Made by a program: the position numbers and the translations under genes. This document shows, piece by piece, positions 1 through 53,968 of a DNA stretch of 53,968 nucleotides (the stretch's first letter is position 1; each line of letters starts with the position of its first letter). A model generated the notes under the pieces. That model was not told where the DNA came from. It did no database searches and saw only the letters and a program-made list of their open reading frames with translations. Source of the stretch: Prorocentrum cordatum (Eukaryota); the NCBI GenBank assembly GCA_963575745.1, contig CAUYUJ010000277.1, positions 62,001-115,968 of the forward strand, in the 5' to 3' direction.

Positions 1-1129
1 CGAGACCCTCTCAGTGGAGCGAGAGGCCGAAAACTGCCAACAACCTTCCAGCGTGACCTTGTCCCGACACGGGCATGCCTGTGAAGGGCGGCCTCCACAT
101 CACCTCTCGCGGCCTCTGGCTGGCAGGCGTTGCCGAGCGCCGCCGCCGCCGCGGCCCGCGCTGGGCAGCCCGAAGCGCCGCGCGGGACCAGCCGCAGGAA
201 TGGCCCGATGTCCTGAGAGGCGTCGATCGGGGGGAATGGCTCGGGGGGGGGGGGGGGAACATCGATGTGGAATCGGCGATACACCGCCGATTTGTCGGCC
301 ATGGGTCCCTGATAGCGAGTCCGCACCTTCACGGGCGGGGTGGGGCTATCAAGCCCCTGTCAATGATCTATGGGCGATGAGGCGTCGATGTCCCCCCCTG
401 AAACTAATCCCCCGATGGGTGCCCCCTGGCGGTCGGGTCATCACTCGACTCTCCGGCGGCCGCTCGGGGCGATGTGGTGCCCAGAACGCCCTCGGCGAGG
501 CGCAGCAGCTGGAAGGCATCCCGAGGCTGGGACACCGCCGAAAACCGACGAAAACGCCCAGATACCTCGAACATCCCAGCCATTCTCGAAAACACCTGGA
601 AGACCCGAAACGGGTATGGAAAAAATAGGCACGATGCCCGCCAACAAATGTTGTCCAAAACCGACGACAGCGGCCGCTGTTGGACAGGCGGCCTTCTGTC
701 TCAAATGGACAATCCCCGTAGCGGCACCGACAGCAAATCCTGTTCAGAGTGGACAGGAAACGCAGTCGGTCCCTGCACCCATTGTTTCCGTAACAAGTTC
801 GAACGTCCCGACATCCCCCCCCATCGTTGCCCCTGACGTCCACGACTGGCAGCGCCACGCCGCGCGCGGCGCCAGCCGCGCCGCGCGCGCGGGGCACCGC
901 CACAGCCCGCGCCGGGCAGCGCGGCGCGGGCGGCCCGGCGGCCACGAGCGGCAGCGCCGCCGCGCCGCGCGAGGTGCCGGCCGCGCCGCGTACGCCAGCG
1001 GCTCGCGCGCGCCAGCCAAGCGTGCGGGCGGCAGCGGCCCGCCCTGACAGCGGCATCCGCGCGGGCGGCTAACGCCCGTCTGCCCTGACAACCTCGCGTG
1101 ATGAGCAACCAAACCACCGACAACCACCA

Positions 1130-1185
1130 CAGCAAACCACCACCACCACCACCACCACCACCACCACCACACACACACACACACA
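1130..1185. repeat. (CCA)n followed by (CA)n microsatellite
   Basis: Direct reading: accaccaccacc... then acacacac. Confidence 0.9.
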
Positions 1186-1855
1186 TTGAAAAAATAACAC
1201 AACACGACTATTTAGATCCGCTGGCCCCCTTGTGGGGCTATCAGGCTGCGAGGCTGACTCTTGCTGCTCCCAGCACCACATTTCCAAGTCTCCAATGTTT
1301 GAGTCCTGCTTTCTGCTTCCAACTGTAGATTGTTGGAGGTCCGCGCGAGGGGGGAGCCAAAAAGAAGCCAGTTACCAGCCCCAACAGGCCAACATCGTTA
1401 ATTTTACAAGTGATTGAAGGAGTCTGGGGTTCTCGCATTTTCGATTTTTCCACGCTCCAAGATGGCTCAAGAAGCTCCAAGACCGCCCCAAGACAGCCAA
1501 AGACGGCCCGAGAGAGTCCCTAGATGGCCTAATGCCCAAGGAGCTATCCGAGAAGCCCAGAGAAGCCCCCAGGAGGCCAGAGGCCCCAAGAGGCGCCCAA
1601 TACGCGCCAAACAGGCCTCCAAGAGGCCCAAAAGATCCCCACGAGGCCCCAAGAGGCGCCGAAACCGCCTCCAAGAGGCCTCCGAGAGGCTCCCCACGAC
1701 ATCCCGACACTTATACAACGGGCCTCAAACCCACAACCCAAACACGGTGGTGGGATGTGCCGAAGGCCACTAGGATCCGCCGCCCCCTGCTGGCTTGCCA
1801 CAGGGGTGCCCGGCGTGCTTGACGCTACCGTTTTTGCCTTCGGTTCTCTTAATAA

Positions 1856-1857
1856 AC

Positions 1858-1912
<55 letters not shown>

Positions 1913-1922
1913 CTACAACATC

Positions 1923-1989
<67 letters not shown>

Positions 1990-2043
1990 GCAACAACCAC
2001 CACCACCACAACAACAACAAAAACAAAAACAAAAACAAAAAAA
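1856..2043. repeat. (AAC)n microsatellite grading into (AAAAAC)n
   Basis: Direct reading of ~180 bp of aac repeats. Confidence 0.97.
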
Positions 2044-2593
2044 ATGCGGCTCCGGCCCAGCTTGCCGGCCACCTGGAAGGGCGCGCAAGGCCGGGAAACG
2101 ACTTCAACGTCCACCACAAAAAAATCTACGGGTCAGTGCCTTTCCCGCTCCAAGATGGCCTAGACTGCCTCCAAGCCCGAGGCCCCCAAGTTCGCCCAGT
2201 ATGGTCAAAGACGGCGTCCACGACGGCCCAGGAGGGTCCAAGATGCCTCCAAGTCGGCCCAAGAAGCCTCCGAGACGGCCCAAGAGGCCCCCAAGAGGCC
2301 CCCAAGAGGCATCCAAGACAGCCCAAGAGGCCTCGCAAAGGTCCTCCAGGGAGAGGCCAAAGTAATCCCACCAGCCCTTTGGGCGTGAGTGGTTTAGAGA
2401 GCCCGCTCTGTTCTCAACCCCCTTCTTCCCCTTCGGGGAGGGGTTTACCCCTCCCCCTACCCCCTCCCCCTGGACCTGGAGAGGTCCTTTCGCGGGTGGT
2501 TGGAGGGGTCTTTTTCGACTCCTGAAAGGGCTAAAAAACGGCACCTCTCACGAGGATTCTGGCCCCGACGGGGGGGGGGAGAAAAAACCCGAC

Positions 2594-2780
2594 CCTCTTC
2601 TTTGAAGCCAAAATCATTGATGTTACTACGGTTTTGGCCCCATTTTGGCCTTTTGATGGGGGCAGCGCTAACTACAGCTCCCCTCTTCTTTCAAGCCAAC
2701 ATCATTGATTTTACTACGGTTTTGGCCCCATTTTGGCCTTCTGAGGGGGCAGCGCTAACAAAAGCCCCCCTCTTCTTTGA
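2594..2780. repeat. Two ~90-bp tandem units (ATCATTGAT-TTACTACGGTTTTGGCCCCATTTTGGCC...GGGGGCAGCGCTAAC)
   Basis: Near-identical units with atcattgat starting at ~2613 and ~2701. Confidence 0.8.
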
Positions 2781-2980
2781 TCGATTTCCTCCAAGATGGC
2801 CCCAAGAAGCGCCCAGGAGGCACCAAGAGGCCCCAAGATGGCCCCAAGAGGCCCCCTGGAGGCCCCCAAGAGGATCCCAAACGGCCCAAAGAGGCCCCCC
2901 CGAGGCACCCAAGACGCCGAAAAGCCCATCAGGACGACCCTCTACTCGCCTGGGCGTCGTTTCTGGACGGGCAGGAGGAG

Positions 2981-3170
2981 GGGCCCGAACGACTCACACC
3001 AGGACGAGGGGCCCGAACAACTCACACCACGAGAAGCCCGAACGACTCACACCAGGACGAAGAGCCCGAACGACTCACACCACGAAGAGCCCGAACGACT
3101 CACACCAGGAAGAAGGGCCCGAACGACTCACACCAGGACGAGAAGCCCGAACGACTCAAATCACGAGGAG
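2981..3170. repeat. Minisatellite, 7 units of 25-28 bp, core GCCCGAACGACTCACACCA
   Basis: Constant 19-nt core separated by 6-9 nt purine-rich linkers. Confidence 0.9.
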
Positions 3171-3897
3171 CGTTTTCTCTCCCTCCTCCTCCGCCTCGTC
3201 CTTCTCCCGCTCCCACCACAAGGAGGATGTACAAGGAGGCGGGAGGAAGGAGGAACAGGGGAGATATGCGGGTACAGGCGGAAACACGCCTGAAAAACAC
3301 GACTGTCGGCATGCTTCGCTAGGAGTTGTTGTTTCGAGATGGGCTGGTGGGGATACGCGAAGCGTGAAGAATTGATTTTCCTAAGGTTTTGAAGGTTTTT
3401 TGTGTTTCGATATTTTCGGTTTCCCGACGGCCCTAGACGAGTTTGAAGGGGGCTGGGAGGCCCCGCCAACAGCTTCGCCCCAGGCGAAGCCAAGCTCCAG
3501 GTCGGTTGCATCGTAGTAACGATAGTCCCAATGCAAGATGGGAAGCCATGTCAAGTAAAAGGAGATGCCTATTAGTATCGATAGCGATAGCGCGCCTCGC
3601 GATGAGGCACAGTCAAATCTAGGCGGCCGGCCGCTTGAACCAAGACGGCCGCGGGCGCGCGCTCGCTTCCGCTCCTTACGTCCCTCAACTCACTTAAGAG
3701 TCGGGGGGGGGAGACAAAGCGCGCGTCCGCCACCCATACAGCGAGAACAATTCAGCAGCTAACCTATGCGAAGACAGGAAAGGAGACGGACCCAAAGGAG
3801 TTGGACCCGTCAGCGAGTTGCCTCGCGAATGTAGGGCACACGCATCAGGCGGCGTCAGAACTTGATGTCTGGCCGGCCCGATATGGCGCATGTCTCT

Positions 3898-4551
3898 TCA
3901 GGTCATGTTTGAAGGTCTGTATACCTCCCATGACGTGTAGGAGATGTCTCTGTCAATGCGCCCTTTTGCGTGTCCATCCGCAGTCATATCGCGGGTATCA
4001 CACCACTGGATGCTATGCACGATCCCGCGCTCCATCATCTGTCGTATCCGACTTATGTGTCCTAAAAGGGTACACTCAGTCGGCTTCTTCAAGTCTTTGC
4101 TCGACAACGGCTTAAAGACAGACTCAGCATCGATGGTCCAAGTGACCTCGATGCACAGGCCACCCAACCCAAGTATGTCTTTCAACTGAGTGGGTGTGAG
4201 TGGCCCCGAATCGAGCTCGTGCAGAGTCACCATCGTGGGATAACAGTCCTCCAAATTATGGGCTGCTGCAAGTGTCTCTGCTGAATAGCTTGACCGGACT
4301 TACAAGCAGTGAGACTTGCAGTACGCATCAATCAAGTGTACGACAGGCTTGCCAGATGACGTGCTTCCACGTCGTAGCAGGTTTGCCCCGCGAATGCCAT
4401 AGCCTTCGACGTCGTCATCGGCGTCTCCACTCAGGCGTCGATAGCCTGAGTCGCTATGTAAGTCGACCTCGAACGTGGGGTTCATCGCCTGGTAAACGAT
4501 CTTCTTCGAGCAGGCCTGTAACTTTCTGGTGATCGCGTTTAATCGTCGCAC
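3898..4551 (-). pseudogene. Copia RNase H (frameshifted)
   Basis: Motifs DLHSDSGY, WTIDAESVF, and WCDTRDMTADGHAKG (Copia ..M.AD.LTK) across ORFs 4300..4551 and 3898..4254. Confidence 0.8.
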
Positions 4552-5951
4552 TGGAATATTGGTCGGTTCTCACGCTGGAGAGATACTACATAGACCATCA
4601 ACCAAATCTGGGTGATCAATGCGTATGCCAGCGCACCTCTGAGGCTGACGAACATATCTGCCACCATCTCGGTCGCTTGGGCGTCAGCGTCCGCGCCAGT
4701 CAACTCATGATGTTGTATAGGGCGGAGCTGTTTAATGGATTCATATTGATCCAAAGTGACAGTGCCGTCCTCATCCTTGGTGCACCTCACAGCACAGTTC
4801 GTATATGTGTGCTTGTTGAGTTTACACTTACCAAAGGTATCCTCAACGCATTTGACATACTTGTCAATGGTGTCCTCAGTACCATCAATGTTAATGTCAT
4901 CCACATGTTTGGCCGTGAGCAAGTTAGTGCTCGTCTCGAACTCCTCGTCGTAAGAAGTAGGTCGGAGGCCTAATCCTCTGATGGTTCTCCTGAACTTAAC
5001 TGAGAAAGCCCGTGGGGCGTCCTTAGTGCCTGTGCCCGGTTTCAAGCACTGCAGGCAGTGCTTTGACTCGTCGTAGTTCTCAAACCCTGGAAGAGTACGG
5101 AGCACAGTTGCCGACCCAGGCGGCAAGGTAAAACACACCGCACTTTCCTTTTCACCAGTTGCCTCGGCGAGTTCTCGATAGGTCAATCCTTCTAGGAAGG
5201 CCATGTTGATGTCCAGGGAAGCAATGATCCACTGTTTCTTGCACGCTGCCGTGCTGGCAAGTAGCCTCTGGCTTGACCTTCTGACTGTTCCCCAAAATAT
5301 CTCTACATCGATAGCTTCCAGGCCCATGAGGCCTCGAAGTACCAGACGAAGTCGGATGGCGCGTTCCATCTCACCCTTGTCGTGTTTAACGACTTTCCGA
5401 TTGTATACATATCTCGAAGTCATGATGTCCGACGCTTTGGCGATCTCCTGTAATTTGAAGCATTTATTGTCGAACCATGCCTTGACTTCGGTGAACAGGG
5501 CCTTCAAATGTTTCTCGGGATTCGCCTGGATGTCAGCCGTAGTGAAGACGTCGTCTTCCTTGACGACCACAGCTCGCTTTGCAGCGGCAGCAACATATAC
5601 TCGCATGGTGGTCACCCGGTCTGCGTCTAACAGAATTTGTTGCTGCTCGAACAAGACGACCTTTGACATCTCCGTTGTGAGGCAGGGTTCAACGCATGGA
5701 CCGTTTTCGCCAGAGTCGAGTCCACAGCTGTCGTCTTCGACCAGGGCCCACAAGGGAGCGAAGTACGTTTCCTCAGTCTCAGGATCATGAGTGCGCCCCC
5801 ATTTCGGCGGGTGTCCCCGCTGTTCATCAGCCACAGTGGTCAACGCACTCTGGTCAGGATACATATGTGTGGGTACGGTAAAGAGTTCTTCTAGTGGAGC
5901 TGCCTCCAACAACTCCTTTTCCTCTCGCAACTCTGGGTACCATACCTCCAT
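4539..5951 (-). pseudogene. Copia reverse transcriptase (RVT_2-like)
   Basis: IMTSRYVY, RLRLVLRG, LDINMAFLEG, LKPGTGTKDAPRAF, and KHVDD catalytic motif. Confidence 0.9.
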
Positions 5952-8291
5952 AACATGTGACTCAAGATCAGCTTCTGATTCTTCGTGGATCGTAGACAGC
6001 CGTCCGTCATCATTTTCCGGCTTGGCTTCTGAAGCCTATCTAGCGGCCCCTCAGGTGGCGGCGCATCAGCCAAGTCCTCGAACTTTGACATATCCTGATC
6101 GAAGCCTGCCTGAGGCTTGATGGACGTCAGGCATTGGATGATTCGTGAGTGCTGATTGAGTTATACCATGTATGTTCAGAGCAGTACCTTCTGCTTCATA
6201 GTAATGGAATTCTGGATTCACGTCGTTATTGTAATGAACCAACGTGCAACTGTCAGCATAAGTAACCGGGGGTAGCTTATGAATACTCGTGGCTAATATG
6301 ACCGAAACAACGTTATCGATACGGAAGAAGTGTCTGATGAGATTTTGTAGGGCCAAGTGTACCTCTGGAGATAGTCGACTTGCCGTTGGCATATGAAGCG
6401 TACATTTCTTGGCCGGCACATAACCACATGTCAACGCAGGTCTCCCCGCTGAAAGGCTAGCTACGAATGTCAACATTGTGCGTAGTGCAGTGCTGTCGGA
6501 GCCAATCCCTCGGGCTATGAGTGCTTCAATGTAGAGCGAATGTCTTGCATCGCCGTATTGTACTTGAACATCTCGGTTGCCTACTCGGATGATGACCTGA
6601 CCCCTGCCTACTCGGATGATGACCTGACCCCTTTCAGGATCATTCTTCACAACTGGGAGCGGGCCATTCCAACCTCCCCAGTCATCTTTAGTAGTCGTAG
6701 GGCGATGGTAGTCAATCAAATCTCCTTCGTCATAATAATGCTGACCAGTAATGGTCGTCTTAGCGCGTAGTGCACGATTGGTCTTAGCTACTGCCGTGGC
6801 CTGTGTGATGGCCTCGAAGTACCAGACGAAGTCGGATGGCACGTTCCATATCACCCTTGTCGTGTTTAACGACTTTCCGTTTGTATACATATCTCGAAGT
6901 CATGATGTCCGACGCTCTGGCGATCTCCTGCAGTTTGAAGCATTTATCGTCGAACCCTGCCTTGACTTCGGTGAAAAGGGCCTTCGATATTTTCTCGGGA
7001 TTCGCCTGGATGTCAACCTTAGTGAAGACGTCGTCTTCCTTGACGACCACAGCTCGCTTTGCAGCGGCAGCAACATATACTCGCATGGTGGTCACCCGGT
7101 CGGCGTCCGACAGCATTTGTTGCTGCTCGGACAAGACGGCCTTTGACATCTCCGTTGCGAAGCAGAGTTCAACGTATGGACCGCTTTCGTCAGAGTCGAG
7201 TCAACAGCTGTCGTCTTCGACCAGGGTGCACAAGGGAGCGAAGTACGCTTCCCCAGTATCAGGATCATGAGTGCGCCCCCACTTCGGCAGGTGCCCCCGC
7301 TGCTCATCAGCCACAGTGACCAACACACTCTGGTCAGGAACCATATGTGTGGATACAGTAAAGAGTTCTTCTAGTGGGACTGCCTCCAGCAATTCCCTTT
7401 CCTCTCGCAACTCTGCGTACCATACCTCCATAACATGTGACTCAAGATCAGCTTCTGATTCTTCGTAAATCGTAGACAGCCGTACATCATCATCTTCTGG
7501 TTCGGCTTCTGAATCCTCTCTAGCAGCTCCCTCAGGTGGCGGCGCATCAGCCAAGTCCTCGAACTTTGACATGTCCTGATCGAAGCCTGCCTGAGGCTTG
7601 ATGGACGTCAGGCATTGGATGATTCGTGAGTGCTGGTTGAGTTATATCATGTATGTTCAGAGCAGTACCTTCTGCTTCATAGTAATGGAATTCTGGATTC
7701 ACGTCGTTATTGTAATGAACCAACGTGCAACTGTCAGCATAAGTAACCGGGGGTAGCTTATGAATACTCGTGGCTAATATGACCGAAACAACGTTCTCGA
7801 TACGGAAGAAGTTGCTGATGAGATGTTGCAGGGCCAAGTGTACATTTGGAGATAGGCGGCTTGCCGTTGTCATCTGAAGCGCACATTTCTTGGTCGCCAC
7901 ATAGCCAAATGTCAACGCAGGTCTCCCCGCTGAAAGGCTAGCTACGAACGCCAACATTGTGCGTAGTGCAGTGTTGTCGGAGCCAATCTCTCGAGCTATG
8001 AGTGCTTCAGTGTAGAGCGACTGTCTTGCATCGCCGTGTTGGACTTGAACATCTCGGTTGCCTACTCGGATGATGACCTGACCCCTGCCTACTCGGACGA
8101 TGACCTGACCCATTGCATGATCATTCTTCACAACTGGGAACGGGCCATTCCAACCTCCCCAGTCACCTTTAGTAGTCGTAGGGCGATGGTAGTCAACCAA
8201 ATCTCCTTCGTCATGATAATGCTGACCTGTAATGGTCGTCTTAGTGCGTAGTGCACGATTGTTCTTAGCTACTGCCGTGGCCTGTGTGATC
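5331..8291. repeat. 1.48-kb tandem duplication inside the Copia pol (units ~5331-6810 and ~6811-8291)
   Basis: gcctcgaagtaccagacgaagtcggatggc starts at both 5331 and 6811; ctgccgtggcctgtgtgat ends both units; duplicated peptides (QATAVAK, VYVAAAAKRAVVVKEDD). Confidence 0.95.
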
Positions 8292-8375
8292 GCCTTAATG
8301 CGTACCCTGCGTATTGTCTGTTCACGAGAATGATCTGCTTGTTCTGTCGACTGCTCGTGGTCCAGAACAGGGAGG

Positions 8376-9092
8376 TCAGGGAGCATTGCTGGTTGCCGCC
8401 CACAATAGTGCACTGCATGGAGACACCTCGTTGTAGAAAGTGAATGCGTTGGCAGTAAACATAGCTTCATGCAGTAGTCTAGTGAACACAAGAGGTAAGT
8501 CTAACCTATCGAGTTCAGCCTCCATTACGTGGAGTAGATGACGTAGGATGCCATTTCTGGCCGCGATCGTCGTAGCGAGCTGTCCACGCGCACGTATTCT
8601 AAGTTCAGTGTCCTGTGCCTTGGGGACTGCTTTCGCAGTATCGTTATTAAGTGCACCTTCTCCATCCGAGTAAAGTACTTTAGTTGGTCCAATATGCATC
8701 CAGCACTGATGATATGCATCCAGGATAGTAGTCATCGTTTTATCTGGTATTTCCATACCAGTAGCAAATCGTATACAACGATCGATAATGTGAAATAGAC
8801 AATGTTCTTGCTTGTAGAACATCAAGTCACATTCCACTGCATCATTAACTTTGCCAGGCAATGCAGTAGAGGGTATAACTGTGTGTCCAGGTTTGTCCCA
8901 AGCTCTGCATTCTCGGCATGTCTCGCAGACGCCCTTGATGAGGTTGACTCTAACATTATCCAGACCTATTTTGCTTAAGATGAGTCTCATCCTAGGCTCT
9001 TTCGCATGAAACCAGCGTAAATCTAGCTTCCGCAACCCGCGCGTTACCACGCTGGGGTGAAGGCTTCGTAAATTGTAGACTGATGTGTACAT
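8376..9092 (-). pseudogene. Retroviral-type integrase (zinc-binding region + DDE core), decayed
   Basis: LRKL(D)LRWFHA...CETCREC zinc-binding region, VECDLMF, HIIDRC, LYSDGEG; the expected catalytic E appears mutated (IAARNG). Confidence 0.85.
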
Positions 9093-9732
9093 CGAACCGT
9101 GACCAGTCTTGTATTCGTGCTAGTGCGGCAGGGTTCCCTGCTGGTGGTGGTGGAGGCGCTTCTCCACCTTGCTGTCGACAACGCCTGACTCTAACCTGTG
9201 GTAGTCGGAGGTTGCCATCCGAACTACCGGCTCCACTTGAGGCAGGTTGCCCTGCAGCAGGCTCAGCAGCATGTCTTCCAACAGTGATGTCGTGACTGCT
9301 TGCACCTGCGGTAAATCCAGCTCTCAGGCCAGGTCTAGGTGCTCTCAGTCCCGTAAGTGCTGGCGCCGCTGGTGCCCCAGGTGGAGGCGCTGCAACAGCA
9401 GGATCTGGCGGTGCAGGTCCTGCTGCCGGTCCGACGGGACACGGCGGGATCTGTCCATGATTGTCGGGAAGCTTCCAAGGATTTGCAAACTTGCATTTGC
9501 CAGATGTTAGTACATGTCCAGGTTTGTTCTTCCCGTAGTTCTTCCAACTCGGACACTCCCAATGATAGTCATCCTTGTCGTACCATCTGCAATGTCTCGG
9601 ATTCCGATCATGATGGAGAGTGCATATCCACGTTATCCGCGCAGGCGGGACAGCCAAGCCCTCCCGACGGTGGTCTCGTAATCGAGCCGTCCGGTTGTCG
9701 GGGAACACTCGGGTCGTCCAGATCGTATCCCC

Positions 9733-10575
9733 CTACGTTGGTCGCCAACACGTTAGATGAATATGGGTGACCATGGAAAGGGCCAAGAGTTGTTTGGAAA
9801 ATGTTGTGTGCGATCTGAGCAGTTTCAACAAAGAGCGACTGCAGATTTGGTGTATACTGTGCAGCGCAGCCATGGACAGATCTGCATTGCACACCGAAGC
9901 ATGTGGATGATGGCCCTCACATCGCTTTCGTTCAAAGGGCGAAAGGAGTATGCGATGGTTAGCCATGATCTCAGTCGGTTTTCGTATTAGTACCCCATGG
10001 GAATCGCGTCGGCCTGTACTACATGGACCCATATGTACCTTGCAAGTACCCTTGCTGTTGGCCAACGTAGTCCATGGCGGTATCTGATCCACCCAAGTCC
10101 CAACTGGTTGTTCTCGTAAATAGAACCGTCGAAGATAATTTTGACGCACAGCTACCTCCCCACAGAACTTGATGTGTGGCAAATCCTCCTTATGATTTTC
10201 ATGCCAGGCGCCGTAGTCAACCGTGGCATTGAAGCAGGAAGGCAAGCCAGTCGTTCGGCAGCTGGGTTGTAGCATGACAACCTTAACGAAGAAAACGCAT
10301 AAATAGTGCATCACTGCATCTTGGACCTCCTTATTTCCAAGATCAACGAAAGTACGTTTGTCGAGGTTTCCCCCTGAAGACATACCTCGGCTGAATGCTA
10401 GCTGGGAGATGCCTCCGGTTTCCCCACATAGTTCTAACATATCTACCTTGTTGTGTCGTCCATAACACAGGGTGGGGATTACGGGGAATACATCTGCATA
10501 GGACTCAGCAAGCTGCCCTGCAGGTAGGGTGATGAAGGTCTCCTTTTCACCGTTGCTATCCGTGTCGGAGTCCAA
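9733..10575 (-). pseudogene. C5 cytosine DNA methyltransferase-like domain within the Copia polyprotein
   Basis: Ordered DNMT-like motifs: MLELCGETGGIS (motif I), VMLQPSC (motif IV PC), YLREQP (motif VI), RKPT (motif VIII-like), then CEGHHPH. Confidence 0.6.
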
Positions 10576-12449
10576 AGGTACATCGGTGTAGTACGAGCTA
10601 CACCCGAGTCCTTTAAGGTCGTCTCCACAGTCGTCGTTGCCTTCTTCGACTATGTTGGGTATCTTGCGTGGTTTGATGCCAGCTACTTTGCCTGCCTTTT
10701 GTTTTCTTGTTGCTTAATTCTGGCATATGTTGGTAGTGCTGTCTGGCGCTCTGTTTCTGGTAAGCAAAGTGTCGGAAAGTCTGGAAAAGAAGGAAATTCT
10801 GGAATAGAGGGTAGCACGCTGCCGCGCTCAATCGAAGGGGGAGGAAGACGATCGTCATCGATGATCGCCACTCGCCTTGAGCGCGGTCGTGAGCTGCCGT
10901 CTCCCAGGAGAGTTGGTTCCGGCTGCTCCCAGTACAATCGAATACGAATGTTAGTGACTCCATCCGGTAATGGTGCGTCGTAGTTGTACCCAGTCGGTTG
11001 GTCCTGGATCTTGATGCCCTGGATGATCTCGTAGTCGTCCAGGTTCGTAATCACCCGTCTCACAACATGGTCCCAGTCGGTGCCAGTCTTAGGAGACTGA
11101 CCATAAGTTCGGACTCCTGTATCCACACGAATATGAGAACTCAGATGTACAGCACTTGCATGGTTTCTCTGCGTTTTATTCAAGTCCATTTGGTCGATGA
11201 ACCTTGCGGTCATGATCGCTCATGTCTTATGCCGCCATTCGGCTTTCTGAGCACCTTGTCCGTACCTGTCCAGAAGATGCTCAGCAGGATCTGCAGGTTT
11301 CCCTGCTCTGTTGCATGGGCCTCTCCACAAGTTGGTGGAGATGCGGTTGCACGTAGTTGCCCCTTGCAGATATGATCCGCTGGGCAACTTGTTCGCGCGG
11401 TCGTACTTGAGGCCGAAAGGCAGAACCTCATGCGCATGACTTGTAAATCAAGATCTTCAATAACATCCCGCATCGGACCTTGTCTCCAGAAATACCCTGG
11501 TGGCCCCACCAGTACAATAGTCATACGTAGAGCCCGAGCCTTTGAAATCATATTTTGGATACGCTGGCAATGAGGCCCTGCCCGTTTGCCAGCCAACCTC
11601 ACATACCAGTCGGCAGGTGTTGCGACCCACAACAGTTCGTAATCACCCAAAAGTAGAGCACCCAAATATGTGTGATACGGTCGCACATGTATCCACGGGC
11701 TCGGAGTTCAGGGCAAGCTGTCCGCACATCCTCAATAACGAATGCACGAGAATGATAGTGATGCGACAATCCTTCTTTTTCTGCAGCGGCCACACAGCCG
11801 GGTCCACTGCCGTCTGCGGCACCCGCACAGCCGGGCTTGCCACGGTCCCTGGCACGCACAGCCGGTGCCTGGGAAAAGATTGCAGGTTTCCCCGCGTTTG
11901 CTGACAGCACCTGAGTGGTCGGCCTGTCCTTGCAAGCGCGAGTGGCCGTGGCACGCGTCTGCCCCCGTCACTCGTTTGACGAACCCCACCCTCCTGATGG
12001 GGGGGTCCAAATACCAGTGCCGTGCTGCGCTGCAGAACTGCTGCTCGAAGTGAATAAACTTCTCAACAGTTTCATTTTCTTCCGCAGGTGTCCCTGCATA
12101 TGCGTCAGGAGGAGTCCATTTCTTCCCCTCCTCGTGAATGGCCTGATAGATCTTCGCCTGCAGATTGTGGAGGGCGAAGTCTTTGTCGGCCGAGGTAGGG
12201 ATAGTTCCAGAGGACGCATTTCTGTGATGCCAGGTCCTCAAGGTGTTGTTCACCAAAAACTGGATCGTGAAAGCGAGCGTCTCCTCGTTGATGGAAGAGC
12301 TGATGCCTTGCGCGTCTTGCGACATCATGCATGCATGGGCATCGCGCACAGCAGCTGCCCCTGCAGTTTGCTCTGGGTCGGAAGCCTCATTGACAAGCAA
12401 CGGAGCTTCCTCACATTGAGGATTGACCGTGATCGTGAAGGACATCGAC

Positions 12450-13095
12450 CCTTGGTCCTCCGTAGCCTTTTCGCATTCATCGGCCTTGAGTGCCAGGTGC
12501 CCGGAGGGCGTCTTCATCAAATCAAGTACCCTGACACCCTTTCCAAGTGGAACCTTGTACATTTCCACTCCAGGAATGATCATCTTCCCGTGCCCCTGCT
12601 CGGGGATCAGGATGGCCCACATGTTGGACATGCTCCTCAGACCCAGAATAGCAGGGAGGTTCTCTCCAGAGCCCTCAGCCACATTTGCTGAGTATGTGTC
12701 GAGTCTCGGCACAGCAGGTTCCCCCGCAGAATCTACTCTTCCTTTGCACGCGATTTTGCAGTGCAGGGGTTATCACAAATCGCAGCACCGTGTCCGACTC
12801 CAGACACATACAGAATATTTGAGAGGTTCAACCTTTTGATGGCGTGTCCGAGGGAACGTGATATCTGCTCGAAATTCTGCCCCGTCTTCAAACAAATGAT
12901 ATTAATGTTACTGCCAATATCCAATAGAATAGTCAACATACCGTTGATCATGGTCCCGCTGTCGGCTGCCAGAGCTAATTCATGGCGTTCGCCGAATAGT
13001 CCAGGGACTTCCGATACTGTCGTACCGTGTAGGCCTTTACGGCGCCGTTGTTCCAACATCCAATCGTTTCTTGACAGAGATGTAGACACATTCAT
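12450..13095 (-). pseudogene. Retropepsin-like aspartic protease (frameshifted)
   Basis: ILLDIGSNINII active-site motif, YVSGVG flap, LPAILGLRSM and TPSGHL in the next frame. Confidence 0.75.
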
Positions 13096-13769
13096 GCACC
13101 CACGCGGTTCTTCCCCTGTAATCGAGTTCTGCTCAAAGATCCAAGCGGTAGGGTATTCGTCCTACGTGCATGGGCGTGACGTAGAAACAGTTGGCATATT
13201 CATGAACGTATCTTCCTATGCGCGTATGCCCATCTGACCGTCGGTATTCACCATAAGTACCGTATGAAGCATGTCGCGTTCAGAGATACTGCTACCACTG
13301 CGCATGCATACCGGGCTTTCAGTTCTGCGCTGACTGCGTGAACGAAGGTCTCGCCCATGAGGCATGTATGCGTGTGAAGACTGAAGCCATTGGGCGCCCC
13401 TATCAGTAGCCCCTTCCATGCGCCTCAACCATGTATCATTCACTGGTACCGAAGGTGGAGCCGATCGGGCAGGTGTCCCTGCATTGCTGTCGGTCTCTGC
13501 TACCAGTGGAATAGGTACGTCAGTGGCAGGTGCCGCTGCAAGTGTAGCTGCTTCCACCACTAAGCCCGCGCTGGCCGATGATGCAGGTATCCCCGCGGGA
13601 GTCGTCGTCGATATCTCTGCGGCGCTGGTCATCATGGCTGTAACGAGGTTGAGCTCTTCACGGAGGACACTGAGCCCGTTCGCCCTCTGAACAATATCTT
13701 CATGACGGTCATGTGTTTCTTGATTTCCAGCAAGGGCGTAGTGGAACTCAGCAGCAATGAGGCCAACAC

Positions 13770-13946
13770 CCCTGCATATGGCACAGGGGGGGGGGCCTCA
13801 CACGCGGAACCTTCCATGTTACCAACCACCTGTCGATCCAAAGGGCGTGTACCACACGATTCCCAACATTGTGCGTGGAATATGTGACCGCACTGGAGAC
13901 GCCAGATCTTGTCGTGATTCATGAACAGGTCCAGGCATATGGCACA
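13770..13946 (-). pseudogene. RING-H2 zinc finger within the Copia polyprotein
   Basis: CAIC-x14-CGHIFHAQC; the last pair (CAICR) follows after a frameshift in a G-run at ~13786-13795. Confidence 0.8.
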
Positions 13947-14022
13947 CTTACTGAAACCGCCGTCACTGGTGATAGGCGGTGTTGCCGCTGGCCTGATGCG
14001 CATCTGACGCTCCAGGGTGGAT

Positions 14023-17110
<3,088 letters not shown>

Positions 17111-18945
17111 GGGCTAATTCAGCCAGAATCTGAACTGGGTCCGGCGGTGAACCGTCAACCTAGTCACCGCCGCGAGCCTCGTAGAGCTCAGCTTGGTAAG
17201 AATGCAGAGAATCGGAGTAGAGTCATAAAATCTAGATTTTTTGAAAATCTGGATTTTCGATTTTTGCGATGTTCATATTCGCTCAATTCCCGGAAGTCAA
17301 CTCATAAGAAAATGCATCAGGAGAGCTGAGCTGCTGTCAGAAAGGAGTTTATATTCCAATGCCGCGCAAAAATCTGTTTTCTCAAAATAAATGGTTAAAT
17401 ATCTTTGAAATTCTCGCAAAACCGACCAAAAGTCACCAATTTGTCCGCCCCAGCCGGGTGGGCCAACTGGGCGCCGGCGGTAAACCGTTAACCTTCTTTA
17501 CCGCCGGGGGACTCGTAGAGCTTCCTGAGAACGAATTGTGTTTCAGCCCAGAGAACGCCCCCGATGCTTCTGAATTGTCTTCTGTTCGAGCTCTGTAGCT
17601 TTCCTGCAGCACGAGTTACGTGCGAAAATCGACAGCACCTCTAAAGATGACTCGAACAGTACGAATAGTTCGGCAAACCTAGCTCGAATATCAGACCGAG
17701 TTCAGAGCTCTGGAATCGACAGGCGGACGCACCTGATGTCTCCAAATCAATTCCTATGATTACCAGCCCTGCAGCCCCCCTGCAGCCCGAGTTAATTGCA
17801 GAAAACCGACAGCTCTCAGGATGACTCCAACAATACGAAAAGTTTCGCGGACCTAGTTCGGGCAGCAGACCGAGTTTCGAGCTCTGGATTCGACCAACGG
17901 ACGCAGCTGATGTCTCTAAATCGATTCCTGTGACTACCAGGTGGCCCCCCTGCAGTCCGAGTTAATTACAGAAAACCGGCAGCACCTCTCAATATGACTC
18001 GAAGAATACGAATAGTTTCGCGATTCTAGATCGGGCAGCAGACCGAGTTCAGAGCTCTGTATTCAACAAACGAACGCGACTGATGATTCCGAATCGGTTT
18101 CTGTGAGTATCAGCTCTGTATCTGTCGTACTCGAGTTAAGTACAGAAAACCGAGAGCGTCTGTCAAGATAACTCGAATAGGTTTGCGAATCTAGCTCGGC
18201 TAGCAGACCGAGTTCAGACCTCTCGATCCGACAGGCAAACGCACCTGAACATTCTGAATTGATAAGCTGTGCTTACCAGCTCTGTAGCTGTCCTGTATCT
18301 CGAGTTTAGTCCAATATACCGAGAGCGCGTATCAAGATGACTTGAAACGGTCGATCCCGCCTGCCTGCTTTTTGGCAGTAATACGTACCCGATCGAGCTG
18401 AGATCAAGATGGCGAGCAGAAATAATATCGAATATCATGGGAAAAAAACTAGAGCTCAAACGAATTCTTGAATTTCGAGAACAAAACTGGCGCCGGCGGC
18501 GAACCGTCAATCTGGTCACCGCCGGGAACGTCGCAGAGCTCTTTCCACGCGTGAGAGAGCTCAGAGTCGGACGAGAGAGCTTCTAGAGGCATCTCTCGAA
18601 AAATTGAACATTCATTTTTGTTCATGTCGACATAAAGTTGGTTCCCCCAAGTGTTTTGATAGTGAATGTGCGCCTAACGAGCTCATAATAAGACGCAGAG
18701 GCCCTCATAGTCGTTTACAAGTGCGAAGAATCTGGTTTCTCAAAATGAATTGTCGAATATTTTTGAAATCTTTGCAAAACCGACCCAAAGTCAGCACATT
18801 ATCTCTTTTCGTCGGGTCGGCCAACTAGCTCCACCCCGCGCCGGAATTCCTCTAGCTCATCGATGCCGAAGATCTTTAAAAGAATTCTTGAATTTCGAGA
18901 ACAAAATTTTCAACCGACCAAAAGTCACCAAAAGGTCCGTCGAGA

Positions 18946-20166
18946 CTGGGCGCCGGCGGTAAACCGTCAACCTTTCTTACCGCCGGGGGACTCGTAGAGC
19001 TTCCTGACAATATATAATACCGAAAAAACATGTAGAGACCGAACAGTTTTTCAGCCCAAGCGATTTCAGACCTTTCGATGCAACAGCCGAACGCCCCTGA
19101 TGATGGATTGTCTTCTACACGAGCTCTGTAGCTCTCCTACAGCCCGACTTACGTGCGTAAATCGACAGCGCCTTTCAAGATGACTCGAACAATACGAATA
19201 GTTCGGCAAACCTAGCTCGAGTATCAGACCGAGTTCAGACCTCTGAATGCAATAGTGGGGCGCGTCTGATGTCCCCGAATTGATTCCTGCGATTACCAGC
19301 CCTGCAGCCACCCTGCAGCCCGAGTTAAGTGCAGAAAACCGACAGCGACTCTCAAGATCACTCGAACAATACGAATAGTTTTGCGGACCTAGCTCGGGCA
19401 GCAGACCGAGTTCCAAGCTCTGGGTTCAACAGAAGAACGCGCCTGATGCCTCCGAATCGATCCATGAGATTACCAGCACGATAGTTTCCCTACAGCCTGA
19501 GTGAAGTACAGAAAACCGACAGCACCTCTCAAGATGACTCGAACAATACAAATAGTTTCGCAATTCTAGATCGGGCAGCAGACCGAGTTCAGAGCTCTGG
19601 ATTGAGCAAACACCGCGACTGATGATTATAAATCAGTTTCTGTAAGTATCAGCTCTGTAGCTGTCGTATAGCTCGAGTTAAGTACAAAAAACCGAGAGCG
19701 CCTGTCAAGATGACTCGAATAATACGAATAGGTTTGCGCACCTAGCTCGGCTAGCAGACCGAGTTCAGACCTCTGAATGGAACAGGCGAACGCGCCTGAT
19801 CATTCTGCATCGATGAGGTGTGCTTACCAGCTCTCTGGCTCTTCTATAGCTCGAGTTATGTTCAGAAAACCGCCACTGCGTGTCAACATAACCCGAAACA
19901 GCCGATCCCGCCGCAGTGCTTTTTGGCAGTAATATCTACCCGATCGATCTGAGATCAAGACGGCGAGCTGAAATAAGATCGAATATCACGGGAAAAAATA
20001 CTAGAGCTGAAACGAATTGAGGAATTTCGAGAACAAAATTTTCAACCGACCAAAAGTCACCAAAAGGTCCGTCGAGATGTTTCTTGCCAACTAGCTAGCT
20101 CTCCAGCGCCCCGGAATTACTCTTAAGCTTCCAGCGATCACTTGCTAGGGGAAGCTCTACGAGTTA
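18946..20166 (-). mobile_element. Full-length family B rolling-circle-like element (~1.2 kb, internal 177-bp repeats)
   Basis: Inverted pair ACTCGTAGAGCTTCC / GGAAGCTCTACGAGT; flanks cgaga | tatttcttgcc rejoin to the family B consensus. Confidence 0.75.
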
Positions 20167-21829
20167 TATTTCTTGCCAACTAGCTCTCCAGCGCCCCGGA
20201 ATTACTGGCGCCGACAGTGAACCGTCAACCTGGTCACCGCCGGGAACCTCGTAGAGCTCCTAACACGCGTAAGAGTGCTCAGCATCAAAAGAGGAGGCTT
20301 CTGGAAGCATTTCTCGAAAAAGAGAAAACATGATATTTTTCATGTCGACATAAAGTTGGTTTCGCCAAGTGTTTTGATAGTAAAAATGCATCTAGAGAGC
20401 TCATATTAAGAAGCAGAGGCCCTCATAGTCGTCTACAGGTGCGAAAAATCTGCTTTCTAAAAATAAAAGGACAAATATCTTTCAAAAAATCGCAAAACCA
20501 CCCAAAAGTTGTCACTTTGTCCGTCGGGGCCGGGTCGGCCAACTAGCTCGACCCCGCGCCGGAATTCCTCTAGCTCATCGACTGGGCGCCGGCGGTAAAC
20601 CGTCAACCTGGTCACCGCCGGGGACCTCGTAGAGCTCTTTTCTTGCCCAGCTCCTCGGAACACGTGAAGCAAGCGTAAGCGAGAGCCGAAAAACTCTAAA
20701 AAATCGATCGCATACAAATAGCTTTGCGGACTTAGCTCGAGAAGCAGACACTGTTCAGAGCTGTAGATGCTTCAGCCGAACGCCCTTGATGATTCTGTAT
20801 CGGTTTCTGCGCGTACCACCTCTGTAGCTGTGCTACAGCTAAAGTTAAGTGCAGAATACCGACAGCGCCTCTAAAGAGAACTTGAGAAATACGAATAGTG
20901 TTGTGGACCTAGCTCGACTAGCAGAACGATTTCAGGCCTCTCGATGCAACAGACGCAAGCGCCTGGTGATACTGAATCAGTTTCTGTGCGCATCAGCACT
21001 GTAGCTTCTCTGAATCTTGAGTTCAGTACAGAAAACCGGCATCACTGGTGAAGATGACTTTTACGGACCTAGCTCGAGTAGCAGACCGAGGTCAAACCTC
21101 TGGATGCAACAGGCGAACGCGCCTGATCATTCTGAATCGGTTTCTGTAAGCATCAGCTCTGTAGCTCTCGAAATCTCGAGTTAAATACAGAAAACACTGA
21201 ACGCGTGTCAAGATGACTCGGAACGCAGTTGGTTCCAGCAAGTCGTTTGATAGTAATATTGCAGCTACGGACCTGAGAATTTAACTGGCAGTCGCGGCAT
21301 AACCCACTACACGTGAGAAAAATACCGGTTCTCAAAATAAATTGTCAAATATATTCCAAATCAAAGCAAAACCGACCCAAGGTTATCACATTGTCTCTTT
21401 TGGTCAGGTCGGCCAACTAGCTCCACCCCGCGCCGGAATTCCTCTAGCTCATCGACGCCGAAGAGCTCTTCGAGGTATTTTTGGACTGCCAACGTGAAGT
21501 CGGCCCCTGGCTTTGCTCGGGAGAATTTCTCCACGGAATGAACTGAGAATGTGCGAGGTAACTTCTGTAATGCCAAGCTTCCCTCTCCGCAAATAGCAGC
21601 CCAAACGAATTATTAGAACTGCAAAATCGGCTGAGCCAGGCCGCGGAAGGTACGATCGCGTCCCTTTTCGACATTTCACCAACTAGCCCACCCTGTCGCC
21701 GAATTCCTCTAGCTCTTCTACCTTCAGAGCTCTACGAGGCATGACGAGGTACTCTTAAGCTTCCAGCAATCTTGGTTGGGTGTTGGGGTCGGCTACACAG
21801 GGCGCGCGCGCCCTAGCCGTGCAGAGCCC

Positions 21830-24800
21830 CTAGGGCCCCTCACGCCCTCTCAACCTCTTTGGGGTTGGAGGCCCGAGGACCTCAGAGATAATCTGCCGAA
21901 CACCTTGGAGCAGGCGCTCACAAGCTGTGAGCTCGCTATCTGTAACAGTGGCCCTCAGAGGGAGTAAAGAAGCCTCCTGGAAAACTCGTCGCCAGTGGTT
22001 GTCCCCAAATGAGACCTCCACATAGCAACCTAGAGCAGAGCCTTCAACACTCACGCCACCGTCCCATCCTCCACGGATACGTTTGATACAATGTCTCTGT
22101 TGTCGTAAATATCTGAAGTCAATCCATCTTCCCGTCCTTCCCCTCCTCGCCTCCCAAGTCAACTCATCCGCAACACAATTGAACTCTCTGTAGATATGCT
22201 TCCACGGATCCGTCCCTACAGTGGCACACCTGATGTCGTAATCCTCCGCCAGTTGATTCATATCGTTTTGTAGACCATGCACTCTCCTGCGGTACGAACG
22301 ATCACGGCATTCCCAGATCCCTCGGGCCCAGTTCACCACACACATACTATCACCTGTCATTTCAACCAACAATGAGCTCTCCGAGCCCTCCTGCCAGACA
22401 GCTTCGTTGTTATATCCGTGGGCAATCCTACGAGCGAGCCTGTCGGAGTCCTCAGGGGAGTCCCACGTATCCACAGGGCAAGGAGCACAGGGCGGTTTCC
22501 TGAAGATGGGCTCCCATCGAGGCTGTATTTTTGTCATGCACGCAACTACATTCCACCAGTCCGTCGCATTCCACTTGATGCTGAACCAGCGTAAATTACC
22601 ACTCGCCGCCAGCATAAGACAATGCCAGCTGTCAGTGCTTGCATGCGCTCTCCCTCCCACTCTCCTCGTACCTTCCCTCCTCCTGGCTCCCGTGAACATG
22701 GATACAAGTGTGCCCCTCCGTAGTGACCATTCCCCCGCACAGTGTAACATGGCCTGACGCGTCTGACGCCAGGCTCGTGCCCCACGCATGTCCGTGGAGG
22801 CGATGGCCCGATCATGAAACTGGGCCAGCTCCAACGCAAACTCGAAATTGGCCCGGACCACCTTCTCTAGGAGACTGCAGTGGCCAGCCTGCAAGAATAG
22901 CTCGTATGACTTCGGTGTGGTCCTGTCCCTGAACTCCTCCCACGTCTCCTCCTCCCTCTTGTGTAATCCTCGCATACCGTTGAGACACCTCCCCTCCCAG
23001 ACCTTAATCCTCTCCAGCAGTCGTAGATTGCACGGCCAGCCTATACATCCGTGGTACACCACAGACTGCACACGAGCGGCATACCTGCGAAACTTCTCTT
23101 TGAGTGAGACCGATCTGGAGCGATAAAACTGGATGTCAGCAAAATAGGCCTTCCTCCCTTTCTCCAGTCGATGATACAAGCCGTGATATCCCTTGATTTC
23201 CGAGCTGAGCTTCACTCCTAGTACCTCCACCTCCTCCTTCCTCGGCATTACGACAGTCGAGCGCAAGTGCTCTGGGAGATCCTCATCTCCAGAAATCGCA
23301 CAGATGGCTGGCGAGAGCGGGCAGAGCAGCGGCGGATCGCCACATGTGTACGTCTGGCCAAAAAGTACATACGCCAGAGAGTCCTCCTTCCAGTCCATCC
23401 CTGCCCGTCTGAGTGTTACCGTCATCATACCGATCATCTGTTGTAGCTGGAGCTGCGATGCAGCACAGAGCGTAACATTGTCCGCCCACAAGAAGTGGTG
23501 TACAAGAGCGCCGTCCGTCCCCTCCCCTTCCAGTCGGACACCGTATCCTAATGTATCCCAAGTCTGAATCACAGATCCCCAGATGGCCTCCAAGACAATA
23601 TTGAAAAGTATGGGTCCCTCCTTACCTCCCGTTCGGACCGATTTATTGTACCTCACCTCATCGCCGCACACGTTCTGAAACTCAAAGGTAGCAATGTTAT
23701 CCAGCATGGGCTCCACAATGGCTCTTATGAGGCACACAGGGTACTTAAGATACAGCATGGCCATGATGATAGTGTGCAGTGTGACATTATCGAAAGCTTT
23801 GTGTATGTCCAAGACTCCCACGTGCATAGACTCCGCCTTCCCCCACACATTTGCATGTCTAGTAAGATGTGATAGTGGTGCCGTGACGTTAGTAACCTTC
23901 TGATCCTTCTCAAATCCGTATGTGCACAACCGTCGGTTCACAGGAAATGCATCAATAAACTGCAACACACATGCCATGTACCATTTACTCATCACACTGA
24001 TCAGGCAAATCCCTCTGGTGTTGGAGAGTCGTGTAGCATCCCGCATCTTCGGCACAAGTTGGATACTGAGCTGCCTCCACGTCTCAGGGCTGGAGGCTCC
24101 CTGCTCGAAAATCCTCTGGAAAGCACGCCGCACAAACAAGAGGCTCCTCCACGGCAGCTCACGAATGACCTCAGCAACGACTCCATCGCTACCGGGTGCC
24201 GTGCCAGGCTTCAAAGACGCACGACCCTGCATGAGCATGCCCATCGCGATGACTCTTCCCTCCACCCCACGGTCGTTGTGTCTGAGTTCCTGAGAGGCCT
24301 CCAAAGTCCGTTTTTCCTCCTCCGAGTTCGTGTAAGACGCCGTCGCATACCTAGTGATCTCCGTACTCCACCTAGTCCTGTCCATTGTCAGCACACCCTC
24401 ACACTCCAGCTCCTTGAGGATACACCGTGAGGTCTTACTGGATCCCCTGTGGTCCTGCAGGAATTGGTTCCTCCTATGCTGTCTCCTAAGGGTCTTCCTC
24501 CTACGCAGCAGTTGTTTACGAGTATTCCCAAGGGCCCCACGCCTGATGGCAGACTCCACCTCTATGAGCTCCCTGGGCCTCTGAATGGGTTTGCAGTTGG
24601 GGCGCCCCTTAGTGTGGTCCACAAGCTCTGCCGTCTCCAAGAGTACCCGTCCGACCTGCTGCAGGTCCGCCCCTACCGTGTCCGATGCAAGCCCCTCAAT
24701 CGACACATCCGCAAGCACACGAAACATGTTCCTCGCCGTGTCATCCGTCGGCTGCCAGCCAACCATGGACACAGGGCGGGGTGGCAAAGCTGGGCGCCTG

Positions 24801-25612
24801 ATCTCCGTCGTCTTGAGATTTACCCAGACCAGGGCGTGATCACTATAGGCACTGGCTTTTGCACGTATACCTGGCGTAGCTTTGATGGGTTCCACAAACT
24901 GGACCTGGCATCTCATTTCCTGGTGAGCTCTTGCCTCATCCGCGCACCAACGTGTAGGGATGAGCATATAGTCAAGCACACGCTGCACATGTGTGGAACA
25001 GTACGGTATGTGTGTGATACGTCGGTCTCCATATGTGTTCGCCGCACAGATCCCCCAAGTACTCATGAACCTCATAAGCATGTCCCTCCTCTCTGCATGG
25101 TAGTTCGCCTCCTCCCTCCTCCCGTCCACCTGCATAAGACCTCCTCCCGTCATTCCCAGCATATCTGGTTCAAGTTCCGTCTGAGCATCCATCCCCACCC
25201 ATGGTATGACTCCAGCCTGTGTAGTTTGAAACATAGTAACACTGCACTTAGTAAGTACATCTAAGTATTCCCCCAAGTGGTCAACATCACGCATCACGCA
25301 TGGTAGATACACTGATGCAACTAGAGCACCCCTGAATTCGACACACGCAAATCGTACCCCACTCCGTCGAGCAATCACATGTGGTGCCCAATCCCTGCAC
25401 CATGCAACCGCCGCCTTGGAGCAGGAGCTATAGTGAATCTCCCATCCACATCTGTTAAAAGTATTTGCACTGGTATGCTCACACTCTTGCAGACACACCA
25501 TTTGAATTGACCTGGCTTCACATGCAGCGACCAGGTTGGGTACTTGACCGTCGGATATTTTCTGCACATTCCAGGTTGCGACCACGGTCTCTGTCGCAGC
25601 CCTACCGCCCCG
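21830..25612 (-). CDS. LINE ORF2: AP endonuclease + reverse transcriptase + permuted RNase H (no initiating ATG before the endonuclease)
   Basis: APE: ATWNV, CLQE, SVYLP, GMDAQ, LDY, SDH. RT: APGSDG, QLVPK, RGICL, LDIHKAFDNV, TGGKEGP, WADN, EVLG. RNase H: GDS, HIYREFN..AD, WDGG, TVTDSE. Confidence 0.93.
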   Translation of the reverse strand, partial: RGGRAATETVVATWNVQKISDGQVPNLVAACEARSIQMVCLQECEHTSANTFNRCGWEIHYSSCSKAAVAWCRDWAPHVIARRSGVRFACVEFRGALVASVYLPCVMRDVDHLGEYLDVLTKCSVTMFQTTQAGVIPWVGMDAQTELEPDMLGMTGGGLMQVDGRREEANYHAERRDMLMRFMSTWGICAANTYGDRRITHIPYCSTHVQRVLDYMLIPTRWCADEARAHQEMRCQVQFVEPIKATPGIRAKASAYSDHALVWVNLKTTEIRRPALPPRPVSMVGWQPTDDTARNMFRVLADVSIEGLASDTVGADLQQVGRVLLETAELVDHTKGRPNCKPIQRPRELIEVESAIRRGALGNTRKQLLRRRKTLRRQHRRNQFLQDHRGSSKTSRCILKELECEGVLTMDRTRWSTEITRYATASYTNSEEEKRTLEASQELRHNDRGVEGRVIAMGMLMQGRASLKPGTAPGSDGVVAEVIRELPWRSLLFVRRAFQRIFEQGASSPETWRQLSIQLVPKMRDATRLSNTRGICLISVMSKWYMACVLQFIDAFPVNRRLCTYGFEKDQKVTNVTAPLSHLTRHANVWGKAESMHVGVLDIHKAFDNVTLHTIIMAMLYLKYPVCLIRAIVEPMLDNIATFEFQNVCGDEVRYNKSVRTGGKEGPILFNIVLEAIWGSVIQTWDTLGYGVRLEGEGTDGALVHHFLWADNVTLCAASQLQLQQMIGMMTVTLRRAGMDWKEDSLAYVLFGQTYTCGDPPLLCPLSPAICAISGDEDLPEHLRSTVVMPRKEEVEVLGVKLSSEIKGYHGLYHRLEKGRKAYFADIQFYRSRSVSLKEKFRRYAARVQSVVYHGCIGWPCNLRLLERIKVWEGRCLNGMRGLHKREEETWEEFRDRTTPKSYELFLQAGHCSLLEKVVRANFEFALELAQFHDRAIASTDMRGARAWRQTRQAMLHCAGEWSLRRGTLVSMFTGARRREGTRRVGGRAHASTDSWHCLMLAASGNLRWFSIKWNATDWWNVVACMTKIQPRWEPIFRKPPCAPCPVDTWDSPEDSDRLARRIAHGYNNEAVWQEGSESSLLVEMTGDSMCVVNWARGIWECRDRSYRRRVHGLQNDMNQLAEDYDIRCATVGTDPWKHIYREFNCVADELTWEARRGRTGRWIDFRYLRQQRHCIKRIRGGWDGGVSVEGSALGCYVEVSFGDNHWRRVFQEASLLPLRATVTDSELTACERLLQGVRQIISEVLGPPTPKRLRGREGP

Positions 25613-26713
25613 TCAATGATTCGGGCACCGTAGTGTCTGAAGAAACTGCACCTGATTAATATCGGGCTCAACGTGTGTCAAATTATCACCATAGAGGTTC
25701 CATCCTTTTGTCGGTCCCCATTCTGCAATCAATGTCTTTTGTGTAGTATCATCAGCATTCGGCATATACCACATATATGTCATTGGCGGACCCGTCTCAC
25801 CTCGAAGAATACCCGTCGCATTTTTCTTGATATCAGAAAATAGTGCTTGAAACCGTCCTACCGCCCGAACATGTTCTATCTTCCATGGCTGGCATTCAAC
25901 TTGAAATCGCAAATTGGGAGGCAATGAAGTGAGTCCCCGCCTGTAGCCATTCTCCCACACACGTTTCGCTTCCCATAGGATCTCAGAGGATGTACCTGGC
26001 TTGAAATAGATCCTACCCCTCGTGTACGGCCAATATCTACCAGTATTCTCCTGAACCGTCCGATCCAAGTCCAGTGCCACCCTCTGTGTAGCATCAATTT
26101 GTTTAGAGTCAATGAGACCATTCATCGCCGTCGTCAGTGCCTCCTGTGAAAGAGCCTCCCGCTGACGTATCTCACGGTTCCTCCATCCCTCCCTTGAAAC
26201 CCACCCCTTGAACTCAACATAACGTGGATTCCAACCAGGGTCGTGCCTGTCCGTACCCGCCTTCGTGGATCCACTTGCTACCGACAGCCCGTCCCCCTGC
26301 TTGAGCTTCTGAACTTCATTGGTGAGGTCCTGGATCGCCGATTCTGTTTTTGATACCCTGGAGTCCAGAGATGTTTTCAGACCGTCCATTTCCGTGCGAC
26401 TAGAGTTCCTGAACGATTGCATGTCTGCCGTCATAGTCTGTTGTCCCGTCATGATGGATCGAAACATCTGTTCAATGTCAAGGCCAGCTTCCTGGGCAAC
26501 CTCATTCGCACCCAACGTTTGTCCCGCACCTCCTCCTTCTCCTTTCCCTCCTCCTTTGACATTACGAGCACGGACAGCTCTAGCAAACGCCCCACCCCCA
26601 TCATCAATTGTCATGTCCTGGCCCACCGCATGCAAGCCTGGAGCACCTGAAACTGAAGAACCTGCTGGCATCGCTGGTGCAGCACCTGAAACTGAAGAAC
26701 CTGCTGCAGCCAT
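25613..26713 (-). CDS. LINE ORF1 (predicted coiled coil followed by RRM-like region), ~366 aa from the first ATG
   Basis: First in-frame ATG at 26713 (AAG ATG GCT); heptad-like stretch MDGLKTSLDSRVSKTESAIQDLTNEVQKLK then RYVEFKGW; lies directly upstream of ORF2. The frame stays open to ~27349 without ATG. Confidence 0.75.
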   Translation of the reverse strand: MAAAGSSVSGAAPAMPAGSSVSGAPGLHAVGQDMTIDDGGGAFARAVRARNVKGGGKGEGGGAGQTLGANEVAQEAGLDIEQMFRSIMTGQQTMTADMQSFRNSSRTEMDGLKTSLDSRVSKTESAIQDLTNEVQKLKQGDGLSVASGSTKAGTDRHDPGWNPRYVEFKGWVSREGWRNREIRQREALSQEALTTAMNGLIDSKQIDATQRVALDLDRTVQENTGRYWPYTRGRIYFKPGTSSEILWEAKRVWENGYRRGLTSLPPNLRFQVECQPWKIEHVRAVGRFQALFSDIKKNATGILRGETGPPMTYMWYMPNADDTTQKTLIAEWGPTKGWNLYGDNLTHVEPDINQVQFLQTLRCPNH

Positions 26714-29700
26714 CTTCCCTTTGTGGCTGCGTAAGATATTGAAATCGTAACCTTCACCCTGCACGAAGTGGTTACGCAGGATATTGAAATCGTAACCTTC
26801 ACCCTGCACAAACGGTACTGTTGGTGTGAGCGATGGCACACAAATAACAGCTCTCCTGTCACCTCGAGGTGTCCCGACCTGTCTAGCAAGATAGTCCCAG
26901 TCCGCGTGACTGAAGTCGGATCCCCAGCACTCCGTCGTTCCAAGAGAGAGGAAAAGAGACAATTGCAGCAGTAGCAATAACAATAACAAGTGCAGGCGGC
27001 CTAGCACACACAATAACAATAACAAGTGCAGCGGCCTAGCTGACCTCGATCTCGCTGAACCCGAAGAAGACGAAGAAGGCAGCGATGGCTGCCGCGCCGC
27101 CCGCGGCGACGCACCCCCCTCCCACACGCTAGACGCCTGTGGGATCCAGACGCCTTGATCCAGACGCCTTGAGCCTTGGACGCCTTGGACGCCAGACGTG
27201 TGATCGAGGTACAGTGGTAGCGTCCAAAACCCGGAGAGCGAAGAGGCAACTCTGCAGAGCTTTCGCGCCGCGCTCTGGGGGGCTCTCCTGAAGCGCTTCT
27301 CAAGCGCTGCCTGGCACGCTTCCACGCGTGCCTGCACGCGTGCAGGCACGCGTGGACGCGTGCCGGAACCGCTCCCGGACGGGCTGCGACCTCCGGCGAG
27401 TCGCTGCGGGGATTCTGGAGCGGCGAAGATGGGCTGCTGGGAGGCACCACCACCGTCCGGCTTCTAATCTAAAACCCTATAGCTCTCAGAGAGCTCTCCG
27501 GGAACATTGTCTCTTTAGGTCGGGTCTGCCAACTGGGAGCCGGCGGTAAACCGTCAACCAGGTTAGCGCCGGGAGCCTCGTAGAGCTCTTCTTCTGGCGT
27601 GGAGTGCTCAGAACACACGGAGGTAGCTTTCTCAACCGTAAGCTGAAAAACTCTGAAAAAAAAACACGTTTTTCGGTTTTCATCCAAAGTCGGTCCCTTC
27701 AAATGTTTTGATAGTGATACTGGGCGCTGGCGGTAAACCGTCAACCTTTCTTACAGATGGGAAACTCGTAGAGCTTCCTTCCCATATATCTATATATATA
27801 TATGTGTCCAAATAATTACCAGAGAACGAATAGTTTTCAGCCCGAGCGCTGATAGCAGACTGATCTCAGGCGTCTAGTACCATTTCCAAGAAAGCGGTTC
27901 AGCCCAAGCGCTAACAGCAGACTCAGCGCGGGTGTCTAGATACATTTAAATAGCGCGCATGATGATTCTCTTTTCATTGCAATGCCTATGAGCTCTCAAG
28001 CTCATCTGCACCTCGAGCTCAGTCCAGAAAACGAATTCCATCACCAGAACAATAGCAGAGTATTTGTTTGGCGTCTGCGCTCATAACAGACCCAAGCCAA
28101 GCGTCCAGATACTTGAGACTGGCGCGCTTCATGACTTCCTTTTGATTTCTGTGCGGAAGAGCTCTGAAGCTCATCTGCCGATCGAGTTCAGTGAAGAATT
28201 GTACCAACATGTCGAAAAAATCGGTCGAATACGAATAGTTTTGCGGACCTAGCTCGAGTAGCAGACTGGGTTCAGAGCTCTAGATACTCCAGCCGAACGC
28301 GCCTGATTATTCTGAATTGATTACGTGCGCCTAAAAGCTCTGTAGCTATGCTACAGCTCGAGTTAAGTACAGAACACCGACAGTGCCTGTTAAGAGAACT
28401 CGAAGAATACGGATAGCGTCGCGGACCTAGCTCGAATAACAAACCGAGTTCAGACCTCTCGATGCAACAGACGAACGCGCCTGATGATTCTGAATCGATT
28501 CGTGCGCGCACCAGCTCTGTAGCTCTGCTACAGCCGAGTTAAGTACAGAAAACCGACAGCACCTGACAAGATGACTCGAAGAATACGACTAGTTTCGCGG
28601 ACCTAGCTCGAGTAGCAGACCGAGTTCAGACCTCTGGATGCAATAGACAAACGCGCCAAGTGTTTTGATAGTAATACTGGAGCTACGGACCTGAGAATTT
28701 CACTGGCGGGCGCGGCATAACCTACTACAGGTGCGAAAAAATACCCGTTCTCAAAACGAATGTTCAAATCTCTCACAATCTTCGTCCAACCGACCCAAAG
28801 TTCCCACTGGGTGCCGGCGGTAAACCGTCAACCTTGGTTACCGCCGGGGGACTCGTAGAGCTTCCTTACCATATACCATCTCTAAAGAATAAGCAGAGTA
28901 CGAATAGTTGTTCAGCCCGAGCGCTAATAGCAGACTGATTGCAGCCGTCTAGATACATTCAGTCAACCAGCACCTCTGACAATTTCCTTCCGATTGCTGT
29001 GCAGAACAGCCCTGTAGCTCATCTGCAGCGCGAGTTAGACCAAGAAAACCAATACCGTCTGCAAGAAATTAGCAGAGTACGAATAGGTGTTGTTCAGCCA
29101 GGGCGCTCATAGAAGTCTGACTTCAGGGGTCTAGGCACTATCAAATAGCGCGCCTCATGATTGTCTTCCGATTGCTCTGCCTCAGAGCTCGGGATCTCAT
29201 CTGCAACTCGAGCTTAGTCAGAAAAACCATTCCATCACCAGGATAAAAAAAAAATCTGAATAGTTGTTCGGCTTCTGTGCTGAGAACAGACCGAATCCAA
29301 GCGTCTGGACACTTCAGACTAGCGCGTCTGACAATTCCCTCCCGACTTCTGTGCGAAAGAGCAATGACGCTTGGATGCAGCTCGACTTCAGTCAAGCAAC
29401 TCACCATCATCTTGAAAAAAGTCGGTAGACTACGAATAGCTTCGCGAACCCAGCTCGAGTAGCAGACCGAGTTCAGACCTCTAGATGCTTCAGACAAACG
29501 CGCCTGATGATTCTGAATCGAGTGCGTGTGCGCGTCAGCTCTGTGGCCCTCCTACAGCTCGAGGTAAGTACAGAAAACCAACAGCAGCTGTCAAGAAAAT
29601 TCGTGCAATACGAATAGTTGTGCGGACCTAGCTCGAGTAGTGGACCGAGTTCAGACTTCTAGATGCTTCAGACGAATGCGCATGATGATTCTAAATCGAT

Positions 29701-32070
29701 TACGTGGCCGTACAAGCTATGTAGCTCTCCTAAAGTTCGAGTTAAGTACAGAAAACTGAGAGCACCTGTCAACGAATTTCGTGAATACGAATAGTTTTGC
29801 GGACCTGGCTGGGTTAATGGACCGAGTTCAGACCTCTACACGCCTGAGACGAGAACGCGTGTGATGGTTCTGAATCGATTACGAGGGCGCAGCAGCCCTG
29901 TAGCGCTCCTGCAGCTGTTAAGTACCGAAAACCGACAGCACCTGTCAAGGAAAGCGGTATAATACGAATAGTTTCGCGGATCTAGATCGAGTAGCAGACT
30001 GAGATCAGACCTCTAGATGCTTGAGATGAACGCGCCTGATGATTATGTATCGGTTTCTGTGAGCAACAGCTCTGTAGCTCTCCCACAGCTCGAATTAAGC
30101 ACAGAAACCCGACAACAGCTGTCGAGAAAATTCGTACAATACAAATAGTTTTGCGGATCTAGCTCGAGTAATGGACCAAGTTCAGAGCTCTAGATGCTTG
30201 AGATGAACGCGCCTCATGATTCTGCATCGGTTTCTGTCAGCACCAGCCTTGTAGCTCTCCTACAGCTCGATCTAAGTACAAAAAACCGACAACGCGTGTG
30301 AAGTTGACTCGAACCAGCCAATCCCGCCTGGATGCTCTTTGGCAGTAATAGGTCCCCGATCGAGCTGAGATTAAGACGGCGAGCGGCAATAAGATCGAAT
30401 ATGACGGTAGAAAATACTAGAGCTCAAACGGATTGTTGAATTTCGACAACATAATGGGATCCGGCGGTAAACCGTCAACCAGGTAACCGCCGGAAGCCTC
30501 GTAGAGCTCTTTTCTCGCGCGGGGCTGATCGGAACTCATGAAAGAAGCTTTCTCCAGATGAGCCAAGAAACTCGAAAAAAAACAGTTTTTCATTTTTTCC
30601 CGAAGTTGGTTCCCGCAATTCTTTTGATAGCAATATTGCAGCTACAAACCTGAGAATTGCACTGACAGACGCGACAGAACCCACTACAGACGTGACATCG
30701 ATTACGTGTGCGTACGAGCTCTACAGTTCTGCTACATCTCACGGTAAGTAAGGACAACTTACAGCGCCAATCTAGACAACCGGTACAATACAAATAGCTT
30801 CGCAGACCTAGCTCGAGTAGCAGACCGAATCCAGATGCTCAGACCCACCGCGCCTCTGGATGCTCCAGATGAGCGCGTCTGATACTTCTGAATCGGTTTC
30901 TGTTAATACCAGCTCTGTAGCTCCCCTACACCTCGAGTTACGCACAAAAACTAACAACGCCTGTCAAGATGACTCGAAACAGAACTCGGTTCCCTCAAGT
31001 CTTTCGATAATAATATTTCAGCTACGGACCTGAGAATTTCACAGCCGCGCGCGGAATAAACCACTACAGGTCAGAAAAATACCCGCTCTTAAAACGAACT
31101 TTCAAATTTTACACAGAGATACAACAACTGACCCAAAGCTATGACTCTTTACGTCGGGTCTGTCAACTAGCTCCACCCTGCGCCCGAATTCCTCTTAGCT
31201 CATCTTGCCGAAGAGCTCTACGAGGTACTGGACGCCGGCGGTAAACCGTCAACCTTGGCTACCGCCGCGGGACTCGTAGAGCTTCCTTGCCATATACCAT
31301 CTCCAAAGAATTAGCAGAGTACGAATAGTTGTTCAGCCCGAGCGTTAATAGCAGACTGATTGCAACCGTCTAGATACACTCAACTAGCAACAGCTGTCAA
31401 GAAAATTCGTACAATACGAACAGTTTTGCAGACATAGCTCGAATAGTGGACCGAGTTCAGACCTCTAGATGCTTCAGACGACGGCGTCTGATGATTCTGA
31501 ATCGGTTTCTGTGCGCACCAGCTCTGTAGCTCACCTACAGCTCGAGTTAAGTACGAAAAACGGATGGTATCTGTCAAGAGAATCGGTAGAATACGAATAG
31601 TTTCGCGGACCTACCTCGAGTAGTAGACCGAGTTGAGACCTCTAGATGCTTCAGACGACCGCGTGTGATGATTCTGAATCGGTTTCTGTGCGCACCAGCT
31701 CTGTAGCTCTCCTACAGATCGAGTTAAGCACAAAAAACAAACAGCAGATGTCAAGAAAATCAATAAAATACGAATAGTGTTGCAAACCTAGCTCGAGTAG
31801 CAGACTGAGTTCAGACCTCTAGATGCTTCGGATGAACGCGCCTGGTGATTCTAGATCGGTTTCTGTGAGTAGCAGCTCTGTAGCTCTCCTACAGCCCGAG
31901 TTAAGTACAGAAAACCGACGAAGAGAACTCGAACGATACAAATAGTTTCGCGGATCTAGCTCGAGTAGCAGACTGAGTTCAGATCTCTAGATGCAACAGA
32001 AGAACGCGCCTGATGAATCTGAATCGGTTTATGAGGGCACCAGCTGCGTAGCTCTCCTATAGCTCGAGTT

Positions 32071-33233
32071 TGGTGTTTGGTCAGGCTACACCAGGGCGCG
32101 CGCGCCCAAGCCTAAGGGCAAGAGCCAGTTAAATCCGTTTCCTCCGCTTTGCAAAGGAAATTTCTTTAACAATGTGCTCCACACCTGTGCACAGGCGCTC
32201 GGCAGCAGACAATTCTGCCTCCGTCACGGTGGAGCCGACATCAAACATGTAGGCTTCAGAGCACACGAGCGTCCACGGGCCATTCTCTGGAGCAACTTCA
32301 ATCCAGTGACCTCCTGCGGCACCCTCACTACTCACACCACCATCCCAACATCCTCTGATGTATTTGATGTTTGTCTTGTTCTGTTTGATGTAGTCGTGCT
32401 TGTATACTATGTAACAATTTCCTTCTCTCGCATGGTGTGTGTAAGCTCATCAGCATAGGCATTGGCTTCTCTATAGATGTGTTTTCAGCAATCCTTTCCG
32501 TGGGTCGGGCATCGTGTGTTGTATTGTTCACACATGTCGTACATGATATTTTGTATCCTGGCAATCCGTTTGGCATATCCACTGTTGTCACAAGCCCAGA
32601 CTCCCCTCAACCATTGTACCACCGTCCTACTGTCACCACACATTTCAATAGCAATCCCCTCCATTCCACGGTCCCATATTGTCGTTTGTTCGTGTATGAT
32701 TGCAAGCCGTCGGGCCAGCTCATCATTTGTCGGTACCTTCGCAAAGCCTCCGACCCTCACCTCCTCCTTCCTCCTCACAAACATGTCCTGCACTTTGGGT
32801 ATCTGTGATAGATGTTCCACAAACTCCTCCCAATCCGTCGGGACCACACACGTATCGCACCACAAGAGGGACCTCCATTTTTCAAAAAGGTGCATGCCAG
32901 CTTCCTGTCACGATCCTTGGTATGCCCCTGAGCCGTCTCGTTCCCTCCCTCGCTTTCGTCTGACTCACGGACGCCAGCATTGCATCCCTCTGCACCGTCC
33001 ATTCTCCCGATACATGCAGCATCGAGCGCAGCGTCTGCTGCCATGATTTGCTATACACCGTGGACGGCATGTGGCATTCATATTGGGATACTTCAACCGC
33101 AAATTCGAAGTTGTATCTCACGACTTTTTCCACCAACGTTTTGGATCCCCCTTCTTTGAACATCTCCCTGGACCTGTTGGTACTACGATCCCTGAACTCC
33201 GCCCACGTTTCCGTCTCTCTTCTGTGTAATCCT
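32071..33233 (-). mobile_element. 5'-truncated, decayed LINE of a related family (post-RT region + permuted RNase H)
   Basis: GLHRRETETWAEFRDR, IEMCGDSRTVVQW, KHIYREANAYADEL, YIRGCWDGG, STVTEAEL align to ORF2; two frameshifts and a TGA at the conserved W; same 3' hairpin. Confidence 0.9.
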
Positions 33234-34304
33234 GTCAAGATGACTCGAAACAGCACCTGTCAAGATGACTCGAAACAGCCGGTCCCGCCTGGATGCTTTT
33301 TGGCAGTAAAAGCTACCCGATCGAGCTCAGATTGAGACGGCGAGCGGGAATAAGATCGAATATCACGGGAAAAAATACTAGAGCTCAAACGAATGGTTGA
33401 ATTTCGAGAACATAACTGGGATCCGGCGGTAAACCGTCAACCAGGTAACCGCCGGGAGCCTCGTAGAGCTCTTTCTTGCGCGGCGGTGCTCGAAACAAAC
33501 GGAAAAAGCTTTCTCAAGCGCGAAGAAAAGAGCTCGAAAAATACGTTTTCCAACGTCGGTTCCCTCAAGTTTTTTGATAGTAAGATTGCATCTACGGACC
33601 TGAGAATTGGACTGGCAGACGTGGCGTAACCCACTACACGTGAGAAAAAAAATGATTTCTCAAAATGAATTGTCAAATATCTTTCAAATCTCAGCAGAAC
33701 CGACCCCAAGTCACCACATTGTCTCTCAAGGTCTGATCTGCCAACTAGCTCCACCCTGCGTCCGAATTCCTCTTATTCTATCCAAAAAATTAGCAGAGGA
33801 CAAATAGTTGTTTCAGCCCGAGCGCTGATAGCAGATGATCTCAGGCGTCTAGATACATTTCACTATTGCCCCTGATGCTCTGTCGCTCATCTGCAGCGCG
33901 AGTGAAACCAAGAAGAACAATACAATTTCCAAGAAAGTAGCACAGTACGAATCAGTGTTCGGCCCTAGCGCTAATAGTAGACTCAGCGTGGGTGTCTAGA
34001 TACTTTCAAATAGCGCGCATCTTCATCATTTCCCCATTGCAATGCCTAAGAGCTCTCAAGCTCATCTGCACCTCGAATTCACACCAGGAACGAATTCCAT
34101 CACCAGAAAAAAAAAAAGAGAACATGACTAGTTGTGCGGCGTCTGCGCTCATAAAAGACTTAAGCCGAGCGTCTAGATACTTCAGACTAGCGCACCGCAG
34201 AATGTTCTTCGGATTTCTGTGCGGAAGAGCTCTGAAGCCCATATGCAGATCGAGTTAAGCGAAGAAATTCATCGCTATTTCGAGAGGGAGAGAGAGAGAG
34301 GGGG

Positions 34305-34399
<95 letters not shown>

Positions 34400-35859
34400 G
34401 TTCGAATCCAAATAGTTTTGCGGACCTAGATCGAGTAGCAGACTGTGTTCAGAGCTCTAGATGCTTCAGCCGAACGCCCCTAATGATTCTGGATCGGTTT
34501 CTGTGCGCATCAGCTCTGTAGCTCTGCTACAGCTTCAGTTAAGTACAGAACACCGACAGCGCCTGTAAAGAGAACTTGAAGAATACGAATGGTTTCGCGG
34601 CCTAGCTCGAGTAGCAGACCGAGTTCAGACCGCTCGATGCAACAGACGAACGCGCCTGATGACACTGGATCGGCTTATCTGCGTACCAGCTCTGTAGCTG
34701 TTCGAAATCTTGAGTTAAGTATAGAAAACCGACAGCACTTGTCAAAATGACTCGAAGAATACGAATAGTTTTGCGGACCTAGCTCGAGTAGCAGACCGAG
34801 TTCAGACCTCTGGATGCAACAGACGAACGCGCCTGATGATGCTGGATCGGTCTGTAAGCATCAGCTCTGTAGCTTTCCTAAATCTCGAGTTAAGTACAGA
34901 AAACCGTCAACGCGTGTCAAGATCGCTCGAAACACAGTCGGTTCCTGCAAAGTCCTTTGATAGTAATATTGCAGCTACCGACCTGAGAATTGGACTGGCA
35001 GATGTGGCATAACCCACTACACGTGCGAAAAATTCGGTTTCTCGAAATGAATGGTCAAATATATTTCAATCTTAGCAAATCCGACCCCAAGTCATCACAT
35101 TGTCTCTTAAGGTCGGGTCTGCCGACTAGCTCCACCTGCGCCCGAATTCCACTTAGCTCATCTTGCCGAGAAGCTCTACGAGGTATTTTGAACCGACCAA
35201 AAGTCAGCAAAAGGTCAGTGGAGATTTTTCTTCCCAACTAGCTCTCCAGCGCCCCGAAATAACTGGGCGCCGGCGGTAAACCATCAACCTTTCTTACCGC
35301 CGGGAGACTCGTAGAGCTTCCTTGCCATATATTATGTCCAAAGAATTGGCAGAGAACGAATAGTTTTTCAGCCCGAGCGCCGATAGCAGACTGATCTCAG
35401 GCTTCTAGATACATTTCACTATTGCCCCTTACGATTCCCTTCCCATTGCTGTGCTGAACAGCTCCGTAGCTCATCTGCAGCAGTAAAACCCAGAAAAACG
35501 ATATCATTTCCAAGAAAGTAGCAGAGTACGAATCGGTGTTCAGCCCTAGCGCTAACAGCAGACTGAGCGCGGGTGTCTAGATACTTTCAAATAGCGCGCA
35601 TGATGCCTCAGAGCTCTGAAGCTGATCTGCACCTCGAGTTCAGCCCAGGAAACGAATTCCATCACAAGGAAAATAGCAGAGTATGACTAGTTGTTCGGCG
35701 TCTGCGCTCACAACAGACCCAAGCCAAGCGTCTAGACACTTCAGACTAGCGCGCCTCATGATTCTCTTCTGATTTCTGTGCGGAAGAGCAAGCTGATCTG
35801 CAGCTCGAGTTAAATGAAAAAAATCACCATTACTTCGAAAAAATCTGTCGACTACAAAT

Positions 35860-36380
35860 AGTTTTGCGGACCTAACTCGAGTAGATTACACAGTTCAGAG
35901 CTCTAGATGCAACAGACGAACGCGCCTGATGATTCCAAATCGATTTCTGTGCGTACCAGCTCTGTAGCTCTCCTACAGCTCGAGTTGAGTACAGAACACC
36001 GACAACGTCTTTTAGGGAGAACTCGAAGAATACGAATAGTTTCGCGGACATAGCTCGAGTAGCAGACCGAGTTCAGACCTCTCGATGCAACAGACGAACG
36101 CGCCTGATCATTCTGAATCGATTCGTGTGCGCACCAGCTCTGCAGCTTTCCTACAGCCCGAGTTGGGTACACAAGACCGACAGCACCTGTCAAGATGACT
36201 CGAAGAATACGAATAGCTTCGCGGACCTAGCTCGAGTAGCAGACCGAGTTCAGACCTCTAGATGTAACAGACGGACGCGCCTGATGATTCTGAATCGGTT
36301 CCTGTAAACTCCAGCTCTGTAGCTGTCCTAAATCTCGAGTTATGTACAGAAAACTGACAGCACCTGTCAAAATGACTCAA
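35860..36380. repeat. Representative 177-bp tandem repeat carried by family B elements (found throughout 17.6-48.3 kb)
   Basis: tacgaatag at 36031 and 36208 (period 177); consensus AGCTCGAGTTAAGTACAGAAAACCGACAGCACCTGTCAAGATGACTCGAAGAATACGAATAGTTTCGCGGACCTAGCTCGAGTAGCAGACCGAGTTCAGACCTC... Confidence 0.9.
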
Positions 36381-37891
36381 AACAGCCGATCCCGCCCGGA
36401 AGCTTTTTGGCAGTAATAGGTACCCGATCGAGCTGAGATTGGAACGCTGAGCGGGGATAAGATCAAATATGACGGGAAAAATACTAGAGCTCAAACGAAT
36501 TGAGGAATTTCGAAACCATAATTTTCAACCGAGCAATAGTCACCAAAAGGTCCGTCGAGATTTTTCTTGCCAACTAGCTCTCCAGCGCCACGGAACTGGG
36601 CGCCAGCGGTAAACCGTCAACCTCTCTTACCGCCGGGAGACTCGTAGAGCTTCCTTGCCATCTATTATGTCCAAAGAATTGGCAGAGAACGAATAGTTTT
36701 TCAGCCCGAGCGCTGATAGCAGACTGATCTGAGGCGTCTAGATACATTTCACTATTGCCCCTTACGATTCCCTTCCCACTGCTGCTGAACAGCTCTGTAG
36801 ATCATCTGCAGCACAAGTAAAACCAAGAAAAACAATACCATTTCCAAGCAAGTAGCAGAGTACGAATCGGTGTTCAGCCCTAGCTAGATACTTTGAAATA
36901 GCGCGCATGATGATTCTCTTCTCATTTTAATGCCTCAGGGCTCTTCAGCTCATCTGCTGCAGAGTTCAGCCCAGGAAACGAATTCCATCACAAGAAAAAA
37001 AGCAGAGTATGACTAGTTATTCGGCGTCTAGATACTTCAGACTTGCGCGCCTCATGATTTTCTTCTGATTTCTGTGCGCAAGAGCACTCAAGCTCATCTG
37101 CAGCTCGAGTTACGTGAAGAACTTCACCATCATTTCGAAAAATCGGTCGGATACCAATAGTTTTGCGGGCCTAGCTCGAGTAGCCGACTGATTTCAGAGC
37201 TCCAGACCAACAGACGAACGCGCCTGATGATTCTGGATCGATTTGAGTGCGCACCAGCTCTGTAGCTCTTCTACAGCTCGAGTTAGGTACAGAACACCGA
37301 CAGCGCCTGTTAAGAGAACTCGAAGAATACGAATAGTTTCGCGGACCTAGCTCGAGTAGCAAACCAAGTTCCGACCTCTAGATGCAACAGACGAAAGCGC
37401 CTGATCATTATGAATCGATTCGTGTGCGCACCAGCTCTGCAGCCCTCCTACATCCCGAGTTAAGTACAGAAAACAGACAGCACCTGTCAAGATGACTCGA
37501 AGAATACGAATAGTTTCGCGGACCTAGCTCGAGTAGCAGACCGAGGTCAGACCTCTGGATGCAACAGACGAACGCGCCTGATGATTCTGGATCGGTTTCT
37601 GTAAATACCAGCTGTAGCTCCTCTACAGCTCGAGTTAAATACAAAAAAACCGACAACGCCTGTCCAGATGACTCGAAACAGCCAATCCCGCCGGAGTGCT
37701 TTTTGGCAGTAAAAGGTACCCGATCGAGCTGAGATCAAGACGGCGAGCGGGAAAAAAATTGAATATGATGAGAAGAATACTAGAGCTCAAACGAATTGTT
37801 GAATTTCGAGAACAAAATTTTCAACCGAGCAAAAGTCAGAAAAAAGTCCGTCGACATTTTTCTTGCCAACTAGCTCTCCAGCGACCCGGAA

Positions 37892-38263
37892 CTGGGACCC
37901 GGCGGTAAACCGTCGACCAGGTAACCGCCAGGAGCCTCGCAGAGCTCTTGTCCGTACGGCGCTTCCTTGCGCGTGAGCTGAAAGACTTGACAAATTACGT
38001 AGTTTTCACCGAAAGTCGGTTGTTTCAAGTGTTTTGATAGTAATACTGCAGCTACAGATCTGAGAATTTGACAGGCGAACGCGGCATAACTCACTACAGC
38101 TGCGAGAAATATCGGTTCTGAGAATGAATGTTCAAATCTTCCACAATGTTTGCCCAACCGACCCAAAGTTCACACATTGTCCGCCCGGGCAAGCTGGGTC
38201 AAATAGCTGCACCCCGCGCCGGAATTCCTCTAGCTCATCGTTGCCGAAGAGCTCTATGAGGTA
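37892..38263 (-). mobile_element. Full-length family A rolling-circle-like element (372 bp)
   Basis: Terminal hairpin plus CCTCG(C)AGAGCTC at the left and GAGCTCTA(T)GAGGTA at the right; flanks ccggaa | tta rejoin to host consensus ccggaattac. Confidence 0.75.
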
Positions 38264-38559
38264 TTACTGGGAGCCGGCGGTGAACCGTCAACCAGGCTAC
38301 CGCCGGGAGCCTCGTACAGCTCTTGTCTGCACGGCGCTGCTTGGAATACATGGGAGAAGCTTTCTTACGCATAGCTGAAAACTTGGAAAATTACGTTTTT
38401 CAGTTTTCACAGAAAATCGGTTCCTTCAAGTGTTTTGATAGTAATACTGCAGCTACGGACCTGAGAATTTCACTGGCGGACGCGGCATAACCCACTACAG
38501 GTGCGAAAAATACCGGTTCTCATAATGAACTGGAATCCGGCGGTTAACCGTCAACCAAG

Positions 38560-40677
38560 TTTTTTGTTGCGTCTTTGCTGGGACCGTCCTGGCCACTGAG
38601 GCCAGGTCCAACGAAGTCTCAGGCGAATCAGAGCCTCTTATTCGTCACGCAAGCAGTCAACTCTTATTTCACATCAGCGAAGCTGTTAGAATAAAGAGAA
38701 TAAAAACCAGCAATGACACAATCAATCGCAAAACACACAAATGATAAACGAAGAGCAAATAAACAGCGAAGCTGTTAGAATAAACAAGAAGACAACATAT
38801 GATATGAAACAATGTGCGACTTATCACTGCGAATGATCAAAGAAGGTCTGTACAACCTGTGGGGGCACATCACATATGCGCTCCGCCACTGATAACTCCG
38901 CATCTGCGACCGTGGCACTTGGTGGCAGACACCAAGCCGCAAGATACACATCCTTGAAAGTGATGTCGGTCCGCGAGAAGATATACTTGTTACGCAGACC
39001 TATCTGTATCCACACGCCACAGGCCCTTCCGCGGCTACAAACACCCCCATCAAAGCCAGCTCTGATAAGGCAAGGAGTAAAACACTGAGATTCGAAATCA
39101 CTGAGGTAAAAGAAATCGGCTTACATATGGCCCTGACGGGCCTGATGGGTCAGTAAGTCAGCCCTCTGGTTCCATTCCCGAAAAGACTGAGAGAAGAAGT
39201 CACGGCCAGCCTCTGGAGGCCTCACCGAGTCAGCATCCTGCATCTCGTCCAACTTATTTTTCAGAGTGTCCACCCTTTTCTGATATACCTGAGCTGATAC
39301 TTTCCATTTCCCACAGAGCCAGTTAATCACTAGCAACGAGTCCCCCTGGATGTCCAGTGCTATCCCATCCGTTTCGAGGTCCCACTGTGTGCAAAGCATG
39401 CTATGCAGCGCGATACGTTTGCTAAGTCGATCCCTATATGCTGGTGTATCCTCCCGATCTTGACCAATATGAACCCCTCCATCCTCATCCATATTCAAGA
39501 ACACAGGAACCCCTGAGGACGCCAAGCCTTTGCATTTCTTCTGGAAATACTTCAACATACTACTAGAACAAACGCGCGCAGCGAAATCCATGAAATGTTC
39601 AAAGCTTCCAACAAAGAACTCCCACCAGGATAAACCATAAAACGATTCCAAAGAATAATACCAAGAACGAAGCCCTACACTCTCCTGTCCCCCACGATGT
39701 CGTTTCAGTGACCTAGCCCCCTTGGATTTCCCCCAACATCTGAGAGCCTCGCTCGAATCTGTCCTCGTTCTATCCCACAGCCGGCCAAACGCCAGGCATG
39801 AGAAACGAGACTCTCTCCAAGCTCTTGTCGAGTTCGCCTCCAGCGCCTCCTGATCTGCGATCAACCTCTGGGCAAAATCGCGGACGTCGATTGCCCACAT
39901 CCAGTGCACTCTGAGAAACTTCTGTACAATACCCACATAATGTGCATCATGGAACTTCTGTCTCGCACGTTCATACCTCCTCGTATTCCACTCCTGATAA
40001 CTTTCCTCCTCCCTCCGTACACAACGAAACATGACAGCCAGGCACTTACCCTCAAAGATATGAAGGGCACTCAATGAACTAGAGTCGACGGTGCATCCTT
40101 CCGCCGCGCGGAGAACAATACTCTGAACCCTCTGCGCATACCTCTCATACTTATCTTTCAGCGGAATGGCCGTGGAGCGGAAAAAGGACGCCTGGCCCCA
40201 GAACGCCCTACGAGCAGAGTCAACACTAGCATCCAGATCTGGATGCTCATTTACATGTAGTTCAGAACAAATATGAGCCCCAAGCACCTCCATCTCCGTC
40301 ACTCTTCTGAATCGATACATTCCCGAATCCTCCGACCCAATCGAGAGAACAAGATCAGCAGTTCGGAATATTTCCCCTTCCGCATCACGCGGAGGCGCAG
40401 CACCGAACACCATGTACAATAGACTGGACTCCTTCCATCTCATACCATAGTCATGTAAGTGTGTAGTCAGACCGTGTAACATGCGCGTGAGTTCCTCCCG
40501 ACTCCGAGCCAGAACATGACAGTTGTCCGCCCAGAGGAAGTGATTAATAACCGAAATACAGCTAGTCGAGCCTGTAGCAAACTCAATACGATAACCTAGC
40601 CCTAGCACGTCCCATTCTCGAACCGTGGAACTCCACATAGCGGCAACAATAAGATTGAAAGCCAATGGTCCCTCATA
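38560..40677 (-). mobile_element. 5'-truncated LINE of a third, more divergent family (RT C-half + permuted RNase H)
   Basis: EGPLAFN, HFLWADN, MEVLG, IQGDSLLVINW, FREWNQRADLL; after one in-frame TAA (39121-39123) IRAGFDGG and ATVADAEL; A-rich tail at 38560-38570. Confidence 0.9.
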
Positions 40678-42106
40678 CCGCCGGGAGCCTCATAGAGCTC
40701 TTTCCTCGCACGGCACTGCTGGGCACACATCGGTGCAGCTTTCTTACGCGAGGGCTACTTCAATTTTTTTCAGTTTTCACCGAAAGTCGGTTGCTTCAAG
40801 TGTTTGGATAATAACTTTGCAGCTACGGACCTGAGAATTTCACTGGCAGACGCGGCATAACACACTACAGGTGCGAAAAATACCGGTTCTCGAAACGACT
40901 GATCAAATCTCTCACAATGTTCGCCTAACCGACCCAAAATTCCCACATTGTCCGCCCGGGCCGGGTGGGTCAACTAGCTGCACCCCGCGCCAGAATTCCT
41001 CTAGCTCATCGATGCCGGAAAGCTCTACGAGGTATGTTCAAAACTTCCAGAATGTTCGCCGAATCCACCCAAAGTTCACACATTGTCCGCCCGGGCCGGA
41101 TGGGTCAACTGGGCGCCGGCGGTAAACCGTCATCCTTTCTTACCGCCGGGAGACTCGTAGAGCTTCCTTGACACATATATTATGTCCAAAGAATTTGCAG
41201 AGAACGAATAGTTTATCAGCCCTACCGCTGATAGCAAACTGATCTCGGGCGTCTAGATACATTTGACTATTGACCCTTCCCATTGCTGTGCTGAACAGGT
41301 AGCTCATCTGCAGCACGAGTAGAACCAAGAAAAAAAAAACATTTCCAAGAAAGTAGCAGAGTACGAATCGCTGTTCAGCCCTAGCGCAAAAAGCAAACTG
41401 AGTGTGGGTGTCTAGATACTTTCAAATAGCGCGCATAATGATTATCTCCCCATTGCAAGCTCATCGGCAGCTCGAGTTCAGCCCAGGAAACGAACCCCGT
41501 CACAAGAATAATAGCAGAGTATGACTAGTTGTTCGGCGTCTGCGCTCACAACAGACCCAAGCCAAGCGTCTAGATACTTTACACTAGCGCGCCTCAAGAT
41601 TTCCTTCTGAATTCTGTGCGGAAGAGCTCTCAAGCTCATCTGCAGCTCGAGTTCAGTGAAGAAATTCACCATCATTTCGAAAAAAAACGGTCGAATACAA
41701 TAGTTTTGCGGACCTAGCTCGAGTAGCAGACTGAGTTCAGAGCTCTGGATGCATCAGCCGAACGCGCCTGATATCGATTATATGTGCGTTCCAGCTCTGT
41801 AGCTATGCTACAGCTCGAGATTAATAAAGAACACCGACAGCACCTGTCAAGATGACTCGAAGAATACAAATAGTTTCGCGGACCTAGCTCGAGTAGCAGA
41901 CCGCGTTCAGACCTCTGGATGCAACAAACAAACACGCCTGATAATTTGGAATCCGTTTCTGGAAGCATCAGCTCTGTAGCTCTCTAAATCTCAAGTTAAG
42001 CACAGAGAAACGTCAACGCGTGTCAAGATGACTCGAAACGGCCGATCCCGCCAGGACGCTTTTTGGGAGTAATATGTACCCGATATGTATCGAATATGGT
42101 CAAAAA

Positions 42107-42189
<83 letters not shown>

Positions 42190-45100
42190 GATTTGTTGAA
42201 TTTCGAGAACATAATTTTTCAACCGAGCAAGTTACCAAAAGGTCCGTCGATATTGTTATTGCCAACTAGCTCTCCAGCGCCCCGGAATTACTCTTAAGCT
42301 TCCAGCAACTAGCAGGGAAGCTCTACGAGTTACTGGGCGCCAGCCGTAAACCGTCAACCTTCCTTGCCGCCGGGGGACTCGAGAGGTTCCCGACAATATA
42401 TAATGTCGAAAAAAAATGTAGATAACGAATAGTTTTTCTGCCAAAGCGATTTCAGACCTCTCAATGCAACAGCAGAACGCCCCTGATGCTTCTGAATTAC
42501 CTTCTGTACGAGCTCTGTAGCTCTCCTAGAGCCTGAGTTACGTGCGAAAATCGTCAGCAGCTCTCAAGATGACTCGAAAAATACGAATAGTTTGGCGAAC
42601 CTAGCTCGAGCATCAGACCAAGTTCAGAGCTGTGGGTTCGACAGGCGGACGCGCCTGATGTCTCCGAACCGATTCCTGTCATTACCAGCCCTGCAGCCCC
42701 CCTACAGCCAGAGTCAAGTGCAGAAAACCGACAGCATCTCTCAGGATGACTCGAACAATACGAACAGCCTCGCTGAACTAGTTCGGGCAGCAGACCGAGT
42801 TTCGAGCCCTGAATTCGACAGGCGGGCACGCCTGATGTCCCCAAATCGATTACTGTGACTACCAGCACTGTAGCCCCCTACAGCCCGAGTTAAGTACAGA
42901 AAACCGACAGCACCTCTGAATATGACTCGAAGAATACGAATAGTTTCGCGATTCTAGATCGGGCAGCAGACCGAGTTTAGAGCTCTGGATTCAACAGACG
43001 AACGTGACTGATGATTCTGAATCGGTTTCTGTTAGCATCAGCTCTGTAGCTGTCATATAGCTCGAGTTAAGTACAGAAAACCGAGAGCATCTGTCAAGAT
43101 GACTCGAATAATACGAATAGCTTTCCGGAGCTAGCTCGGCTAGCAGACCGAGTTCAGCCTAATGAAACAGGCGAACACGCCTTCATTCTGAATCGATAAG
43201 GTGTGCTTACCAGCTCTGTAGCTGTCCTGTATCGAGTTAGGTCCAATATACCGAGAGCGCGTAGCAAGATGACTCGAAACGGCCGCCCGCCTGCCTGCTT
43301 TTTGGCAACAAAAGGTACCCGATCGAGCTGAGATCAACATGGCGAGCGGGAATCAGATCGAATATCACGGGAAAACAAACGAGAGCTCAAAATTTTCAAC
43401 TGAGTCACCAAAAGGTCCGTCGTTTTTCTTACCAACAAGCTCTCCAGCGCCCCGAAATTACTCTTAAGCTTCCAACAATAACTTGCTGAGGGAAGCTCTA
43501 CGAGTTACTGGGCGCCGGCGGTGAACCGTCAACCTTTCTTACCACTGGGAGACTCGTAGAGCTTCCTTGATGCCCAAAAAAAAAAGGAGTGAACGAATAG
43601 TTTTCCAGCCCGAGCGCTGATAGCAGGCTGATCTCAGGTCTAGATGAATTTGAATATTGTCCCTGATAATTTATTTGCCATTGCTGTGCTAAACAGTCTG
43701 CAGTTACTGGCGCCGGCGATAAACTGTCAACCTGATCACCGCCAGGACCTCGTAGAGCTCCTTGGACGCCTAAGAGTGCTCAAAATCAAAAGAGAGGGCT
43801 TCTGGAAGCATTTCTCGAACAACAGAAAACATGATTTCTCTCATGTCAACCGAAGTTTGTTCCGCCAAGTCTTTTCACAGTAAAAGTGTACCTAGAGAGC
43901 ACAGCGCTCCTCGTTACACATCAAGGGAGCGTCTGGAGCAAAATCGGACACTGGGCGCCGGCGGTAAACCGTCAACCTTTCTTACCGCCGGGGGACTCGT
44001 AGAGCTTCCTGACAATATATTATGTCGAAAATAAATTGCGGGGAACGAATAGTTCTTCAGCAGCCCAAGTGATTTCAGACCTCTCGATGCAACAGCCGAA
44101 CGCCCCCGCTGCTTCTGGATTCTCTCTGTACGAGCTCTCAGGCTCTCCTACAGCCCGAGTTACGTGCGTAAATCGACAGCACCTCTCAAGATGACTCGAA
44201 CAAAACGAATAGTTTGGCAACCCAGCTCGAGTACCAAGTTCAGACCTCTGAATGCGACAGGCGGACGTCTGATGTCTCCGAATCGATTTCTGATTACCAG
44301 CCCTGCAGCCCCCCTACAGCCCGAGTTAAGTGCAGGAAACCGAGAGCACCTCTCAGGATGACTTCAACAATACGAATAGTGTCGTAGACCTAGTTCGGGC
44401 AGTAAACCGAGTTCCGAGCTCTAAATTCAACAAGCGGACGCGCATGGTGTCTTCAAGTCGATTCCTGTGACCACCAGCACTGTAGCTCCCCTACAGCCCA
44501 AGTTAAGTGTAGAAAAACGACAGCACCTCTGAAGATGACTCGAACATACGAATAGTTTCGCGATTCTAGCTCGGACAGCAGGCCGAGTTCGGAGCTCTGG
44601 ATTCAACAGACAAAGGCGACTGATGATTCTAAATCGATTTCTGTGAGTATCAGCTCTGTACTTGTTCTTTAGCTCGAGTTAATTAAGTACAGAAAACCGA
44701 GAGCGCCTGTCAAGATAACTGGAAAAATACGAACAGGTTTCCAAACCTAGCTCGGCTAGCAGACCGACTTCAGACCTCTGGATGCAACAGACGCACGCGC
44801 GTGATCATTCTGAACCGATGAGGTGTGCTTACCAGCTCTGTAGCTGTCCTCTATCTCGAGTTAAGTCCAATATACCGACAGCGCGTATCAAGATGACTCG
44901 AAACGGCCGATCCCGCCGCAGTGCTTTTTGGCAGTAAAAGGTACCCGATCGAGCTGAGATCAAGAGGGCGAGCGGGAATAAGATCGAATATCACGGGAAA
45001 AAATACTAGAGCTCTAACGAATGGTTGAATTTCGAGAACAAAATTTTCAACCGACCAAAAGTCAGCAAAAGGTCCGTCGAGATTTTTCTTGCCAACTAGC

Positions 45101-45454
45101 TCTCCAGCGCCCCGGAACTGGCGCCGGCGGTGAACCGTCAACCTGGTCACCGCCGGGAACCTCGTAGAGCTCCTTCCACGCGTAAGAGTGCTCAGGGCCG
45201 AAAGAGAGAGCTTCTGGAGGCATTTCTCGAAAAATTGAACATCGAGTTTTTTCATGTCGAGATGAAGTTGGTTCCTCCAAGTGTTTTGATAGTAAATGTG
45301 CGCCTACAGAGCTCATATCAAGACACAGAGACCCTCATACTCGTTTACAGGTGCGAAAAATCTGCTTTCTCTAACTAAATGGTCAAATATCTTTCAAATC
45401 TTAGCAAAACCGACCAAAAGTTGTCACATTGTCCTTTCTGGTCGGGTCGGCCAA

Positions 45455-46531
45455 CTGGGTGCCGGCGGTAAACCGTCAACCTTTCTTACCGCCGGGGGAC
45501 TCGTAGAGCTTCCTGACAATATATAATTTCGGAAAAATTCAGAGAACGTATAGTTTTTCAGCCCAAGCGATTTCAGACCTCTCGATGCGCCCCCGATGCT
45601 TCCGGATTGTCTTCTGCACGAGCTCTGTAGCTCTCCTACAGCCCGAGCTACGCGCGTAAATCGACAGCAACCCTGAAGATGACTCGAACAATACGAACAG
45701 CTTGGCAAACCTAGCTCGAGTACAGACCAAGTTCAGGCCTCTGAATGCGACAGGCGGACGCGTCTGATGTCTCCGAATCGATTCCTGTGATTACCAGCCC
45801 TGCAGCCCCCCTACAGCCCTAGTTAAGTGCAGGAAACCGACAGAATCTCAGGATGACTCGAACAATACGAATAGTTTCGCGGATCTAGCTCGGGCAGCAG
45901 ACCGAGATCCGAGCTCTGGATTCGACAGGCGGACGCACCTCATGTCTCCGAATCGATTCCTGTGACTACCAGCACTGTAGGCCCCCTACAGCCCGAGTTA
46001 AGTACAGAAAACCGACAGCACCTCTCAAGATGACTCGAACAATACGAATAGTTTCGCGATTCTAGAGCGGGCAGCGGACCGAGTTCAGAGCTCTGGATCA
46101 AACAGACAAACGCGACTGATGACTCTGAATCGGTTTATGTGAGCATCAGCTCTGGCGCTGCCATATAGCTCGAGTTAAGTACAGAAAACCGAGTACCAGC
46201 TCTATAGCTGTCCTGTATCTCGAGTTAAGTCCAATATACCGACAGCGCGTATCAAGATGACTCGAAACGGCCGATCCCGCCTGGACGCTTTTTGGCAGTG
46301 AAAGGTACCCGATCGAGCTGAGATCAAGATGGCGAGCGGTAGTAAGACCGAATATCATGGGAAAAAATACTAGAGCTCTAACGAATGGTTGAATTTCGAG
46401 AACAAAATTTTCAACCGACCAAAAGTCATCAAAATGTCCGTCGAGACTTTTCTTGCCAACTAGCTCTCCAGCGCCCCGGAATTACTCTTAAGCTTCCAGC
46501 AATAACTTGCTAAGGGAAGCTCTACGAGTTA
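45455..46531 (-). mobile_element. Full-length family B element inserted in a family A copy
   Basis: Flanks gtcggccaa | ctagctccacc rejoin to the family A consensus; both inverted repeats are present. Confidence 0.75.
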
Positions 46532-48859
46532 CTAGCTCCACCCCGCGCCGGAATTCCTCTAGGTCATCGATGCAGAAGAGCTCTACTGGGCGCCGGCGGT
46601 ACACCGTGAACCTTTCTCACCGCCGGGGGACTCGTAGAGCTTCCTGACAATATGTAATATCGAAATAAAATTGCAGAGAACGAGTAGTTTTCAGCCCAAG
46701 CGATTTCAGACCTCTCGATGCAACAGCCGAACGCCCCCGATGCTTCTGGATTGTCTTCTGTACGAGCTCTGTAGCTCTCCTACAGCCGGGGTTACGCGCG
46801 TAAATCGACAGCACCTCTGAAGATGACTCGAACAATACGAACAGTTTGGCAAACCTAGCTCAAGTATCGAACCGAGTTCAGGCCTCTGAATGCGACAGGC
46901 GAACGTGTCTGATGTCTCCGAATCGATTCCTGTGATTACCAGCCCTGCAGCCTCCCTACAGCCCGAGTTAAGTGCAGAAGAGCGACAGCATCTGAAGATG
47001 ATTCGAACAATACTTCGCAGACCTAGTTCGGGCAGCAGACCGATTTTCGAGCTCTGGATTCAACAGGCCGACGCGCCTGATGTCTCCAAATCGATTTATG
47101 TGACTACCAGCACTGTGGCCCCTCTACAACCCGAGTTAAGTACAGAAAACGGACAGCACCTCTGAAGATGACTCGAATAATACGAATAGTTTTGCGATTC
47201 TAGAGCGGGCAGCAGACCGAGTTCAGAGCTCTGGATTCAACAGACAAACGCGACTGATGACTCTGAATCGATTTCTGTAAGTATCGGCTGCAGTTTCCAT
47301 GTAGCTCGAGTTAAGTACAGAAACCGAGAGCGCCTGTCAAGATGACTCGAATAACACGAATAGGTTTGCGCATCTAGCTCGGCTAGCAGACCGAGTTCAG
47401 ACCTCTGGATGCAACAGACGAACGCGCCTCATCATTCGGAATCGATAAGCTCTGCTTACCAGCTCTGTAGCTGTTCTGTATCCCGAGTTAAGTCCAATAT
47501 ACCGATAGCGCGTATCAAGATGACTCGAAATGGCCGATCCCGCCTGGACGCTTTTTGGGAGTGAGAGGTACCCGATCGAGCTGAGATCAAGATAGCGAGC
47601 GGGAATAAAATCGAATATCATGGGAAAAAATACTAGCGCTCTAACCAATGGTTGAATTTCGAGAACAACATTTTCAACGACCAATAGTCACCAAAAGGTC
47701 CGTCGAGATTTTTCTGCCCAACTAGCTCTCCAGCGCCCCGGACTGGGCGCCGGCGGTAAACCGTCAACCTTTCTTACCGCCGGGGGACTCGTAGAGCTTC
47801 CTGACAATATATAATGTGGAACAAAAAAAAAACAGAGAACGAATAGTTCTCAGCCCAAGCGATTTCAGACCTCTCGATGCAACAGCCGAACGCCCCCGAT
47901 GCTTCCGGATTGTCTTCTTCACGAACTCTGTAGCTCTCCTAACGCCCGAGTTACGTGCGTAAATCGACAACACCTCTGAAGATGACTCTCAGAAAACGAA
48001 TACTTTGGCAACCCAGCTCGAGTATCAAACCAAGTTCACACCTCTGAATGCGACAGGCGGACGCGTCTGATGTCTGCGAATCGACTCCTGTGATTGCCAG
48101 CCCTGCAGCCACCCTACAGCCCGAGTTGCGTGCATAAATCGACAGCACCTCTGATGTGACTCGAACAATACAATAGTTTCGCGGACTAGTTCGGCCAGCG
48201 AGTTCCGAGCTTTGGATTCGACAGGCGGACGCGTCTGATGTCTTGAAACCGATTCGCGTGACCACCAGCACTGTAGCCCCCCCCCCCCTCCAGCCCGAGT
48301 TGAGTGCAGAATGGGAACCGGCGGTAAACCGTCAACCTGGTCACCGCCGGGAACCTCGTAGAGCTCCTAGACTGCGTAAGAGTGCTCAGCATCAAAAGAG
48401 GGCTTCTGGAAGCATTTCTCGAAAAAGAGAAAACATGATTTTTTTCACGTCGACATAAAGTTGGTTGCGCCAAGTGTTTCGATAGTAAAAGTGCATCTAG
48501 AGAGCTCATATTAAGACAGAGAGGCCCTCATGGTCGTTCACAGGTGCGAAGAATCTGCTTATTTAAATAAATGGTCAAATACTGGGCGCCGGCGGTAAAC
48601 CGTCAACCTGGTTACCGCCGGGGACCTCGTAGAGCTCCTAGCCCCGTGTCATAAGTCCACGCGTATCTCTGGAGTGCGCACGGTGAAAATATTTCCCATA
48701 ATAAAAAGGACACACACATGTATGAGTTTTAGCGCGTCTTTCAGCGCGCGAGAGCGATGCTGCCGCGGCAGCGAACATGCATGTAGACATGTACAGATGG
48801 ACAAGTATGCGAAAAAACGATCGACGTCAGCAGGCGCGGCAGCGCACCGGGCACGAGCG

Positions 48860-49467
48860 CGCGCACGCACATGCGCGCGCACGCGAATACATACACAATC
48901 TCACGCGCGCACGCACTCACAACCACGCGCGCTCACTCGCGCGCGGGCACCCCCTCACGCACACACACACACACACGCACACACACACACACACACGCAC
49001 AAGCACACACACACACACGCACCAAAAAACACACACACACACGCGCGCGCATACAGACACGAACACAGACACAGACACAGACACACCCGCACGCACACGC
49101 ACACACACACACACACAGACGCGGCCACACACACGCACACACACACACACACCTGCCTGCCAGACAAACACACACAAACGCAAACATCTACAGATACAGA
49201 CGGACCGACGCCTTCGCACTCACAAACCGATCCCCCGCTGCTCAGCGCTCTCGTTCCCCCGCGAAATCCTCGCGCCCCCGCGCACCCCGCCCCCCCCCCC
49301 CTTCCCGCCGGCGCTCCGGAGGGGGGAGGCACCGCCCCATGTCGGGGCCGGCCCTCCCTCCACTCCAACCACTCCGCCCTCGCGGAGCGCTGAGGGGGGG
49401 GGGTGGAGAGGGGGGGGGGGGGCGCGGGCGGCGCCTGCACCGCGCGCGCACACGCACACAAACGCAG

Positions 49468-49498
<31 letters not shown>

Positions 49499-49651
49499 CA
49501 CACACACACACACACACGCACGCACACACACACACAAACAAACAAACAAACGCAGGCACAGCCACACACACACACACACAGACGCACACGCGCGCCCACA
49601 CACACCACCTGCCAGACACGCACACGCACACGCACACACGCACACACACAC

Positions 49652-49696
<45 letters not shown>

Positions 49697-51125
49697 ATCC
49701 ACAGACACGGACACACTGACGACGTCGCACTTACACACCCATCCCCACACTGGTCAGCGCTCTCCGCCCCCGCAACCCCCCTGCCGCCCCTGCGCGCCCC
49801 GCCCCCCCTGCTCTTCCCGCCGGCGCTCCGGAGGGGGGAGGCGCCGCCCCATGTCGGGGCCGGCCCTCCCTCCACTCCACCCACTCCGCCCTCGCGGAGC
49901 GCCGGGGGAAAGGGCGGAGGGGGGGGAGAGGAGGCGGGCGCAGGCGGCGCCAGCACCGCGCGCGCACGCACACACACACACACGCACACCCACGCACACA
50001 CAAGCACACACACACACGCACACACACACACACACACATACACACACACACACACGCGCACACGCACCCGATCACACACAAACACACACGCACACACGCA
50101 AGCAAGCACATGCGCATACACGCACACGTAAACACGCACACACACATATGCACATACACGCAAACATAAACACACCCGCACACACACACACACAGACGCG
50201 CACAAACACACGAACCCACATACACACACGCACAAACACACGCACACACACATATACGCACACACATGCACACAGACGCACACATACACACGCACACCCA
50301 CGCACGCACACACACACACACACACACGCACACACACACACGCACACGCACCCGAACACACACACACACACACACGCAAGCACATGCGCATACACGCACA
50401 CGTAAACAAGCACAGACACACATGCACATACATGCAAACATAAACACACACGCACACACACAGACGCGCACAAGCACACACACACATACACACACACGCA
50501 CAGACACACGCTCTCACACACACACACAAACACACATACACACACGCACACACATGCACTCACACGCACACATGCACACGCAGACACACACACACGCGCG
50601 CACACACACAAAACACACATACACACATACACACGCACACACACATGCACATCAACGCACACAAAGACAAGCACACACACACACATACGCACGCGCACAC
50701 ACACACACACGCACGCACACAAACGCACACACACACACACATACACGCACGCACACACACACACATACACACACGGACAAAGACAGACACAGACACACAC
50801 ACGAGCACACAAACACCAGACGCACAACACACACAGACACACACAGACACACACACACACACAACACACGGACACGGACACACTGATGACGTCGCACCTA
50901 CGAACCGATCCCCACGCTGGTCAGCGCTCTCCGCCCCCGCGCCCCTCTGCCGACTCTGCGCGCCCCGCCCCACCGCCCTCCCTGCCGGCGCTCCGGAGGG
51001 GGGAGGCACCGCCCCATTTCGGGGCCGGCCCTCCCTCCACTCCAACCACTCCGCCCTCGCGGAGCGCCAAGGAGAAGGGCGGAAGGGGAGGGGGGGGGGG
51101 GGCGCGGGCGGCGCCAGCGCCGCGA

Positions 51126-51167
<42 letters not shown>

Positions 51168-51241
51168 CCACAGACACACACACACACACACACACACACG
51201 CCCACACACACACACACGTACACACACGCACACACACACAG

Positions 51242-51280
<39 letters not shown>

Positions 51281-51760
51281 AACACGCACAGACACACGCA
51301 CACACACACACACACACATGCACATTACACGGGCAACGCCGCTGGATTCAGCTCATTCTTCCCCATCTCCGCGCTGACTACTGCCATGCGCCACTGGATC
51401 GGCGCCGCGGCGTGGGGATCCAGCCCTTCCAACCAACGCACCCCCCCCAGCGAGCCAGCGCTCCAAAGGAGGGAGGGGCCGCCGCACTACGGGGCCAGCC
51501 ATCCCTCCGCTCCAGTCCGTCGCAACTCGCATTACAGCCTTGCTTCGTTCAGCCCCCCCCTCCGCCCCCCCTCGCCCCCCCCCGCCCCCCTTGCCCCGCC
51601 CCCCCCCCCCCAAAAAAAAAAAACACCCACCCCACCCCCCAATCCAATCCCACCCCACACACACACACACACACACACCCACACACACGCACACCACCGC
51701 ACACGCACACACACAACACACACACATACACACATGCCACACACACACACACACACACCT
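48860..51760. repeat. Degenerate (CA)n microsatellite with three copies (plus one decayed) of a ~200-bp GC-rich module
   Basis: Module core CCGGCGCTCCGGAGGGGGGAGGC.CCGCCCCAT.TCGGGGCCGGCCCTCCCTCCACTCC at ~49308, ~49820 and ~50985; decayed copy at ~51456. Confidence 0.9.
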
Positions 51761-51895
51761 CCCCTTCATTCCCTCTTCGAAACCCAAAACCCCTGCCCAG
51801 CCCTGTCCTATCGGCCCGAATGCCAGGCGGACCCCGCCGACCGATCCAGCTCATTCCCCTGCATGTCCACAGCCAACCCCCGGCCCGATGTCCAC

Positions 51896-53968
51896 TGACA
51901 CACAGACACACAGACACACAGACACACAGACACACAGACACACAGACACACAGACACACAGTCACATACACACACAGACACACTAACACACTGACACACT
52001 GACACACAGAAACACAGACACACAGACACACTCACACACGGACACACAGACACACAGACACACACACAGATACACAGACACACAGACACACGGACACAAA
52101 GAAAGACAGAAAAAAACAGACACACAAGCACAGGGACACACAGACACACAGACACGCAGACGCACAGACACAGCGACCCACAGACACACAGACACACAGG
52201 CACACAGACACACGGACACTCAGACACACAGACACACAGACATACAGACACACAGACACAATTAAAGACAGAAAGACAGAAAACCACGCTCACAGACACA
52301 CAGACACACAGACACACATACACACAGACACACAGACGAACGGACACACAGACACACAAACACACAGACACACAGACACACACACACAGACGCATAGACA
52401 CACAAGCACGCAGACAAACAGACACACAGACATACAGACACACAAATACACAAACACACAGACACACAGACACTCAGGCACACTGACACACACAGCACCA
52501 GGCACACAGACACACAGACACTCAGACACACAGACACACAGGCACACAGACACACAGACACACAGGCACACGCAGACACGCAGAAACACCAACACAGAGA
52601 CACGCAGACACAAGGGCACACAGACACGCAGGCACAAAGCCACACAGACACACAGACAAACAGATACACAGACACACGGACACACTGACACACAGACACA
52701 CAGACGCAAAAAAAAACACTGACACACAGACACTCAGACACACAGACACACAGACACACAGACACACGGACACCCAGACACCCAGGCACACAGACACGCA
52801 GACACACAGACACACAGACACACAGACACACAGACACACACACACACAGCCACACAGCCACACAGACACACAGACACACAGAGAGACAGAAACACAGGCA
52901 CACAGGCACACAAACACACAGACACACAGACACACAGACACACAGACACACAGACACACAGACAAACAGACACACAGACAAACAGACAGACAGACAGACA
53001 GACCGACAGGGCTGCCAGCGCCACGCGCGCACACACAGACACTGACACACACACACGCGCACACACACACGCAAATACACGCGCACAGACAGACAGACAA
53101 GCACACACACACAGACGCACAGAAAGACAAACACACAGACAGATCCACAGACAGACAGACACACAGACATACTGACATACAGACACGCAGACACGCAGAC
53201 ACAAAGACACGCAGACACAAGGATACACAGACACACAGAAAACCAATCACGAGAACTCACAGACACCCAGACACGCTGACACTCAGACACACAGACACAC
53301 GGACACACAAACACACAGACATACAGACACACAGACACGGACACACGGACACACGGACACAAAAGACACACGGACATACAGACACACAGACACACTGACA
53401 CACAGACACACAGACACACAGACACGCAGACACACAGAGGCACAGACACACAGACACACGGACACACAGACAAACAGACACACAGACATACAGACACATA
53501 GACACACAGACACACAGACACACGGACACACGGACACACTGACACCAACACACTGACACACAGACACACCAACACCAACACACACAGACTGACAGACACA
53601 CAGACACACAGACAAACGGACACACGGACACGCAGACACACAGTCACACAGACACACGGACACGCACAAGGACACACAGACACACAAACACACAGACAAA
53701 TACACAACCAGACACACGGATACACAGACACACAGAAACACAGACACACGGACACACCGACACACTGACACACAGAAACACAGACACACAGACACACTGA
53801 CGCACGGACACACCGACACACAGGCAACCACACACACAGATACACAGACACACAGACACACGGACACAAATAACGACAGAAAGAAAGACACAGAGGCACA
53901 GGGACACACAGACACACAGACACACAGACACACAGACACATAGACACAGAGACCGGCAGACACACAGA
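51896..53968. repeat. (CACAGACA)n octanucleotide microsatellite, degenerate, running off the window
   Basis: Direct reading. Confidence 0.95.

Follow-up and report, generated by a model that had tools for sequence, protein, structure and literature searches.

The question raised by this locus is whether a 31-kb region with the look of a satellite is satellite DNA or a heap of mobile elements. The window, that is, the whole 53,968-nt stretch of the Prorocentrum cordatum contig CAUYUJ010000277.1 that was analysed, carried the core repeat CTCGTAGAGCT 31 times (23 copies on the plus strand and 8 on the minus strand), against 0.03 expected. It also held 12 or 13 internal tandem arrays with a period of 165-177 bp. 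Classical satellite DNA, in which one monomer is repeated head-to-tail over a long homogeneous array, was rejected, as these arrays comprised only 2.0-4.9 copies each, every one within an element, and the 31 kb proved to be patched together from A, B and LINE pieces. Positions 17135-48640 are filled by small non-coding mobile elements, heaped up in one direction, with a Helitron2/Helentron-like build and a satellite-like short repeat inside (Table 1). Their architecture points, with a probability of roughly 0.7, to a graveyard-like accumulation of non-autonomous DNA transposons of the Helitron2/Helentron type (HLE2; HINE/DINE-1 type).

Table 1. Features of the pile, in plus-strand coordinates of the window; a slash marks an insertion point
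Feature	Position	Strand	Evidence or remark
Whole pile	17135..48640	-	28 hairpin-ended elements and three LINE-like insertions
3' module starts, first ten	17135, 17467, 18487, 18946, 20205, 20582, 27533, 27720, 28807, 30454		
3' module starts, next nine	31228, 33416, 35263, 36596, 37892, 38267, 38530, 41109, 42333		
3' module starts, last nine	43508, 43707, 43951, 45118, 45455, 46586, 47743, 48311, 48582		
5' end positions	20166, 21477, 21751, 31227, 35185, 38263, 41034, 42332, 43507, 46531		
A-type copy short of its final ~7 nt at the 5' end	18487..18881	-	Perfect 25-bp flanking duplication
Complete B-type element, 1221 bp	18946..20166	-	In B host at TCGAGA/TGTTTC
A-type composite copy	20205..21751	-	Same B host as 18946..20166, at GGAATTA/CTCTT
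Full-length LINE-like retroelement	21772..27503 (+/- a few nt)	-	ORFs, RVT_1 domain
Complete A-type copy with internal repeat, 774 bp	30454..31227	-	In B host at GACAACATA/
5'-truncated copy, LINE-like family of 21772..27503	32071..33230	-	Inside a 177-bp array
Complete long A-type copy, 1770 bp	33416..35185	-	In B host at GAGAACATAA/TTTTGAACC
Two long B copies (35263-36595, 36596-37891)	35263..37891	-	Heads 96% identical
Complete A-type element, 372 bp, without tandem array	37892..38263	-	In B host at CCCGGAA/TTA
A-type copy inserted into A copy 38267	38530..41034	-	Empty-site match
5'-truncated copy, related LINE-like family	38560..40676	-	522-aa ORF at 39124-40689
Two complete B copies head-to-tail (41109-42332, 42333-43507)	41109..43507	-	A third B 3' end follows at 43508
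Complete B-type element, 1077 bp	45455..46531	-	Empty site in 4 window paralogues and locus L045
Representative 3' terminal module	45455..45519	-	Module search, folding, stem covariation
Example of internal satellite-like array, 177 bp x 3.3	45621..46192	.	Tandem-repeat listing
Representative 5' end	46487..46531	-	Terminal repeat TAACTCGTAGAGCTTCC pairs with internal GGAAGCTTAAGAGTAA, giving the 5' hairpin

The hairpin-loop core GGTAAACCGTCAACC, searched with up to 3 mismatches on both strands of the window, gave 29 matches on the plus strand and none on the minus strand. A single match, at 34898, was a chance one, and the other 28 were true terminal modules (14 A-type, CCTCGTAGAGCTC, and 14 B-type, ACTCGTAGAGCTTCC), all with the 3' (hairpin) end directed to lower plus coordinates. 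Read on the plus strand, the module consisted of 6 nt, a 9-10-bp hairpin and a 13-16-nt inverted repeat; the representative module read CTGGGT, then the two stem arms GCCGGCGGTAA and TTACCGCCGG around a 14-nt loop and, after a GGG spacer, the subterminal repeat ACTCGTAGAGCTTCC. Folding predicted a 10-bp stem with a 14-nt loop, in agreement with the sequence-only reading, in which the 3' end had been described as the reverse complement of the 5' repeat followed by a hairpin. Only 10 matching 5' ends were found, reading ...AGCTCTACGAG(G or T)TA on the plus strand, after an eleventh match at 22375, inside the LINE, had been dropped as chance. In the element sense they began TA-ACTCGTAGAGCTTCC (B) or TA-CCTCGTAGAGCTC (A). 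Since all six A ends carried GAGG and all four B ends GAGT, the two repeats co-vary by family, as had been claimed; in three complete B copies they were complementary at 15 of 16 positions.

This arrangement agreed with HLE2 at both ends. The terminal inverted repeats were short and asymmetric, with the 5' repeat 2-3 nt from the end (8-16 nt long and 0-4 nt from the end in HLE2), and the 3' repeat was subterminal, followed by 3-5 nt, a 34-nt hairpin and 6 nt, thus ending ~44 nt inside (20-60 nt in HLE2). A 5' hairpin was predicted in five of seven folded ends (window A, window B and loci L003, L044 and L055) and was absent from the folds of L057 and L029. It was also predicted when the B copy was folded separately. 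Closure on ACTC with GAGT was seen in five of the seven; the closing motif was AGAGTAAT in six and AGAGGAAT in the window A copy. Individually, the 5' fold energies were unremarkable (z from +0.39 to -2.0 over the seven ends; -1.63 for the B end in a separate fold).

The base before the module start was A in 28/28 cases and the base after the 5' end was C or T in 10/10, which bears out the reported insertion after A and before T or C. Six copies had been named as removable insertions (18946-20166, 20205-21751, 33416-35185, 37892-38263, 38530-41034 and 45455-46531). When they were excised, paralogue comparison gave a gap-free empty-site match across the junction in all six, with 9, 5, 10, 6, 1 and 5 spanning paralogues, respectively, among them the metagenome loci L003, L006, L115 and L045. 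The host was restored as predicted, and no target-site duplication was present at any of the six, the only ambiguity being a single A. The 372-bp and 1077-1224-bp sizes of A and B copies also agreed with those first estimated. Hosts and contents varied. The 1077-bp B element, which includes a 3' module, a 5' hairpin and the 177-bp array at 45621-46192, sat in an A-type host at GGCCAA/CTAGCTC, and the junction of 18946..20166 was bridged gap-free by its nine paralogues. The composite at 20205..21751 enclosed a second A-type copy (20582-21477), and the empty site of 33416..35185, a copy that contains a 176-bp array as well as an A run of 89 nt, was seen in seven window paralogues and three loci (L003, L006 and L115). 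Four further start/end pairs were put to the same test: 30454-31227, 41109-42332 and 42333-43507 matched only neighbouring 3' modules and not uninterrupted hosts, and 20582-21477 gave no spanning match. Insertion positions recurred, mainly near the base of the host 5' hairpin (AGAG/TAA/TTCC), and also at CTAG/TTGG and AAAA/TTTT. Full-length copies were thus placed exactly within older members of these same families, and the target was not duplicated.

At least 124 stretches of marine metagenome sequence carried the terminal module, with many unrelated interiors, and 109 distinct copies were compared at the 3' end. Position -7 was A in 99 of them, the six bases inside the end were family-specific, and positions from -8 outward were near-random, so the terminus is sharp; sharp termini outside the array, on which the sequence-only reading had made its identification depend, were therefore found among the dispersed copies. 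At 36 distinct 5' ends, the repeat was followed by T, C or T, A, and the next base was C or T in 31. The hairpin stem covaried: both sides had changed in 47 cells, compared with 10.9 for shuffles (0/500 as high) and 7-24 in slid controls. Terminal repeats showed 4.17 mismatches to their own partner and 5.27 to shuffled partners (0/2000 shuffles), and family-specific inner parts (CTTCC, CTCTT, CTCCTT and CCTACT) were recognised. Stem and repeats hence display the compensatory changes expected of HLE2. The loop was nearly invariant while the stem covaried, although the search pattern itself selects for the loop. In ~3 or 4 of ~15 complete metagenome copies (L012, L044, L069 and, nearly, L058), the six 3'-end bases recurred just outside the 5' end, which resembles a short duplication; as the same six bases are common to many copies with differing flanks, this was read as a target preference.

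A highly repetitive region could result from dispersed repeats that were collapsed or chimerically joined during assembly, and one 3.5-kb stretch tested was spanned by no contig of four sequencing runs whose contigs were also checked for junctions. However, copies differing at 70-96% identity are divergent enough to be assembled separately, hosts were restored base-for-base at nested junctions, and the same junction types occurred in independent runs and in metagenome contigs. Behind 37891, the uninterrupted host continued in 20 contigs of run X1 and 46 of run X2, the loose end there reading TTACTCTTAAGCTTCC, i.e., the uninterrupted form; an A-type 5' end followed by CTAGCTCC elsewhere was found in 29 contigs of X2, and the junction GGAATTA/CTGGG in 4/4 runs. 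An assembly artefact is accordingly hardly credible.

The six precisely nested copies sustain the earlier claim of a 31-kb self-nesting pile, which had to be narrowed in other respects: both ends were present in 10 of the 28 copies only, leaving 18 without a 5' end, host sequence was directly duplicated over 25 bp on the two sides of one truncated copy (18462-18486 and 18882-18906), and ~9 of the 31.5 kb was LINE-like retroelement. Self-nesting did not hold as a full account either, for most interrupted hosts did not resume on the right side and three junctions were head-to-tail, located at 31227/31228, 42332/42333 and 43507/43508, just where they had been proposed (~31228, ~42333 and ~43508). 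At the first of these, the 774-bp A copy passed directly into the B copy at 31228. A second flanking duplication in the pile was ~20 bp long and imperfect. Both long B copies at 35263-36595 and 36596-37891 ended at the base of the 5' hairpin (...CCGGAA/) with the next 3' module directly after, the 45-nt 5' hairpin being missing in both. It appears that nesting alone fails to explain 28 3' ends against 10 5' ends.

The pile might instead have grown chiefly from a few original nested insertions that were multiplied on the spot by duplication, unequal crossing-over or replication slippage, which would make it a complex satellite or higher-order repeat and not a record of numerous independent transpositions. 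Such an origin would suit the single orientation of all 28 copies, the recurrence of junction types (alpha, beta, gamma and epsilon), the hosts that mostly do not resume, and the fact that the best-matching copies were neighbours (35263, 36596 and 41109 at 94-96%; 28807 and 31228 at 94%). It would also suit a block of B (1 to epsilon) plus a long A that occurred twice running, at 28807-31227 and 31228-35185. However, the two supposedly duplicated long A copies are unequal (774 vs 1770 bp), different inserts occupy the same sites, with A and B types both at beta and both at alpha, the copies diverge by 4-30% and group into several subfamilies, and empty sites as well as the same junction types exist elsewhere in the reads of the organism and in other contigs. 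As the main source, this is quite improbable; local exchange probably contributed to the pile. The copies are old (70-96% identical), so the sequence of events can be reconstructed with low confidence only. Outside the window, neighbouring copies shared their orientation in 56 of 66 pairs (30 multi-copy loci; 28/28 in the window). Among 105 dispersed copies, ~19 adjoined another copy, so that the phrase "accumulates within itself" holds in the window and partly beyond it.

Other transposon classes were considered. Canonical Helitrons (HLE1) have 5' TC, 3' CTRR behind the hairpin, an A/T target and no terminal inverted repeats; here the 5' end was TA or TG, the 3' ends were CCCAG, TCGACA, TTCGAG and others, and inverted repeats were present. 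A cut-and-paste (DDE) MITE, which would have inverted repeats at its two very ends and a target duplication of fixed length, was rejected on the 3' repeat lying 44 nt inside the end and on full-length copies without duplication. The Helitron2/Helentron identity first proposed was supported by every structural feature that could be tested, namely asymmetric repeats, both hairpins, compensatory changes, no target duplication in full-length copies, a 5' T and central tandem repeats, but the target rule was not strictly obeyed. HLE2 inserts between T and T (PMC11417382). One junction T was always present in the window (28/28; 99/109 outside), and the second at 4 of 12 distinct window sites: the empty sites read R/T (A six times, G five times, T once) or, shifted by one base, T/N with N = T at 4/12. 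An autonomous HLE2 partner would share these ends and encode Rep (HUH) and a Pif1-type helicase, with or without an endonuclease. No Rep or helicase was found in 127 ORFs (>=75 aa, 17-48.8 kb of the window) or among the 150 longest of 170 metagenome-locus ORFs, and neither Rep motif 2 nor Walker A occurred in 486,526 six-frame residues. With no Rep-helicase partner within the window or 123 metagenome loci, the superfamily assignment is one of DNA architecture.

Elements of the IS200/IS605 type are characterised by end hairpins, no target duplication, strand bias and insertion beside a fixed base, hallmarks that also fit the pile elements. The pile could therefore represent a different type of single-strand transposon, possibly undescribed, with an IS200/IS605-like Y1 HUH enzyme or another nuclease that reads end hairpins as a candidate; its likeness to Helitron2 would then be convergent. 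The missing RepHel in the ORFs of window and loci, the unmet T/T rule, and a near-invariant loop with a covarying stem, which published Helitron models do not demand, point the same way. However, the search pattern selects for this loop, and the enzyme search covered the window plus metagenome contigs of short length, in which non-autonomous copies should prevail. Moreover, all the structural features given for Helitron2/HINE in PMC3627910 and PMC4067079 were found, down to the 5' hairpin of the terminal repeat and the 3'-end excess. We consider this other type unlikely.

The Helitron2/Helentron reading is further favoured by comparison with described systems. Asymmetric repeats, a 5' hairpin, compensatory mutations and a 5' T are reported for Helitron2 in the structural account of PMC3627910. 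As described there, the Chlamydomonas reinhardtii elements (Helitron-1N1_CRe; CRe-1,2,3) share with the pile asymmetric repeats, 5' and 3' hairpins and compensatory changes, short full-length copies without target duplication, 5' truncation and overabundant 3' ends. Their truncated, one-ended copies have long variable duplications of 7-19 bp (25 bp, and ~20 bp imperfect, in the pile). They differ in inserting after TTTT and in a 3' repeat 20-30 nt from the end, and those passages describe no internal satellite or self-targeted pile. For HINE/DINE-1 of mite, Drosophila and Culex, the description in PMC4067079 gives tandem arrays and a 12-15-nt subterminal repeat that lies 2-4 nt inside the 5' end and 38-60 nt inside the 3' end; the pile is alike (2-3 and ~44 nt), and both share a short inverted copy inside the 5' repeat, a palindrome after the 3' repeat, central tandem repeats, the lack of coding capacity, very high copy number and clustered related insertions. 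Relative to that description, the pile has an R/T target with no clear TT, a longer hairpin (9-10-bp stem, conserved 14-nt loop), no partner Helentron in window or loci, and a marine planktonic eukaryote instead of an arthropod as host. The account of Pacific oyster Cg_HINE in PMC7492417 reports non-autonomous elements with a centre of satellite-like 140-180-bp monomers in an orientation fixed relative to the flanks, no target duplication, insertion in other repeats and an autonomous partner left unresolved, all as in the pile. Cg_HINE occurs in both orientations and is evenly spread, whereas the pile shows one orientation and copies inserted into each other at few recurrent sites; the likeness is one of description. 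Bat and silkworm tandem arrays, which PMC4067079 cites, are likewise head-to-tail and ascribed to bypass of the termination signal, but they are canonical Helitrons (5' TC, 3' CTRR, A/T target), with end features that the pile lacks. The terminal strings were absent from the searchable literature text. The elements are a real, abundant family of a known kind, which may be new.

In the minus-strand sense, an element starts with T(A)A and a 13-16-nt terminal repeat folding onto a nearby internal copy (the 5' hairpin). It continues with 0-5 copies of the 177-bp repeat. Towards the 3' end the terminal repeat returns as its reverse complement, and a hairpin of 9-10 bp, whose loop is conserved, and six family-specific bases complete the element, which ends before T. 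In the mechanism that we propose, a Rep-helicase encoded elsewhere would nick one strand at both ends, with inverted repeats and hairpins as start and stop marks, and the copied strand would be joined at the R/T position without duplication of the target. The surplus of 3' ends (28 vs 10) may reflect copies that were truncated at the 5' end or were one-ended from the start, products of read-through or of concatemers, and subsequent losses by deletion together with unequal exchange. More speculatively, the module might represent a large undescribed lineage of single-strand elements of marine protists, in which the loop is recognised and possibly nicked, a proposal suggested by the invariant loop, the covarying stem and LINE-like insertions in the loop at least twice. 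A preference for the 5'-hairpin base of another copy, in fixed orientation, would then yield one-directional self-arrays that seed satellites. We regard this lineage as improbable; if true, it would imply an origin-like mode that resembles Rep-encoding viruses and plasmids more than it does the Helraiser model.

The pile offers a clean, well-bounded case of hairpin-ended rolling-circle-type elements with satellite-like repeats in one-directional stacks, a proposed path from transposon to satellite DNA. Studies of the group have so far dealt mostly with insects and bivalves, and the present case comes from a marine planktonic eukaryote, with a module frequent in ocean metagenomes. The sharply bounded 60-nt module with its stem covariation could serve as a probe for the family and the missing enzyme in protist genomes, and as a substrate for testing recognition by Helitron2-type Rep.

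The LINE-like elements would be later arrivals in the pile. The full-length one occupied the 5'-hairpin loop of a B copy and encoded ORFs of 616 and 1260 aa, with one in-frame stop between them. The truncated copy at 32071..33230 had the same 3' end (...GGCTACAC(C)AGGGCGCGCGCGCC) and a weak RVT_3 match. The 522-aa ORF of the related family was 28% identical to the 1260-aa ORF over 523 aa (E 3e-61). This last insertion, a 2.1-kb fragment, landed in the 3' hairpin loop of 38530..41034 and split it, its A-rich 3' end adjoining the loop. LINE-like insertions with A-rich tails in the loop were seen at least twice (38560 in the window and locus L114), and a similar loose end was observed in one run.

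One short terminal module was found to be repeated throughout window positions 17135-48640, a pile of hairpin-ended elements whose 3′ ends point toward lower plus-strand coordinates. On the plus strand, this module comprised an A, about 6 nt (mostly CTGGGC), a hairpin with the stem GCCGGCGGTA and a loop (AACCGTCAACC...) some 14 nt long, a further 3-5 nt after the stem's return and then (A/C)CTCGTAGAGCT. The core 11-mer occurred 31 times in the window against 0.03 expected, and the loop core gave 29 matches on the plus strand and none on the minus strand, 28 of which were true modules. The opposite (5′) end, ...AGCTCTACGAG(G/T)TA|, was recovered for 10 copies only in the window, an eleventh match having been dropped for its position inside a LINE. 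The repeat pairs co-varied by family, as had been claimed from the sequence alone: the 14 A-type modules (CCTCGTAGAGCTC) went with 5′ ends in GAGG (6/6), and the 14 B-type modules (ACTCGTAGAGCTTCC) with GGAAGCTCTACGAGT (4/4). A 3′ hairpin with a 10-bp stem and a 5′ hairpin, formed by the terminal repeat and a partial copy lying some 20 nt further in, were predicted by folding. The sequence-only reading was right in describing, on the minus strand, recurrent elements that carry a terminal repeat at the 5′ end and the reverse complement of this repeat close to the 3′ end, followed by a hairpin and CGCCCAG, and also in their sizes (A, 372 bp; B, 1077-1224 bp).

The elements contained 12 or 13 internal arrays with a period of 165-177 bp and 2.0-4.9 copies. 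In the longer B copies (27720-28230, 28807-29430, 35263-35850 and 36596-37150), about three far more diverged units resembling the same monomer (...ACGAATAGTT...AGCAGAC...TCTAGAT...) preceded the 177-bp array; they look like an older stretch of the array, missed by Tandem Repeats Finder. Near-pure A runs were also observed at 34309-34397 (89 nt, 100% matches), 42102-42188 (87 nt, 97%) and 15398-15455 (58 nt, 100%), two of which lay inside elements, directly ahead of the 177-bp array. Microsatellite expansion, the tail of a retro-insertion and an assembly artefact are candidate origins for these runs.

In the window, the base before the module start was A in every case and the base after the 5′ end was always C or T. 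Because these flanking bases are constant, the ambiguous base is one A only (T on the element strand), and the claim that there is no target duplication beyond it was upheld. Empty sites were sought by joining 45 nt from either side of a claimed copy and searching the window and the fetched loci, and all six copies named as removable gave gap-free paralogues across the junction (9, 5, 10, 6, 1 and 5). For 33416-35185, the uninterrupted host was also present in three metagenome loci (L003, L006 and L115), and for 45455-46531 in another (L045). An introner-type reading (GT..AG introns), considered from end sequences only, was unsupported, since removal would lose one host base.

Part of a 10-kb probe was present in 20 sequencing runs of the organism from 14 studies, with no RNA run listed among them. 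When the contigs of four runs were aligned to window 37700-41250, the commonest continuation behind 37891 was TTACTCTTAAGCTTCC, as expected of a B host without the insert. The A-type 5′ end (behind 41034) was followed elsewhere by CTAGCTCC, the same host site that was used four times in the window, and the GGAATTA|CTGGG junction was found in all four runs. Summed contig depth, which is not a copy number, was more than 100 times higher over the terminal parts than over the interiors.

Metagenome contigs were also scanned with a 21-nt hairpin motif, which was carried by at least 124 stretches from nearly exclusively marine samples. The same scan of viral contigs gave no match, and that of genome contigs gave two (L122 and L123), both from one MAG labelled Nitrospinota. 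One of the two shares its contig name with metagenome locus L004 and is therefore probably a misbinned eukaryotic contig in a bacterial bin; both were excluded from all counts. Among the matches listed, upstream sequence was long enough in 109 distinct copies; position -7 was A in 99 of them and the bases from -8 outward were near-random, showing that the 3′ terminus stays sharp outside the array. The six bases inside the 3′ end were family-specific (TGTCGA in 16, CTCGAA in 10, CTGGGA in 9, about 40 variants in total), and the stem return and ACTCGTAGAGC were conserved, though outside the search pattern, among these matches. The six bases before the hairpin were rejected as a target duplication, being common to many copies with unrelated flanks. 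In three or four of about 15 complete metagenome copies among the matches listed (L012, L044, L069 and L058), a copy's own six 3′-terminal bases recurred just outside its 5′ end, e.g., TGTCGA or CTGAAA on both sides, which suggests a preference for targets like the 3′ cleavage site. The 5′ ends took the form GCTCTACGAG-T-(C/T)-A| in 36 distinct cases, with C or T as the next base in 31 (among the matches listed).

Relaxing the core allowed a gap-free alignment of 135 distinct modules among the matches listed. The stem variants covaried (GCCGGCGG/CCGCCGGC, ACGAGCGG/CCGCTCG and GCGCGCGG/CCGCGCG), with changes on both sides in 47 cells, compared with 10.9 in shuffles, none of 500 shuffles reaching 47 and slid controls giving 7-24 (among the matches listed). 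The loop was nearly invariant, a feature for which the search pattern itself selects. Terminal repeats showed 4.17 mismatches with their own partner against 5.27 with shuffled partners (0 of 2000 shuffles; among the matches listed), figures that include spurious partners in metagenome loci because the 3′/5′ pairing was automated and allowed two mismatches; clean pairs came from the window copies and from L055, L002 and L070. Since the interiors past the repeat were unrelated between copies among the matches listed, many families share one common terminal module, and they probably form a large group.

Dense one-directional clusters are a habit of the whole group rather than a peculiarity of this locus, as indicated by counts of abutment, orientation and density. 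Among the matches listed, 14 of 105 dispersed copies adjoined another element's CTAGC...N10-24 site, as did 1.6% of positions drawn at random from these loci. Five were head-to-tail within 8 nt and 83 lay in other contexts. Among the loci listed with at least two modules, which are not all independent, 21 of 30 kept one orientation throughout, and 56 of 66 neighbouring pairs in these 30 loci had the same orientation. Some contigs among the matches listed carried 6-9 modules within less than 5 kb.

As to how the pile was built, both ends were present in 10 of the 28 copies by our own reading, the tail and host of 20582-21477 being imperfect, and nesting was shown for the copies having both ends. 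Insertions recurred at a few host sites (see table), of which the CCCCGGAA|TTACTCTT and GGAATTA|CTCTT sites flank a conserved motif, AGAGTAAT, by which the 5′ hairpin is closed. Because different inserts (A or B) occupy the same site, at least some insertions were independent.

Recurrent insertion sites and LINE-like copies in the pile (window numbering)
Feature	Position	Strand or notation	Details
Insertion site GGCCAA|CTAGCTC	17467, 27533, 41109, 45455	+ notation	A hosts
Insertion site CCCCGGAA|TTACTCTT	36596, 37892, 45118, 47743	+ notation	B hosts
Insertion site GGAATTA|CTCTT	20205, 38267, probably 35263	+ notation	B hosts
Insertion site GAGAACAAAA|TTTTCAACC	18487, 30454, 33416	+ notation	
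LINE-like, full-length	~21772-27503	-	ORFs of 616 and 1260 aa, one in-frame stop, RVT_1
LINE, 5′-truncated	~32071-33230		
Related LINE-like, 5′-truncated	38560-40676		2.1 kb; splits 3′ hairpin loop of 38530-41034; 28% identity, 523 aa, E 3e-61

The sequence-only reading had explained the pile by self-nesting, which holds for the copies with both ends. However, as the sole source of the 28:10 excess of 3′ ends it fails, because 18 copies had no 5′ end in the window and most interrupted hosts are not continued further to the right; a 58-nt stump closes the pile at 48640. A truncated A copy (18487-18881) had host sequence duplicated perfectly over 25 bp on its two sides, and the copy at 27720 had an imperfect duplication of about 20 bp. 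Plausibly, read-through from a nested element into its host's 3′ end would have produced extra 3′ ends, and concatemers would have left the three head-to-tail junctions, all of which proved real, with later unequal exchange as a possible contributor. The most similar copies were neighbours (94-96%); otherwise copies were 70-90% identical, so the pile is old. The copies proved too diverged and rearranged for the whole pile to be parsed into one unambiguous order of nesting.

Helitron2 elements are described as beginning with a T and having repeats 8-15 nt long, with compensatory mutations; the 5′ repeat lies within 0-2 nt of its end and folds into a 5′ hairpin, and the 3′ repeat is directly upstream of the 3′ hairpin (PMC3627910). 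In the non-autonomous HINE/DINE-1 elements, repeats of 12-15 nt are set 2-4 nt inside the 5′ end and 38-60 nt inside the 3′ end; these elements also have an inverted copy close by, a palindrome at the 3′ end and repeats in the centre, and their target is T-rich or TT (PMC4067079). The HINEs of oyster contain satellite-like repeats of 140-180 bp and lack a target duplication (PMC7492417). All these features were found in the window elements, the target excepted: insertion of Helitron2/Helentron (HLE2) elements is said to fall between T and T (PMC11417382), whereas the empty sites here were R|T, or T|N if shifted by one base, and just 4 of the 12 distinct sites had a second T. One-ended, 5′-truncated copies, long variable duplications and a "3′ overabundance" are reported for Chlamydomonas Helitron2 (PMC3627910), and these are matched by the pile's truncated copies with flanking duplications and its excess of 3′ ends. 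Canonical Helitron ends (TC...CTRR) were absent from the window elements, as was the DDE-MITE pattern of repeats at both extreme ends with a fixed duplication.

Neither a Rep nor a Pif1 domain was detected in 127 window ORFs or, for the matches listed, in the longest 150 of their 170 ORFs, and 486,526 six-frame residues contained neither Rep motif 2 nor Walker A. In short contigs and in a graveyard, non-autonomous copies only are to be expected. Because the Rep-helicase is missing and the target is non-TT, the assignment to HLE2, judged from element architecture, is held at a probability of about 0.7. The Helitron2-type reading stood for the architecture, but the history it implied was too simple. 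In the literature text, CTCGTAGAGC, GCTCTACGAG, AAACCGTCAACC and GGTTGACGGTTT returned unrelated primer matches only among the papers listed (15 of 64), and a search for Helitron in phytoplankton returned nothing specific. Judged against that text, the elements are probably a new family within a known kind, from hosts of a group for which HLE2-type elements are little described, and known habits of the kind are present, namely satellite-like cargo, excess 3′ ends, tandem junctions and clustering.

LINE-like pieces together account for about 9 kb of the 31.5-kb pile. The full-length copy, which sits within the 5′-hairpin loop of a B copy, is apparently a near-intact non-LTR retroelement with its ORFs in one frame, a 3′ end in ...CCAACCAA and no poly(A); its 616-aa part had no Pfam match. 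A perfect 25-bp tandem duplication (CCTGTCAAGATGACTCGAAACAGCA twice) lies at 33231-33279, exactly at the 5′ junction of the truncated LINE copy (~32071-33230). The 522-aa ORF in 38530-41034 was rejected as a transposase, since it corresponds to the C-terminal half of a LINE-like protein. LINE-like or T-run insertions occupied the same 3′-loop spot in at least two independent copies (window 38560-40676 and metagenome locus L114, from about 133 on), after CAACC[A/T][A/T]G(G) and with the insert beginning TTTTTTGTT on the plus strand; a similar loose end was seen in sequencing run X8 at window 38296. Nicking of the loops, or a preference of the LINEs for such targets, may explain these insertions in hairpin loops.

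The leftmost pile element (17135) was inserted at the edge of a run of minus-strand ORFs (about 4500-17100), which includes a Copia-type RVT_2 domain (4539-6035) and duplicated segments, such as 27-bp repeats at 6578 and 8059, and is probably one or two LTR retrotransposons. With long microsatellites, retroelements and no Rfam match over its whole length at the gathering threshold, the window looks eukaryotic in type. The flanks at 48900-53968 and 1858-3171 are GC-rich (58-62%) and consist of microsatellites, among them (CA)n blocks, (ACA)60 and, where the window ends, 2 kb of (CACAGACA)n. Positions 49305, 49817 and 50985 share a GC-rich unit about 100 bp long, and short tandem repeats of 11-88 bp occupy 2181-3171.

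What the first reader, a model, noticed from the sequence alone, without database searches (positions are those of the whole stretch)
21890..22375. Circularly permuted RNase H at the C-terminus of LINE ORF2, conserved in three divergent families
Seen: ORF2 ends with VEMTGDSMCVVNW...WKHIYREFNCVADEL and only afterwards IRGGWDGGVS..SALG...ATVTDSELTAC. Established: in RNase HI (archaeal/plant-type DEDD) the order is D1 (xFDG) - E (TNNxAE) - D2 (GDS) - D3 (RExNxxAD). Here the order is D2-D3-D1-E, so the halves are swapped. The same swapped order with all four acidic residues occurs in copy 2 (32129-32650: CGDS, REANAYAD, WDGG, TVTEAE) and copy 3 (38824-39360: QGDS, REWNQRAD, FDGG, TVADAE), although their other sequence is very different. 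Inference: this is an old, selected, naturally permuted RNase H that defines this LINE lineage. I know of no description of it but could not check the literature.
Basis: partly seen in the sequence, partly recalled or inferred. Interest (0 to 1): 0.9.

Follow-up and report, generated by a model that had tools for sequence, protein, structure and literature searches.

The report
Circularly permuted RNase H in LINEs
The last domain of this jumping gene's main protein is an RNase H enzyme whose two halves are encoded in swapped order, a natural rearrangement shared by over a hundred distant relatives and missed by standard domain annotation.

Summary
The observation and the reading both hold. ORF2 of a LINE (window 21830-25612, minus strand, 1260 aa open) ends in a ~175-aa domain ordered GDS (D40) - RExNxxAD (R94, D101) - 21-aa linker - WDGG (D136) - TVTDSE (E179). 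A 45-sequence family profile hits solved archaeal-type RNase H1 (4e19, E=5.8e-10) as two stretches in inverted order. hhalign against canonical RVT_3-type RNase H gives two separate inverted alignments. After the two column blocks are swapped in a script, it gives one 128-column alignment (E=2.9e-27).

Of 149 database relatives, 111 carry both halves, all in the permuted order and none in the canonical order. No D1/E half lies upstream of GDS in any of 37 proteins with at least 100 upstream residues. AlphaFold2 gives one compact domain (pLDDT 93.1 and 94.8 for two members about 21% identical). Its elements run β4-αB-αD-β5-αE-linker-β1-β2-β3-αA.

The window holds exactly three copies, 32-48% identical. 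Only copy 1 is intact. I could not obtain model coordinates, so clustering of the four acidic residues is inferred, not measured. Nine full-text searches found no description. Verdict: a new variant of a known kind.

The parts
21830..25612 (-). LINE ORF2, copy 1, open for 1260 aa including the stop at 21830-21832
   Evidence: Pfam RVT_1 on residues 529-801, E=1.1e-12. Nearest solved RTs are R2Bm 8gh6 (E=5.7e-9) and human L1 ORF2p (about 2e-7).
23210..24028 (-). Reverse transcriptase core (RVT_1 match, ORF2 residues 529-801)
   Evidence: coordinates computed from the residue numbers
22412..22456 (-). Extra N-terminal helix before the domain (PEDSDRLARRIAHGY). It occurs only in the closer subfamily and is absent from P0114.
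   Evidence: AF2 helix H5-19 at pLDDT about 80. The alignment shows it is not conserved in the distant subfamily. The P0114 model folds without it.
22145..22393 (-). Permuted RNase H, first-encoded half. It equals the canonical C-terminal half (β4-αB-αD-β5-αE) and carries D2 (D40, GDS), the aRNH-type Arg (R94) and D3 (D101).
   Evidence: HMM h1 match 22136-22384, i-E 3.5e-32. hhalign to canonical template columns 99-189, 99.5%. RVT_3 profile positions 63-119, E=0.095-0.17, below threshold. SSE.
22082..22144 (-). 21-residue linker joining the old C-terminus (end of αE) to the old N-terminus (start of β1). It is modelled as a short strand plus a short helix.
   Evidence: AF2 E113-116 and H118-123, pLDDT above 94
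21875..22081 (-). Permuted RNase H, second-encoded half. It equals the canonical N-terminal half (β1-β2-β3-αA) and carries D1 (D136, WDGG) and E (E179, TDSEL).
32162..32661 (-). Copy 2 of the permuted RNase H (half 1 at 32422-32661, half 2 at 32162-32374). It is broken by an in-frame stop in half 1 and a frameshift in the linker.
38848..39375 (-). Copy 3 of the permuted RNase H (half 1 at 39130-39375, half 2 at 38848-39075). The halves share a frame, interrupted by TAA at 39121-39123 in the linker.
25613..27463 (-). Upstream ORF1-like frame (616 aa) ending in TGA at 25613-25615, in the same frame as ORF2

Best explanation
The C-terminal domain of this LINE's ORF2 protein is a natural circular permutant of an archaeal-type (aRNH, Pfam RVT_3-like) type 1 RNase H. 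The chain starts at what is normally strand β4. It runs through αB, αD, β5 and αE (carrying D2, the aRNH arginine and D3), then crosses a ~21-residue linker that joins the ancestral C- and N-termini. It then makes β1-β2-β3-αA (carrying D1 and E) and ends where the canonical αA-β4 loop would be.

Shown here: the inverted order of homology, its universality in the family, the conservation of D-E-D-R-D, and a confident single-domain prediction with the matching order of elements.

Inferred: the halves reassemble the ordinary five-stranded RNase H sheet with one DEDD metal site. The domain would then degrade the RNA template of the RNA:DNA hybrid made during target-primed reverse transcription, as RNase H domains of other LINEs are thought to do.

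Inferred more weakly: the permutation arose from a tandem (dual) RNase H by loss of the outer halves. It changes the point at which the nuclease is tethered to the RT.
For: (1) Profile of 45 family members against PDB sequences. 4e19_A (Halobacterium RNase H1) scores E=5.8e-10 in two stretches in inverted order that abut in the target (64-128 and 134-197). 3aly, 2ehg and 3u3g show the same two-stretch pattern; 4h8k and 3hst are also hit, each listed with a single stretch on the C-terminal half.
(2) hhalign against 19 canonical RVT_3/RNase_H proteins. Native order gives two inverted local alignments (99.5% and 89.7%). After swapping the column blocks there is a single 128-column alignment, 99.7%, E=2.9e-27.
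(3) Of 149 relatives, 111 have both halves, all permuted and 0 canonical. The 30 with half 1 only all end within 59 residues after it.
(4) No upstream D1/E half in 37 of 37 proteins.
(5) Invariant G39 D40 S41 R94 N97 A100 D101 D136 G137, and E179 in at least 90%, among 45 sequences 21-37% identical to the window's. All four acidic residues are present in 79 of 91 unique sequences; 7 of the 12 misses are N-terminal truncations. R94 is kept in 88 of 91. It matches the D-E-D-R-D signature that PMC5348765 and PMC4640811 (passages read) give for archaeal-like RNase H.
(6) AF2 gives pLDDT 93.1, pTM 0.88 for the window's domain and 94.8, 0.90 for P0114 (21% identical). Both have the same element order.
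(7) Half-domain superpositions on solved RNase H. Window model 128-197 on 4e19 67-133 (rmsd 2.7 A over 65). Window model 21-113 on 3u3g 24-140. P0114 model 2-83 on 4e19 129-199 (3.4 A over 71, 25% identity).
(8) The domain follows an RVT_1 match in P0001 and in six other proteins from separate clusters.
Against: No coordinates were available, so the distances between D40, D101, D136 and E179 and the strand order of the sheet were not measured.

The D1/E half is the weaker link. It scores 14.7 bits (i-E 0.13) against 4e19 and 93.5% in hhalign. Pfam on 10 natural fragments holding that half gave no RVT_3 N-half match in any of them. The window's own protein is below Pfam's RVT_3 threshold (12.3-13.1 against 21.6 bits).

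The two AF2 runs share most of their alignment rows, so they are not independent. No enzymatic or expression data exist. Two of the three window copies are dead.
Confidence: 0.85

Rival explanations
1. The domain is a permuted RNase H fold that has lost catalysis. It would serve only as a structural or nucleic-acid-binding module, like the degenerate 'connection/tether' RNase H of retroviruses.
For: No activity data. The window protein scores below Pfam thresholds. Many LINEs do without their own RNase H (PMC5348765, background passage read).
Against: D-E-D-R-D is kept at 88-89 of 91 positions, apart from truncations, at 27.8% mean identity. PMC5348765 (figure legend read) states that the degenerate RNH of Tat, Chronos and Archon elements does not conserve D-E-D-D.
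Confidence: 0.1
2. These are two tandem partial RNase H remnants: the tail of one copy followed by the head of a second. They would not fold together, and the order is an accident of decay.
For: A tandem 'dual' RNase H exists in LTR elements and retroviruses (PMC5348765 and PMC4408406, passages and listing). In the closer subfamily a helix sits just before β4, where αA would be. A greedy hhalign places it on αA.
Against: That placement has zero posterior confidence. No upstream D1/E half in 37 of 37 proteins. All 111 two-half relatives have exactly one of each half with a short linker. All catalytic residues are conserved. AF2 gives one domain at pTM 0.88-0.90. P0114 folds without the upstream helix.
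Confidence: 0.04
3. The order is an assembly, rearrangement or frame artefact peculiar to this window.
For: Copies 2 and 3 do carry stops or a frameshift near the junction.
Against: Copy 1 is one uninterrupted frame. The same order occurs in 111 database proteins from several sources (ENA, NCBI, JGI, Logan, EukProt).
Confidence: 0.01

Closest known systems
Archaeal-type (aRNH) RNase H domains at the C-terminus of ORF2 in plant Ta11/L1 and oomycete L1 LINEs, and upstream of RT in oomycete Utopia (PMC5348765 and PMC4640811, passages read; Smyshlyaev et al. 2013 is known to me only through their citations)
   Same: A type 1 RNase H of the Arg-bearing D-E-D-R-D kind, appended to a LINE RT at the end of ORF2. 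The best sequence matches are the same solved proteins those papers use as aRNH references (Sulfolobus tokodaii 3aly).
   Different: Those domains are described in the canonical order D-E-D-R-D. Here the order is D-R-D-[linker]-D-E in all 111 two-half relatives. I noticed no CCHC motif upstream of the domain, but did not search for one. The hosts appear to be aquatic protists: two EukProt labels and DNA holders in marine, freshwater and estuary metagenomes.
Cellular archaeal/bacterial RNase HI of the RVT_3 type (Halobacterium 4e19, Sulfolobus 3aly/2ehg, LC11 3u3g, 4h8k, Rv2228c 3hst)
   Same: Profile-level homology over the whole catalytic core (E=5.8e-10 to 9.5e-5). Shared GDSxLVxxW...G.W and HxYRExNxxAD motifs.
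   Different: Circular permutation, fusion to a LINE RT, and an added 21-residue linker.
SymbioLINE elements of Symbiodinium (PMC5890265, passages read)
   Same: LINEs of a marine alveolate alga with an ORF1 and an ORF2, described as lacking poly-A tails. One family member here carries a dinoflagellate EukProt label (Karenia brevis).
   Different: That paper lists only Exo_endo_phos and RVT_1 in ORF2 and a DNMT in ORF1. Pfam found no DNMT in this window's ORF1. Whether SymbioLINEs carry the permuted domain was not tested, and I did not establish the window's organism.
'Dual' RNase H of retroviruses and of Tat, Chronos and Archon LTR elements
   Same: A possible ancestral state: two RNase H units in tandem next to an RT, followed by decay of part of the pair.
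   Different: In those elements one whole unit degenerates and the other stays canonical. Here one half of each would have been lost, leaving a single permuted unit. No tandem intermediate was found.

Membership tests
Type 1 RNase H, archaeal-like subgroup (aRNH; Pfam RVT_3 PF13456) | Four catalytic carboxylates D-E-D-D | tested here: met
   D136, E179, D40 and D101 are present in the window's copy 1. Each is kept in 84-89 of 91 unique relatives, and all four together in 79 of 91.
Type 1 RNase H, archaeal-like subgroup (aRNH; Pfam RVT_3 PF13456) | Arg instead of His at the fifth conserved position (D-E-D-R-D), as PMC5348765 and PMC4640811 define aRNH | tested here: met
   R94 of YREFN is kept in 88 of 91. 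It aligns with R of HIYRExN in canonical RVT_3 proteins.
Type 1 RNase H, archaeal-like subgroup (aRNH; Pfam RVT_3 PF13456) | Significant profile similarity over both halves of the domain | tested here: met
   Family profile against 4e19: E=5.8e-10, two stretches. hhalign: 99.5% and 89.7% (93.5% for the half alone), and 99.7% over 128 columns after reordering.
Type 1 RNase H, archaeal-like subgroup (aRNH; Pfam RVT_3 PF13456) | Pfam gathering score for RVT_3 (21.6 bits) reached by the window's own protein | tested here: not met
   12.3-13.1 bits, E=0.095-0.17, C-half only. 37 of 45 family members match RVT_3 at E<=1. P0103 reaches 28.4 bits with two stretches.
Type 1 RNase H, archaeal-like subgroup (aRNH; Pfam RVT_3 PF13456) | Canonical chain order β1-β2-β3-αA-β4-αB-αD-β5-αE | tested here: not met
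   The order here is β4-αB-αD-β5-αE-linker-β1-β2-β3-αA. It is therefore filed as a permuted variant, not an ordinary member.
Type 1 RNase H, archaeal-like subgroup (aRNH; Pfam RVT_3 PF13456) | RNase H three-dimensional fold with the carboxylates clustered | tested here: inconclusive
Type 1 RNase H, archaeal-like subgroup (aRNH; Pfam RVT_3 PF13456) | Metal-dependent cleavage of RNA in RNA:DNA hybrids | not testable with these tools
   Needs a biochemical assay.
Non-LTR (LINE) retrotransposon ORF2 | Non-LTR-type reverse transcriptase | tested here: met
   RVT_1 E=1.1e-12. The nearest solved chains are R2Bm and human L1 ORF2p.
Non-LTR (LINE) retrotransposon ORF2 | N-terminal apurinic-like endonuclease | tested here: inconclusive
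   Pfam gives no Exo_endo_phos match at E<=10 on the whole ORF2, nor at E<=1 on its first 300 aa. By eye the N-terminus has ATWNVQ, LQE and YSDHAL motifs that I recall as APE-like; this was not tested further.
Non-LTR (LINE) retrotransposon ORF2 | Assignment to a named LINE clade (L1, I group, etc.) by RT phylogeny | not tested
   No reference RT set was at hand. The PDB matches do not discriminate (R2 5.7e-9 against L1 1.6e-7).
Tandem / dual RNase H | A second D1/E half (or a whole unit) upstream of the GDS half | tested here: not met
   0 of 37 proteins with at least 100 upstream residues have one; the best upstream i-E is 0.85.

The most novel reading that the evidence does not exclude
A widespread clade of aquatic-protist LINEs carries a catalytically active, circularly permuted RNase H. 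It arose from a tandem 'dual' RNase H by loss of the two outer halves. The permutation moves the tether to the RT from β1 to β4 and so re-aims the nuclease site relative to the polymerase site, which would change where the RNA template is cut. Because profile libraries score only half of it, the domain has been missed in annotations of these abundant marine retroelements.
Probability: 0.3. Interest if true: 0.75.

Novelty: new variant of a known kind. Interest (0 to 1): 0.66.

Why it matters
RNase H is one of the best-studied folds in retroelement biology. Its gain, loss and duplication are used to reconstruct how LINEs, LTR elements and retroviruses evolved.

- **Protein evolution.** A natural, conserved circular permutant shows that the fold tolerates re-threading in nature. 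It offers a test case for the duplication-and-deletion route to permutation.
- **A clade marker.** The permuted order is a clean shared-derived character for one LINE clade.
- **An annotation blind spot.** Pfam reports only RVT_1 for this 1260-aa ORF2. Published domain maps of similar algal LINEs list no RNase H (PMC5890265, passages read).
- **An open mechanistic question.** The change in the tether point to the RT may alter the register of template cleavage.

Tried and rejected
- Foldseek against PDB. No RNase H among the listed matches; the top hits were PelC and HPF at TM 0.2-0.4. I take this as the expected failure of a sequential aligner on a permutant, not as evidence of a new fold.
- Word-indexed homologue searches with ORF2 residues 1040-1260 and with P0002 found nothing. 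Only the alignment query worked.
- phmmer of the single domain against PDB: 0 hits at E<=10.
- Pfam on 10 natural fragments holding the D1/E half (the first 10 proteins; in nine of them the GDS/β4 start of half 1 is missing). No RVT_3 N-half match in any; P0024 matched only its short D3 remnant.
- Mean-field DCA on 91 sequences (Neff 82). The top pairs were dominated by linker and gap columns and showed no clear β1-β4 pairing. Inconclusive, so not used.
- Idea that the helix before β4 is a vestigial αA from a first RNase H copy. A greedy hhalign puts it on αA, but with zero confidence. It is absent from the distant subfamily. Kept only as speculation.
- ESM Atlas. The nearest clusters are RVT_3 and RNase_H at 0.89-0.90 with 127-132 shared features. 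By the tool's own calibration this is a lead only.
- Expression. No RNA holder listed. I did not lay reads.
- No whole genome is held for the window. Cluster look-up gave no organism names. The scan's earlier notes held nothing on this.
- Literature. Nine full-text searches found no natural permuted RNase H in a retroelement. The 'permut' hits in PMC13524379 and PMC10830420 concern label shuffling and RT thumb helices. One search was badly posed (min_terms 1) and mostly wasted. The library lacks most subscription journals and Repbase Reports, so absence from print is not proven.
Full report
**1. What is in the sequence**

On the minus strand, 21830..25612 is a single open frame of 1260 aa. Pfam sees only a reverse transcriptase in it: RVT_1, residues 529-801, E=1.1e-12. 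The closest solved chains are the R2Bm RT (8gh6, E=5.7e-9) and human LINE-1 ORF2p (about 2e-7), so this is a non-LTR (LINE) ORF2.

- LLVEMTGDS (D40)
- HIYREFNCVAD (R94, D101)
- a 21-residue linker
- RGGWDGG (D136)
- ATVTDSEL (E179)

Residue numbers refer to the 212-aa stretch window:21833-22468:-, and the codon coordinates are.

A six-frame scan of the whole window used HMMs of the two halves. It finds exactly three loci, all on the minus strand, each with the GDS/RExNxxAD half encoded before the DGG/AEL half.
- Copy 1: 22136-22384 and 21881-22096, one frame, intact.
- Copy 2: 32422-32661 and 32162-32374. It has an in-frame stop inside the first half and a frameshift in the linker.
- Copy 3: 39130-39375 and 38848-39075. 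The halves share a frame, interrupted by TAA at 39121-39123.

The halves of the three copies are 32-48% identical to one another. They are diverged families, not recent duplicates.

**2. Is it more than chance, and is the order real?**

An exhaustive phmmer search of 1.84 billion cluster representatives with the last 261 aa returned 149 proteins at E<=1e-3, and 45 at E<=1e-10. I classified them with the two half-HMMs:
- 111 have both halves, all in the permuted order, and 0 in the canonical order.
- 30 have only the first half, and every one of these ends within 59 residues after it, so they are truncated.
- 6 have only the second half.
- 2 match neither.

I aligned 45 members that are 21-37% identical to the window's protein. 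G39, D40, S41, R94, N97, A100, D101, D136 and G137 are invariant, and E179 is at least 90% conserved.

A broader set of 91 unique sequences has a mean pairwise identity of 27.8%.
- D1, E and D3 are each kept in 89 of 91.
- D2 is kept in 84 of 91; the other 7 are gaps from N-terminal truncation.
- R94 is kept in 88 of 91.
- All four acids are present together in 79 of 91.

**3. Is it RNase H, and is it permuted rather than tandem?**

Single-sequence methods barely see the domain. phmmer against PDB gives nothing. Pfam RVT_3 scores 12-13 bits on the first-encoded half only, aligned to profile positions 63-119 of 123.

The family profile is decisive. Against PDB sequences it hits Halobacterium RNase H1 (4e19_A) at E=5.8e-10 with two stretches:
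- Profile 145-216 aligns to chain 64-128 (FDG...TNNxAE).
- Profile 57-131 aligns to chain 134-197 (GDS...RxxNxRAD).

The order is inverted and the two stretches abut in the target. The Sulfolobus tokodaii enzyme (3aly, 2ehg) and LC11 (3u3g) show the same two-stretch pattern. 4h8k and Rv2228c (3hst) are also hit, each listed with a single stretch on the C-terminal half.

I then aligned 19 canonical RVT_3/RNase_H proteins that the alignment search had returned. Their consensus is FDG - TNNxAE - GDSLLVINQ - HIYRExNxxAD. hhalign of the family against them gave the following.
- Native order, tool run: only the C-half aligned, 99.4%, E=7.4e-22.
- Native order with alternative alignments, script run: a first alignment to template columns 99-189 (99.5%) and a second, inverted one to columns 33-94 (89.7%, E=1.9e-6).
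- The D1/E half alone: 93.5%, E=2.4e-7.
- The two column blocks swapped inside the script: one 128-column alignment across template columns 33-162, 99.7%, E=2.9e-27, score 165.8 against 140.4.

I searched 37 proteins with at least 100 residues upstream of GDS. They include P0001, P0017 and P0039, each with more than 1000 upstream residues. I used the family's D1/E HMM and a canonical N-half HMM with all filters off. Every significant match lies downstream of the GDS half, and the best upstream match has i-E 0.85. Tandem partial domains are therefore not supported.

**4. Structure**

AlphaFold2 with the 45-row alignment gives mean pLDDT 93.1 and pTM 0.88. The elements, in order:
- E33-39, ending in GDS (β4)
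- H42-49 (αB)
- H57-77 (αD)
- E89-91 (β5)
- H98-108, carrying D101 (αE)
- a short strand and helix (the linker)
- E130-140, carrying D136 (β1)
- E143-153 (β2)
- E160-169 (β3)
- H175-198, carrying E179 (αA)

P0114 is 21% identical and begins four residues before β4. It gives the same order at pLDDT 94.8 and pTM 0.90. The helix seen before β4 in the window's protein is therefore not needed for the fold. The two runs share most of their alignment rows and are not independent.

- 4e19 residues 67-133 on window-model 128-197, rmsd 2.7 A over 65.
- 3u3g 24-140 on window-model 21-113, and 3aly 24-137 on window-model 22-113.
- 4e19 129-199 on P0114-model 2-83, rmsd 3.4 A over 71, 25% identity.

I could not obtain coordinates. 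The strand order of the sheet and the clustering of the four acids are inferred, not measured. This is the main gap.

**5. How it most likely works**

Shown: the homology, the inverted order, the conservation of D-E-D-R-D, and a single confident domain.

Inferred: the two halves rebuild the ordinary RNase H sheet and two-metal site. The 21-residue linker bridges the ancestral termini, and the new termini lie at the ancestral αA-β4 loop. As in other RNase H-bearing LINEs, the domain would remove the RNA template from the hybrid formed in target-primed reverse transcription. I put genuine permutation at about 0.85, and retained catalysis, given permutation, at about 0.85-0.9.

More speculative is an origin from a tandem RNase H by loss of the outer halves. 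The only hint is a helix just upstream of β4 in the closer subfamily. A greedy hhalign places it on αA, but with zero confidence. No intermediate was found.

**6. Comparison with what is known**

Passages read in PMC5348765 and PMC4640811 describe archaeal-like RNase H (aRNH), defined by Arg in D-E-D-R/H-D. It lies at the C-terminus of ORF2 in plant Ta11/L1 and oomycete L1, and upstream of RT in oomycete Utopia. They also list RNase H in the I group, Proto1 and Dualen/RandI. All are presented in canonical order.

The present domain meets the aRNH residue signature and the profile homology. It fails the canonical chain order and the Pfam gathering score, so I file it as a permuted variant of aRNH, not an ordinary member.

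PMC5890265 (passages read) maps ORF2 of Symbiodinium LINEs as Exo_endo_phos plus RVT_1, with no RNase H. One family member here bears a Karenia brevis EukProt label. A fragment 81% identical to the window's protein bears a Pyramimonas sp. label. Near-identical DNA occurs in marine, freshwater and estuary metagenome runs. I did not establish the host.

**7. Novelty**

Nine full-text searches found no natural circularly permuted RNase H in a retroelement. The library omits most subscription journals and Repbase Reports, and I saw no supplements, so this is absence of evidence only.

Circular permutation itself is a known evolutionary mode, and RNase H in LINEs is known. I therefore rate this a new variant of a known kind, with interest 0.66.

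Noticed in passing
window 25613-25615 (minus strand), with 25616-27463 upstream: A 616-aa ORF1-like frame and ORF2 are in the same frame, separated only by one TGA. The first endonuclease-like motif (VVATWNVQ) starts 11 codons after the stop. The first Met of ORF2 lies about 37 codons in, after that motif. ORF2 may therefore be made by stop-codon readthrough or reinitiation as an ORF1-ORF2 fusion. Pfam finds no domain in ORF1.
   Followed up: partly
window 17610-21123, 28180-32010, 34357-37578, 41645 onward: Blocks of a tandem repeat with a period of about 174-178 bp (41 copies of a 124-nt core, 60-95% identical) fill the DNA between the three LINE copies. The elements appear embedded in, or alternate with, a satellite-like array (family D20).
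   Followed up: no
window 48800-52000: A long CA/GCA-rich low-complexity tract with extreme strand skew (GC skew down to -0.51, AT skew up to +0.67). It generates many spurious long ORFs.
   Followed up: no
window 4539-6035 (minus strand): A Copia-type reverse transcriptase (Pfam RVT_2, E=4.2e-10) in a 498-aa frame. It is a second, unrelated retroelement in the window.
   Followed up: no
window 39121-39123: The only defect in copy 3's RNase H region is an in-frame TAA lying exactly in the linker between the two halves. This is most simply a decay mutation. Copy 2's frameshift also lies in the linker.
   Followed up: partly
window 21361-21609, 20457-20771, 33437-33772 (minus-strand frames): Short frames sharing the peptide-like string ...EEF(G/R)R(R/G)VELVGR(P/S)D...RQC(G)D(N)LGSVLL... 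recur downstream of copy 1 and near copy 2. This suggests a repeated non-coding unit, possibly a shared LINE 3' region or part of the satellite. No A-rich tail follows the ORF2 stop of copy 1.
   Followed up: no
whole ORF2, window 21830-25612: Standard Pfam annotation reports only RVT_1 for this 1260-aa protein. Neither the endonuclease nor the RNase H reaches reporting level. Elements of this kind will be under-annotated in genome surveys.
   Followed up: yes

Follow-up and report, generated by a model that had tools for sequence, protein, structure and literature searches.

Conserved in-frame UGA-CGG stop between ORF1 and ORF2 of an algal-type LINE, a candidate for programmed readthrough

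How ORF2 is translated from the bicistronic RNA of a LINE is only partly understood, even in human L1. The locus described here raises this question again. In a stretch of 53,968 bp from Prorocentrum cordatum (contig CAUYUJ010000277.1, hereafter the window) we found an intact LINE of algal type on the minus strand, in which ORF1 and ORF2 share one reading frame and are parted only by a UGA-CGG stop. A sequence-only reading of this DNA had proposed that ribosomes read through the stop and make ORF2 as an ORF1-ORF2 fusion. How, then, do ribosomes reach ORF2?

The whole insertion is 6051 bp long (21481..27531, minus strand) and sits within an array of ~177-bp repeats. Comparison within the window located empty sites, where the repeat units run uninterrupted (38265/38266 and 20581/20582), and the flanks of the insertion match array units up to 21479-21481 and from 27531-27532. 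The same comparison set the limit of the 3' untranslated region (21481..21829, minus strand), which ends in ...GTTGGCAGTCCAAAA. No poly(A) or simple-repeat tail was read at this end, and no clear target-site duplication was seen against the empty sites of the array; both features are absent from some LINE clades. The 5' untranslated region, as read here, covers 26714..27531 (minus strand) and includes a 45-bp tandem duplication (26765-26809) that is private to the window copy. Loose contig ends at 26764 in the public runs X1 and X3 were considered as a sign of differing 5' ends among copies. This was rejected: the contigs continue into the sequence preceding the first unit of the 45-bp repeat, and the loose ends mark the duplication in this copy. 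The family is represented by 12 to 899 contigs per public run over 2.4 kb, with identities from above 99% to below 90%. In addition to the one full copy, the window contains two 5'-truncated relatives (38836-40674 and 32159-33238), both lacking the junction. Among named sequences, peptides of a Pyramimonas strain in EukProt come closest. The element belongs, as an intact copy, to a multi-copy family of L1-like non-LTR retrotransposons.

ORF1 (25616..26713, minus strand, 366 codons) starts at the first ATG (26713, in the context GGGAAGATGG) of a 616-codon stop-to-stop open frame running from 27463 to 25616. The 250 open codons upstream of 26713 contain no in-frame ATG, and a longer ORF1 was rejected: neither the extensions that P0154 has at its N-terminus nor the upstream ORF in L001, a metagenome contig carrying a second family, is significantly similar to these codons. 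No Pfam family was found in ORF1. Its homologues P0004 and P0005 are 51% and 46% identical, respectively. The predicted model (pLDDT 73) has a disordered N-terminus, a long coiled-coil helix at residues 80-140 and two alpha/beta domains, one RRM-like and one C-terminal. In a Foldseek search with this model the top seven matches, and nine of the top ten, were human L1 ORF1p, all of them weak (E 0.014-0.07; 0.014-0.05 for the top seven). VIA-align against L1 ORF1p gave Z 5.3 with a poor rmsd, and residues 160-280 aligned to RRM folds at Z 5.3-5.8. On the strength of the model, ORF1p is a candidate coiled-coil RNA-binding protein of the L1 ORF1p kind.

ORF2 (21833..25612, minus strand) has 1260 codons followed by TAG at 21832-21830. 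A putative AP-type endonuclease domain was read from the translation at residues about 10-265 (24818..25585, minus strand), with the motifs TWN, LQE, Y102, D142, D214 and D258-H259. All except TWN are invariant in five of five aligned ORF2s, and we take these motifs (TWN, LQE, Y, D, D, SDH) to be the catalytic residues. Pfam Exo_endo_phos gave no match in the window ORF2 and a weak one in the relative P0007 (E 0.05). The reverse transcriptase domain (residues 529-801; 23210..24028, minus strand) matches Pfam RVT_1 with E 1.1e-12 and 48.5 bits, the cut-off being 29.6. Judged by its sequence it is of the non-LTR type, and the best PDB sequence matches of ORF2 are Bombyx R2 (5.7e-9) and human L1 ORF2p (1.6e-7).

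The junction on the minus strand reads CCG AAT CAT TGA CGG GGC GGT AGG GCT GCG ACA GAG ACC GTG GTC GCA ACC TGG AAT, exactly as first reported. The ORF1 stop codon TGA (25613..25615, minus strand) is in frame with ORF2 and is adjoined by CGG (25610..25612, minus strand), which completes the hexamer UGACGG. This hexamer is one of the two type II readthrough contexts in the classes of Beier and Grimm, the other being UGACUA (PMC13517186), in agreement with the earlier description of the site as a leaky context. The combined frame of 1878 codons contains a single TGA, no TAA, and TAG solely at its end. A 1877-codon frame whose lone stop is located where ORF1 homologues end is far beyond chance. 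The claim that ORF2 has no ATG ahead of the first endonuclease motif was confirmed: the first in-frame ATG is codon 38 (25501-25499, +115 counted from the U of UGA), downstream of TWN (TGG at 25573-25571).

Could the stop be a private nonsense mutation in a dead copy of a family that normally has one continuous frame? Such single-frame LINEs exist. In ingi and L1Tc one frame holds both the ORF1-type and the ORF2-type part, as it does here, and a single ribosome run translates the two, as readthrough would here; they differ from this element in having no stop and using 2A ribosome skipping to give equal amounts, whereas a stop would skew the ratio. The presence of just one full copy in the window also leaves room for such a mutation. 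The dominant sibling contigs, however, retain TGA, as the family-wide comparison suggested earlier required them to if the stop is functional. A contig from run X3 (record 20, 25455-25652, depth 342) keeps it and differs only at 25493; one from run X1 (record 4, 25299-26092) keeps it too, with 11 differences, the 10 listed all being elsewhere. Among the best-supported 40 of 119 sibling differences, none is at 25613-25615, although a few copies with a sense codon there may exist. The junction was covered in three of the four public runs compared, run X10 having no cover there. At the protein level, 10 of 11 ORF1 homologues (21-81% identical) terminate within three alignment columns of the end of the window ORF1, which bears out the placement of the stop at the domain boundary, and P0028 (81-83% identical) terminates in the same ...LRCPNH. 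L001 has the same stop. When a 1200-residue junction-spanning query was used, the best stretch crossed from ORF1 into ORF2 in none of the 150 matches listed; P0007, which comes closest to doing so, begins at query residue 364. The nonsense-mutation explanation is thus largely refuted and we consider it very improbable.

L001 provides the comparison at the DNA level. It reads ...CCG AAT TGA CGG TGC..., with ORF2 in the same frame and TGA (1498-1500 of the contig) at the place matching the window stop. A conserved in-frame TGA-CGG in related families had been named at the outset as support for readthrough. As in the window, no ATG in frame precedes TWN; the earliest one in L001 lies beyond that motif, at +79. 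The gap from stop to TGG is 12 codons in L001 and 13 in the window. The two elements are anciently diverged: their ORF1s agree at 149 of 316 positions (47%), and synonymous sites are saturated between the two families, since four-fold sites agree at only 11 of 49. Both elements use CGG for few of their Arg codons (19 of 157 in the window element, 2 of 20 in L001 ORF1), so its retention after the stop is informative and is not explained by codon usage. Selection was also visible among the copies of the window family. Counted in the shared frame, 24 of the 39 well-supported coding variants are synonymous, with 8 of 13 in ORF2 and 16 of 26 in ORF1 (expected share 0.23-0.28, P <= 1.1e-5). It was concluded that purifying selection acts on both sides of the stop, that the stop is kept family-wide, and that frame, TGA and CGG are kept in a second family. 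This DNA-level conservation concerns two families with shared ancestry.

The same data bear on two further explanations. Variant nuclear genetic codes occur in some protists, and UGA might be read as an amino acid by the organism or as selenocysteine. Against this, the 1877 codons contain one TGA compared with 53 TGG, 48 Cys and 157 Arg codons, and the lone TGA is the end of ORF1, where the ORF1 homologues, called under the standard code, also end. As for selenocysteine, a comparison of 21300-27700 with the Rfam families, SECIS among them, gave no match at E <= 1. Recoding of UGA is hardly credible here. Alternatively, ORF2 might be translated from a separate RNA (from an internal promoter, or a processed or subgenomic transcript) or by internal ribosome entry, and the junction would then be irrelevant to translation. 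None of our findings directly supports this; none of the 24 public runs listed with this stretch is an RNA run, which says nothing about expression. Neither family has an AUG ahead of the catalytic Asn, the coding constraint reaches the stop from both sides, and the conservation of TGA-CGG and of the frame would be left unexplained. We regard it as improbable.

Reinitiation deserves more weight. Ribosomes would terminate at UGA and some 40S subunits would restart nearby at a non-AUG codon, e.g., the GUG 27 nt downstream, to give free ORF2p; the shared frame of ORF1 and ORF2 would then be an inherited accident. The in-frame GTG named earlier as a possible start is present at 25583..25585 (minus strand, +31) with A at -3 and G at +4, and the L001 junction carries a GTG at +31 as well, again with purine at -3 and G at +4. 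A start at this codon would leave the endonuclease whole, and with a spacer of 27 nt from stop to GUG the kept frame could be mere inheritance. Reinitiation is also what has been described for the LINEs studied so far (PMC5972666), as the sequence-only reading had it. For human L1 an unconventional termination-reinitiation is proposed, with a 63-nt spacer and an ORF2 AUG, and for Bombyx SART1 a UAAUG coupling of overlapping stop and start that needs downstream structure has been demonstrated (PMC5972666). The present element is like human L1 in its bicistronic RNA, in an ORF1p with coiled coil, RRM and C-terminal domain (according to the model) and in its putative AP endonuclease and its reverse transcriptase. 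Unlike L1 and SART1, it has no spacer and no AUG at the junction, one frame, and a leaky stop context. No UAAUG-type stop-start overlap is found at the junction in the window or in L001, and the AUGs nearer the stop than +115 (window) or +79 (L001) are out of frame. The GTG at +31 says little because both elements use GTG more than any other Val codon (47 of 114 in the window element, 6 of 13 in L001), and Val is expected in that strand of the endonuclease. Reinitiation requires neither a shared frame nor TGA in particular nor CGG, yet all three are kept across families with saturated synonymous sites. We therefore consider reinitiation rather unlikely, though a real contender.

Known readthrough stimulators begin at +12 to +16 (PMC13517186). 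Folding the 150 nt downstream, the check proposed at the outset, turned up no extended stem-loop: the predicted fold showed no excess of stability over shuffled sequence (z -0.43 for the window and -1.06 for L001). A small hairpin alone was found, at +12 to +44 (25572..25604, minus strand), with 4 bp, an internal loop and 6 bp, and it is a candidate stimulator. Its predicted energy is -12.2 kcal/mol, and at the shortest of the three folding lengths tried 158 of 1584 in-frame positions fold equally well or better (top 10%). The L001 hairpin is of the same build (+9 to +42, -16.2 kcal/mol) and ranks 20 of 618 (top 3%) at that shortest length. At the two longer lengths neither site stands out (ranks 459 and 530 of 1584 in the window; 66 and 113 of 618 in L001). 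RNAalifold on the window and L001 gave seven pairs, one changed on both sides, two on one side and none broken. The hairpin does not discriminate readthrough from reinitiation, because SART1 reinitiation also needs downstream structure (PMC5972666), and a small conserved hairpin is what is present here.

Taken together, the conserved stop and frame, the type II hexamer in both the window and L001, the small hairpin of shared build, and a downstream ORF in the same frame, under coding constraint and without an AUG start of its own, make programmed type II (UGA-CGG) readthrough, with a rare ORF1-ORF2 fusion as its product, the probable reading. The proposal of ORF2 synthesis by readthrough thus stands in part: the stop, its context and the frame are conserved in siblings and in L001, but no extended stem-loop was found and the mechanism is one that we infer. 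In this scheme the full-length RNA would be translated from the ORF1 AUG and UGA would halt most ribosomes, releasing ORF1p. In a small fraction of ribosomes a near-cognate tRNA would be accepted at the leaky UGA-CGG, perhaps with help from the small hairpin that begins 9-12 nt further on, and translation would go on in frame. The product would be an ORF1-ORF2 fusion bearing the endonuclease, the reverse transcriptase and an RNase H-like domain. Readthrough would set a low ORF2:ORF1 ratio, and the fusion would keep the enzyme attached to the ORF1p that coats its own RNA. The readthrough event, its frequency, any contribution of the hairpin and the fused product are all presumptive.

The nearest parallels are viral. 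Tobraviruses use type II readthrough. The VEEV nsP3/nsP4 junction and segment 9 of Colorado tick fever virus (CTFV) have the same UGACGG hexamer, and there too the downstream frame encodes a polymerase and structure starts near +12 (PMC13517186). Unlike these, the present case is a cellular retrotransposon, known here from sequence alone. The viral sites have extended stem-loops of 78-177 nt, and without them readthrough at the UGACGG sites of VEEV and CTFV is below 1% (PMC13517186); the LINE has a hairpin of ~33 nt with 10-12 bp and no signal over 150 nt. Like gammaretroviral Gag/Gag-Pol (MoMLV), the LINE would, as proposed here, make its reverse transcriptase as a rare C-terminal extension of an RNA-binding structural protein. 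The plant LTR element SIRE1 reportedly relies on stop suppression as well. MoMLV and SIRE1 are LTR elements in which a protease frees Pol; the LINE has no protease, so its fusion would stay fused. MoMLV uses UAG-GGA with a pseudoknot, a type III context (PMC13517186), whereas the LINE has UGA in a type II context.

Among LINEs, the Arabidopsis element Ta11 might have in-frame ORFs. The idea of readthrough in a LINE is not wholly new, because it was proposed for the Paramecium group 3 elements (PMC5405496). That is the sole suggestion found by our full-text literature search, which returned no demonstrated case of LINE readthrough. The Paramecium elements belong to a ciliate clade and their ORF1 ends in a zinc finger, while here ORF1 appears L1-ORF1p-like and the element has an RNase H-like end; in the available text of PMC5405496 the proposal comes without a motif, a structure or a cross-family test.

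The AUG-less arrangement is not general in the clade, because P0007, P0015 and P0010 (ORF2 ~30% identical) have an in-frame Met 17-55 residues ahead of the equivalent motif. A word-index protein search with ORF2 gave three weak matches, and one with a 200-residue junction query gave none among 110-350 residues and one under 110 (P0028). Alignment searches with ORF1 of genome contigs and viral contigs, and with ORF2 of viral contigs, found no further relatives.

If confirmed, readthrough here would make a LINE ORF2 dependent on a defined six-base leaky stop conserved across families. It would offer a simple system, open to mutation, in which to find out how small an amount of ORF2p suffices for a LINE, and a test of whether a covalent ORF1p-ORF2p link replaces cis-preference. 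The type II context of RNA viruses would then also serve cellular retroelements, in a green-algal-type host, and, together with the Paramecium proposal, readthrough would have arisen more than once in non-LTR elements. A broader suggestion, for which we put the chances at a little under even, is that throughout a clade of algal L1-like LINEs the enzyme is produced solely as an ORF1p-ORF2p fusion, via a virus-like UGA-CGG and a minimal hairpin, and that this clade also has a circularly permuted RNase H domain. If so, the endonuclease and reverse transcriptase would work tethered to the ORF1p trimer, a physical basis for cis-preference, and a Gag-Pol strategy would operate in elements without a protease.

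The permuted domain was recognized from motifs and a predicted model at the C-terminus of ORF2 (21863..22402, minus strand). Its motifs follow the order GDS...H..RE.N..AD and then DGG...SEL, with the residues invariant in six of six sequences. The canonical RNase H order D, E, D, (H), D is not followed; in all six the order is D(GDS), H, D(AD), D(DGG), E(SEL). A Foldseek search with the model found nothing at E <= 0.001. Pfam RVT_3 matches with E 0.016, over profile positions 63-119 only and in the first half of the domain. In the model (pLDDT 85) the two halves align to RNase H chains in swapped order, with Z 3.8 and 3.5. By sequence and model, the C-terminal domain appears to resemble RNase H in a permuted form.

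ORF1 and ORF2 of the minus-strand LINE lie in one reading frame and are separated by a single stop codon. The junction reads ...CCG AAT CAT TGA CGG GGC GGT AGG GCT GCG ACA GAG ACC GTG GTC GCA ACC TGG AAT, with the TGA at 25615-25613, exactly as in the sequence-only reading. That reading also had ORF2 continuing in the frame of ORF1 without an ATG ahead of endonuclease motif I (TWN), and both points were confirmed. The upstream frame is open from 27463 to 25616 with no stop before the TGA; ORF1 (366 codons) starts at its first ATG, 26713 (GGGAAGATGG). Past the TGA the frame is open from 25612 to 21833 (ORF2, 1260 codons, minus strand) and ends in TAG. The earliest in-frame ATG of ORF2 is codon 38 (25501-25499), downstream of TWN. 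Across its 1878 codons the shared frame has a single TGA, lacks TAA and has TAG only as its last codon. Selenocysteine insertion at the UGA, or a variant code, is unlikely: the 1877 codons include 53 TGG but this TGA alone, its position coincides with the end of ORF1, and the element matches no Rfam family, SECIS included.

The ORF1 frame is also open, and free of ATG, for 250 codons 5' of the ORF1 ATG (26714-27463, minus strand). In sequence comparison this stretch did not match the N-termini of relatives significantly; it is of low complexity with Leu, Ser and Gly runs, and the other frames are fairly open too. Just 5' of the ORF1 ATG, a 45-bp tandem duplication (26765-26809, minus strand; unit VQGEGYDFNILR..., present twice) is absent from the contigs of other copies in sequencing runs X1 and X3.

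A 1200-residue query reading through the TGA was searched against 1.84 billion representative proteins, giving 2662 matches at E ≤ 0.001. Among the 150 listed, ORF1 and ORF2 homologues occur as separate proteins and no best stretch spans ORF1 into ORF2; the nearest to doing so is P0007, an ORF2 homologue whose match starts at query residue 364. When ORF1 was aligned with 11 homologues (21-81% identical), 10 of the 11 proved to terminate no more than three columns from the window's ORF1 end, in line with the earlier proposal that the stop falls at the domain boundary. The eleventh, P0031, is an ORF1-ORF2 chimera in which an in-frame internal deletion joins mid-ORF1 to the endonuclease interior. 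Because these ten proteins end there, and the C-terminus of one homologue (P0028), ...LRCPNH, is the same as that of the window's ORF1, the TGA is the natural end of ORF1. Three more distant ORF2 homologues (P0007, P0015 and P0010, about 30% identical) carry an in-frame Met before the endonuclease, so the AUG-less arrangement is a trait of this element's sub-group and not of the whole clade.

Sibling copies were compared by placing contigs of four public runs, from four studies, on window 24400-26800. Matching contigs numbered 12 to 899 per run, with identity from over 99% to under 90%; the LINE family is therefore multi-copy. The junction is covered by three of the four runs (X10 has no cover there). 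Among the best-supported 40 of 119 differences between sibling contigs and the window, no sense codon or other change was found at 25613-25615. One X3 contig (record 20, 25455-25652, depth 342) has 25493 as its sole difference from the window and thus keeps the TGA, and an X1 contig (record 4, 25299-26092) has 11 differences, the 10 listed all lying outside 25613-25615. In the shared frame, 24 of the 39 listed coding differences are synonymous (ORF1 16/26, ORF2 8/13), where a share of 0.23-0.28 is expected (P ≤ 1.1e-5). This synonymous excess shows that both ORFs have been under purifying selection in one shared frame, right up to the stop. Two other features were noted in the contigs. A 46-nt endonuclease piece (25077-25122) is matched alone, with unlike flanks, by a contig in all four runs, and is therefore a short stretch common to some other sequence in these organisms. 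In run X7, summed depth reaches 3740 at 26506-26586 versus about 100-400 in adjoining bins; since this is the Gly-rich part of ORF1, the peak probably reflects a short match of high copy number or low complexity.

A scan of metagenome contigs for relatives found a single locus, L001 (1984 nt), whose ORF1 is 47% identical to that of the window (149/316 aligned residues). Where both elements encode the same residue by a four-fold degenerate codon, the third base is shared at 11 of 49 positions, and within the start of ORF2 at 3 of 11; synonymous change has therefore reached saturation and the split is old. The L001 junction reads ...CCG AAT TGA CGG TGC CAA AAT GCT GCC GAG CTC GCG GTG GCA ACT TGG AAC. 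Stop codon, next codon and frame are identical to those of the window, so the in-frame TGA-CGG is kept in this one relative, a comparison of two families only. Before the stop, L001 ORF1 lacks one codon relative to the window, and 12 codons separate stop and TGG (13 in the window); both length differences are whole codons. As in the window, the first in-frame ATG (+79, counted from the U of UGA) is 3' of TWN. CGG is minor among arginine codons in both elements (19/157 in the window, 2/20 in L001), thus codon usage does not explain its retention after the stop. A private nonsense mutation in the window's copy, the alternative named in the sequence-only reading, is largely excluded by the sibling contigs, the protein ends and L001. 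In the L001 copy the frame of ORF2 is broken within the endonuclease, near 1740-1800, and a further ORF (134-520) lies upstream in a different frame.

The description of UGA-CGG as a leaky context agrees with a 2026 review (PMC13517186), according to which UGACGG and UGACUA are the type II readthrough hexamers. VEEV and CTFV are named there for UGACGG; efficient readthrough in both requires an extended stem-loop beginning at +12. The focal LINE shares the hexamer, but the extended stem-loop has no counterpart in 150-nt folds of the window or L001. Folding of the first 150 nt 3' of the stop is no more stable than that of shuffled sequences (z -0.43 and -1.06, respectively). A small two-part hairpin is found at a matching place in both families. 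It spans +12 to +44 in the window (-12.2 kcal/mol; 158 of 1584 in-frame positions fold equally well or better) and +9 to +42 in L001 (-16.2 kcal/mol; 20 of 618 positions), ranks that come from a short fold window chosen after seeing the folds and that are ordinary with longer windows. RNAalifold on the two sequences gave seven common pairs and no broken one; a single pair differs at both of its positions (G-C to U-G) and two differ at just one. With two sequences only, the putative shared hairpin is a lead, not a finding.

Programmed readthrough of the UGA, producing an ORF1-ORF2 fusion, is the best-supported reading and a reasonably probable one, but it is not proven. The shared frame and the TGA-CGG kept in siblings and L001 stand in its favor; the lack of support for an extended stem-loop in the 150-nt folds stands against it. 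The main rival, less probable but still live, is termination at the UGA followed by reinitiation at a non-AUG codon. This mechanism has been described for human L1 and SART1, the latter also requiring a downstream structure (PMC5972666), and at +31 both window and L001 have a GUG whose -3 base is a purine and whose +4 base is G. Valine is, however, most often encoded by GTG (47/114 in the window, 6/13 in L001), and reinitiation leaves the shared frame and the retained TGA-CGG unexplained. Translation of ORF2 from a separate transcript is a further, improbable rival to readthrough. A full-text literature search found no demonstrated readthrough in a LINE. Among Paramecium germline transposons, group 3 LINEs are reported with ORF1 and ORF2 in the same frame, and ORF2 was suggested to depend on readthrough of the ORF1 stop (PMC5405496); the idea thus has precedent. 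The focal element resembles these LINEs in arrangement but is of a different lineage. What is new is the presence, in that lineage, of a recognized leaky hexamer that two old families retain, together with a candidate hairpin.

The LINE insertion extends from 27531 to 21481 (minus strand, 6051 bp), its limits being set by uninterrupted units of the surrounding ~177-bp repeat. Neither a poly(A) tail nor a clear target duplication was seen. The ORF2 reverse transcriptase is of non-LTR type (Pfam RVT_1, E 1.1e-12), with Bombyx R2 and human L1 ORF2p as best matches among solved structures (E 5.7e-9 to 6.5e-7). AP-endonuclease motifs TWN, LQE, Y, D, D and SDH are present in the N-terminal quarter, all except TWN invariant in five of five aligned ORF2s; the Pfam endonuclease model stayed below its threshold. 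The predicted ORF1 structure (pLDDT 73) has a disordered N-terminus, a 60-residue helix and two alpha/beta domains. Since the top seven Foldseek matches, all human L1 ORF1p, are weak (E 0.014-0.05) and the middle domain matches RRM folds (Z 5.3-5.8), we describe ORF1 as L1-ORF1p-like in predicted build, without a claim of membership. The nearest named relatives among the matches listed are short peptides of a Pyramimonas strain (EukProt), with 83% identity for P0028 and 84-96% for the high-identity short matches. Plankton runs, both marine and freshwater, contain pieces of the LINE.

The last ~180 residues of ORF2 (21863-22402, minus strand) form an RNase H-like domain with catalytic motifs in permuted order: GDS...H..RE.N..AD precedes DGG...SEL, and these residues are invariant in six of six clade members. 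The two halves of the confidently modelled domain (pLDDT 85) match chains of RNase H only weakly and in swapped order (Z 3.8 and 3.5), and Pfam RVT_3 aligns over profile positions 63-119 only. A circularly permuted RNase H, characteristic of this LINE clade, is a possible reading of the domain.

The LINE is embedded in a long ~177-bp repeat array (17600-47450) that shows higher-order structure. At one position in the repeat, ...GGCNCCCAGT | ATACCTCG..., unrelated inserts of 60-75 bp occur in some units (41005-41135, 18845-18975) while others have no interruption (38265/38266); this pattern hints at a preferred insertion or breakage point. Two 5'-truncated LINE copies from other families of the same clade are situated in this array (38836-40674 and 32159-33238, minus strand), each running from the RT through the RNase H-like end. 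They are 28-44% identical to the focal ORF2 and best match the homologous protein P0006. A Ty1/copia-type reverse transcriptase is found at 4542-6035 (minus strand; Pfam RVT_2, E 4.2e-10), and further long minus-strand ORFs beside it, up to ~13800, had no Pfam match; together they probably represent a second retroelement that has degraded. Arrays of (CA)n and (CACAGACA)n, long and strongly strand-skewed, occupy 49965-50869 and 51893-53968, and the first 4 kb (1-4000) is GC-rich and strand-skewed as well.
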